Below, piece by piece: positions 1 to 64,000 of a stretch of 64,000 bases of DNA (its first letter is position 1; the number at the start of each line of letters is the position of its first letter). The notes under the pieces were generated by a model. That model worked only from the letters and a program-made list of their open reading frames with translations, was not told the DNA's origin and did no database searches. Location of the stretch: positions 1,258,247 to 1,322,246 of the forward strand of contig CM082594.2 in assembly GCA_040954595.2 (NCBI GenBank). Reading direction: 5' to 3'. Source of the DNA: Balanoglossus misakiensis (Eukaryota; Animalia; Hemichordata). The position numbers and the translations under genes were made by a program.

Positions 1-71
1 AACAATGCAAAAACTTGGTGGAAAACAATATCAAATCAAAAGCGGTTAATAACGGTCAGTCAACTCACGTC

Positions 72-3000
72 TACTAACTCTTCTTATGTGAAAGGATGCG
101 TAAGACTACAATAAAACTCAAAGGACCACTCTTCAATGTAAGTCATCATACCCTTCCACCCTGTGATTTTGATGAACACTTCCCCCCCCCCCCCAGCTTT
201 ATAATTCATATTGTGTTTCCCATCTAAATGTCAGATCATTACACAGAAACGTTGATGCCTTAAAATTACTATATGAAGATATTATCAAGTCCAAATTCGC
301 TATCATTGGAATCTCTGAAGTATGGGACCCAAATAACTTAAGTATTTATAATATGCAAGATTACACATTGGAAGTGAAGTCTCGTGAAGTAGGAAGGGGC
401 GGTGGGGTTGGGGCTTACATACATTCATCAGTAATCTACAAGCTGCTTCGAGCAAGTGTCAGTCACTCAGAATCACTCTGGATGGAGGTACAGGTTAAAA
501 ATACGAAGATAATTTATGGGAATAATCTACAGAAAACCTAATACTGATATAACAGAATTTCAAATTAGTCTCATGCAAGTTTTAAACGAGCTCAGATGTG
601 ACAAAAATAATTGTATTTTAATGGGCGATTTTAATATTGATACTAACATAAGACTGACCAACCCCAATATAGATTCATATCTATCCTCCTTGGAATGTAT
701 AGGCTTAAGACAGCTGATATCTACCCCAACCAGAGTGACTAGTTCATCTGAAATTTAATTGACCACATCTACACAAATATTAATCAACGTCCTATTCATG
801 CTTGCACTATAATCACTGATATCTCAGACCATTTCCCTGTGTATACTCTTTTAGAAAATATTCCTCTAAAATTGCCACAAAAAGAGAAAATTATTTTCAG
901 AAATTTCAAAAACTATAGTCCCTCCCAATTTTACGAAGATCTTGAAAACACAACCTGGGATTCTGTGTACCATTCCTCTGATGCTAATGAGGCTTACAAC
1001 AATTTTTATTCAGTCTTTAATGAATTTTGTGATAAACATGCACCTATTTCTACCAAATCCTATAGTACCAAAAAAATAAAAAAACCTTGGATCACCAAAT
1101 CACTTAGAAAATCTATTAACACCAAACATAGGCTATATAACAAATTATATAAATCAAAATTTAATAATGCTGTTGCTGTTGATAATTATAAAAAAATATC
1201 GAAATATTTTTTCGGCTTTACTCAGGAAAGCCAAACAGATGTACTATAGCAATATTTTTATACAAAATGAAAATAACACTACTGCAATATGGAAAACAAT
1301 TAGAGAGATACTTGGAAGCCAAGGTAATGCCAGTCAATCTCTGCCAGATAATCTGTGTGTTAAGTCTAATGGTAAGGTACGAACCGTAAATAAGAAAACT
1401 GACATTGTCAATGAGCTAAATAACTACTTTGTTGGTATTGGTCCAGACCTTGCTAGTAAAATAAAGTCTAACAATTGCAACTTTAATAATTATCTCAAGG
1501 CACCCATCTCAAACTCAATCTTTCTTGCCCCAACAACTCAGTTTGAAAAATTATTTGTAGCCTAGATCCTTATAAAGCTTGTGGCCAAGATCAAATTCCT
1601 GCTAGACTTCTTATAGATGGAGCTGCTGTAATATCTAAACCATTAGAATACATATTCAACCTCTCCTTTCATTCAGGAATATTTCCGAAAGCCCTAAAAT
1701 CAGCAAAAGTTATACCAAGTTTCAAGAAAGGAACCACTGATGATCCAGAAAATTACAGACCAATATCAATTTTACCTCTTATAAGCAAAGTCTTAGAAAA
1801 AATAGTCAACTCCCGTCTTACCAACTTTGTAGAACAATTTAATATTCTATATGAACATCAGTATGCCTTTCGACAAAAATATAGTACCAAACTCTCTCTG
1901 ATCAATCTTGTCAATTATCTCATTAAGCAACTTGATGCTGGCAGAATTACACTTGGCATTTTCCTTGACTTTTCAAAAGCCTTTGATACCATTGATCATA
2001 CAATATTACTATCTAAACTCTCTCACTATGGTATACGTGGACGTCCTCTACAATGGTTTACAGATTATTTAAAAGATAGATGTCAACATGTTTGTGCTGA
2101 TCAGATGGCCATATCTCATCTAGCCATAATATTACATGTGGAGTTCCACAGGGATCTGTCCTTGGACCTACTCTATTTTTATTATTTATTAATGATATAG
2201 CCCTTTCAACATCCTTCTTCAACTTTCGGCTGTTTGCTGATGATACAAATCTGTTCCATACCTTCCCTGCAAACAAAAGTGATATCAATCTGAACCATGT
2301 TGACAGCCAGTTACAGCTGGTGCTAGATTGGTGCAATGCCAACAAACTCACTATAAATCACCTAAAAACAAATTACAGTATTTTCAGAAACCAAAGACGA
2401 AACTTTTCCCATGTTGGTTCTCTCCACATAAATAATATGGTCATAAATGAGGTAGAAGCTGCATCATTTGTTGGCATTCTCATTGACAGGCATCTTACCT
2501 GGTCAAAACATATCCAGATGCTAAACACAATCATCAGAAAGAAAGTTGGCATTCTCTTTAAACTCAGACATTTTGTACCTACCCATAATACTTACCTTAC
2601 TCTACAAATCACTTATCCAACCACATATAACATACGGCCTCGAAGTATGGGGGTCAACATATCCTTCATATCTCAACCGTATTAAGTTATTACAAAAAAT
2701 GGCAGTAAGAGCAATAACCTTCAGTGATTTCACAGCTCATTCAACTCCTTTATTCCATAAATTGAAAATCCTTGATATTTTCAAATTACATAAGCTCCAG
2801 GTATGCTCCTTCATGTATGATCTTGTAAACAATAATCTTCCACAAAGGCTGACAACCTACTGTCAATTACCTCTCCATGATTACAGTACACGCCACAAAA
2901 ACCAAGGTAATCTCCATATTCCAAGTGTAAATACAACAATGGGCAAATTTGCAATATCTTTTAATGGCCCTCTCTTATGGAATTCATTACCAGAACAAAT

Positions 3001-3396
3001 AAAATACAAAAAATCCCAACAAACTTTCCGGTACTCGCTCAAACAGATGTATTTAGAAAATTAACTATAAATATATATATATTTATATATAGTAGTTCAA
3101 TTTATACATTCAATGTATTTATTTTATTCAATTTTAGCTACTGTCTATGTACATAATTGCCTTTACAGTGTACATGCCTAATATTGCTTCTCTCTAAGAA
3201 ATACACTGCCCTCAAAATGAAATGTAACTAATTTTTATACCGCAATGTACAGAGGAATGGGAACAGACTTGACTAGCACCTGCTATTTTCTGTTCCCAAT
3301 TACCCTTTCATTCAACCTGTCTCACTCGTGAGTTATGTAAATACTTTTCAACTTTTCAACAAGGGTAATAAATTGAATTGAAATTGAATTGCATTG
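72..3396 (+). mobile_element. Non-LTR retrotransposon, L2/CR1 group (Crack/Daphne-like), copy A, 5'-truncated and decayed
   Basis: APE endonuclease motifs (GISEVW, GGGVG, IYRKP, GDFN, IDH, SDH) and RT motifs (NYRPIS, FLDFSKAFDT, FADD) in frameshifted pieces. 3' UTR stem-loop at about 3259-3298, AATAAA and (AATTG)n-like tail. Flanked by 10-bp TSD AACTCACGTC (62-71 and 3397-3406). Confidence 0.92.
96..3064 (+). pseudogene. LINE ORF2 (APE endonuclease + reverse transcriptase), frameshifted
   Basis: ORF fragments 353-541, 516-758, 839-1249, 1167-1565, 2320-2685 and 2546-3064 tile a single ORF2 with several frameshifts. Confidence 0.92.
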
Positions 3397-4879
3397 AACT
3401 CACGTCATCAGAGTAGACAAAGAAAATACGATCACGCAATATTTCAATGATCAAATCTCCCAAACTATAGATTAAAAAGGCTGATTATTCAGTTGAATGT
3501 CATTCTCTCTCAATTCTTTTGCGATAGCAGATGATTCAAGAGTCTTCCCTTCTTCATTCCACGAGACCTCTTTTCTTCGTCGCCAGAACTGCTTCAACTA
3601 CATGCTTCTGGATACGACGCCCCTCTGATCAAACAACAGATCCATCCTGAAATAGTGCTTCAAATCTTGATATTTTTCTTTAATTTGACTTCAACCGTCA
3701 CCATTCTCCAAGACTGTAAAAGAAGGGAGATGATGATGAACTACTATTAATTTTTTTTGCCCCTTGTACTGTCTTTACAACTGGTCGTATAAATCTGATA
3801 TTTGTTTGGCATGCGAATTTTGGAATATGGATGTGTATGATCACAATTATAAGATCCTCAAAATAAAAGATCCTATCATTTCATTTGGTTAATTACCAGT
3901 TCATAGGTGAATGAAAATATTGTTACTCACTTTGAAACCTGACATGTATATATAATAATTCAAAGTATTTATTCGCATATTTTTATATTATTCATGGTGT
4001 TATAGATCAATGGAAATTTTTCAAATTAAATTCATGTATATAAAATGTAGCAATGTAATGTCATATGTGAAACCCTTAATCTTGATATTGTAATTCATTG
4101 TAGAATATGATTATATTGTGTTATTCACTCAACTTGTGCATGTATGTTTAAGATTCATGCAAAATTACTTTTTTTATACAAACTGTTCCTTTTTGTGTTG
4201 TTCGGAGGTGACAACTCATCAACAATGAAATAAGTTTGGGAAATTTTTGAACAAAGTCATGAAGTGGAAGTACTATAAATAAGTTTAATATCTGTTTGAG
4301 TTGTCCTGCCAGAAGTCAACATTTTTAGCTTATACAAATACTGTTGCAACTACAGAACAGTTGAAGAATTTCATCATTATATTTATGTTTTAATTACAAG
4401 TATATCAATTGTACCTTTTCCTTATATTAAAAGCATATTTTTATTATAATATTTAATTGAGTTCTTTGTCTACTTTTTTAAACTGACAATTTTTCAGTCA
4501 TTACCATAACCCTGGAGTGTATTTCACTGTGTCCAGAGATTCTTCTGTAGTAGTTATAATAAGACATCAAACCAGGTCCGATAATCAATATTACTCAAGC
4601 TAAGCTAATTACCAGGTCCAGGTTCAAAAAAGAAATGAGTGAAAAACTTACAATTTCAACAGGATCTTCTTGAACCACTGCTAAGTGGTAGTACTCGCAC
4701 AGGGGGCTGCAAACATGAAAGTTATAAATGGCGGAGTTCCTGCATTTTCCCCCAATAAACATTAATTATAATATGCTTGGTGTGAATCTAGCTTGCTGAT
4801 TGGCTGGAGCCAGGGTTTATATTCTCAACAAGATGACCTGGCCCAACTTGGCCCTGAACGGAGAATAGCTAATAAACTT

Positions 4880-4936
4880 TGCATTTGATTGGCTGTGGGA
4901 TGGTGGACTGCATTTGATTGGCTGTGGGATGGTGGA
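4880..4936 (+). promoter_or_regulatory. Putative Crypton promoter: 29-bp tandem duplication with inverted CCAAT boxes
   Basis: TGCATTTGATTGGCTGTGGGATGGTGGA occurs twice, with another GATTGG near 4798, upstream of a Kozak-type GCCGCCATG at 5010. Confidence 0.4.
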
Positions 4937-5009
4937 AATGTCGTCTGCTGCTATCAGCTCGTGCAAATTTTGGAAATATCAAGAAGAGCTCAAAATGCAG
5001 CCAGCCGCC

Positions 5010-6613
5010 ATGTCTGAAAGGCTAGATTCTGACTTTGATTTGAATTTTCGAACGAATGATTCGAACAACTTGACGAAATATCTGACGAAGAACTCCTACA
5101 AGCGGCGACGATACTCGAGAATCTACCGGGACCGTGCATTCCTCCAGCAGTAAATCATGCCTACCCGCAGACGCCGAGATTCCCCGAGTTGTCACACGAA
5201 AAGGTGGAACAGTTAGCGGCGAAAAAAAAATGAGGAAAATACAAATGCATCGACCAAGTGGGGAGTTAAGTTACTGAAAAGTAAGTATTCAATAAAAAAA
5301 AATAGTAGTCGTATATTTTATCGTTCACGCCGAAATGGGCGCCGCCATTTTCATTGTTTGTAAACAATCGCGTTAGTCGTTTGATCTGTTGACCTTAAAA
5401 TCACGCAGTTGTTGTTGTATTTACCGTCTCTATTTTAACCGTTGCAGCCTGGTGTATGGAGCGATCGATTTCCCCAGATTTTGAAATGCTGCCAGTAGAA
5501 GACCTGGCAAACTTACTGAGGCAGTTTTATGCCGAGGTGAGAACAAGAGAAGGAAACGAGTATAGCATCCGGAGCTATTCTGGGATCAGAGCTGCGATAC
5601 ACTGACATATCACCAACGTCCCATTCAACCGAGCTATCAATGTCTTGAGGGATCGGGAATGTCTGGTGGCCAACAATGTATTTGTCGGGAAAATAAAGTG
5701 CCTAAAGCGAGATGGAAAGGACACCATCAATCACAAAACACCAATAAGCGAGGGCGATATCCAGAAGATGTTTCCTAGCGGTACGCTATCCGACTCTGAT
5801 CCACTGTCATTATTACGTATGGTATGGTTTTATGTAGAATTTTTCTTTTGTCGAAGGGGGCGGGAGGGTCTGCGAGATTTACATAAGGGGAGTTTCATTC
5901 TTAAGGTTGACGACCAAGGGAGGGAATACATTACATTGGCCTACTTGGAAGCCACTAAAAACCACCCCGGGGATTTGAAAGATAATTTTGAAAGTGAGAA
6001 GCGGATGTATAAAACGGGTTCTCCCCTCTGCCCAGTTACGGCCATTTTGAAATATATCGGTAAACTCCATCCCAACTGTAATGCGTTTTTCCAGCGTCCC
6101 ATTCCCAATTTCTCCGGCAGTGAAAACACGTGGTATGTAAACAGCCCCCTTGGGCACAATTCACTAGGGTAAATGATGAAGAAAATATCAAAAGCGGCAG
6201 AGTTGAGTGTAATATACACAAACCACTGTGTGCGAGCAACAACCATTAAGTCGCTGAACGACGCTGGGGTCCCAACGAGAATAATCATGAATCTCAGCGG
6301 TCATCGCAACGAAGGAAGCATTCGTAGTTATTGTCGTGACAGTTCGAATGAACAGAAACGACAGTGTAGTGACATTTTAATGTCATCGATTCACGATAAA
6401 CCTACCGGTAACGTAACAGCTGATGGGGCCCCAGCTCCGTCTGCTACGTCTTTGGCGGTTGCTTGCTCACCACAACGGTGTGAGAGAAATATATCCACAT
6501 GCCAAACTCTCCCCTCAAATTCCATAACACCATCCAATATGTTCAATAACTGCAACTTCCAGGGCAATGTATATGTTTATACAAGTACCTATAATTCCTC
6601 CAAGCATAATTAA
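5010..6613 (+). pseudogene. Crypton tyrosine recombinase (DUF3504-like), two exons, disrupted
   Basis: Exon 1 5010-5280, GT-AG intron 5281-5447, exon 2 5448-6613. Motifs CRRGREG, TKNHPG, YTNHCVRAT, SGHRN, SIRSY. Lesions relative to copy 2: indels near 5049 and 5230, TGA at about 5603, plus the shared TAA at 6170-6172. Confidence 0.88.
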
Positions 6614-7019
6614 AGATGTACATTTCTAATGTTGATTGGTCGGAAAAGTAATACTCCCGTGGTGTTTCTGCTGACTACTTCGCAGACATGATGTAAATAT
6701 ATTCTTGCGCATTTTTTTAATAGTTCCACTTTATTAATGTATTTAAGACTAAGAGTAACATTATTTAGGTGTTTTTTTAATTCCCATTGAGCGTTTTTAA
6801 AATAAATGTTTTCAAAGTTTATGAAATATAGAAATGGGTCAGTGTACTTCATTGTTTGAGACGAGTGCTAGTGTGCGCGAGATCGGAATGACATGCGTTG
6901 AAGGTGTGATGAGGCCCCTGAACCGGCATGACAATCCCCGTACATGATGGCTGTCCAACTTCGGAACCGGGCGAGATTTTCATTTTATCGACTTATATCA
7001 AACGAAATCATATTATAAT

Positions 7020-7205
7020 GAGGTTATAAACGGCTAGCGAGGGTATTTGGTTGCGGATATAAGACCTCTCAGGTGAAAATTAGCATATTTGGGTGAAATA
7101 ATCACCTCGCTGCGCTCGGTGATTATTTCCCGCCAAATATGCTAATTTTCACCTGAGAGGTCTTATATCCGCAACCAAATACCCTCGCTAGCCGTTTATA
7201 ACCTC
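7020..7205. repeat. Near-perfect 186-bp palindrome at the Crypton 3' end
   Basis: GAGGTTATAAACGGCTAGCGAGGG... pairs with ...CCCTCGCTAGCCGTTTATAACCTC. Apex is CC-TC-GC-TGC-GC-TC-GG. Confidence 0.97.
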
Positions 7206-8139
7206 TAATTGATGAACAGTCTTTGTGCTTGTTTATTTTTCTGTGTTACCTCCACCTGTCTTAGCAGTTGCTAATCTAGAATACAAGCTATTGTATTTCC
7301 CATTAAGCACCAGTTCTCACTTGGTAAGAGAATACCCAGTAGTCGCTGACCGATGTTTACTTTATTAACTTAATCCGTGGATGGGGCACACAGATTAAGT
7401 CGTTAGCAGGTGATTAATGGGAAATGGATAGCTTTTATTCTGGATTAGCAAATGATAAGACAGGTTGGGAAAACGGAGAATGGAACGTACTTCGCCATTT
7501 ATAACTTTCATGTTTGCAGCCCCCTGTGGTACTAGGTGTCGGAAATGGGTAAGCACACCCTTCCAGCATGCTACACCCGTCAAGACTGACCCAAAGAGAC
7601 AGATTTAAGTTGAATTTGACTTAACTAACAAATTACTGTTGCAAGTCAAATCCATATTTTGACTTTATCTCTGACTGAGCGCAGCGAGTCTGAGAGACAC
7701 TCCACGTCTTCCTCTTCACAAGCAGCCCACTTTGTTTACATAAGTTTCAGTAGTATCCATAATGGTTCTAAAGTTGGTGGCTCGAGACAATATTTCGGGC
7801 AAAACTGGACAGATGCTGAAGTTCGGTATTTGGAATGATTGTCAGGTCACCTGTTATTATATGAACGTGAGGTTCACAAGTGTAAATCCAATATTTAACA
7901 TTACTTAAAGGGACAAATTACTCAAATTCTCTTTTGAGCTTATTTGATCAATTGTGTTTGATATGAAATGTGCCTATTATGCTGTTTGACTTCTTTAACA
8001 TGCTTAAATACTGGCCAATAAATAACTCCACTATGTTTGAAATTAAACCAGATAGTACAATAATACATTCCAAATGTCATATGTGATAACATCATGCTTT
8101 GGACTTTTTTACTTTATATATTACATAACATGTTACGGA

Positions 8140-8370
8140 GGGGGAGAGAGGTGAGAGAAGGAATGTGAGAAAGGAGAGAAGAAAAGCAAGAGGGCGGAAA
8201 TGAGAATGTCAGGATGGAAAGGGGATGAGGGGAGGACTTTGACAGAAGGGGAGGGGAGAGACCGAATAAGTGAAGGTGAGAGAGGAAGTGGTTAGACAGG
8301 AAGAAAGGGAAATTAAAGCTCAACCACCACCACCACCACAATCATCATCATCACCATCATTGCCATCATC
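8140..8370. repeat. Purine-rich low complexity followed by (CAC)n/(CAT)n microsatellite
   Basis: GA-rich tract followed by CACCACCAC...CATCATCAT. Confidence 0.8.
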
Positions 8371-8403
8371 ATTCTGGAGGCATCGTGGCCTGTATTGGCC
8401 CAA

Positions 8404-8828
8404 GGGCATCATGGGCCAAAAAAACTGATTCAGTTAAATGTGCATAAACCACACTTTTGTACGAACTCCTGTAACCGGTGACGCAAGTCGTGAGTGAATT
8501 TGTGGGCGTGTCGCGACCTTTTCTGTGTACGTGATGCAGAGTGATATATTGGTGACCCCCAGCCACCCCCACACCCTTTGATAACACACTTCTTAAACTT
8601 TCTTTACATAGAATGGATTTCTCAAACCTTCCTTACCAAAGTTCTGATTAAAGACATCTATCTTCTAGGGTACTACCAACAGCGTTTCACGTGACTGTAG
8701 ACAAGCAGCAAGTACCTGTACACAGACAAGGGCGTGCGCGCGTCAACAATAATTAACGAATGTTTTTACCGCCGTGTGTTTTATGCACATAAACACTGAA
8801 TCAGCTTTAATATTGTCCCATGATGCCC
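8404..8828. mobile_element. Old MITE with about 50-bp imperfect TIRs
   Basis: GGGCATCATGGG...CTGATTCAGT...ATGTGCATAAA-CACAC at 8404 versus its reverse complement at about 8774-8828. No clear TSD. Confidence 0.6.
8603..8675. mobile_element. Diverged terminal fragment of the foldback family at 12840-16909
   Basis: TTTACATAGAATGGATTTCTCAAACCTTCCTTACCAAA...CTA matches about 16839-16909. Confidence 0.7.
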
Positions 8829-10097
8829 CGTGAGTTGTCAGGGTACCAAACTGACAATGCTCGAGAAAAAATGAAGTGTTGACATGCATGTTGTTAAGGG
8901 GTATCACAATGCATGTTATAGACGCTGGTTTCTCTTAGCAATAGCGTAGAGGCGTAAGGATGGGTTGATCTTGTGATTAAGAATTTTGGCAAAGAAACGG
9001 AAATTGTGCCATTTAGTTTTGTATTAAACCCTATTCGCGTATTTTATGTTAAAGCACGAAATACTGCAATAATGAGATACGGTAGTATTTAACACATATC
9101 ATATATGATATAATATAGCTTTATCAATACCAGTGAATTTTGTGACGTCATTTCTGTACATTTTTTTTTCTTTTATTTAAAACGCACAATGTTACATCAA
9201 CAAATCAAAAGAAGAAACGAACTGAAAACTCACATCATAGCTTCAAAATTTATTACACTTTCTGGATGGTTGCATGATTCCTAAGGCTTGTATACCTTGA
9301 ACCTCAATGTCACGCGGGAGGATTGGTGTTAATGTAACGGGGAATTAAACTCTATCGATGGGGATAACTCGCTTGGCTAATACTGAGAGGTACCTATATG
9401 GAATCGTGCTGACGTCCAGATACATCGACACGAACACTGGGTATTTATGGTAGCAACTGAGAATATAAGAATTTACTACTCGACCACTTGCGTTCTGAGG
9501 ACAAGAAGGACACAAATAGTCCGCCATCCAAAAGACCGTTCCAGCATTTTATTTTTACCCGTCAAAAGACGCGGAGATATATTTTTAGATGAAAGATCCA
9601 TGCATACTCAGATTGCATAGTACTTGTCTTCCTTGTGTTCCTTAAAATAATGAATGTATTGTATTTTCTTTTCTTTTCATCAGGAATGCGATAACTTTCT
9701 TAACACTTCAAAAGTTTCTTTACTCTTCAATCACTTCTGTCTCAACTTTTAAGTTTAACTTTTACTTCCAAATCTCAGGTCACAAACTTTATAGACTGCT
9801 AAACAATTGTCTTCCTAGTGTTGTATGCGCCACTTGTGAATTTTTGCGAGTGAGATTCACGGGCGTTTGAGCACAATTTATACAAAAGATGTTTATCGCC
9901 TTTAGAAAAACGTTCGCGTAGAATCAATGACGTCATGGTAAATTTTAGCTGCATGCTCCAATAGGGATGATGGGGAGACTACTTGTTGTAGAGCACCTGA
10001 AAATGTACGTATTTCGTCACTTCCTTTTCGCGAAATTTAATTCTTAACGGCATCTTAGTTTTAAGATTTGTGATTTCTTTTTTCTTCAGTTGTACAT

Positions 10098-10390
10098 TTG
10101 CATCACGGGATACTTCTTTGTAGACTATCGAACCTTGGCATCTCAGACACAGTACTAACATGGTTTACATCTTACCTTCAATATAGATATCAAACTGTAA
10201 TCATCGAAAACACTGCAAGTTCACAGTCACCTCTCGTATACGGGGTGCCACTGGCCCTCTCTTGTTCACCATTTATATAGCCCCACTTTATAGTAAACTG
10301 ATTCGTCCCCATATCCTACAATTTCATCAGTACGCCGATGATAACCAGCGATACCTCGCCTTTTCCCATCAAGATTCAACCTCTGACGTT
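10098..10390 (+). pseudogene. LINE reverse transcriptase fragment (CR1/L2-like)
   Basis: HGILLCRL...WFTSYL...YGVP, then GPLLFTIY and QYADD in shifted frames. Confidence 0.8.
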
Positions 10391-10399
10391 CCTGTCTTC

Positions 10400-10683
10400 T
10401 AAGGATTGTTGAACTTTAATTCATGCAGGAATTCACACTCAAGACCCCTGTTCATACCAATGTGCCAAACAGATACTTACAAACACTCCTTCATTCCGCG
10501 AACCATTATTGACTGGAACCACTTTCCTGATAACATTGTAACTAGCACAAACCTAGAGCATTTTAAAGCTGGTCTTTCAGGAATAACTAGTCATCACGAC
10601 TAAAATCACCTTGCGCACCTGCAGGATTACTGCTCAATTTCTGAGTTACTCTGCAGTATTATACAGATACAGATACAGATACA
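10400..10683 (+). mobile_element. 3' end of another LINE with (ATACAG)n tail
   Basis: ORF2 C-terminus-like TDTYKHSFIPRTIIDWNHFP, short UTR and ATACAG tandem tail at about 10661-10683. Confidence 0.75.
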
Positions 10684-12010
10684 CTTCATCATACTGTCAG
10701 GTTCAAAAATAACCACGAAACGAATTCTTATGTGAAAGGATGCGTAAGACTACAATAAAATCACGCTCAACTTCAACTACACTCTGGGACTTCTCTCTTG
10801 TCCCTCGTATGAACTCACATGCCAACTCAAAGGGCCATTTTCATACGCCAGACCGTCTCCCTTGGGGTCATTAAAACATCACGACTTCATCACCAGACCG
10901 TCTCTCTTGCGGTCATCACAAAAACTTCAACAACTCCTCAAAAACCTATTAAACGTCACTACACTTCACGGCATCACTTCAACAAAAGAATACACATTTA
11001 CAATGTCGAAAACAAGGCAAAAACTTGGTGGAAAACAATATCAAATTAAAGCTGCAAGCAGCGTTGAAGGGGCCCAAGCATAGAGTTAATAACCATTAGA
11101 CTCCATTCAGGGTTGTACCATTAAAATGCGTAGGCTGTATTTACTCTGGATGTGGAGATATGGGGAAGTAGGCAACCACCCGAAATGGATGTCTTACAAG
11201 TACAAACACAACAACCAAAGGTGAACTTCTACGTTGTAAGTACTTCAGTTACTTCAAAGGTCAGCTGAGGGTATCCAAAAATTGGGCCAAAAATTAGGAT
11301 TCCTATTTGGTTCATATTCAAGACAACGGAAAATCCTTGCTGTTTGGGTTTATCAAATTAGATATGGCCATAATAATGAGTTACGCAAGTAAGTTACAGG
11401 TAGCATTTAGCATTTCATGACGCAGAGGGTCCTACCCTACCCCTCCAAACACCTGGCTATACATGATGTGCATGCTAACATATGGAAAGCAGGTCAATGG
11501 ACACCTGATGTCACCCAAAAATTTGACAAAAAATGTTCATTCCTGTTTATGTCATGTGCAACAAATCCTACATTTGCAGCCCTTTCACTTTGCCTACCAT
11601 TAGGTATGCACGTAATACATGAATCAAGCAGGTGTCGCAGGTATCCGCCTGTATTTGGCATTTCATGATAGTTTCGCTCCGAATACCAAAGCTGCACTTG
11701 TACAACGGGCTGAGATATGGCACTGTACGACAGAGGTCATCCAAATCAACTTATACATTTGGGCAAAAACAAACTGACACTTACATTCGTCCCTGAGGAA
11801 CAAAAACCACATCTATTGCCCTGTTGGCTAGTGTCCAATTAAATGTACAAAATCAATGACTTAGGCAGGTGCAACAGGTGACCCCACCGTTGGTATATCT
11901 TTATGGTCCCATCCGTATATGCCCCCCCCCCCCACGCCAAAGCTGCATGCATCTGCTGTGGATGCTCACTAAGCAAAAGTAGGTGAAATGTCACATAAGA
12001 TCGCACATAA

Positions 12011-12749
12011 GGCTGCATTCACAAACACCTATTCAGGGGGGATGCGGGAGAATTCAATTTTTTTACCGCTAATTTTCACATGCCCCCCCCCCCCCGTACA
12101 GAACCCGACAAATTTCAAATCCCCCCTTCCGAACTACCAAAATTTTGAAATCCCCCCCTCCCCATTTTCTTTCACAGAGCAAAACACATCACCTAGTATC
12201 TATCTTGTAAAAAAAGAAAAACAGCGCTCCCATTTTTTAAGTATTTGTATCCTGTGTTGGGAGACATTGTAAACCGAGAATTGAAGGGGGTGGGTTTGGG
12301 AGGGGGTGCACGTAAGAAAATTTTATAAAATACAGAGATCAAAGCTGCATTTTAATGAACCCGGCAAAGGCAAATTAACTCAACTACCGGTATGTTGGGG
12401 AGGACAAATTTAACCGTCGACGCTCAGAGTTATCATGGGGTTGGGGCAAGTCCCCTGACCTGGGACACTAGATAAACCAATCAATGATTGAAAGGTGTTG
12501 ATGAATGGACGGGGTGGGTGTGGGAGGGGGTGTCCGCCTCCCCATTAGAATTTTTTTTTAAATAAAGGGCGCGAAACTGCATTTTTGTGGACTCAAAATA
12601 AATATTTAGTCGTCAAAGTTTTCAAGTCCCCCCCCTTTCAGTCCCTAAATTATTTCAAATCCCCCCTTTACATACCCTCAATTTGTTTCAAATCCCCCCT
12701 TCAATTCTCCTGCCCCCCTCCCCCTCCTGAGGTGTTTGTAAATGCAGCC
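12011..12749. mobile_element. PIF/Harbinger-type MITE
   Basis: TIR GGCTGCATT(C/T)ACAAACACCT and TAA target duplication (12008-12010 and 12750-12752). Confidence 0.85.
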
Positions 12750-12839
12750 TAACTTGATAGGAAAATCGGACTTCATATTGATCCATTTGCAACAAATACC
12801 ACACTAGCATCCCTTTCATTGACCCCACAATTACGCATG

Positions 12840-15800
12840 TAGTCCAGGAGATAGGTGCCGTTAATCAGAATTTTTGGTAAGGAAGGTTTGAGAAGTCCAT
12901 TCTATGTAAAAAATGGTGCTGATTCCAAAAAAGTCAGTCTTATTGACCCCACTCAAGACAAAATTGCCATTTTGGCCATTTTTAACCCAAAAATGGTCTT
13001 TTTTAGAAAACACTAAAAACACACTGTTTTCGTCACATTCTGAGATCTGATGACATATGATATGCTTATTCTATGTAAAATATGGTGAATATTACGAAAA
13101 AAGTAGTCCGATTGACCCAAAACAACAGAAAATTGCCTTTTTGACCATTTTTTGCCCAAAAAACGTCATTTTTAGAAAAAATTTAAAACACACGGTTTCT
13201 TCATAATGATTGATCTGTTGATATATGGAAAGTCAATTCTGTGTTAAAAGTGGTGACTTTAAAAAATAAAGCAGTCTTTTTGACCTCAATCAATACAAAA
13301 ATGCCATTTTTGGCCACTTTTTGAGGTCAAAAAAGGTCATTTTTACAAAAAAACTAAAAATAAATTGTGTTGTTCATATTCAGAGATCATTGGGTATATG
13401 AAATGTCCATTCTATGTAAAAAATGGTTCTGATTCCAGAAATAGCAGTCTTATTGACCCTACTCAAGAAAAAATGCCATTTTTGCCACTTTTTGCCCAAA
13501 AACGTCATTTTTAGAAAACACTCAAAATTTATATATTTTCTTCACTTTCGGAGATCTGATAATGTATTTTATTCCCACCCTATGTTAAATTTGGTGATTA
13601 TTCCAAAAAAGGCAGATTTATTGACCCAACCTAATGCAAAAATGCCCTTTTGGAAAGTTTTTGCCCAAAAAGGCCATTTTTAGAAAAAAAATTAAAAACA
13701 AACTTTTCATCATAAAGCTCAGAGATCATGTGATATATGAAATGTTCATCCTATGTAAAAATTGGTACTGATTCCAGAAATAGCAGTCTTATTGATCCTA
13801 CTCAAGAAAAAATGGCATTTTTGCCACTTTTTGCCCCAAAAACGTCATTTTCAGAAAACACTCAAAATGTATATAATGTATTTTCTTCACTTTCGGAGAT
13901 CTGATAATGTATTATATGCCCACTATATGTGAAAAATTTCCAAAAAAGCAGTTTTATTGATGCCACTCAAGATAAAAGTGCCTTTTTGGCAAGTTTTTGC
14001 CCAAAAAGTGTCATTTCTAAAAAATACGAAAAATATGCCATTTTCTTCCCATTGGTGATCTAATGATAAATAAAAGTAGGGACATTTAAAAAAAACCACT
14101 CTTGCTGACCCCACAGAGGGAAAAACTACCATTTTGGCCTCTTTGCTCAAAAAGGTAACTGTTAGAAAAAATAAATACAAACTTATTCCTTCATATTCAG
14201 AGCCCTTGTGATGTATGTAAATTCGTTTTTTTTGTGTGTGTTTTTTTTGTGCAAAAAATATGCTGATACCAGCACAACGGTCTTATTGAGACACCCCGCT
14301 CAGTACAAAATTGCCATTTAGCCATCTTTTGGTCAACAATAGGCATTTTCAGAAAACAAATATAATTGATGTTTTGCCTTTTGTGTTCTGATGTTGTATA
14401 TGCATATTTAAAACGCCATAACCATATAATATCAATTAAATTGATGATATTGAAAGACAGAGTTGCCACAATTTGGCACATTTAGCCCAAAACTGAACTC
14501 AACAATAAGATGATCCATGTATACGCACTGTCTACTATAAGTCGATTATGCGTGGTGTGAAATATTTAGGTTCAGATATGCCAGCTCGGGAGAGATTGTT
14601 GAAATTTATTCTCTTCAATCTGAATACAAATTCAGAAATTATATTATAATTTATATCATGATACCTCCGTCATACTGATTGGACAGGAGTGCAACCCAAT
14701 TGAACGATGCTAGAATACTCAATAGAGCACTGCTAAAACTGACCCCTGAACTAGCACGCAGCAAGGAAAATGTGGGCTTAAACCAAATAAACATAATAAA
14801 AACACTTAAATTCCTTGACGTTTTAATTTGGAACTGCTGTAGGGGAATATTTGGGCAATGTGCAATGCCTTTCTTTTGTCATCTGTATCATGTTTAGAGC
14901 TTGGTCCCGGGCGGCGTGTTTACATTCATCGACGCGAGTTTTGTTCAATTCGTAACTTCTTTTCCTCTCGACGCTGTTTCATCATCATTATGATTTCAAC
15001 TTGGGCTAATTTTGCAAAAACTCCAAATACAAACATTTTTTCGGTACAAAATGGCTAAAAGGATAAATTTTTCTTGAGTAGATCTATTTTTGGCTACAAA
15101 TAGCCAAAAAGGCAATTTTGACTAGAGTGGGGCCAACCAGACTGCCGTTTTTGGAATAGTCACCAAATTTTACACAGAATGGACTTTTCATACATGATCA
15201 GATCTCTGAATATGAAGAAAACAATTTGTCTTTAGTTTGTTTGTTTGTTTTTAATGAACATTTTTGACCAATAAAGTGGCCGAAATTACAAATTTCAATT
15301 GAATAGGGTAAGTAAGACTTCCGTTTTTGGAACAGTAACCACGTTTCAATATAGAATGGGATTTTATTTATAATGAGAAAGTGAAGAAAAGAGAATGCTA
15401 TTAATATATTCTTAAAAATAAAAAATTGTGCAAAACTTAGCCAAAAAGGCGATTTCATCATGGTTAAGGTCATTAAGACTGCATTTCTGGAAACAACACC
15501 TATTTTACAATAAATGTACTTTTCACACATCATAGAATCTCCAAATAAGAATCAAACAGTTTGTTTTTAATGATTTTCAAAAAGTGGCTTTTTGGGCAAA
15601 AACTTGTCAAAAAAGCACTGTTTTCTTGAGTGGCGCCAGTGAAAATTTTTTTTTGATTTTTTTCACATAGAGTGGGTATATAATACATCATCATCTCCGA
15701 AAGTGAAGGAAATATAAAAGTTTTGGGTGTTTTCTAGAAATGACACTTTTTGGGCAAAAACTTGCCAAAAGGCACTTTTATCTTGAGTGGCATCAATAAA

Positions 15801-16909
15801 ACTGCTTTTTTGGAAATGTTTCACATATAGTGGGCATATAATACATTATCAGATCTCCGAAAGTGAAGAAAATATATAAATTTTGAGTGTTTTCTGAAAA
15901 TGACGTTTTTGGGGCAAAAAGTGGCAAAAAGGGCATTTTTTCTTGAGTAGGATCAATAAGACTGTTATTTCTGGAATCAGCACCAATTTTTACATAGGAT
16001 GAACATTTCATATATCACATGATCTCTGAGCTTTATGATGAAAAGTTTGTTTTTAACATTTTTTCTAAAAATGGCCTTTTTGGGCAAAAACTTTCCAAAA
16101 GGGCATTTTTGCATTAGGTTGGGTCAATAAATCTGCTTTTTTGGAATAATCACCAAATTTTACATAGGGTGGGCATATAATACATTATCAGATCTCCGAA
16201 AGTGAAGAAAATATATAAATTTTGAGTGTTTTCTAAAAATGACGTTTTTGGGCAAAAAGTGGCAAAAATGGCATTTTTTCTTGAGTAGGGTCAATAAGAC
16301 TGCTATTTCTGGAATCAGCATCATTTTTTTACATAGAATGGACATTTCATATATCCAATGATCTCTGAATATGACAAACACAATTTATTTTTAGTTTTTT
16401 TGTAAAAATAACCTTTTTTGACCTCAAAAAGTGGCCAAAAATGGCATTTTTGTATTGTTTGAGGTCAAAAGGACTGCTTTATTTTTTAAAGTCAACACTT
16501 TTAACATAGAATTGACTTTCCATATATCACCAGATCAATCATTATGAAGAAAACCGTGTGTTTTAAATTTTTTCTAAAAATGACGTTTTTTGGGGAAAAA
16601 ATGGTCAAAAAGGCAATTTTCTGTTGTTTTGGGTCAATCGGACTACTTTTTTCGTAATATTCACCAAATTTTACATAGAATAAGCATATCATATGTCCTC
16701 AGATCTCACAATGTGACGAAAACAGTGTGTTTTTAGTGTTTTCTAAAAAAGACCATTTTTGGGTTAAAAATGGCCAAAATGGCAATTTTGTCTTGAGTGG
16801 GGTCAATAAGACTGACTTTTTTGGAATCAGCACCATTTTTTACATAGAATGGACTTCTCAAACCTTCCTTACCAAAAATTCTGATTAACGGCACCTATCT
16901 CCTGGACTA
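12840..16909. mobile_element. Foldback-type non-autonomous element with about 1.2-kb modular TIRs
   Basis: 12840 to about 14020 is a near-identical inverted repeat of about 15733-16909, built from diverged roughly 170-bp subrepeats that continue inward. Termini TAGTCCAGGAG...CTCCTGGACTA. No coding spacer. Confidence 0.9.
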
Positions 16910-17349
16910 AAAGACAGTATAGGCTGGGTACAAAAAATATGAAATATAATATTTAAAAATCTTCTTCTCAAAATTGACTTGGCCCAGGGCCTTGAAATTT
17001 GGCATGTAGGACACTGACCATATGGTCCGCAAAATGAATGCACAGAATTTTGATATCGTCATTCATATGCAAATTAGGCCAATTTGAAAACTTTGCCCAT
17101 ATATGGTCATCAGGTCATGTGACTAATTAAACATTCACGAGGGTACTGCACGAGCTCTCATAGACCTGCACCCGTGTGCCAAGTTTGAGAGTTGTAGGTT
17201 CAGCCGTTTCCAAGATCCTAGTTGGCGAAAAAACTGCACAAGAAAAAGAAGTAGAAGAAAAAACACAGTAAAACCAATAGGGCACAAGCGCCTGAGGGCG
17301 CTTGGTCCCCTAATCAAAAGCGGTTAATAACGGTCAGTCAACTCACGTC

Positions 17350-20300
17350 TACTAACTCTTCTTATGTGAAAGGATGCGTAAGACTACAATAAAACTCAAA
17401 GGGCCTCTCTTCAATGTTAGTCATCATACCCTTCCACCCTGTGATTTTGATGAACACTTTTCCCCCCAGCTTTATAATTCATTTTGTGTTGCCCATCTAA
17501 ATGTCAGATCATTAAACAGAAACGTTGATGCCTTAAAATTACTATATGAAGATATTATCAAGTCCAAATTCGCTATCATTGGAATTTCTGAAGTATGGGA
17601 CCCAAATAACTTAAGTATTTGTAATATGCAAGATTACACATTAGAAGTGAAGTCTCGTGAAGTAGGAAGGGGTGGTGGGGTTGGGGCTTACATACATTCA
17701 TCAGTAATCTACAAGCTGCTTCGAGCAAGTGTCAGTCACTCAGAATCACTCTGGATGGAGGTACAGGTTAAAAATACGAAGATAATTATGGGAATAATCT
17801 ACAGAAAACCTAATACTGATATAACAGAATTTCAAATTAGTCTCGTGCAAGTTTTAAATGAGTTCAGATGTGACAAAAATAATTGTATTTTAATGGGCGA
17901 TTTTAATATTGATACTAACATAAGACTGACCAACCCCAATATAGATTCATATCTATCCTCCTTGGAATGTATAGGCTTAAGACAGCTGATATCTATCCCA
18001 ACCAGAGTGACTAGTTCATCTGAAACTTTAATTGACCACATCTACACAAAAAATAATCAACGTCCTATTCATGCTGGCACTATAATCACAGATATTTCAG
18101 ACCATTTCCCTGTGTATACTCTTTTAGAAAATATTCCTCTAAAATTGCCACAAAAAGAGAAAATTATTTTCAGAAATTTCAAAAACTATAGTCCCTCCCA
18201 ATTTTACGACGATCTTGAAATCACAAAATGGGATTCTGTGTACCATTCCTCTGATGCTAATGAGGCTTACAACAATTTTTATTCAGTCTTTAATGAAATT
18301 TGTGATAAACATGCACCTATTTCTACAAAATCCTATAGTACCAAAAAAAAAAAAAACCTTGGATCACCAAATCACTTAGAAAATCTATTAACACCAAACA
18401 TAGGCTATATAACAAATTATATAAATCAAAATTTAATAATGCTGTTGCTGTTGATAATTATAAAAAATATCGAAATATTTTATCGGCTTTACTCAGGAAA
18501 GCCAAACAGATGTACTATATCAATATTTTTATACAAAATGAAAATAACACTACTGCAATATGGAAAACAATTAGAGAGATACTTGGAAGCCAAGGTAATG
18601 CCAGTCAATCTCTGCCAGATAATCTGTGTGTTAAGTCTTATGGTAAGGTACGAACCGTAAATAAGAAAACTGACATTGTCAATGAGCTAAATAACTACTT
18701 TGTTGGTATTGGTCCAGACCTTGCTAGTAAAATAAAGTCTAACAATTGCAACTTCAATAATTACCTCAAGGCACCCATCTCAAACTCAATCTTTCTTGCC
18801 CCAACAACTCAGTTTGAAATACAAAAAATTATTTGTAGCCTAGATCCTTATAAAGCTTGTGGCCAAGATCAAATTCCTGCCGGACTTCTTATAGATGGAG
18901 CTGCTGTAATATCTAAACCATTAGAATACATATTCAACCTCTCCTTTCAATAAGGAATATTTCTGAAAGCCCTTAAATCAGCAAAAGTTATACCAAGTTT
19001 CAAGAAAGGAACCACTGATGATCCAGGAAATTACAGACCAATATCAATTTTACCTCTTATAAGCAAAGTCTTAGAAAAAATAGTCAACTCCCATCTTACC
19101 AACTTTGTAGAACAATTTAATATTCTATATGAACATCCGTATGCCTTTCGACAAAAATATAGTACCAAACTCTCTCTGATCAATCTTGTCAATTATCTCA
19201 TTAAGCAACTTGATGCTGGCAGAATTACACTTGGCATTTTCCTTGACTTTTCAAAAGCCTTTGATACCATTGATCATACAATATTACTATCTAAACTCTC
19301 TCACTATGGTATACGTGGACGTCCTCTACAATGGTTTACAGATTATTTAAAAGATAGATGTCAACATGTTTGTGCTGATGGCCATATCTCATCTAGCCAT
19401 AATATTACATGTGGAGTTCCACAGGGTTCTGTCCTTGGACCTACTCTATTTTTTATTATTTATTAATGATATAGCCCTTTCAACATCCTTCTTCAACTTT
19501 CGGCTGTTTGCTGATGATACAAATCTGTCCCATACAAAAGTGATATCAATCTGAACCATGTTGACAGCCAGTTACAGCTAGTACTAGATTGGTGCAATGC
19601 CAACAAACTCACTATAAATCACCTAAAAATAAATTACATTATTTTCAGAAACCAAAGACGAAAGGTTTCCCATGTTGGTTTTCTCCACATAAATAATATG
19701 GTCATAAATGAGGTAGAAGCTGCATCATTTGTTGGCATTCTCATTGACAGGCATCTTACCTTGTCAAAACATATCCAGATGCTAAACACAATCATCAGAA
19801 AGAAAGTTGGCATTCTCTTTAAACTCAGACATTTTGTACCTACCCCTATACTTACCTTACTCTACAAATCACTTATCCAACCACATATAACATACAGCCT
19901 CGAAGTATGGGGGTCAACATATCCTTCATATCTCAACCGTATTAGGTTATTACAAAAATGGCAGTAAGAGCAATAACCTTCAGTGTTTTCACAGCTCATT
20001 CAACTCCTTTATTCCATAAATTGAAAATCCCTGATATTTTCAAATTACATAAGCTCCGGGTATGCTCCTTCATGTATGATCTTGTAAACAATAATCTTCC
20101 ACAAAGGCTGACAACCTAATGTCAATTACCTCTCCATGATTACAGTACACGCCACAAAAACCAAGGTAATCTCCATATTCCAAGTGTAAATACAACAATG
20201 GGCAAATTTGCAATATCTGCAAATTTGTAACTAATTTTTATACCGCAATGTACAGAGGAATGGGAAAGGACTTGACTAGCACCTGCTATTTTCTGTTCCC

Positions 20301-20404
20301 AATTACCTTAAGTTTTCATTCAACCTGTCTCACTCGTGAGTTATGTAAATACTTTTCAACTTTTCAACAAGGGTAATAAATTGAAATGAAATTGAATTTA
20401 ATTG
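17350..20404 (+). mobile_element. L2/CR1-group LINE, copy B
   Basis: Same sequence, TSD (17340-17349 and 20405-20414) and flanks as copy A. The APE domain is open (ORF 17374-18660), RT has stops and frameshifts, and there is a roughly 265-bp deletion near 20218. Confidence 0.92.
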
Positions 20405-20659
20405 AACTCACGTCATCAGAGTAGACAAAGAAAATACGATCACGCAATATTTCAACGATCAACTCTCTCAAACTATAGATTAAAAAGGCTGATTATTCAG
20501 TTCAATGTCATTCTATCACAGTTCTTTTGCGATAGCAGACGATTCAAGAGTCTTCCCTTCTTCATTCCACGAGACCTCTTTTCTTCGTCGCCAGAACTGC
20601 TTCAACTACATGCTTCTGGATTCGACGCCCCTCTGATCAAACAACAGATCCATCGTTGA

Positions 20660-21510
20660 AAACCCGTCCACGCATTCCACGCAGTCAACAGTCAGCACCA
20701 ACCTTTTTTCTGTTCTCGTTTCCTTCTGAAGCAGACCATTGGATCGTCCGTTTCGCCAGCTTTTTTTCTTCTTACTTCTTTCTCGGTTCAGGAATCAGTG
20801 GCAACATCTCTGCCTACCCGGATTCTAACACCATCTTGTTACGGCCGGTCGTCCTCCTCATCGGCTTCTGTGGGGAATCAGCCACGTCCGAAGGCTGACG
20901 CCGTACATTCTCTCCATCTCCTTCTCCACCCAACATATTCACAGAGTCCGAGAGAGGTACCCGGCAGATCGTAAACCTTTCGTAGACAGAGACTTACAAC
21001 AAGTTTTCCGAGTAACACAAAGTTCTGGTTTATTACTGGTCACACGTAAGAATTACACGACTCGATCCATGCTCGTTGACTCCCATCACGGATCTCCGGT
21101 GATAAACGTGTGATCTCAAATTTCACCACACCTTATTAATACGTTTGTCAAGTATTAAGTCATAAAAGGAACACGTCATCTTAATATTTCTTAAACATGA
21201 ACTTAGCGCGTGATATCTCTATCTCGTTCTGACATGTATCAATTACACAATCTTGTTTACTCTGGGTCAAGTACCTATGTCAATACTGGACTAAAACCAT
21301 ATAAGTGAATGACTTTTTACGTAATCATAAACAAGATCTATGATCGTTAAACTCAATCGTGACAATTGTATTACCGCTGGTTTCTCATGATTGTTCATGC
21401 ATCGGGGAATCTGTAGCGATGAGGTAACGGGCTCTGACGAGAACCGTGATCCACGGAGACACGTATCTGATTTACGTTCATTTATTGTCCGGAATTATTA
21501 TAGTACATCA
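20660..21510 (-). mobile_element. Possible LTR-retroelement 5' LTR and leader remnant
   Basis: Minus strand: TGATG start at 21510, AATAAA near 21030, imperfect tRNA-Ala-like PBS (GGTGGAGAA) near 20922-20930, purine-rich leader. No partner LTR and no gag seen. Confidence 0.25.
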
Positions 21511-24500
21511 AATACGCCCAGTAAAGTACACGAGGAAGGGAACGAGCTCAGTAGCCTGAGGTACTCCCATCTCCCGTAAGATTATTCTCCCCTAACTTTG
21601 GAAACAAAGTTCTCTTATAATTACTTTTCTCAAAGCGTGGTTAACCATGTAAATGTCACAAATACATGTAGTGGCCAGTGTCGTGCCCATTAATTTTGAG
21701 TGTTTGGTGGGGTCAACCTTTGCGTCAACATTGATTAGCCAGGCCATGCAGAGCTAGTGGCCAGTGTCGTGCCCATTAATTTTGAGTGTTTGGTGGGGTC
21801 AACCTTTGCGTCAACATTGATTAGCCAGGCCATGCAGAGCTAGTGGCCAGTGTCGTGCCCATTAATTTTGAGTGTTTGGTGGGGTCAACCTTTGCGTCAA
21901 CATTGATTAGCCAGGCCATGCAGAGCTAGTGGCCAGTGTCGTGCCCATTAAATTTGAGTGTTTGGTGGGGTCAACCTTTGCGTCAACATTGATTAGCCAG
22001 GCCATGCAGAGCTAGTGGCCAGTGTCGTGCCCATTAATTTTGAGTGTTTGGTGGGGTCAACCTTTGCGTCAACATTGATTAACCAGGCCATGCAGAGCTA
22101 GTGGCCAGTGTCGTGCCCATCAATTTTGAGTGTTTGGTGGGGTCAACCTTTGCGTCAACATTGATTAGCCAGGCCATGCAGAGCTAGTGGCCAGTGTCGT
22201 GCCCATCAATTTTGAGTGTTTGGTGGGGTCAACCTTTGCGTCAACATTGATTAGCCAGGCCATGCAGAGCTAGTGGCCAGTGTCGTGCCCATCAATTTTG
22301 AGTGTTTGGTGGGGTCAACCTTTGCGTCAACATTGATTAGCCAGGCCATGCAGAGCTAGTGGCCAGTGTCGTGCCCATTAATTTTGAGTGTTTGGTGGGG
22401 TCAACCTTTGCATCAACATTGATTAGCCAGGCCATGCAGAGCTAGTGGCCAGTGTCGTGCCCATCAATTTTGAGTGTTTGGTGGGGTCAACCCTTGCGTC
22501 AACATTGATTAGCCAGGCCAGAGCTAGTGGCCAGTGTCGTGCCCATCAATTTTGAGTGTTTGGTGGGGTCAACCCTTGCGTCAACATTGATTAGCCAGGC
22601 CAGAGCTAGTGGCCAGTGTCGTGCCCATCAATTTTGAGTGTTTGGTGGGGTCAACCCTTGCATCAACATTGATTAGCCAGGCCATGCAGAGCTAGTGGCC
22701 AGTGTCGTGCCCATCAATTTTGAGTGTTTGGTGGGGTCAACCTTTGCGTCAACATTGATTAGCCAGGCCATGCAGAGCTAGTGGCCAGTGTCGTGCCCAT
22801 TAATTTTGAGTGTTTGGTGGGGTCAACCTTTGCGTCAACATTGATTAGCCAGGCCATGCAGAGCTAGTGGCCAGTGTCGTGCCCATCAATTTTGAGTGTT
22901 TGGTGGGGTCAACCCTTGCGTCAACATTGATTAGCCAGGCCAGAGCTAGTGGCCAGTGTCGTGCCCATCAATTTTGAGTGTTTGGTGGGGTCAACCCTTG
23001 CGTCAACATTGATTAGCCAGGCCAGAGCTAGTGGCCAGTGTCGTGCCCATCAATTTTGAGTGTTTCGTGGGGTCAACCCTTGCGTCAACATTGATTAGCC
23101 AGGCCATGCAGAGCTAGTGGCCAGTGTCGTGCCCATCAATTTTGAGTGTTTGGTGGTGTCAACCTTGATTAGCCAGGCCATGCAGAGCTAGTGGCCCGTG
23201 TCGTGCCCATCAATTTTGAGTGTTTGGTGGGGTCAACCTTTGCGTCAACCTTGATTAGCCAGGCCATGCAGAGCTAGTGGCCCGTGTCGTGCCCATCAAT
23301 TTTGAGTGTTTGGTGGGGTCAACCTTTGCGTCAACCTTGATTAGCCAGGCCATGCAGAGCTAGTGGCCAGTGTCGTGCCCATCAATTTTGAGTGTTTGGT
23401 GGGGTCAACCTTTGCGTCAACCTTGATTAGCCAGGCCATGCAGAGCTAGTGGCCAGTGTCGTGCCCATCAATTTTGAGTGTTTGGTGGGGTCAACCTTTG
23501 CGTCAACATTGATTAGCCAGGCCATGCAGAGCTAGTGGCCAGTGTCGTGCCCATTAATTTTGAGTGTTTGGTGGGGTCAACCTTTGCGTCAACATTGATT
23601 AGCCAGGCCATGCAGAGCTAGTGGCCAGTGTCGTGCCCATCAATTTTGAGTGTTTGGTGGGGTCAACCCTTGCGTCAACATTGATTAGCCAGGCCAGAGC
23701 TAGTGGCCAGTGTCGTGCCCATCAATTTTGAGTGTTTGGTGGGGTCAACCCTTGCGTCAACATTGATTAGCCAGGCCAGAGCTAGTGGCCAGTGTCGTGC
23801 CCATCAATTTTGAGTGTTTGGTGGGGTCAACCCTTGCGTCAACATTGATTAGCCAGGCCATGCAGAGCTAGTGGCCAGTGTCGTGCCCATCAATTTTGAG
23901 TGTTTGGTGGTGTCAACCTTGATTAGCCAGGCCATGCAGAGCTAGTGGCACGTGTCGTGCCCATTAATTTTGAGTGTTTGGTGGGGTCAACCTTTGCGTC
24001 AACATTGATTAGCCAGGCCATGCAGAGCTAGTGGCCAGTGTCGTGCCCATTAAATTTGAGTGTTTGGTGGGGTCAACCTTTGCGTCAACATTGATTAGCC
24101 AGGCCATGCAGAGCTAGTGGCCAGTGTCGTGCCCATCAATTTTGAGTGTTTGGTGGTGTCAACCTTGATTAGCCAGGCCATGCAGAGCTAGTGGAACGTG
24201 TCGTGCCCATTAATTTTGAGTGTTTGGTGGGGTCAACCTTTGCGTCAACATTGATTAGCCAGGCCATGCAGAGCTAGTGGCCAGTGTCGTGCCCATTAAA
24301 TTTGAGTGTTTGGTGGGGTCAACCTTTGCGTCAACATTGATTAGCCAGGCCATGCAGAGCTAGTGGCCAGTGTCGTGCCCATCAATTTTGAGTGTTTGGT
24401 GGGGTCAACCTTTGCGTCAACATTGATTAGCCAGGCCATGCAGAGCTAGTGGCCAGTGTCGTGCCCATTAATTTTGAGTGTTTGGTGGGGTCAACCTTTG

Positions 24501-25394
24501 CGTCAACATTGATTAGCCAGGCCATGCAGAGCTAGTGGCCAGTGTCGTGCCCATCAATTTTGAGTGTTTGGTGGGGTCAACCCTTGCGTCAACATTGATT
24601 AGCCAGGCCAGAGCTAGTGGCCAGTGTCGTGCCCATCAATTTTGAGTGTTTGGTGGGGTCAACCCTTGCGTCAACATTGATTAGCCAGGCCAGAGCTAGT
24701 GGCCAGTGTCGTGCCCATCAATTTTGAGTGTTTGGTGGGGTCAACCCTTGCGTCAACATTGATTAGCCAGGCCATGCAGAGCTAGTGGCCAGTGTCGTGC
24801 CCATCAATTTTGAGTGTTTGGTGGTGTCAACCTTGATTAGCCAGGCCATGCAGAGCTAGTGGCACGTGTCGTGCCCATTAATTTTGAGTGTTTGGTGGGG
24901 TCAACCTTTGCGTCAACATTGATTAGCCAGGCCATGCAGAGCTAGTGGCCAGTGTCGTGCCCATTAAATTTGAGTGTTTGGTGGGGTCAACCTTTGCGTC
25001 AACATTGATTAGCCAGGCCATGCAGAGCTAGTGGCCAGTGTCGTGCCCATCAATTTTGAGTGTTTGGTGGTGTCAACCTTGATTAGCCAGGCCATGCAGA
25101 GCTAGTGGAACGTGTCGTGCCCATTAATTTTGAGTGTTTGGTGGGGTCAACCTTTGCGTCAACATTGATTAGCCAGGCCATGCAGAGCTAGTGGCCAGTG
25201 TCGTGCCCATTAAATTTGAGTGTTTGGTGGGGTCAACCTTTGCGTCAACATTGATTAGCCAGGCCATGCAGAGCTAGTGGCCAGTGTCGTGCCCATCAAT
25301 TTTGAGTGTTTGGTGGGGTCAACCTTTGCGTCAACATTGATTAGCCAGGCCATGCAGAGCTAGTGGCCAGTGTCGTGCCCATTAATTTTGAGTG

Positions 25395-25592
25395 TTTTTT
25401 TTTTTTTTTTTTTGTAAATATTTACTTTTTCATGTGTCCTTTTTATTAAAATATGTTATTGCAATGTTATTTGTGAAGTCTACATTTCTGTACATTAAGC
25501 GTGGCAACTGATGAAATGATTCCTCTTGTCCAATTGTCAAGAGCATATTTTTTATTGACTTATCTACAAATATAACATACATGTATATACAT

Positions 25593-25628
<36 letters not shown>

Positions 25629-28600
25629 TGCAGTCAAAAAAAAAACAAAGACAAGTACAGATACAAAAACAAAAACGCTGGAAAAATGTGATATTTTTGT
25701 ATTCCTTTACAATACCGATCGGTCAAAAATATGTCTAAAGTCTTCCCACTTCTTTACATGTTTATCTAGTTTTCCAGTACGTTTGGCTATAAATAACTCT
25801 ACCTTATAAATGCCATGAAGGAAAGATTTATAATGAAAGAAGTATGGTAGTTTTTTATCACATCTACAAATGTAAATAAATCTCTTGGCAGTCAAAATGA
25901 GAAAGTTACATAACAAAGATAGAGTACTATCTCCAAAGAGAATTTGTTCAGCAGTCATGGAATGGAAGGAAAGGTTACCAAAATATCTTCCACAGGAATT
26001 AAAAATTCTATGCCAAAATCCAATAACAAACTCACAGTTATAAAACAGATGTAAGATAGTCTCGTTATCCTTTTTGCAAAATGTACATACAGAGGAAGGA
26101 GCAACCTCAGGCTTCATCTTGTTTAAATAGTAATTAGTCATGAGGATGTTATGAGTCAACTTCCACTGGAATTCTCTAATTTTGACATCCAAGGTAAGTT
26201 TAAACGGGAGTTTGTAAATATTTTCCCATGTCAGAATATTTGTATTCAATACATGGTCAAAATAAATTTGTGCTTTAGGGGGAATAAAGGATTTTGAAAT
26301 AATCAGAGGTGTGATGATTTTAGTTTTACAATCTTTCAAACTATAAGTAGTATCCTCTATACCAACACTGATTTCCTCTTCTTGATTTACTAAATTAAAG
26401 TTTGACATATCAACACTTCCTGTAAACTCTCTTGGGAGAGCATAAATAATACTGCACCATCTAATGAAAGCAGAATGGGGAATTCTAGTTGACACATTAT
26501 CCCAGTTGTGAACTTTCCCGTTTCTATCAAATAAACTCCCAACATAGAAAAAACCAGCATCATAAAGATCCTTATAGAAAACACTCTTTCCCCCTATTAA
26601 AATGTGACTATTGTTCCAAATACTCTGGTTCAAAAAATGCTTATTTGAAAAAAACATTGTATTTAACTCCCTCCATGTCTTTAACATACTCAATTCAAAG
26701 TCTGACAAAGTGACATTTAAATATTTCAAATCATAATTACATTTTAAAAGTACCTTAATACCACCTACTGACTTGAGTTTCTTTGTCAAAAATAATTTCC
26801 ATGGGTGAGATATTTCAACATCCAAATATCTACGGAGCCAATTAATTCTCTGCGCTTTATAAATTGTATAAATGTCAGGCATACCTAGGCCACCATCCTT
26901 TAGACTACCAAATACAGTTTTTCTGGCAATCTTGTCTGGCCCTTTCCATAAAAATTTAAAAAGAAGTTTATTTATATATTTCAGATGGTCAACATGAGGC
27001 TCCGTCAAATTAAGAATATATAAAAACCTAGAGATACCCAAACTCTTAATAATTTGCACCCTCCCTAACAGAGTTAAATCCCTCATCTTCCAAAATTTAA
27101 GACAATTATTCAAATTTTCTGTGGGTTTTGCCATGTTTAGACGGGCTGCATTACTTTTATCATAGGAGATATAGATACCCACTATTTTAATTTTGCCATC
27201 AGGCCACTTCACACCTAGTGGTTTTGAAGTGCACTTACGTTTTTTTCCTAACCACAGAGCCTCACATTTACCACTGTTAACTGTTAAACCAGAAATACAC
27301 TTAAAATCCTTTAAAAGATCGAAAAGAGTATTGGCTGAAGTAACATCACTTAAAAAACATGTCAGATCATCAGCGTAGGAAGCATTTTTTATCTCATAAT
27401 CTCCAACCTTAATGCCTTTTATATCTCCTTCAACCCGCAGAGAGATAAGAAAGATCTCTAAAGCAAGAATAAATAACAAAGGAGATATTGGGTCACCTTG
27501 TCTTACTCCCCGAGAGAGAAGAAAGTATCCTGTACTAAGACCGCTATTCATTACACAACTTGAAATATTGGTATACAAAACTTCAATCCAATGAATAAAA
27601 TTTTGGCCAAAGTTGAAGGCTTTTAAAGCATTCAAAAGAAAAGACCATTCCAACTTATCAAAAGCTTTTTCAAAATCGATTGTTAACAAAATCCCAGGGA
27701 TATCTTTTTCTGCAGTATAATCCAAAATACCTTCTACTAATTTTATTGTATCACCTATAAATCTGTTTTTAACAAAAGCGGTTTGAGTTTCATGGATGAG
27801 GGAAGGGAGAAGCGATTCCATCCTTTTTGCCAAACATTTTGTTGCTATTTTATAGTCGGAGTTGAGCAAGGAAATAGGCCTCCAATTCTGAATATATCTC
27901 CTATCCTTTCCCGGCTTCTCTAATAATGTAATAACCCCTTGCCTCTGTGAAATAGAGAAATGCCCCGAGTCAAAAGCGTAATTCAGAGAATTTAACACAT
28001 ATGAACCAATCAGTGGCCAAAAAGTTTTATAGAAATCTACTGGTAAACCATCATTCCCGGGGGTTTTATTGGCAGGAAAAGATTTCACAGCTTCATATGC
28101 CTCATCCATAGTAATTTTCCCTTCCGCTAGTCCTGCTTGTTCTCTATCAAGCTTTGGGATATTAACAGAATCTAAAAAAATTTTCTGTAAATGAAAAAAA
28201 TTCGCATTTGCTTCGCTGTCCCTCAAAGTAGAAGAATAAAGGTCTTGATAAAAAGACTTAATAACTAATTTTTTTTCTTTTGTAGAATATGCCATTTCTC
28301 CATCTGACTTTATCAAATAATTAATTTGGGTTCTAACCGCATTGGCTTTTTCCAACTGAAAGAAATACTTTGTATTTTTTTCTCCTAACTCAGTCCAGTT
28401 TGCTCGAGATCTAATAATTGCACCCTCTGTAACATAATCATATTCTACTTGGAGATCCTGCTTCACAGTATTGTAATGAGTAATAGAAATTTCAGAAGGA
28501 CTCGAAGCTAGTTGCTCCTCTAAATACTGGAGAATATTTTCAAGATCTTTGATTTTTTCTTTACGTGCTCTACTTTTTTGCTTACTATACTTCATCGTGA

Positions 28601-28860
28601 TCTCTTTAATTTTGTACTTCAACCAATCCCAAACACTCGAAGGATTAGGTAATGCAGAACTTTCCTGCACCCAAACTGAGAAATTATCATGAATCAAATC
28701 AACGTATTTCCCATCATGCAACAAACTTGTATTAAACTTCCAATAAGAGGGGCCTCTAAGCATATGCTCATATTTAACAATCAGTAAAATTGCCGAATGA
28801 TCTGAAAAGATACAAGGAATGATATCTGTTTCAAATACTTCATTAAAGATTGAATCAATT
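25395..28860 (-). mobile_element. L1/Tx1-clade LINE, 5'-truncated, young, with two poly(A) tracts
   Basis: Poly(T) at 25395-25413 and 25594-25626. Exact TSD TGAGTGTTT (25389-25397 and 28862-28870), extendable to 17 bp with 2 mismatches. Confidence 0.93.
25707..28859 (-). CDS. L1/Tx1 ORF2: end of the APE domain, complete RT and C-terminal CCHC knuckle (5'-truncated)
   Basis: Uninterrupted 1018-aa ORF plus 32 in-frame upstream codons containing IFSDHSAI. Motifs WRPISLLN, IDFEKAFD, GVRQGDPISPLLF, YADD, CTFC-x8-H-x4-C. Confidence 0.93.
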   Translation of the reverse strand: MDSIFNEVFETDIIPCIFSDHSAILLIVKYEHMLRGPSYWKFNTSLLHDGKYVDLIHDNFSVWVQESSALPNPSSVWDWLKYKIKEITMKYSKQKSRARKEKIKDLENILQYLEEQLASSPSEISITHYNTVKQDLQVEYDYVTEGAIIRSRANWTELGEKNTKYFFQLEKANAVRTQINYLIKSDGEMAYSTKEKKLVIKSFYQDLYSSTLRDSEANANFFHLQKIFLDSVNIPKLDREQAGLAEGKITMDEAYEAVKSFPANKTPGNDGLPVDFYKTFWPLIGSYVLNSLNYAFDSGHFSISQRQGVITLLEKPGKDRRYIQNWRPISLLNSDYKIATKCLAKRMESLLPSLIHETQTAFVKNRFIGDTIKLVEGILDYTAEKDIPGILLTIDFEKAFDKLEWSFLLNALKAFNFGQNFIHWIEVLYTNISSCVMNSGLSTGYFLLSRGVRQGDPISPLLFILALEIFLISLRVEGDIKGIKVGDYEIKNASYADDLTCFLSDVTSANTLFDLLKDFKCISGLTVNSGKCEALWLGKKRKCTSKPLGVKWPDGKIKIVGIYISYDKSNAARLNMAKPTENLNNCLKFWKMRDLTLLGRVQIIKSLGISRFLYILNLTEPHVDHLKYINKLLFKFLWKGPDKIARKTVFGSLKDGGLGMPDIYTIYKAQRINWLRRYLDVEISHPWKLFLTKKLKSVGGIKVLLKCNYDLKYLNVTLSDFELSMLKTWRELNTMFFSNKHFLNQSIWNNSHILIGGKSVFYKDLYDAGFFYVGSLFDRNGKVHNWDNVSTRIPHSAFIRWCSIIYALPREFTGSVDMSNFNLVNQEEEISVGIEDTTYSLKDCKTKIITPLIISKSFIPPKAQIYFDHVLNTNILTWENIYKLPFKLTLDVKIREFQWKLTHNILMTNYYLNKMKPEVAPSSVCTFCKKDNETILHLFYNCEFVIGFWHRIFNSCGRYFGNLSFHSMTAEQILFGDSTLSLLCNFLILTAKRFIYICRCDKKLPYFFHYKSFLHGIYKVELFIAKRTGKLDKHVKKWEDFRHIFDRSVL

Positions 28861-31800
28861 GTGAGTGTTTGGTGGGGTCAACCTTTGCGTCAACATTGAT
28901 TAACCAGGCCATGCAGAGCTAGTGGCCAGTGTCGTGCCCATTAATTTTGAGTGTTTGGTGGGGTCAACCTTTGCGTCAACATTGATTAGCCAGGCCATGC
29001 AGAGCTAGTGGCCAGTGTCGTGCCCATCAATTTTGAGTGTTTGGTGGGGTCAACCCTTGCGTCAACATTGATTAGCCAGGCCAGAGCTAGTGGCCAGTGT
29101 CGTGCCCATCAATTTTGAGTGTTTGGTGGGGTCAACCCTTGCGTCAACATTGATTAGCCAGGCCAGAGCTAGTGGCCAGTGTCGTGCCCATCAATTTTGA
29201 GTGTTTCGTGGGGTCAAACCTTGCGTCAACATTGATTAGCCAGGCCATGCAGAGCTAGTGGCCAGTGTCGTGCCCATCAATTTTGAGTGTTTGGTGGTGT
29301 CAACCTTGATTAGCCAGGCCATGCAGAGCTAGTGGCCCGTGTCGTGCCCATCAATTTTGAGTGTTTGGTGGGGTCAACCTTTGCGTCAACCTTGATTAGC
29401 CAGGCCATGCAGAGCTAGTGGCCCGTGTCGTGCCCATCAATTTTGAGTGTTTGGTGGGGTCAACCTTTGCGTCAACCTTGATTAGCCAGGCCATGCAGAG
29501 CTAGTGGCCAGTGTCGTGCCCATCAATTTTGAGTGTTTGGTGGGGTCAACCTTTGCGTCAACCTTGATTAGCCAGGCCATGCAGAGCTAGTGGCCAGTGT
29601 CGTGCCCATCAATTTTCAGTGTTTGGTGGGGTCAACCTTTGCGTCAACCTTGATTAACCAGGCCATGCAGAGCTAGTGGCCAGTGTCGTGCCCATCAATT
29701 TTCAGTGTTTGGTGGGGTCAACCTTTGCGTCAACATTGATTAACCAGGCCATGCAGAGCTAGTGGCCAGTGTCGTGCCCATCAATTTTGAGTGTTTAGTG
29801 GGGTCAACCTTTGCGTCAACCTTGATTAACCAGGCCATGCAGAGCTAGTGGCCAGTGTCGTGCCCATCAATTTTGAGTGTTTGGTGGGGTCAACCTTTGC
29901 GTCAACCTTGATTAACCAGGCCATGCAGAGCTAGTGGCCAGTGTCGTGCCCATCAATTTTGAGTGTTTGGTGGGGTCAACCTTTGCGTCAACCTTGATTA
30001 GCCAGGCCATGCAGAGCTAGTGGCCAGTGTCGTGCCCATCAATTGTGAGTGTTTGGTGGGGTCAACCTTTGCGTCAACCTTGATTAGCCAGGCCATGCAG
30101 AGCTAGTGGCCAGTGTCGTGCCCATCAATTGTGAGTGTTTGGTGGGGTCAACCTTTGCGTCAACATTGATTAACCAGGCCATGCAGAGCTAGTGGCCAGT
30201 GTCGTGCCCATCAATTTTGAGTGTTTGGTGGGGTCAACCTTTGCGTCAACATTGATTAACCAGGCCATGCAGAGCTAGTGGCCAGTGTCGTGCCCATCAA
30301 TTTTGAGTTTTTGGTGGGGTCAACCTTTGCGTCAACATTGATTAACCAGGCCATGCAGAGCTAGTGGCCAGTGTCGTGCCCATCAATTTTGAGTGTTTGG
30401 TGGGGTCAACCTTTGCGTCAACCTTGATTAACCAGGCCATGCAGAGCTAGTGGCCAGTGTCGTGCCCATCAATTTTGAGTGTTTGGTGGGGTCAACCTTT
30501 GCGTCAACCTTGATTAACCAGGCCATGCAGAGCTAGTGGCCAGTGTCGTGCCCATCAATTATGAGTGTTTGGTGGGGTCAACCTTTGCGTCAACATTGAT
30601 TAACCAGGCCATGCAGAGCTTGTGGCCAGTGTCATGCCCATCAATTTTGAGTGTTTGGTGGGGTCAACCTTTGCGTCAACCTTGATTAGCCAGGCCATGC
30701 AGAGCTAGTGGCCAGTGTCGTGCCCATTAATTTTGAGTGTTTGGTGGGGTCAACCTTTGCGTCAACATTGATTAGCCAGGCCGGGCAGAGCTAGTGGCCA
30801 GTGTCGTGCCCATTAATTTTGAGTGTTTGGTGGGGTCAACCTTTGCGTCAACATTGATTAACCAGGCCATGCAGAGCTAGTGGCCAGTGTCGTGCCCATC
30901 AATTTTGAGTGTTTGGTGGGGTCAACCTTTGCGTCAACATTGATTAACCAGGCCATGCAGAGCTAGTGGCCAGTGTCGTGCCCATCAATTTTGAGTGTTT
31001 GGTGGGGTCAACCTTTGCGTCAACATTGATTAACCAGGCCATGCAGAGCTAGTGGCCAGTGTCGTGCCCATCAATTTTGAGTGTTTGGTGGGGTCAACCT
31101 TTGCGTCAACCTTGATTAGCCAGGCCATGCAGAGCTAGTGGCCAGTGTCGTGCCCATTAATTTTGAGTGTTTGGTGGGGTCAACCTTTGCGTCAACATTG
31201 ATTAGCCAGGCCATGCAGAGCTAGTGGCCAGTGTCGTGCCCATTAATTTTGAGTGTTTGGTGGGGTCAACCTTTGCGTCAACATTGATTAGCCAGGCCAT
31301 GCAGAGCTAGTGGCCAGTGTCGTGCCCATTAATTTTGAGTGTTTGGTGGGGTCAACCTTTGCGTCAACATTGATTAACCAGGCCATGCAGAGCTAGTGGC
31401 CAGTGTCGTGCCCATCAATTTTGAGTGTTTGGTCGGGTCAACCTTTGCGTCAACATTGATTAACCAGGCCATGCAGAGCTAGTGGCCAGTGTCGTGCCCA
31501 TCAATTTTGAGTGTTTGGTGGGGTCAACCTTTGCGTCAACATTGATTAGCCAGGCCATGCAGAGCTAGTGGCCAGTGTCGTGCCCATCAATTTTGAGTGT
31601 TTGGTGGGGTCAACCTTTGCGTCAACCTTGATTAGCCAGGCCATGCAGAGCTAGTGGCCAGTGTCGTGCCCATCAATTTTGAGTGTTTGGTGGGGTCAAC
31701 CTTTGCGTCAACCTTGATTAGCCAGGCCAGGCAGAGCTAGTGGCCAGTGTCGTGCCCATCAATTTTGAGTGTTTGGTGGGGTCAACCTTTGCGTCAACAT

Positions 31801-34611
31801 TGATTAGCCAGGCCAGGCAGAGCTAGTGGCCAGTGTCGTGCCCATTAATTTTGAGTGTTTGGTGGGGTCAACCTTTGCGTCAACATTGATTAACCAGGCC
31901 ATGCAGAGCTAGTGGCCAGTGTCGTGCCCATTAATTTTGAGTGTTTGGTGGGGTCAACCTTTGCGTCAACATTGATTAACCAGGCCATGCAGAGCTAGTG
32001 GCCAGTGTCGTGCCCATCAATTTTGAGTGTTTGGTGGGGTCAACCTTTGCGTCAACATTGATTAACCAGGCCATGCAGAGCTAGTGGCCAGTGTCGTGCC
32101 CATCAATTTTGAGTGTTTGGTGGGGTCAACCTTTGCGTCAACATTGATTAACCAGGCCATGCAGAGCTAGTGGCCAGTGTCGTGCCCATCAATTTTGAGT
32201 GTTTGGTGGGGTCAACCTTTGCGTCAACCTTGATTAGCCAGGCCATGCAGAGCTAGTGGCCAGTGTCGTGCCCATTAATTTTGAGTGTTTGGTGGGGTCA
32301 ACCTTTGCGTCAACATTGATTAGCCAGGCCAGGCAGAGCTAGTGGCCAGTGTCGCGCCCATTAATTTTGAGTGTTTGGTGGGGTCAACCTTTGCGTCAAC
32401 ATTCATTAGCCAGGCCAGGCAGAGCTAGTGGCCAGTGTCGTGCCCATCAATTTTGAGTGTTTGGTGGGGTCAACCCTTGCGTCAACATTGATTAGCCAGG
32501 CCAGAGCTAGTGGCCAGTGTCGTGCCCATTAATTTTGAGTGTTTGGTGGGGTCAACCCTTGCGTCAACATTGATTAGCCAGGCCAGAGCTAGTGGCCAGT
32601 GTCGTGCCCATCAATTTTGAGTGTTTGGTGGGGTCAACCCTTGCATCAACATTGATTAGCCAGGCCAGAGCTAGTGGCCAGTGTCGTGCCCATCAATTTT
32701 GATTGTTTATTGGGGTCAACCCTTGCGTCAACATTGATTAGCCAGGCCAGAGCTAGTGGCCAGTGTCGTGCCCATCAATTTTGATTGTTTATTGGGGTCA
32801 ACCCTTGCGTCAACATTGACTAGCCAGGCCAGAGCTAGTGGCCAGTGTCGTGCCCATCAATTTTGAGTGTTTGGTGGGGTCAACCTTTGCGTCAACATTG
32901 ATTAGCCAGGCCAGAGCTAGTGGCCAGTGTCGTGCCCATCAATTTTGAGTGTTTGGTGGGGTCAACCCTTGCGTCAACATTGATTAGCCAGGCCAGAGCT
33001 TAGTGGCCAGTGTCGTGCCCATCATATAAGAGTGTTTGGTGGGGTCAACCCTTGCGTCAACCTTGATTAGCCAGGCCAGAGCTAGTGGCCAGTGTCGTGC
33101 CAATCAATTATGAGTGTTTGGTGGGGTCAACCCTTGCGTCAACCTTGATTAGCCAGGCCATGCAGAGCTAGTGGCCAGTGTCGTGCCCATCAATTTTGAG
33201 TGTTTGGTGGGGTCAACCTTTGCGTCAACCTTGATTAGCCAGGCCATGCAGAGCTAGTGGCCAGTGTCGTGCCCATCAATTTTGAGTGTTTGGTGGGGTC
33301 AACCTTTGCGTCAACCTTGATTAGCCAGGCCATGCAGAGCTAGTGGCCAGTGTCGTGCCCATCAATTTTGAGTGTTTGGTGGGGTCAACCTTTGCGTCAA
33401 CCTTGATTAGCCAGGCCATGCAGAGCTAGTGGCCAGTGTCGTGCCCATCAATTTTGAGTGTTTGGTGGGGTCAACCTTTGCGTCAACATTGATTAGCCAG
33501 GCCAGAGCTAGTGGCCAGTGTCGTGCCCATCAATTTTGAGTGTTTGGTGGGGTCAACCCTTGCGTCAACATTGATTAGCCAGGCCATGCAGAGCTAGTGG
33601 CCAGTGTCGTGCCCATCAATTTTGAGTGTTTGGTGGGGTCAACCTTTGCGTCAACCTTGATTAACCAGGCCATGCAGAGCTAGTGGCCAGTGTCGTGCCC
33701 ATCAATTTTGAGTGTTTGGTGGGGTCAACCTTTGCGTCAACCTTGATTAGCCAGGCCAGGCAGAGCTAGTGGCCAGTGTCGTGCCCATCAATTTTGAGTG
33801 TTTGGTGGGGTAACCTTTGCGTCAACCTTGATTAACCAGGCCATGCAGAGCTAGTGGCCAGTGTCGTGCCCATCAATTTTGAGTGTTTGGTGGGGTCAAC
33901 CTTTGCGTCAACATTGATTAACCAGGCCATGCAGAGCTATTGGCCAGTGTCGTGCCCATCAATTTTGAGTGTTTGGTGGGGTAACCTTTGCGTCAACCTT
34001 GATTAACCAGGCCATGCAGAGCTAGTGGCCAGTGTCGTGCCCATCAATTTTGAGTGTTTGGTGGGGTCAACCTTTGCGTCAACCTTGATTAGCCAGGCCA
34101 TGCAGAGCTAGTGGCCAGTGTCGTGCCCATCAATTTTGAGTGTTTGGTGGGGTCAACCTTTGCGTCAACATTGATTAGCCAGGCCAGAGCTAGTGGCCAG
34201 TGTCGTGCCCATCAATTTTGAGTGTTTGGTGGGGTCAACCCTTGCGTCAACATTGATTAGCCAGGCCATGCAGAGCTAGTGGCCAGTGTCGTGCCCATCA
34301 ATTTTGAGTGTTTGGTGGGGTCAACCTTTGCGTCAACCTTGATTAACCAGGCCATGCAGAGCTACATGTATGTTGCCTGTAAGGCACACATCTCCAATTG
34401 GTACATTGGGCCTATCATACTGTACATGTACAACTAGGAAAATGTACTTCATCATATTTCCATAGTCAGCAGCTTCAAGAACATGTTGCCTTCTCTATAT
34501 GAATGTTTAGACTAAAAAGAAGTACAAGAAGAATAAAGTTGTCCAATTATTGTTGGCAGGGGGTGGGGATGTGTGCTCCCATACAAATGTATATGGGTAT
34601 GTACTCTTTAA

Positions 34612-35158
34612 AGGTCACATGTCATGCTTTGGAAAGTTTTCATTTTTCCACGTCATAAGCTCACCTAGGGTACCTGTCTATGCATTGCCTATTGTGTCGG
34701 TTCTGAAAAATGTGCACGAATGCCGGAATTTGCCATCTTTTTTCATGCCTGTGATCAGGGAGCCACTTCGCACTCGAGCCAGGCGAAGGTATTTGCATAT
34801 GGACAAACAAGTACACTATGTCCTAGTGTACCATTCTGCTAACAGTAAAGTGTAATTAGCAGTCCATGAGTATTTAAGTCCACAGACAAAGACAAGCTAT
34901 ATAAACAGTGTTCAAAGCAAAGGAAGCCCTTGCCTCACATTACAGGCAGAGGATTTACGAAGGTGTGAAAGACTATTTGTCCACATCAAGATAAGTCTTC
35001 GACTGAGTTGGGTTAGGGGTACACGCCCACCCGCCACTTTTACTTGCTTGTTATCTAAGCACAAGGGGCAAAACGCATTGCAAGATAGTAACATATGTTA
35101 ACTTCAAGACCCAAATAGTGATTTTACGCGTGGTTGTATAGGGCATGGCACGTGACCT
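34612..35158. mobile_element. Kolobok-type MITE
   Basis: TTAA duplication (34608-34611 and 35159-35162), TIR AGGTCAC(A/G)TG(T/C)CATGC, AG...CT termini. Confidence 0.8.
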
Positions 35159-35519
35159 TTAAGAAAAACCTTCATATGCAAGAAAAAAATGGTAAATGAC
35201 AAAGAAAATTTGACTGGTATTACAATAGGTCGGGTTTTTGGCATTTACACATATTGATGTTATCAACCGGGAAGCACACTACGTGCTGAAAATAATTGGA
35301 GACCTCTCGCCCGGGGTGTCGGCCAGTGGCCACATACATTTCCAGTCCTAAACCTTGCATCAGTTCTGTGGTGCGGATTAAGAAATAAGATTGGCGCTAC
35401 AATATGCCCACTTAGTTTGAAATGGATTCTGCATATATACATGTAAACACATTGAAAATGAGATATTACACATATAATCATGGGACAAGAAGGGCAAAAA
35501 TTAAATTATCCAGCAGGTG

Positions 35520-36185
35520 TTCGAATTATGCAAATTAGAACAGTTGTCTAATATTGCCATGTCAACCACGTTGAAATTGTTTTAGGTACCCATATTAATT
35601 AAAACCGTGAAAATGCGATATTACACACCATATAAGACAAACCAGGGAAATTTACATGTTAGAGAAGTTTGTCGGCCATTTTGGATTATGCAAATTAGAC
35701 AGTTGTCTAATATTGCCATGTCAAACACGCTGAAATTGTTTTAGTTACCCATATTGATGAAAACCCTGCAAATGCGATTTTAGGCACCATATAAGACAAA
35801 ACAGGGAAATTTACATTTAAGAAGAGTTTGGTGGCCATTTTGGATTATGCAAATTAGAACAGCTGTCTAATATTGCCATGTCAACGACGTTGAAATTGTT
35901 TTAGGTACCCATATTGATGAAAACCCTGCAAATGCGATATTACACACTATTAAAGACAACCATAGTAAATTTACATGTTAGAGAAGTTTGTCGGCCATTC
36001 TAGATTATGCAAATTAGAACAGCTGTCTAACATTGCAATGTCAACCACGTTGAAATTGTTTTAGGTACCCATATTGATGAAAACCCTTCAAATGCGATAC
36101 TACACGCTATTTAAGACGACCATAGGAAATTTACATGTTAGAGGAGTTTGGCGGCCATTTTGGACTATGCAAATGAGAAGAGTTG
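35520..36185. repeat. About 160-bp tandem repeat, 4+ diverged units
   Basis: ATTATGCAAATTAG-like anchor at 35525, 35685, 35844, 36004 and 36164. Confidence 0.9.
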
Positions 36186-36535
36186 AACAAAAAATACCAT
36201 ATTTGCAATGCTGTTGTCTTGTTTTGGGTGCCTATGTTAAGGCTTGAAAATGAAAGCTTATTCACCATTTTGGCACAAACAGTGGCGAGAAGGTGTTCCA
36301 ATGTAACTTAGAAGAGTTGCCATATTTGCAATACAGTTATATTGTTTAAGGTATGAATGCAAATCCTGAATATTAGATTTATAACAATTTCATTGGAAAG
36401 AACATTTGTAGCAGGGTTTTCGCTAAGCGCCGGCCACCGGCCAATTGGCCGGGTACTTGCACTGAACTGGTCGTCTACTTTTCCTTAACCCATTAGGGTT
36501 ATTTTTATTTGTATACTCTTTCACGCTCATAAATA

Positions 36536-36640
36536 AGGGTTCGTACGCTCCTGGAAACTCCTGGAATTTGAAACCCCTCCTGGAAACTCCTGAAATCTCC
36601 TAGAAATTCAAAATTTCTCCTTGAAACTCCTGGAAAATCG
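36536..36640 (+). mobile_element. Probable hAT-type terminal fragment with TCCTGGAAA subterminal repeats
   Basis: AGGGTTCGTAC start followed by about 7 CTCCTGGAA-like motifs. Partner end not found. Confidence 0.4.
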
Positions 36641-37659
36641 CGAGTCACGATCGCATTTCACCGGATCGTGAAACAGTACGCGTTGCCCATTTCACTCGGC
36701 GCACCAGTTATCTTTAGACAGGCGTCCTATAAATAGTATCATTGACGTAGTAACGCACAAATTGCAACAACTAACGCATCTCAGCGTTCCGGTCGCAACA
36801 AAATATCTAAAACTTGACAAAAGATGTAGCAACTTTTGTTAGAGGTCATGCCATGTGTCCGCGCGTCTACAGACGGCCGCGGCAGACACCCGTGAGATCG
36901 ATGTTCAGGGCAATTAGTGATGTCAAAAAGAATAAAAAAAGGCAGGCGTTTTTTGTGTTTTTTTCAGCAGCAGAACAGTAATTTCCATCAGTAATTTGTC
37001 GATTTTATCAGGACAGAAATCATTGCTTTAGGGACCGTTCAGTTTTTACGGCCGAGGGGGGGGGGGCGGAGATCACTTACATTTTAGCCAAATATGCTAA
37101 ATGATTTGGGAAAATTTGTTTTACTAGGTCTTCATGGGGAGGCCATTGAAATGTGTACTATCACAGTCAAAAGCCTTTAAATGATTTGTTAAACTAGAAT
37201 AACAAGTGCATGTGTTTTGGATTTACCATCAGAGGATTCAGACCCTGATAGTGACTTTGGATTTGATTGACTAGTGCTGTAATAAAAGGTGTCTGAAGTG
37301 AAATCATATGAGTTTGTGTGTATGTGTTTGTGTGTAGAATGGGGGGGGGTCAAAGGTCAACATGATTGGGGGGGGGGGGTCAAAGGTCAACATGTCCCCG
37401 GCCCCGCATAATTGGCCCCCTACTTTGCCAATATGGCCCTCTACTTCAAATTTTAGTGAAACCCCTGTTTGTAGGTTCATCATTGACCCCATAGGACTGT
37501 CAACTCGACTACAGACAGTCTCGATGAACACAAGACATGATCCCAATTTGCAAGCTCAGTTGAAACTGACTGCTGCAGTAACTTTAGCTCTGGGAATGTC
37601 TTGTGTGATTTAAAGCAATTGATGACCAAATTTAACACAGTTTCTCTGAGGTAACCACT

Positions 37660-38530
37660 TAGCTTTCGTGACTGGTTGTTTAAGAATCCAAAAAACATGA
37701 ATTCTACCCAATGAATTCAACCCTTAGAATTTCACAACTGTAACAGAGTTTGCAGTCATGCACAAAAGTGTGTATCATACACATAAGAAATTTCTCACAT
37801 GTATTTTTATGATGGCAACGCATTTAACTGTAAACAAACATTGACATCAGTCAGTAGCGCTATTTTGTCAGTGAAATGGCTTCATCATCATCCCTCAAAC
37901 CAAAGTTGAAACTGAGTTGCAAATATTGCACAGCTTGAAATCATAAAATGTTGCAAAATTGAACCAACAGTTCGGTCAATGATCAAGTTCTTACAGCTAT
38001 TATTAGAACCAGACAATCTCAGCGAACAAGAGACATGGGCCTTATTTGCAAGTCGAGTTAGAACTGCCTTTGCCTGCCCACGGACGCCCCAGTTTCAGCA
38101 AAAATTATTGCATTAAAATGTGAGTATGGAGAACTATGCTCTGTGTTCCTTTTGTTAGCTTACATAGCTGTTGTCATTCTAGTTTTTCCTCTGTCCTGTG
38201 AACAGAGTTTCAGTTGCGAAAACCGACAGTTCTCAAAGTACAAAAGTACACCTAAATTGCCTCGGTGATGAGCATGCAGAATTTATCTGATGCTTTTTAC
38301 TGGCAGAAGGACCCCACCAGTTGCAGATTGTCAATTCCATGGCACAAGGGAATTTACGCTTTGCGTTCAAATATAAATAATTAAAACCTGTTTAATTTTT
38401 CTATATGTTCTTCAGTGATGATTCAAAAGTATTAAGACTGCTAGTGTGATTAATATTCTATTTTCAAAATGTGTTTCTCTTAATGATTATGAATACATCA
38501 AAATTTATGCTTTAAAATTATATCATTTTA
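37660..38530 (+). repeat. Third copy of an interspersed repeat also found in both arms of the large inverted repeat
   Basis: Direct match to about 54565-55450 and inverted match to about 43550-44400. Confidence 0.85.
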
Positions 38531-39717
38531 CCTGAAATATTGCAAATATTTGGAGGGTTGCATTTAATTTGAAGTTCTCGATCAAAGTTTTAGGCATAAA
38601 AAAGGTGCTACACCCCCGAAAAATTGGTAGCTATGAATTCAATTCAAAGAGTGTTGAAATGTCTGTTTTGCAACAGGGTGCCAGTTCAACAAAGCGCATG
38701 AGGATAGTAAATCACCTTTGTGAATTTTGTGCACCACAGTAAGAATTCCCTAGAAACTGCAGACTAAATTGCAAAGCAATCAGACAAAAATGGCAGAAAT
38801 TGCCAACAAAAAAAAAAACAATATTGTCACTTCCATCACTGGGTTTGTTAAATTGTCATAAAATCACACCTAAGAACATGCAAACCAAATTTTAAAAAAA
38901 ATGTGGGTAGAGGTTTCTGAGTATATGACGACCAAAATCACCCCAAAAATATACTTCAAAAATGAAAAACAAAATCTGTATAAAGTCTCAATAACATAAA
39001 TACACACCAATTTCTAAAGCAATCTGACCAGTACCTTCTTGAGTTTCTGAGTTTAGAACAATTTCACATTGGTCCCAATGGTATATTGACATATACAAAA
39101 TTGGACCTAAAGAGTAAAACACATTTCAAAGATTTTACAATTAAAGCCTCACAAGCTGCCAAATTTTACACATCTTTTTCCACAATAACATTTTTCAAAT
39201 CATCCACCTATCCTTTAAAATCAGCACCATTGAGCCATATTACTTGAATTTGCATGGGGTTTGTCATCTCTCTGCGATGTGTACCCTCCATATGGAGGCT
39301 GATTAAAACAGGTGTGGCGCTCGTTTAATATCTGACTTCTTTAAATTGCAACATACAGGCACATTCATTAGTCAATAAAATGTTCATGTATACCTATCAG
39401 TCAGTTTGTTTAGATGAACAAATCTAAGATGGAAAGTAATATCATGAAAATACTGTAAGATTGGAAACTCTGAGTTTGAGTCTAAGGATAACAAGGGAAC
39501 CTCTCTACTATTTGAAGCACCAAAGCTATGAAAAACTTCCTTCTTTCCCTCAAATATTTTTTATGAATATGTTCTACTCCGTGATTAAAATTTCCCTTTT
39601 ACCAAATGTACATATGTAAGAGACAAGATTTTTTCAGCAAAATTTCAAATGGCCTAGGGTGACTTTTTACCTACTTACCCATATTGGGTAGCATGAAACA
39701 CAGAATGGCATACCAGT

Positions 39718-40900
39718 GGGTTAGAGATACAGCGTTTTATATTAACATGAATTAACATGAAACTAAAAATTTGATGGTTTACTTAGGACTGCCTTGATCC
39801 ATGGTAACCTCATTAAATATGTACATATCTAATTCTAGGCTATCCAGTTGCAGTTGAAACCTGGACATGGACAACTTTGGGGTCAAAATCTTTTGACAAA
39901 ATGTTTGGTGATCTTGGGTAAACTTTGACCTACATTCCTATATCTTGGCATCCGGCACAGATACATTCTTGACACTTGGAGTGATGATACTGCATAATGG
40001 AGTATTATGTCTCAGCTAGTCACAGTGCTTTTGCTGTGTTTTATGTCTTTTATTCAGCCAAATGAGATGTTTTTCATTACACATTGGCTGTGTTTGCCAG
40101 TACTTTTTAGCTGGTCACACTGCCTTAACACAATGTATTCTCAAAATACTCTGCAATCTTTATGAAGCATATACAGCAGACAAAGTTGTGGTAAGACTGA
40201 ACTTGCCCTTCTTTGTGATTAAAGCATGACCGGCCTGTCTTAGGTGGCCCCTACCTAGGGGCTTTACCCGTCATTGGCTCACAGTCTGAGAAATCAGCTC
40301 TGCAGGGAAGTTAACGATGTAACCCACCATTAAAGCTTGGATTTCCGCTTTTTGTATTTGATGCCTGGCTGAGGCCTTCTTAGGATCTACCCAACGCTGA
40401 GTAGGCTATCCCGTCATTGGCACACAGTCTCAGGGAGGGAGTCAAAAGTTCAGTATACCATCAAAGCCTTTATATTGTCCATTCTTTTTAAGAGAAGGCT
40501 GGCTGCTGTAGAAAAATGTTGATCTCAAATTTATCATGTCCAAAAAGCCAGACTTCCAGCCCTATTGGTTAGGCTGGCATTAGGTAAGTACATAATTAAT
40601 GAGGCAAGACATAATACTCAATCAAATAGTTCCATCACTCCAAGTGTCAAGGTTGTATCTGCTCCGGATGCTAAAATATAGGAATGTAGGTCAAAGTTTA
40701 CCCAAGATCACACAAATGTTTGTCAAAAGATTTTGACCCCGAAGTTGTCCATGTCCAGGTTTCTACTTCAGCTGAATAGCCTAGAATTAGATATGCACAT
40801 ATTTAACGAGGTTACCATTGCTCAGGGGGGTCTTAAATTAACCATCAAATTTTAGTTTCATATTAATGCATATTAATATAAAACACTGCATCTCTAACCC
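39718..40900. mobile_element. About 1.18-kb element with about 295-bp TIRs (second copy at 57125-58299)
   Basis: GGGTTAGAGATACAG...GTATTATGTC (39718 to about 40010) is inverted at about 40607-40900. Confidence 0.8.
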
Positions 40901-42448
40901 TACAGGTAAGCCTAGAATTAGGTACATGTACATGCGTAAGTGTTTGACAAGACAGTTAAGCTGTAATATATATACATGAACCTTGACAATTGACTTAAAA
41001 TAACATAAAGGCAGAACTGATACTGATTGGAGATAGATATTACTAATGACAGTGATGTTAATTACACCAGGAATGTTTGTCTTAGTATACGGTAGCTAAC
41101 CGACTGCTTGAGGTTAAGTAATGAAAGTGCCCACTTGCGATTCACCTTCAAATAGCTACTTAGTCTTTGGTACATGTACATTGTTTTTCCACTGATTAGA
41201 CAAAGGATATACATACGTGTAATTAAGGTTGGGTAGCATTTTCAATGTAATAAGCCCTGCCTTCACTATAATCTTACACCAAATCAACACTGTTCAGTAA
41301 TGTGATAGGCTTCAAAGCGACGCTAGTTACATCATAATTCCCAGCAAGGGGTATTAGTTTATTGGGCAAGTGGCATGAGTGAGGCCAGACATTAGTTTTG
41401 GAAGCAAAGCGGACAGAACACTGCCGGGCATAGACTAGGTAGTTCTGAATGTGACCATGGACGTTACCACATTAGACTCTGTATTGTAAGTTTCTGAAGA
41501 ATCGCAAAAAATCATCAACAGTCTACATGTACTTCAACCTTGTGAGAAGTACTGTATAACACACAGGATATACTAGTCACTGTTGGTCAGGTTATTACAC
41601 ACTGTGGTCCCATCTGGGGATTACACAAAATTAGGTATGTCTGTGTTCATGGGAAAAATCATGTGACATTGGCAAGCAGATATGACCTACTGTAAGAACA
41701 TTTCAAAGGAACCAGACAAGTATTTTAGGGAAAACAACATTCAACAATGACAAAAACTGCCTCAAACCACATCTATCCAACGATCAACAAATTGTATAAC
41801 ATCTACTTCAATCACCACGCCTACAAAAGTTGTAAGCAATCTGACTAGTAGTTTCAAAGAATACAAATTGCAAAAATTGCCCCAAGACCACAATATGTAA
41901 ATTTCACCAAAATGATATACAACATTACTTGGGTTACCTCTTGGAACAAGCATACCAAAATTTAAAAGCAATCTAGGAGTTTCTCAGAAAATGAATTTTG
42001 ACCAAAAATGACAGATTACAAATTCTGCGACAATTTAAACAAAACCAACTAAGATCACCTACCGGAAGTGTCATACTAAATTCTAAAGAAATCAGCCAAT
42101 CTCTTTAAGAGGAAAAGATTTTTTTTCAAATGGTAAAACAAGACAAAATAATTGCATAAAAAATAGACAATTCACGATATAAACTCAAAGTATATCAGGT
42201 ATGATGACATTACCTACATGCATACAAATGTTCAAAGCAGTCTAACCAGTTGAGTTTTGATCAATTCCACATATTTCACAGGTTATTTGCGTATTTTTGC
42301 AATGACAACTTCATTTAAGCAAAATCCCATCTACACACCAAATATCAAGGTGATACGCGAAGTGGTTTCATGTTTTGGATCAGGGCAGACATACATCCAT
42401 ATATACATGTAACATGCATACACACATGTACACACACACACAAACACA

Positions 42449-42535
42449 TGCATACATGCATACATACATACATACATACATACATACATACATACATACA
42501 TACATACATACATACATACATACATACATACATAC
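42449..42535. repeat. (CATA)n microsatellite
   Basis: Direct reading. A shorter counterpart lies at about 55558-55589. Confidence 0.95.
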
Positions 42536-42586
42536 AGAGGGAAACGGTCTGGTAATCAATGTTGTGACACTAGCATTAGGCCTTAA

Positions 42587-43026
42587 ACCCCGGTGCGGAA
42601 AGTACTGGGGTTCGGATTAACGTGTGTTTGTACAGTTGTTTATTTGGGAGTGGTCGTCGTGCATAATAACTGTGTAATTGATCTCATGTACATAGAAAAT
42701 AATTGAACACTTTACACCTCTATGCGATTGACAGCTGTTTGAATGGCGTGGTTATTGTTTCCCAGGGATGCTTCTGAAAAGCACTGAAACCAGATTTCTC
42801 CCAAAATCATCGTTGTTTCAAAAGCTCGTGTACTTTTTCATCAATAACTTTATGTTGTGTGTGTTTATAAAGCCAACCACTGTCGTTGTGTGGTGTAATT
42901 CTTTATGCTTGGATCTGTTTGGGCCGATTTTCATAGAGCCAAGGTCGTTGGAGTTGTCTGTTGTCAGTCAAACGGCATTAAGATTCGCCACTGATTTGGG
43001 GGGTCTTTTATACCACGCATCGGGGT
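42587..43026. mobile_element. TTAA-specific MITE (piggyBac-like)
   Basis: TTAA at 42583-42586 and 43027-43030, TIR ACCCCG(G/A)TGCG. A single TTAA occurs at the paralogous empty site 55484-55487. Confidence 0.8.
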
Positions 43027-43084
43027 TTAATAATGTTTACGATATCAGGACAATTTATATCATATGAAGTTTTATGTATTCATA

Positions 43085-43551
43085 ATTATTATACATCTAG
43101 TGCCGAGAACAATAGATTTTGGCGTGCAATAAAAAGCCGTACGGAACGGTACGTACGGAACGCGCGTTAAATAAGTTTTAGGTTTCAAGGCGCCCCCAAC
43201 TCACCGTGTACAGGTATGCGTTGTTATGGTTGTGGACGGTTTCAAGACACCCCCACTCCAACGCACGTGCGCGCACGTAAACAAAAAACAAAGATGGCTG
43301 CTCACTGAGTCAACTGAGCGGTTTTCGATCGATTGTATCGGCATTTTTGGCGTTTTGAAAGCCAAGTAACATGCAACACAAGAACTAACGGAGATGTAAG
43401 ATGTATAATATGAAGGTTATTACAAAAATACCGCAAAGTATGCACTCGGACATTAGCGCAGCGCATCGCCCTCCGCTACGCGTCGGGCGATACTTGGCGC
43501 TAATGTCCTCGTGCATACTTTGCGGTATTTTCGTAATAACCTCATATTATT
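43085..43551 (+). mobile_element. Non-autonomous Crypton-like element with terminal hairpin
   Basis: ATTATT direct repeats (43085-43090 and 43546-43551) and a hairpin at about 43406-43549. Absent from paralogous sites 55427-55432 and 38482-38487. Confidence 0.8.
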
Positions 43552-45767
43552 CAGAGAAGAAAATTTTTAAAAATGTGAAATTGTTATCAATCGGATGTGC
43601 ACTGACAGCATGCTTATATGGAATACAGGTACTCTAACACAATCAGTCATAACACTTTTGAATCATCAATAAATAACATATAGAATAATTTTACAGGATT
43701 TAATTATTTATATTTGAACGCAAAGCGTAAATTCCCTTGTGCCATGGAATTCACAATCTGCAACTGGTGGGGTCCTTCTGCCAGTAAGAAGCATCAGATA
43801 AATTCTGCATGCTCATCACCAAGGCAATTTAGGTGTACTTTTGTACTTTGAGAACTGTCGGTTTTCGCAACTGAAACTCTGCTCACAGGACGGAGGAAAA
43901 ACTAGAATGACAACAGCTATGTAAGCTAACAAAAGAAACACAGAGCATAGTTCTCCATACTCATATTTTAATGCAATAATTTTTGCTGAAATTGGGGCGT
44001 CCGTGGGCAGGCAAAGGCAGTTCTAACTCAACTTGCAAATCAGGCCCATGTCTCTTGTTCCCTGAGACTGTCTGGTTCTAATAATAGCTGTAAGAACATA
44101 ATCGTTGACCAAACGGTTGGTTCAATTTTGCAACATTTTATGATTTCAAGCTGTGCAATATTTGCATGAAGCCATTTCACTGACAAAATAGCACTACTAA
44201 CTGACATCCATATTTGTTTACAGTCAAATGCATTGCCATCAGAAAAATGCATACGAAAAAATTCTTATGTGAATAATACACACTTTCTTGCACAACTGCA
44301 AACTCTGTCACATTTGTGAAATTTTAAGGAAATTCATTCATTGGGTAGCTTTATGAATTCTTAAACAAACTTAGTCATGAAACCTAAATGGTTACCTTAC
44401 ACATCTGGCGGCTCGACTTCTGTGATATGATAGTCTTCAATTAATGTGTATGTGATTCCATACAAATCCATATGATTACCTGAACGTACAAAATAAATTA
44501 AAAATTAAAAATAAATTAAAAATAAATAAGTATCTCATATATATGCATAAGTGCTTGTGATAAATATATCCTGTATTTAAATAAACCTGTCATTTATTGA
44601 CCTCGTTTTCCTATTAACCCAAAGGACTAGATTGCACTGTAATATTATTACAGCTTCATTTCAATGCAACAGGTACACTACATCATATTGGAGCAAATAT
44701 GCCAGCTCAACATTGATATAAAGAGTGTCAAAATATTGGTGGCTACAAAAGCTTGTGTCCCTTCAATCAATCCTCGCACTCAGGTGAAAACGAACGTCAT
44801 TAGTTTTTGGGAAAAAACCTCTGAAATCAATTTCGGTGAGGCCAAATGTGTTCCAAAGGCAAACCGTTTCTGGTAAACAAATCAATGGCAAATAATTACT
44901 TCGGCGACATACCAATCAGTCAACATGGCTGCCTAATCGTTGGATAGGCCGGTTTCATCTCGCGATCATTCTATCTTCCGATATGGCGTTGCATGGTTAA
45001 ATTCGTCTCTTCTTTGCCGACATAGTCGGGCGACAGCGGTCCAGAAGCATAGGCAGCGACGCCATCTTGTTTACAATGTGAAGTATCGACTGCGCATGCT
45101 CAGTAATTTTCCGCGTTTTTTTTTTGCCAACGGCGCGCGCGCGGTGTCTGGTATAGAGAAAATAACATGCAAGTGCGCGATTATTCATTTGTAAAAAATC
45201 AGTTATACATTTGTCATCAACGTTTGAAAACTTTCAATGATCTTACCTCGGTAAGCATTTCAAATAGGTACATTTTTATTTAGAACCATCGTATGTGGAA
45301 AATAATAAAACACAGAGTGGGGATTGGCCCTATGTTTGACTTGATCATACCCAGCTCGGTTTGCGTTTTGTCATTGACGAGGGTGTCAGACTTTTGCTGA
45401 GAGAGTGAGTTTCTATAGCGTAAACGTTTATCGACTGGACTTTCTGTGCGCCAACAATTACATTATTTGTGGCCGGGGAACACGTGCAACTTTTGATGAC
45501 TGTTTTTCTAGCGCCGTGTTTTTATCTTACGACCTAGAATACCTGCTTGCGTCACTATGGTCTGCTCTGCACGTACTATGCTTTCCAGTTTATGTAGCTT
45601 GAAGTTGTACCACATTTTGGTTTCCGAGCTGTAGCGAACATAAAACCGAAACTAATAGCTACGTGTTTACCGCAGCGACTGCGTTTTTTTTTGTTGAGCT
45701 CGCTAAATTCCAAGTATTCCCAACCTACAGTTTATTCTCATGCAGCTCAGACTGAGGTCGCTTCTAA

Positions 45768-47041
45768 GGGAGCCGTCATTATTTATGGCCTGGGGGGGTC
45801 GGAGGAATCAAGGGGGGGGGGGTTACTCAAAAATTGGAAGGCTGCAGGGGGGGGTTCTCAAAAATTGTAGATGAAGAGGGGGGGGTCACTCATTTTTGGG
45901 AAATGTATCAAAGATTTACAACTGAAAGATTTAGTTGTGTGCTGTGCAAGTGCTGCAGCGCTCCGCGACCTCCGGTCGCGGAACACCAGAGTGTCCACAC
46001 TGCACTATCAAAGTATTTTTCCCAAAATTTGCTGATAAAGGATTGGCATGCTTGCCTGGTCATGCATAAAAAACATTTACTCCTTATTATTTTTTAAGAA
46101 ATAAATATTATTATTATTTATTAAAATACTGAAAAATGCATACTACATGTATATTCAAGCAAATGTAAGTTTTTGTTTTCTTTGTCTTTTTTTCTCTGAC
46201 CTCTTTGTCACACGTTTGGTAATCTCTTGAGTCTATGGATAAACACAATATTGCAGAAATAATGTTTTGATAACATAAATAAAATAAAAAATCTCAAAAA
46301 ATGCATTCTAGCACATAAATGATTCTTTGATATAGAATGTTTCATAAAGGTTAAATATAAAACATATAAATACTTTAACAGAATAAACGTAATGATGAAA
46401 CAGACACTGATGATGAAAATGATATTGTTTTGAATGAAATGAACAGCACCAGTGAAAGTGAAAGTGAAGATGACAGTGGTGACGATATAGTACCTGTACA
46501 GTCATTTCCAACAGTTGTTACAAGAGGGGGAAGGACAGCCGGATACCTATATTAGCACATAGAACTGAACTACCTGAACTGTTGTTAATTCACAGAAATA
46601 TATTTTCACCAACAAAGTTTGATAATCATTTTGACTATAAACGATGCCTGTCCAAATTACACAATGCTACTTGATGGTTACTGGTTATGGGTGAGCTTTT
46701 ACGGTAATCATTATTTAGTTGTGACTTTGAGATTGTTTTGTTGTTTCACCCTTTTCAATCCATCATGATGCAACTGATGATCACCTACAATGTAGCAGGG
46801 TGAACCTGGAGTTGAAAGGTCTTTTACTACACTACTGTAATAGTGATTTATACAGATACATGTATTGATATGTAGTTGTTCCGGTTTTAGGGGGGGGGCA
46901 GTCGAAATTTCTATGTTGTAAGGGGGGGGGGGGTTTCTCAAAATCTGCATGCTTGGCAGGGGGGGTTTCTCAAAATTTTGGAGTTTCTAGTGTAATTCCT
47001 CCGACCCCCCCCCCCCCAGGCCGTAAATAATGACGGCTCCC
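45768..47041. mobile_element. PIF/Harbinger-type MITE
   Basis: TIR GGGAGCCGTCATTATTTA(T/C)GGCCTGGGGGG, TAA duplication (45765-45767 and 47042-47044), G/C-run subterminal repeats. Confidence 0.88.
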
Positions 47042-50000
47042 TAAGAGAAAAAACAACAACATATTTTGGCTGCTGCCAGACCAGGAATGGAAAATCTTGA
47101 GTGGCGCTGGGCTGCATTTCTCTGTAGGACTGTAGTTGTATTGTGCAATGGTTCGCCAGCATCGCCTTCAGACTTGTTGTCATAGTCACTGGTGGCGGTT
47201 TGTCCTGCACTACTCGTCGTTCTATTTGATGTGGTGGTATTATTCCCAGATGTCTGTGCCGAGGATCCTGCCCGTTTTCCGATTCTCTTCGTTTTGTCGG
47301 CCATTTGCTTCACTTTTTCTGTCATTGTTGCGACGTCAGTCTCTGTTGTTGTTCGAAGGAGGCGAAAGTCCATTCACCATTAATAGCCGAATTTCCAAGA
47401 TCGTCCGTTAATTACAATGCGACGTCACGCTATCATGTCCTAAGAAAGACTACAGGGCACATTTTTTTTATCTCGTGCGCACGACTTACGTGTGCATGTG
47501 ATATTTTCTCGAAAACACGAGTGCGCTCGCAATTTTCTCGTGCGCACGAGATATGCACGATATAGCATGTTTCTCGTGCACACGAGAAAACATCTCGCTG
47601 GAACAAGATACTATCTCTTGCACAAGAAATAGAATAACTGGAAGCCACTATGATGTCTGCCACAGGCAAATTTAAATATTCCACTCTGGATCTTCTTTCA
47701 GCCCTTCGGAAAACATGAGCATTTATGAAATCCGGCTCTCAATTTTTCGAGAAGTTCCAGCAGTTGTGGTGTCGCCAAAAACGAATGTATGCCATTCCTG
47801 GCGGAAAAAAATATGCAAGAGACGCTTGCAATACACTGCCATCTACCTGACCGCCCTACATGCCTTAATGTACGGTAGAAGGTCGGGCGGTAGGAAGAGT
47901 TCACCAAAAGAGGGCGCATTTTATCATCCATTGATTTATACTGTGTACGAGCAGAGAAGCCTCAGTGTTCGCGGTTAGAACCGTATCGGTAAGACAAAGA
48001 CAGAAGAGTTGACAGACAACAAACTTATTCAGTTTATATCATATAATTCTTACTGTAAAACGTTCCCTGAATAAAGCATTGTGCTCATAAGAACATTGAA
48101 GATTGTCGCATACAGACCGACACCCTTTTATCTATTGTAGGTATTGAATGGAACGCTAAATACCTGTGTATTTCTTATTCATTAAGCAATGATGTAACAC
48201 AACAAGTTTCGGACAGTGTGAAGAAAGGGCCAAAGCACTCTTGCAAGTTAGTGTGGTGTACTCTTTTCCAACACTGCTGCAAGCTGTTCAGCACCTGATG
48301 CTGCTTGTTTCTCCGATGACAAATGGACAGTCTGTGTGCTGTCAAAGTAAATCCATCAATTTTGCGGAGCTGAAAGGAAAATGACAGCTTGTCAAACTCA
48401 AATCTGCCAGACGAAATAGGGAAAGAAATGCATAACAGGTAATCCACCATACTATGAATTTTAGCCAGCATCCTATGAAATGCGGTGAAACGGAACTGCA
48501 ATTAATTTTAAATGAATTCTGCTCAAATTGTTTTCTTAGTTCTCAACATTGGATTGGAACCGTTAAATATAATGTACCGTATAACATTATCATACAGGTT
48601 AGTATGTCAAATATTTTTCCATTTGGCATTTTCTTCTTGAGGTCATTTCAACAGTATGCACACCACAGTTTGTGAGATATGGACAGAAACAAACTGGAAT
48701 CTATACAATGTTATAATAGTATATTATTGTTAACAAGAAAGCGGCAACTCTCTGCCTGGCAGAGAATAATGATAGTCTTTTTGAAAAAAAAAGGGCGTGC
48801 TGAGGATATGGTCAGTCAAAAACATACATGTATAAGGTATGCCTGAACTAATTTTTAACATGGTGTACATAAATATTTATGCATTGTCACAATGACTGGA
48901 GGTCTTTAAATGACCAAGCTGTATGGACACCTCATTCAATGTTACATATATTTGTTATTACATGTTTTATTGAAATTGCCAGTTGTCTGTTTTAATTCTG
49001 GCAGTTCTGCTGTGTCTTTTGTCTTGCCCTGACAGAATGCAGTAATATTTGCAGTACAAGAGGAGTGTCAGTAAATAGTGGAGCAATATCTTTCTACGAA
49101 TGTACTCATGCATTGCTCCGAAGTGAAGTACATTCGCAAAACCAGTTTGGGAAATCGGGACTCTTTTCAAGATAATACCACATTTTTGTGGATGTCACAT
49201 GACATGGAAACACTCTAGAATCACGATTGAGATAAGGTTTCGGTTTGATATACCACTTCCTTGTTATTTCAATCTGTATGTTTTCTTAACCCCCTCCCTC
49301 GAAAAAAGGTAATTGAGGTAATTGTAAAATTACCTGAAAACAAACAGGCTACTCTAGCCTCCATTTTATGAGGTTTGTGATGTAACATATTTTGAATTTC
49401 GTGAATCAATCAAAAGTTTCCGTGCACCAACTATCAAAACTACACCAAAAAATAATTTGGGCAATTCATAAGGAGAATCTAGTGGGTCAGCGGCTATAGA
49501 ACTGACGTAAGTGTAAGTATCAGAGGATTGTGGGTACGAGGCTGAGAAGAGCAAAACTCGAACACTCATGAAATCTACACGTGACGCCAAATTCTTTGTA
49601 ATATGAACAGTGGAAAACTGCCATGCCATCCCTCTAAGTGCAAACTTCCAAAGATTTCAATCTGGTGATATTTAAAAAAAATATTTTATTCAAATTCATG
49701 TGGTGATATTTTAAAAAAAATATTTTATTCAAATTCATGTTATAAATTAAACTTGCATCTATGATATAGAAATGACTCTGTCTTATATAACAAAAATACA
49801 AATAACTTGGTTAGATGACCAAAGATTTCCCATCTCGAAAAGTTTCTACCAAAATGACTAACTCCAAATCTGCTAAGAGAGCCCTAGCAAATTTAATCAC
49901 TGCACATTACTCTCGATAAAACGAAATATTGCGCATTCATTTTGTCCTTGAATTGAAATGCATGGCCAGTGTTCATAGACTTCACACACACAGGATGTTT

Positions 50001-50121
50001 AAGGAGTTGAATTGTTATTGACAGCGACCAGGTCGGTAGATTCTATAGGATGAAGAAAAAATGAAAAGACAGTCAGTACATAGCTAAATTCTCCTATACA
50101 AGGGCGTCTTCAATTGGTACA

Positions 50122-50172
50122 GTGACTGACTGACTGACTGAATGAATGAATGAATGAATGAATGAATGAATG
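50122..50172. repeat. (TGAC)n(TGAA)n microsatellite
   Basis: Direct reading. Confidence 0.9.
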
Positions 50173-51059
50173 ATGAACGGATGAGTCGTAATAATATGCT
50201 TCAATCATAGGGGCTTTGAAAATTATTTAAAAAAAAAAATAATGTACTCACAACCGACATTTATACAACAGACAGCTCAAGAAACTCCTCCATGTGTACA
50301 ATACTTAGCCAATTTAGTGACAACATCAGCTTGCAGAGCACGTGAGCACCGCTTTCGCCAGCCTGTGGTGCCCGCATATCTTTTTTGTTCAGCAGTAACA
50401 TGCACGACACATGCAGAGACACAAACGTCCATGTTGCAAATTGTAGATGAAAGCATCAGCTGCGCTGGTTTTATGGTCAGCATCACTGGCTGTTACATGA
50501 AAACTGTTTGTCACATACCTTAACCAACATATACGTGTATCTGTATGGAAAGAAAGTAGGCTCACCCCCGGTACAGTATTATTTTTTTTGCATGCACGCA
50601 ATGGCCTGAATTTGCTAAACTGGGATCATCTGCGCGCATTTCAAAACGTGCTCGTTGCTTAACTTCGCGTGCTTTACTACTCACAATTATTCCACTTGTG
50701 AACGAACACGTCACCCAATTTTACAGTGTAGCCATGTGGAAAACTGGTGACAAGGTAATGTTTCATTCGAAGATCAACCTACGTTCAGAAAGTTTGCATT
50801 GTGGTGAATTCTCACTGCTCTCGCAATGCGGTCTGTGGCTCACTGCCGCAGACCGCATTACACGTAGAAATAAATTCTGTACGTCACAGTTCGTAGGTCG
50901 CATAGGTCATGGAGTTAATCCATTATACATTGCGGCTTAAAATTTCTCGTGACCCTCTTATCATGCAGCTTGTGTGTTACTGACCACTGACGCATGTCAA
51001 AACACTCAATATTTTTTTTAAATTTGCAAAATCTTTCATTTTAAAGTCGTGATACTCAC

Positions 51060-51210
51060 TGCAGATAGCATTCTTTTCAGTAGGAACTATTTCTGCTGCC
51101 ATTTCAATATTGTCTGTATTCCATGTAAATATATTTCCTCCAATTGAACAGTCCCCCGCCACAGCTGCAACCTCTTCTGCAGTCAGAACTTTTGACCACA
51201 TGTATGTCAT
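51060..51210 (-). pseudogene. Pentraxin/LamG-like domain C-terminal exon fragment
   Basis: YMWSKVLTAEEVAAVAGDCSIGGNIFTW resembles the pentraxin C-terminal pattern (MW..VL...EI....C...GN...W). It ends at a GTGAGT donor (51059). Its upstream part is replaced by repeat DNA. Confidence 0.65.
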
Positions 51211-51554
51211 TTAGTCAAGACAATTTGGGAGAACTGTAGTTTAAAGCCTCCAAAGCTGCCACTTTTTGCATTATTTTCATGATTTTATTTTCCAACTTAA
51301 ATTGGTTCATCAAAATAAGCTTACTGATTGGTATACATAAACATCTTATCGATGCCCGATTGTGACTGCATGTTGCAATTGGAACATGCTATGTATTAAA
51401 ACGGTGCCTCACCGATTTAATCAGCCTTCATACAAACAATAGCAGCTAAGCAGCTATCGTGAAATGCGACGCCAAGTGATGACAAACCAATGCAAATGCA
51501 AGTAATATGGCTTACAACACTACATGTGACCAGACTCTTTGTTCTCTTGGGACA

Positions 51555-52476
51555 TTATCTATGATAATGCACTGGTACCAGTGCAATATCTGGATATTGC
51601 ACTGCACCTGGCATAATAAGATTCACTACAACAAACAAGATAGCTTTGACAGGAGGTGCTGCCTCCGGCGGGAAGAACTGCTTCCAGGTGCACACACTTG
51701 GCTCGTCCATCTTTCTTTGTCGTGATCTCTGCGCTGCAGGGCTCAACCTTTGGTTGGGGGTTCGTTTCTACCTCACACACGGATTCACCTGAAAGCTTGA
51801 TTTTTTTCGACGTACCAAAACTTCCCTGAAGTGCCTACGCTGACGTACAATCGAACATTCCTGATCAATATAAAACTACAAATTTACAAGTTCCGAGGAA
51901 AATGACAGAAAAATGGTACTTACAGACTGAGGATGTGCGCAATGGCGGCTGCAGGCCAGGAGAAAGGCACCCTTGATTTTCTGCAGGACACTTTCCATGA
52001 CCGATGGTTTATGTACATTCTCTTCAATGAAGCTACCAAAATCTTGGAAAATCCAGTCCATATCGTAAAAGCTACGCCCTTCGCTTTCGCTTGGGTGTCG
52101 GAACGTGCTCCATGGGTAATGAAAAGCTCGTGCTCGTCGCTACTTTCGGCCATGGTGTTTGTCTGTCGAAGGTTGAGTTCCGAATGATGATGGAAACGTG
52201 GCACCTCAATGACCACGTGACAAATGCCCTGGTTGACAAGTATCCAATCGAAATGAGTCATACACCAGGTGTATTTTGCGACGCTTGTGATTGGTTGATG
52301 TGGTTGAGAAGTTGTTTAGCATATATCAAGATCACAGATGTTGCGACGTATTGTAAGCCGGATAATGTACTCGTGTCGTGCAATCGTTTAGATATTGAAC
52401 GACACTCGGGCCTGCGGCCCTCGTGTCGTTCAATATCTGAACGATTGCACTCCACTCGTACATTATCCTTTACTTA
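51555..52476 (+). mobile_element. Non-autonomous Crypton-like element with terminal hairpin
   Basis: Hairpin 52360-52468 (GGATAATGTAC...GTACATTATCC) followed by TTTACTTA. The left end is inferred at TTATCTATGATAATGCAC and is less certain. Confidence 0.65.
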
Positions 52477-53641
52477 ATGGTCACGGGTGAAGATTTTAGG
52501 GAATAGGGAATATACATATGAAGTATTTTACTCTGGAAAAAAATATGCCAATTTTAGCAGCTATAGGGTTTTTAAAGCGCGGGCGAAGTATGAAAAGATG
52601 CAGTAAATATCGATACATTGTATTTTGGAGGTTTCTCATAACCATGATTGGTTGGCTAATTATGCGGCGTTTTCTAAATAAAAGGAACAATATTAATTTA
52701 TTGTTGGGGCTCACCTCCGTTAACATCTTGCCGTCTCTGCTGAGTGTTGGCCTCTTCCAGCGGCACGTGTTTGTCCTTTACGTCCTGTAAAATATTTAGA
52801 ATAGCGCTGCCATTTGATCAAAGGATAAGCTGGCTTCGCGTGTTAGGGATGTGTGTCTGACGACTATGCCTCGAAGCAAAAGACACAGCCGACCCTGCCA
52901 CGTAGATTCATTTGTTGTGTCACACATTTTCGATCCAAGAAGAGAATATCAACCTTGACGTTGCGAAAATGACAAGAAACTTTCACTCATATAGGTTGTG
53001 TGATTACTTACCCGCAACTTGTTGGGAATTGCTGTCACCAGAGGCGCCCACAGCGTGAAAGCCAGAATGACTGCGAAGCCTGCACTGGAGTTCGTCATGA
53101 ATGGAAACATCGATGAACACGTTCGGTCTTCGATGAGGCTAGTGTCCACAGAATAGGCATTCTTTTATAACGCAGCTGGGAGGTGGTAAATCCATTGTGA
53201 TCACCATGCTATTAGTAGCCCAAGCAGTCAAAATTTGCGAAAAATATATAAATATGGAAAAATATATCAATGGGATCAATAGTTATTAAGCACTTTTTAA
53301 AAACAAATGACACCGTAAGATCAATTATCTTGTTTTCCGCGACAAGTTTCAACATGGTATGTCAGCGCTACCAGTGAATAATATTATTAGAAACTATGAC
53401 AGCTGTAACCGTGCGATTAATGATTTGATCAATTTTAATCATATACTTGTAAATATTTGCGCGGGTGCTGGTTTAATAAACTGTGTTGATATATAGGTGG
53501 AAGACTGTTTAGTTTTCCAGTCAATTATGTGATGTATTACGCCTGACGCTTAAATGATTTGGTCCAGGGAGAATAACCGTGTTTGGCCGGTCAAGCGAAC
53601 CCTGGATCTTGCAGGCTCTGCCCACTTTCCAAGCAACAACC

Positions 53642-56600
53642 ATTGAACATGCGCAGTTGATACTTCACATTGTAAACGTTGATGGCGTCGCTGTATATGC
53701 TTCTGGACCGCTGTCGCCCGACTATGTCGGCAAAGAAGAGACGAATTTAACCAAGCAACGCCATATCGGAAGATAGAATGATCGCGAGATGAAACCGGGA
53801 TATCCAACGATTTGGCAGCCATGTTGATTGATTGGTAAGTCGCCGAAGTAACTATTTGCCATTGATTTGTTTACCAGAAACGGTTTGCCTTTGGAACACA
53901 TTTGACCTCACCGAAATTGATTTCAGAGTTTTTTCCCAAGAACTAATGACGTTCGTTTTCACCTTTCTGTCCCGAAGTTGCAAACGTGTTGTCTCTGAGA
54001 AAATAAATGTGATTTGTACCCGCGATAATCATAGTTCGGATTTCAACCCACAACATCAACGCCAGCCATTCACCAACATGTGCCAGATAATGTTTATCAG
54101 TCATATTTTCTCAGTCTGAATTTACAAAAGACTAATTGTATTGTATGCACATTGCAATTTTAATATGTAACACGTTTGACCTGAGTGGGAGGATGGATTG
54201 AAGGGACACAAGCTTTTGTAGCCACTTATATTTTGACACTGTTTATATAAATGTTGAGCTGGCATATTTGTTCCCTTATGATGTAGTGTACCTGTTGCAT
54301 TGAAATGAAGCTGTAATATTAAAGTGCAATTTAGTCCTTTGGTTTACTGGGAAAATGAGGTCAATAAATGACAGGTTTATTTAGATATATGATATATTTC
54401 TCACAAGCACTTATGCATATGTATGAGATACTTATTTATTTTTAATTTATGTATTTATTTTAAATTTATTTTGTACGTTCAGGTAATCATATGGATTTGT
54501 ATGGAATCACATACACATTAATTGAAGACTATCATATCACAGAAGTCGAGCCTCCACATGTGTAAGGTAACCATTTAGGTTTCATGACTAAGTTTGTTTA
54601 AGAATTCATAAAGCACGAATTCTACCTAATGAATGAATTTTCTTAGAATTTCACAACTGTGACAGGGTTTGCAGTTATGCGAAAAAGTGTTATTATTCAC
54701 ATACAAAACTTTTCGTATACATTTTTCTGATGGCAATGCATTTAACTTTGAACAAATATTGACGTCAGTTAGTAGTGCTATTTTGTCAGTGAAATTGCTT
54801 CATCATCATCCCTCCAACCAAAGTTGAAACTGAGTTGCAAATATTGCACAGCTTGAAATCATAAAATGTTGCAAAATTGAACCAACAGTTCGGTCAACGA
54901 TTATGTTCTTACAGCTATTATTAGAAGCAGACAGTCTCAGGGAACAAGATACATGGGCCTGATTTGCAAACTGAGTTGGAACTAACCTTGCCTGCCCATG
55001 GATGCGCCAATTCAGTGAATCTTATCGTATTAAAAATGAATATGGAGAACTATTCTCTGTGTTGTGATTGTTAGCCTACATGTATACATATGTACCTTGA
55101 GTGATTCCACTTTCTTCAGTGTCCTGTGAATTCAGTTGCCATAACTTGCGCTTCACACAGCGCATACATGTAGGTCTAATCAATTGGGCAACTGGGTCTT
55201 ACAATATTATCTGATGCCTCTTACTGGCCAAAGGACCACAAGTTGCATTTTCACATTGCATATAAATAGAAAACCCATTAATTTCTACTGTATGATTTTA
55301 TTGACGATTCAATAGTTTCATGACTGTTAGTGTTAATTACAATACCTAAATTTCCAAATGAAAGCATGCTGTCAGTTTTCATGTGATTGATATTAATTTT
55401 ACAATTTCAAAATATGCTTAGCTCTGAATGATTATGAACATATCAAACTTCATGTTAAATAAACTGTCTTGATATTGTATACATTAAGGCCTACTACCAG
55501 TGTCACAACATTGATTTCCTGCATTTTTGCTCATGCCTTCTGACCAGTCAGTTGCCTCTGTATGTGTGTATGTATGGATGTATGTATGTCTGTCCACATC
55601 AAAAACTTGAAAACCCCTTCGCGTATCCCCTTGATATTTGGTGTGTAGATGCAGGCCAGCCTGTAAATAGGATTTTGTTCATATTAAGAAGGTTGAAGTA
55701 TTTTCATGATTGGTTTTATTTGATTACTCCAGAAACATACAATACAGAGTCTGTGTGGTAAGTCTTGATATTGGGTTTTTAGATGCAGGCACGCCTGTTC
55801 AAATGAAATATGCTAATTACCTGGAGCAATGTGAAATTGATCAAAACTCAGAAACTCAACAACTGGTCAGATTGCTTTGAACATTTGTATGCATGTAGCT
55901 TATGTCACGCCTGATATACTTTCAGCTAATATCGTGAATTGTATCTAGAATTTAGTATGCTATTTCCTATAGGTAATCTTTGTTAGTATTGTTTAAATTG
56001 TGGCAAAATTTGTAATTTTTGGGAAATTTTGTCATTTTTGGTCAAAAATCATTTTCTCTGAAACTCCATGTCAGGTCAGGTTGCATTTAAATTTTGGTTT
56101 GCTTGTTCCATGAGGTAACCCAAGTAATGTTGTATATCATTTTGGTGAAATTTGCATATTTGTGGTCTTGAGGCAATTTTTGCAATTTTTATTCTTTGAA
56201 ACCGCATGTCAGATTGCTTTCAATTTTGGTAGGCATGTTCCTTGTGGTGATTGAAGTGAGATATTGTTGGATTTGTTGATATCTGAATTTTTGTGGTTGA
56301 GGCAGTTTTTGTCATTGTTGAAGAAATGTTGTTTTCACTGAAAATACTCCGATTCCTGTGAAATTGTATTAGGTTACCTGGTAGGTCATATCTGCTTGGC
56401 AATGTCACAGCGGTGTACACACCTATTTTTGTGTAATCCAAAGTGCCTAATAACCTAGCAAATATTTACTAGTAAATCATGTATGTTCTACTTCTTACAA
56501 GGTTGAAGTATGTTGATGTCTGGGTTAAATGGGATTCTTCAGAAACATACAATACAGAGTCTGTGGTACAGTTCATGGTCACATTCAGAATTACCTAGTC

Positions 56601-58723
56601 TATATCCAGCCGTGTTCTGTCCGCTTTGCTTCCAAAAGTATCGTCTAGTGTCATGCATGCCACTTGCCCAATAATCTGACACCCCTTGCTGGGAAATTTG
56701 ATGTAACAAGTGTCCCTTAGTGAAGTTATTAACATAAACTGAACAATGTTGATTTGGCGTAAGATTATAGTGAAGGCAGGGCTTATTACATTGAAAATGC
56801 TATCCAGCCTTAATTACACATTATGAATATCCTTTGTCCAATCATCGGAAAAACAATGTACCATAGACTTGCATAGCACTTTGAAGGTGAATCGCAAGTG
56901 GTCACTTTAATTACATTACCTCAAGCAGTCTTTTACATGTAGCTATAATAAGACAAACATTCCCAGTGTAATTAACATCACTGTTGTTATTAGTATCTAT
57001 CTCCGATAAGTATCAAGTCTGCCTTATGTTATTTTAAGTCAATTGTCAGGTTCATGTACATGTTTTACAACTTATCTATCTTGTCAAAAACTTTCGCATG
57101 TACCTAATTCTAGGCTTACCAGTAGGGTTATAGATACAGTGTATTATATTAACATGCATTAATATGAAACTAAATGTTGATGGTTAATTAAAGACCCCCT
57201 TGAGCTATGGTAACCTCATTAAATATGTGCATATCTTATTCTAGTGGATGTGGTAACCTGGACATGGACAACTTCGGGGTCAAAATCTTTTGACAAACTT
57301 TTGGGTGATCTTGGGTAAACTTTGACCTACATTCCTATATCTTGGCATCCGGCACAGATACATCCTTGACACTTGGAGTGATGGAACTATGTAATGGAAT
57401 ATTATGTCTTGCCTCATTAATTATGTACATACCTAATGCCAGCCTAACCAATAGGGCTGGAAGTCTGCCTTTTTTTGGACATGATAAATTTGAGATCAAC
57501 ATTTTTCTACAGCAGCCAGCCTTCTCTTAAAAAGAATGGACAATATAAAGGCTTTGCTGGTATACTGAACTTTTGACTCCCTCCCTGAGACTGTGTGCCA
57601 ATGACGGGATAGCCTACTCAGCGTTGGGTAGATCCTAAGAAGGCCTCAGCCAGGCATCAGATACAAAAAGCGGAAATCCAAGCTTTAATGGTGGGTTACA
57701 TCGTTAACTTCCCTGCAGAGCTGATTTCTCAGACTGTGAGCCAATGGCGGGTAAAGCCCCTAGGTAGGGGCCACCTAAGACAGGCCGGTCATGCTTTAGT
57801 CACAAAGAAGGGCAAGTTCAGTCATACCATAACTTTGTCTGCTGTATATGCTTCATAATGATTGCATGGTATTTTGAGAATACATTGTCTTAAGGCAGTG
57901 TGACCAGCTAAAAAGTACTGGCAAACACAGCCAATGTGTAATAAAAAACATCTCATGTGGCTAAATAAAAGACATAAAACACAGCAAAAGCACTGTGACT
58001 AGCTGAGACATAATACTCCATTATGCATTTCCATCACTCCAAGTGTCAAGGTTGCATCTGCTCTGGATGCCAAGATATAGTAATGTTGGTCAAGGTTTAC
58101 CCAAAGTCACCCAAAGTTTTGTCAAACAATTTTGACCCCAATGTTGTCCATGTTTAGGTTTCTCCCTCCACTGGATAGCCTACAATTAGATATGCAAATA
58201 TTTAATGACGTTACTATAGATTATGGCGGTCCTAAATTAACCATGAAATTATAGTTTCATGTTAATTCTTGTTATTACAAAACACTGTATCTATAACCCT
58301 TCTGGAAGCCATACTTTGTTTCATGCTACCCAATATGTGAAAGTAGGTAAAAAATCAGCCAAGGTTATTTGAAATTTTGCTGAAAAAAATCCGGTCCCTG
58401 ACATTTGGTAAAGGGGTCAAGACACTTGGCAACAAATTTTTGTCCCAGATTAGAACATATTCATAAAAAACTCAGGGAAAGAAGGAAGTTTTTCACAGCT
58501 TTGGTGCTTCAAATAGTAGAGAGGTTCCCAAGTTATTTCAATGAAACCTTAATGTCAACATTACATCGTTAGACTCAAACTCATCTGGCATAAAGGTTCT
58601 AGTTAAAGCCCTAAGGGTTGTGCCACTTTTTCATTATTTTCATCTAAGATTTGTCAATCTAAATAAGCTTACTGCTAGGTATACATCTACATGAACATCT
58701 TGTTGACAGACGATTGTGGCTGT
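53642..58723 (-). repeat. Right arm of large inverted duplication
   Basis: Reverse complement of 39355-45108, with its own roughly 215-bp extra segment at about 53965-54178. Confidence 0.88.
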
Positions 58724-58730
58724 AATTTAA

Positions 58731-59060
58731 CCCTAACGCTGTCGAGTCCGTAGCAGAGCGCCCGATTTCCGGTGTGGGTAGAAGTCGAACGTTGGCGAGT
58801 GATGAATGACCTAATCGGTATGAATCGATATGATTCACCGACCCGCTGGAGTCTCTAGGCGTTTGCGTGCGCTTCGCTATAACGGGTTGTCTTTGAACTA
58901 CCGTTTTGAGGGCAATATCTGTTAGGACAGGAAAGTCTCGACAGGGTTATTTGCCTTGAACTACAAAGAGCACACTATCCTTAGAGGCAAATTCCGCCGG
59001 TCACCCCCGACCCTGGGGAGACCGTTTTTTTATGTGTCCGCAAAAACGTACTTGACAGCG
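58731..59060. mobile_element. piggyBac-like MITE remnant
   Basis: TTAA-CCCTAACGCTGTCGAGTCCGT at the left, partial inverted copy ACGTACTTGACAGCG at 59046-59060. Right terminus degraded. Confidence 0.45.
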
Positions 59061-59075
59061 ATGCATAGTTTTCCA

Positions 59076-60688
59076 TATAAGCAAAGTCTTAGAAAAAATA
59101 GTCAACTCCCGTCTTACCAACTTTGTAGAACAATTTAATATTCTATATGAACATCAGTATGCCTTTCGACAAAAATATAGTACCAGACTCTCTCTGATCA
59201 ATCTTGTCAATTATCTCATTAAGCAACTTGATGCTGGCAGAATTACACTTGGCATTTTCCTTGACTTTTCAAAAGCCTTTGATACCATTGATCATACAAT
59301 ATTACTATCTAAACTCTCTCACTATGGTATACGTGGACGTCCTCTACAATGGTTTACAGATTATTTAAAAGATAGATGTCAACATGTTTGTGCTGATCAG
59401 ATGGCCATATCTCATCTAGCCATAATATTACATGTGGAGTTCCACAGGGATCTGTCCTTGGACCTACTCTATTTTTATTATTTATTAATGATATAGCCCT
59501 TTCAACATCCTTCTTCAACTTCCGGCTGTTTGCTGATGATACAAATCTGTTCCATACCTTGCAAACAAAAGTGATATCAATCTGAACCATGTTGACAGCC
59601 AGTTACAGCTGGTGCTAGATTGGTGCAATGCCAACAAACTCACTATAAATCACCTAAAAACAAATTACAGTATTTTCAGAAACCAAAGACGAAACTTTTC
59701 CCATGTTGGTTCTCTCCACATAAATAATATGGTCATAAATGAGGTAGAAGCTGCATCATTTGTTGGCATTCTCATTGACAGGCATCTTACCTGGTCAAAA
59801 CATATCCAGATGCTAAACACAATCATCAGAAAGAAAGTTGGCATTCTCTTTAAACTCAGACATTTTGTAACTACCCATAATACTTACCTTACTCTACAAA
59901 TCACTTATCCAACCACATATAACATACGGCCTCGAAGTATGGGGGTCAACATATCCTTCATATCTCAACCGTATTAAGTTATTACAAAAAATGGCAGTAA
60001 GAGCAATAACCTTCAGTGATTTCACAGCTCATTCAACTCCTTTATTCCATAAATTGAAAATCTTTGATATTTTCAAATTACATAAGCTCCAGGTATGCTC
60101 CTTCATGTATGATCTTGTAAACAATAATCTTCCACAAAGGCTGACAACCTACTGTCAATTACCTCTCCATGATTACAGTACACGCCACAAAAACCAAGGT
60201 AATCTCCATATTCCAAGTGTAAATACAACAATGGGCAAATTTGCAATATCTTTTAATGGCCCTCTCTTATGGAATTCATTACCAGAACAAATAAAATACA
60301 AAAAATCCCAACAAACTTTCCGGTACTCGCTCAAACAGATGTATTTAGAAAATTAACTATAAATATATATATATTTATATATAGTAGTTCAATTTATACA
60401 TTCAATGTATTTATTTCATTCAATTTTAGCTACTGTCTATGTACATAATTGCCTTTACAGTGTACATGCCTAATATTGCTTCTCTCTAAGAAATACACTG
60501 CCCTCAAAATGAAATGTAACTAATTTTTATACCGCAATGTACAGAGGAATGGGAACAGACTTGACTAGCACCTGCTATTTTCTGTTCCCAATTACCCTTT
60601 CATTCAACCTGTCTCACTCGTGAGTTATGTAAATACTTTTCAACTTTTCAACAAGGGTAATAAATTGAATTGAAATTGAATTGCATTG
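59076..60688 (+). mobile_element. L2/CR1-group LINE, copy C (3' half)
   Basis: RT C-terminal part, tail and the same 3' TSD AACTCACGTC at 60689-60698. Confidence 0.92.
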
Positions 60689-62053
60689 AACTCACGTCAT
60701 CAGAGTAGACAAAGAAAATACGATCACGCAATATTTCAATGATCAAATCTCCCAAACTATAGATTAAAAAGGCTGATTATTCAGTTGAATGTCATTCTAT
60801 CTCAATTCTTTTGCGATAGCAGACGATTCAAGAGTCTTCCCTTCTTCATTCCACGAGACCTCTTTTCTTCGTCGCCAGAACTGCTTCAACTACATGCTTC
60901 TGGATACGACGCCCCTCTGATCAAACAACAGATCCATCCTGAAATAGTGCTTCAAATCTTGATATTTTTCTTTAATTTGACTTCAACCGTCACCATTCTC
61001 CAAGACTGTAAAAGAAGGGAGATGATGATGAACTACTATTAATTTTTTTTGCCCCTTGTACTGTCTTTACAACTGGTCGTATAAATCTGATATTTGTTTG
61101 GCATGCGAATTTTGGAATATGGATGTGTATGATCACAATTATAAGATCCTCAAAATAAAAGATCCTATCATTTCATTTGGTTAATTACCAGTTCATAGGT
61201 GAATGAAAATATTGTTACTCACTTTGAAACCTGACATGTATATATAATAATTCAAAGTATTTATTCGCATATTTTTATATTATTCATGGTGTTATAGATC
61301 AATGGAAATTTTTCAAATTAAATTCATGTATATAAAATGTAGCAATGTAATGTCATATGTGAAACCCTTAATCTTGATATTGTAATTCATTGTAGAATAT
61401 GATTATATTGTGTTATTCACTCAACTTGTGCATGTATGTTTAAGATTCATGCAAAATTACTTTTTTATACAAACTGTTCCTTTTTGTGTTGTTCGGAGGT
61501 GACAACTCATCAACAATGAAATAAGTTTGGGAAATTTTTGAACAAAGTCATGAAGTGGAAGTACTATAAATAAGTTTAATATCTGTTTGAGTTGTCCTGC
61601 CAGAAGTCAACATTTTTAGCTTATACAAATACTGTTGCAACTACAGAACAGTTGAAGAATTTCATCATTATATTTATGTTTTAATTACAAGTATATCAAT
61701 TGTACCTTTTCCTTATATTAAAAGCATATTTTTATTATAATATTTAATTGAGTTCTTTGTCTACTTTTTTAAACTGACAATTTTTCAGTCATTACCATAA
61801 CCCTGGAGTGTATTTCACTGTGTCCAGAGATTCTTCTGTAGTAGTTATAATAAGACATCAAACCAGGTCCGATAATCAATATTACTCAAGTTAAGCTAAT
61901 TACCAGGTCCAGGTTCAAAAAAGAAATGAGTGAAAAACTTACAATTTCAACAGGATCTTCTTGAACCACTGCTAAGTGGTAGTACTCGCTCAGGGGGCTG
62001 CAAACATGAAAGTTATAAATGGCGGAGTTCCTGCATTTTCCCCCAATAAACAT

Positions 62054-64000
62054 TAATTATAATATGCTTGGTGTGAATCTAGCTTGCTGATTGGCTGGAG
62101 CCAGGGTTTATATTCTCAACAAGATGACCTGGCCCAACTTGGCCCTGAACGGAGAATAGCTAATAAACTTTGCATTTGATTGGCTGTGGGATGGTGGACT
62201 GCATTTGATTGGCTGTGGGATGGTGGAAATGTTGTCTGCTGCAATCAGCTCGTGCAAATTTTGGAAATATCAAGAAGAGCTCAAAATGCAGCCAGCCGCC
62301 ATGTCTGAAAGGCTAGATTCTGACTTTGATTTGAATTTTAACCTCGAACAACTTGACGAAATATCTGACGAAGAACTCCTACAAGCGGCGACGATACTCG
62401 AGAATCTACCGGGACCGTGCATTCCTCCAGCAGTAAATCATGCCTACCCGCAGACGCCGAGATTCCCCGAGTTGTCACACGAAAAGGTGGAACAGTTAGC
62501 GGCGAAAAAAAATGAGGCAAATACAAATGCATCGACCAAGTGGGGAGTTAAGTTACTGAAAAGTAAGTATTCAATAAAAAAAAATAGTAGTCGTATATTT
62601 TATCGTTCACGCCGAAATGGGCGCCGCCATTTTCATTGTTTGTAAACAATCGCGTTAGTCGTTTGATCTGTTAACCTTAAAATCACGCAGTTGTTATTGT
62701 ATTTACCGTCTCTATTTTAACCGTTGCAGCCTGGTGTATGGAGCGATCGATTTCCCCAGATTTTGAAATGCTGCCAGTAGAAGACCTGGCAAACTTACTG
62801 AGGCAGTTTTATGCCGAGGTGAGAACAAGAGAAGGAAACGAGTATAGCATCCGGAGCTATTCTGGGATCAGAGCTGCGATACACCGACATATCACCAACG
62901 TCCCATTCAACCGAGCTATCAATGTCTTGAGGGATCGGGAATTTCTGGTGGCCAACAATGTATTTGTCGGGAAAATAAAGTGCCTAAAGCGAGATGGAAA
63001 GGACACCATCAATCACAAAACACCAATAAGCGAGGGCGATATCCAGAAGATGTTTGCTAGCGGTACGCTATCCGACTCTGATCCACTGTCATTATTACGT
63101 ATGGTATGGTTTTATGTAGAATTTTTCTTTTGTCGAAGGGGGCGGGAGGGTCTGCGAGATTTACATAAGGGGAGTTTCATTCTTAAGGTTGACGACCAAG
63201 GCAGGGAATACATTACATTGGCCTACTTGGAAGCCACTAAAAACCACCCCGGGGATTTGAAAGATAATTTTGAAAGTGAGAAGCGGATGTATAAAACGGG
63301 TTCTCCCCTCTGCCCAGTTACGGCCATTTTGAAATATATCGGTAAACTCCATCCCAACTGTAATGCGTTTTTCCAGCGTCCCATTCCCAATTTCTCCGGC
63401 AGTGAAAACACGTGGTATGTAAACAGCCCCCTTGGGCACAATTCACTAGGGTAAATGATGAAGAAAATATCAAAAGCGGCAGAGTTGAGTGTAATATACA
63501 CAAACCACTGTGTGCGAGCAACAACCATTAAGTCGCTGAACGACGCTGGGGTCCCAACGAGAATAATCATGAATCTCAGCGGTCATCGCAACGAAGGAAG
63601 CATTCGTAGTTATTGTCGTGACAGTTCGAATGAACAGAAACGACAGTGTAGTGACATTTTAATGTCATCGATTCACGATAAACCTACCGGTAACATAACA
63701 GCTGATGGGGCCCCAGCTCCGTCTGCTACGTCTTTGGCGGTTGCTTGCTCACCACAACGGTGTGAGAGAAATATATCCACATGCCAAACTCTCCCCTCAA
63801 ATTCCATAACACCATCCAATATGTTCAATAACTGCAACTTCCAGGGCAATGTATATGTTTATACAAGTACCTATAATTCCTCCAAGCATAATTAAAGATG
63901 TACATTTCTAATGTTGATTGGTCGGAAACGTAATACTCCCGTGGTGTTTCTGCTGACTACTTCGCAGACATGATGTAAATATATTCTTGCGCATTTTTTT
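62054..64000 (+). mobile_element. Crypton, copy 2 (3' end outside the window)
   Basis: Duplicate of 4763 onward. Confidence 0.87.
62301..63895 (+). pseudogene. Crypton tyrosine recombinase, 475 codons, one in-frame TAA
   Basis: GCCGCCATG at 62301, exon 1 to 62562, phase-1 GT-AG intron 62563-62729, exon 2 in frame (TKWGVKLLK-T-WCMER). Catalytic R, K, HxxR, H and Y are present. The only visible lesion is TAA at 63452-63454. Confidence 0.88.

Follow-up and report, generated by a model that had tools for sequence, protein, structure and literature searches.

Three transposable elements in a 64,000-nucleotide stretch of DNA of Balanoglossus misakiensis (the window) end in a long hairpin whose inner arm is complementary to the 3' end of the element and, directly beyond this, to its 5' end. 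In an element with joined ends, this stem runs across the junction, where it has 2-3 extra bases, an arrangement also known from the attP of the CTX phage and from DIRS elements with their internal complementary region (ICR). Since the three hairpins also have the same one-strand mismatch pattern, the elements are likely to move as folded single-stranded DNA. On the basis of the sequence, and with slightly more confidence than doubt, we propose that the tyrosine recombinase (YR) of CryptonA-type elements recombines the folded bottom strand, the two gene-less elements being likely moved in trans.

The features of the three elements are listed in Table 1. Direct repeats of 4-6 bp flank all of them and are single in the empty sites, with two empty alleles deviating from the repeat at one base. 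Element 1 occupies a palindromic high-copy repeat; its empty-site joint, from 4764 to 7209 with 2444 nt skipped, was retrieved from runs X1 and X2, and TAATT was single in one of its empty-site contigs. The corresponding joint of element 3, from 51510 to 52473, was found in X1, X2, and X3, and a paralogous empty site of element 2 is located in the window itself, near 55427-55437 on the minus strand. With the ends fixed by these empty sites, the hairpins, described as subterminal in the initial annotation, turned out to be terminal, forming the 3' end of each element. Terminal inverted repeats are absent and short direct repeats present, as in Crypton ends.

Table 1. Coordinates of the elements and their parts in the window
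Feature	Position	Strand	Details
Element 1, CryptonA, 2.44 kb	4763..7210	+	TAATT direct repeat, 4763-4767 and 7206-7210
Element 1, 5' end motif	4765..4775	+	Exact complement of 7009-7019, 11/11
Element 1, YR gene (DUF3504 and Phage_integrase)	4929..6613	+	Pfam; catalytic columns R-K-H-R-H-Y
Element 1, internal complement of 5' end	7009..7019	+	Directly outside left arm of H1
H1, terminal hairpin	7020..7205	-	73-bp perfect stem, small bulge, 12 bp, GA/GA, 2 bp, c-GCA-g loop
Second copy of element 1, in duplicated segment	62054..64000 (start approximate)	+	1780-6718 vs 59076-64000, 99.3%
Element 2, gene-less, ~460 nt	43085..43551	+	ATTATT repeat, 43085-43090 and 43546-43551
Element 2, 5' end motif	43087..43098	+	Exact complement of 43399-43410, 12/12
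Element 2, internal complement and H2	43399..43549	-	Two GA/GA pairs, c-GTA-g loop
Element 3, multi-copy family, ~960 nt, YR undetected	51511..52476	+	CTTA repeat, 51511-51514 and 52473-52476
Element 3, 5' end motif	51511..51520	+	Complement of 52348-52357, 9/10 (one mismatch)
Element 3, internal complement and H3	52348..52468	-	Three GA/GA pairs, c-GCA-g loop

The YR of element 1 belongs to the DUF3504 group and has the catalytic R-H-R-Y residues (PF12012, E 1e-8; PF00589, E 3e-5, which does not reach the curated cut-off of that family). Its gene probably contains an intron (5281-5447), and the start codon is uncertain. The window copy is interrupted by stops at 5603 and 6170 and by frameshifts in exon 1; open-frame letters replace both stops in X1 and the stop at 6170 in X2. 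Homologues were of hemichordate, echinoderm, coral, and mollusc origin. None of the pattern matches in prokaryote genomes (129) or viral contigs (39) was confirmed by YR alignment. The fold of a YR homologue was nearest to those of QRICH1 and Cre and also matched the Tn1549 integrase, with the integron integrase IntI (2A3V) at rank 36 (TM ~0.35). The only frames in 4763-7210 are those of the YR, with no reverse transcriptase or second enzyme among them; the absence of an HUH transposase separates element 1 from Helitrons and from IS200/IS605. A derivative without the inner arm, in which 4826 is joined to ~7110, reached a depth of 348 in X1 and of 912 in X2, similar to the YR gene. The window stops before the hairpin of the second copy.

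In elements 2 and 3, no YR remnant was detected by blastp (best E 0.039 among the proteins compared), profile search, or Atlas. The initial annotation had assigned all three hairpins to Cryptons; this is borne out for H1, which adjoins the YR gene, but for H2 and H3 the putative Crypton label rests on end architecture and not on a gene. A minus-strand ATG with a short frame in element 3, considered as a decayed gene pointing away from the hairpin, was unsupported by the searches. The high copy number of gene-less elements fits the mobilisation in trans that had been suggested.

The hairpins annotated initially were all recovered, namely, H1 (apex TC-GC-TGC-GC-TC, 7107-7117), H2 (43406-43549, apex 43472-43484), and H3 (52360-52468, apex 52406-52422), as were the additional TC/TC oppositions in H2 (43446-7 vs 43509-10) and the two further ones in H3. 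The apex motif, defined as TC/TC or GA/GA adjoining a TNC or GNA triloop with at least 4 outer pairs, was matched 3 times in the window and never in any of 20 dinucleotide block shuffles. In an ungapped hairpin scan, the scores of H2 and H3 far exceeded that of the sole other match; H1 needs a gap and was found by gapped alignment. The stems had been considered unrelated in sequence, and blastn of H1 against H2 indeed gave no match, but both hairpins contain the arm-base motif ATAACCTC. In X1, a plus-strand T occupied the middle of the H1 loop (GAA loop) at 6189/6346 depth, and one diverged X5 contig did not keep the H3 apex.

The mismatches were analyzed in ten hairpins of unrelated sequence, the three in the window and seven adjoining related YR genes. 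Their type was clearly not random, as had been anticipated: TC/TC, which is GA/GA on the opposite strand, accounted for 20 of the 23 two-by-two loops (chance 0.0086 each, ~0.9%), the other three were TT/GC, and the reverse polarity occurred in none. Control hairpins contained TC/TC in 0 of 15 cases. The final pair of the traced stem was C-G in 10/10 hairpins (the trace of L077 ends ahead of its bulged apex). Tandem GA pairs obey a context rule, Y-GA-R, and 15 of the 20 GA/GA pairs had this context. These pairs lie up to 71 columns away from the loop and therefore exist only when long arms pair inside one strand. Compensatory changes at 42 of 67 pairs in nine related hairpins, in which the mismatches persist while the stems covary, agree with the earlier view that structure is conserved and sequence is not.

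The proposed strand bias was also confirmed, the coding strand carrying the TC form in 14 YR families and the GA form in 0; the TC-form families are scattered across a quick YR tree. This tree erroneously labels family 3 (L021, L067) as hairpin-bearing; its strict apex match was dropped after reading, as long arms are absent. L048 (hairpin, apex absent) and L071 (unrelated inverted repeat) were likewise excluded from the positives. Of the 29 YR families for which 600 nt or more of downstream sequence was available, 11 had a hairpin, and the loci nearest to the window YR (L001, L015, L028) had none within 0.7-1 kb. The apex pattern had 12 matches in viral sequences, none of them with long arms. 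The claim that only one strand folds optimally found no support in the energy model, in which the two strands were nearly equal (top/bottom -101.5/-103.5, -59.2/-63.6, and -46.1/-45.8 kcal/mol for H1, H2, and H3), with a slight top-strand preference in H3 and L025; two DNA parameter sets gave identical energies and were counted as one.

The complementarity of the inner arm to the joined ends, overlooked in the initial annotation, is the strongest feature of these elements. Among 128000 positions, the 5' motif of element 1 had 3 matches, consistent with the motif, its complement, and the duplicated copy, and that of element 2 had 2, the motif and its complement only; the motif of element 3, at 9/10, had 12. 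A complement of the 5' end was present in 6 of the 9 multi-copy families with a readable 5' boundary, with letters that differ from family to family. At the sequence level, the site would arise from pairing within one particular strand that carries the unpaired bases, and as in DIRS an internal region is complementary to both ends. The duplex junction is asymmetric, with 1, 5, and 5 of 12 positions symmetric in the three elements. The junction extension contributes little energy: of 60 trials with random tails, 0-9 equalled it, and for L036, L037, and L062 the fold of the circle is no better than that of the integrated flank. Among the joints listed, which derive from contigs, none was end to end. 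Differing left and right overlaps in metagenome copies would fit a low crossover homology; as short-read contigs can mix the flanks of copies, they were left unused.

We propose that the bottom strand becomes single-stranded, for example as lagging-strand template, and that the inner arm would then pair with both ends and keep them together. The YR would join the ends and release a single-stranded circle; the other strand would stay in place, so that copy number can rise. In the circle, the stem over the junction with its 2-3 extra bases would be the duplex site, at which a single pair of strands would be exchanged with an AT-rich target before replication resolves the junction. The sheared GA/GA pairs and the GNA loop would mark and stabilise the bottom strand, the opposite TC/TC being a plain mismatch. 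According to sections of PMC4792948 and PMC4246890, attC and CTX attP are precedents for recombination as folded single strands. Whether many animal CryptonA transpose as single-stranded circles, a eukaryotic YR excising and integrating a self-splinted, GA/GNA-marked bottom strand in the manner of integrons, with a splint from which the DIRS ICR may have arisen, appears to us evenly balanced. We counted against the folded-strand reading the near-equal strand energies, the weak junction extension, the limited presence of the hairpin among YR families, the derivative without the inner arm, the X5 contig, and the Cre/QRICH1-like fold.

The most serious alternative, although a rather unlikely one, is that the bottom strand folds for circle closure or second-strand priming, that the YR recombines an ordinary duplex circle (the standard Crypton model, Tn1549-type), and that GA/GA and GNA are there for a replication factor of the host or of the element. 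The single-stranded replication termini of Streptomyces indeed bear GCA loops that are closed by sheared G:A and resist single-strand nucleases (sections of PMC4513846), and the complementarity of the DIRS ICR to both ends (part of PMC6681497), the Cre-like fold with its match to the Tn1549 integrase, and the distance of the majority of GA/GA pairs from the junction fit the same idea. However, the element encodes neither Rep nor polymerase, which leaves the YR as the sole candidate for end joining; in addition, the 2-3 nt excess is conserved precisely at the crossover, and the duplex junction has little symmetry. This lack of symmetry also bears on a scenario that we consider improbable, in which supercoiling makes the excised duplex circle extrude its palindrome as a cruciform, whose GA-bearing arm is then used by the YR, so that a free single strand is unnecessary. 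Integron-type sites are able to extrude from supercoiled DNA, and the computed fold energies of the two strands are similar, but ~100 bp would have to extrude across several mismatches, and the first excision would use duplex ends without symmetry.

About as improbable, and if anything slightly more so, is a role of the mismatches outside single-stranded DNA, with CTCG as a directly repeated duplex protein site, or UC/UC loops that interrupt dsRNA at the transcript 3' end, and a covariation that is mimicked by arm-to-arm conversion. CTCG is the most common mismatch context, several mismatches are spaced 18-19 bp apart, and palindrome conversion may yield compensatory changes without selection. 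Yet the flanks differ (G.G, C.C, T.C, C.A), the recurrent TT/GC variant disrupts CTCG on both arms, perfect runs of 73, 51, 38, and 32 bp persist that suffice for dsRNA sensing, and the Rfam search returned 0 matches; conversion would be expected to erase mismatches rather than keep them, and the GNA loop and the 5'-end complement are left unexplained. We rejected a protelomerase-type reading on logical grounds, since resolution confined to the centre would never form GA pairs at a distance of 20-70 bp from the apex.

The elements resemble the animal CryptonA covered in sections of Kojima and Jurka 2011 (PMC3212892) in their single DUF3504-type YR with R-H-R-Y, a size of ~2.2-2.4 kb, the lack of a reverse transcriptase, and abundant non-autonomous derivatives. 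Those sections describe animal Cryptons without terminal repeats, supplement 1 gives n.d. for all CryptonA, and 'palindrom' and 'hairpin' occur nowhere in the text, whereas the present elements are flanked by direct repeats of 4-6 bp, end in a hairpin, and contain an internal complement of the junction. CTX attP(+) with XerC/XerD, as presented in parts of PMC4246890, is similar in that two separated inverted segments, neither active alone as duplex, pair in one strand as recombination site; it differs by its host recombinases, its own single-strand replication, and insertion at dif, while our elements encode the recombinase, their site is complete only after end joining, and the single-strand step is inferred. 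Like attC with IntI (sections of PMC4792948), they keep structure without sequence, distinguish one strand by unpaired features, and have slight crossover homology; attC presents extrahelical bases to the I2 domain of IntI, whereas the strand marks here are tandem GA pairs and the GNA loop, on stems of ~50-100 bp. DIRS, another YR-mobilised element, has an ICR complementary to the left-end start and right-end terminus, together with a reverse transcriptase and long inverted terminal repeats (parts of PMC6681497 and PMC13465315); RT/RNase H and such repeats are absent from all three elements, the YR gene has a putative intron, and ~10-24 nt of the 5' end are mirrored (38 nt in L065). Streptomyces telomeres and IS200/IS605 ends also have hairpins in single-stranded DNA that are read strand-specifically by protein, the former with GCA loops and sheared G:A pairs, but these are much shorter and depend on Tap/Tpg priming and HUH transposase, respectively (sections of PMC4513846 and PMC13565253).

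To our knowledge, tyrosine recombinases that act on folded single strands are confined to bacterial cases. Bacterial integrons use such a route, which is not known for animal transposons. In the literature outside Repbase, Dfam, and subscription journals, we found no paper describing this Crypton end design, and the pertinent part of a 2026 review (PMC13565253) treats Crypton transposition as undemonstrated and assumes a double-stranded circle. If our proposal is true, a eukaryotic tyrosine recombinase acts on folded single strands, and the YR could become a tool for single-stranded donor insertion. Because the end design specifies substrate, strand, and crossover, the Crypton mechanism can be tested with short oligonucleotides and an intact YR. 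The design is also a practical rule for locating Crypton ends, which have eluded definition in published work on animals, and for locating gene-less families.

Each of the three hairpins in the window (H1, 7020-7205; H2, 43406-43549; H3, 52360-52468) forms the 3' end of an insertion, termed here elements 1, 2 and 3 (see the table). The initial annotation had described a common apex and further TC/TC oppositions in the stems, and our analysis confirmed the hairpins, their apices and these oppositions. Counted where four or more outer pairs were present, the apex motif occurred 3 times in the window vs 0 times in 20 block shuffles. TC/TC on the coding strand reads as GA/GA on the bottom strand, where the TNC loop becomes GNA. 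ViennaRNA with DNA parameters did not bear out the accompanying claim of much better folding by one strand; it gave little difference between top and bottom strands for the whole hairpins (-101.5/-103.5 kcal/mol for H1, -59.2/-63.6 for H2 and -46.1/-45.8 for H3) and for the apices (about 0.5 apart). The energy model may undercount sheared pairs; tandem GA-AG is reported to stack strongly (PMC8163305), and d(GNA) loops closed by a C:G pair are reported to be unusually stable (PMC3201870).

The mismatch pattern was also present in hairpins at loci picked by the tyrosine recombinase (YR) protein and not by the hairpin. An alignment of 65 YR sequences retrieved at least 598 matching stretches in metagenome contigs, and the best 80 of at least 420 confirmed matches were grouped into 46 families at 80% nucleotide identity. 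In this set, 11 of the 29 families whose flank past the match was 600 nt or longer had a long hairpin with coding-strand TC/TC, and 3 further families with shorter flanks also had one (whole in L011; apex plus 10 pairs in L024 and L064), whereas the coding-strand GA form was found in none of the YR families. Family 3, L048 and L071 were not counted as hairpin-positive after inspection. Several other families have a partly deleted hairpin or a contig that breaks off within the left arm. Many contigs end inside the hairpin (L047, L049, L051, L053, L056, L057 and others), so short-read assemblies will undercount it. About 15 families had no hairpin in the available flank, and the hairpin is thus not shown to be universal. 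Hairpin-bearing YRs were scattered across a quick tree.

In a set with one hairpin per unrelated group (n = 10; 7 from loci and 3 from the window), TC/TC made up 20 of the 23 two-by-two loops at a compositional chance of 0.0086, vs 0 of 15 in 16 control hairpins, which upholds the proposed enrichment over random mismatches; should all the hairpins have one common ancestor, the binomial figure would be too strong, and the point would then be that the mismatches persisted while the stems diverged beyond recognition. The last traced pair was C-G in all 10 hairpins, and loops were TNC or TAAC (read as GNA or GTTA from the opposite strand), with a bulged apex in L077. The context of 15 of the 20 TC/TC mismatches was Y-GA-R, which favours sheared pairs. 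The remaining 3 loops were TT/GC, corresponding on the bottom strand to G.A plus A.C; a sheared A:C pair, named in a reference title in PMC3201870, may apply to this variant. Among nine related hairpins, double changes were found at 42 of 67 pairs while the GA positions were mostly kept. This covariation could come from arm-to-arm conversion, but conversion should erase the mismatches too. L008, L020, L025 and L036 have their tandem mismatches at intervals of about 20 positions (3, 22-24 and 42-44 counted from the loop), or nearly two turns of the helix, a spacing absent in H2, H3 and L002.

Immediately outside the left arm of each hairpin, the element's own 5' end is found again as its reverse complement (11/11 positions in element 1, 12/12 in element 2 and 9/10 in element 3; 3, 2 and 12 such matches, respectively, in 128,000 positions), the element ends having been fixed independently by empty sites. 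The complement was present in 6 of 9 multi-copy families with a readable 5' boundary, where the letters on either side are specific to the family, and in the singletons L011, L013, L027, L032 and L065, whose boundary is not independently fixed. When the ends were joined in silico, the stem crossed the junction, and its junction side had three extra bases in H2 but two in H1, in H3 and in most of the locus copies. The energy gain was small, random tails equalling it in 0-9 of 60 trials. Crypton-type hairpins from other elements lie flush against element ends (L036:2404-2592, L075:7804-8050, L018:3167-3280, L009:1798-1919 and L034:1-54), which suggests that the elements insert into sequences at one another's ends or internal junctions.

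Some database entries mention palindromes, which means that the hairpin by itself may not be new. The end design is real and conserved, and is undescribed in the literature searched: no description in Cryptons was found in open PubMed Central papers and bioRxiv. Earlier papers report that no terminal repeats were detected in animal Cryptons (Kojima and Jurka 2011, PMC3212892), that repeats are variable or undetected (Glomhopper paper, 2026) and that the mechanism is undemonstrated (review, 2026); PMC6061790 contributed nothing further. In PMC5753468, Eulor5 and Eulor6 are filed as Cryptons, and 'hairpin' and 'palindrom' are absent from the text.

The GA/GA pairs as far as 20-70 positions away from the loop need intrastrand pairing of long arms, and the folded state is therefore very likely under selection. 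An arm matching both ends would be used most economically as a splint: the inner arm could align both ends on one and the same bottom strand for the YR to join into a circle, whose folded junction might serve as the integration site through one strand exchange followed by replication, as described for attC and CTX attP. We lean modestly towards these steps taken together. Duplex-level or RNA-level roles are quite improbable, and cruciform extrusion is scarcely less so.

The fold could also serve closure or priming, with a duplex circle as the substrate of the YR, which we regard as unlikely; the standard Crypton model cites two inverted arms (PMC3212892), whereas the duplex junctions here have weak symmetry (1, 5 and 5 of 12 in elements 1, 2 and 3). 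A confident model of the homologue P0003 (pLDDT 90.6) is closer to QRICH1 and Cre than to IntI, so the protein lends no support of its own to the splint proposal. Also against the splint, no circle joint was found among the contig joints listed, a derivative joining 4826 to ~7110 (runs X1 and X2) retains ~60 nt of the 5' end and the right arm only, without the inner arm, at a depth near that of the YR gene, and the H3 apex is lost in one diverged X5 contig. The derivative may be a counter-example, or the host repeat may have carried it along. Element 1 is a CryptonA with an integron-like end design and a proposed mechanism, and the design turns the open question of Crypton mechanism into a direct experiment.

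Summed contig depth in X1 was ~10,000-28,000 for H1 vs ~350 for the YR gene, which suggests many gene-less relatives, although depth does not measure copy number. Where this YR gene has its stops, X1 (at both) and X2 (at 6170) carry sense codons, and a related sample therefore contains open alleles; the stop at 6170 is common to both duplicated copies. No YR remnant was found in elements 2 and 3, which are putatively labelled Cryptons by the common end design. Element 3 contains on the minus strand (51879-52146) a strong-context ATG followed by an acidic, frameshifted peptide directed away from H3, for which no homologue was found; should it be what is left of a YR gene, the fold would not share its polarity with transcription.

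Features of the window and the evidence for their boundaries or contents
Feature	Position	Strand	Ends or contents	Further evidence
Element 1	4763-7210		TAATT at both ends; YR gene inside	X1 and X2 contigs join 4764 to 7209
Element 2	43085-43551		ATTATT at both ends	paralogous repeat in window without insertion
Element 3	51511-52476		CTTA at both ends	empty-site joints in X1, X2 and X3
Palindromic repeat hosting element 1	~4400-4762 and 7211-7600		high-copy	inverted repeats 4689-4737/7489-7534 and 7254-7311/7409-7465
Duplication	1780-6718 and 59076-64000		LINE fragments, Crypton 5' part and gene	99.3% identity
Two inverted arrays of 169-bp unit	12840-16909		arms of 1.2 kb	97% identity
86-bp satellite array	21669-34364		interrupted by LINE
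LINE frame inside satellite array	25707-28877	minus	RT and zf-RVT, 1056 residues

The surroundings are repeat-rich animal DNA with LINE fragments, the 86-bp satellite and two YR gene copies, and those homologues of the YR that have a named source belong to hemichordates, echinoderms, corals and molluscs (~40-58% identity), which makes a marine invertebrate the likely origin. The inverted arrays are foldback-like, and the empty-site alleles of the repeat hosting element 1 vary. A fourth, short apex at 7670-7697 has the opposite orientation (GA-GC-GCA-GC-GA at 7677-7687, plus strand) and a weak outer stem, and is possibly a remnant of another element.
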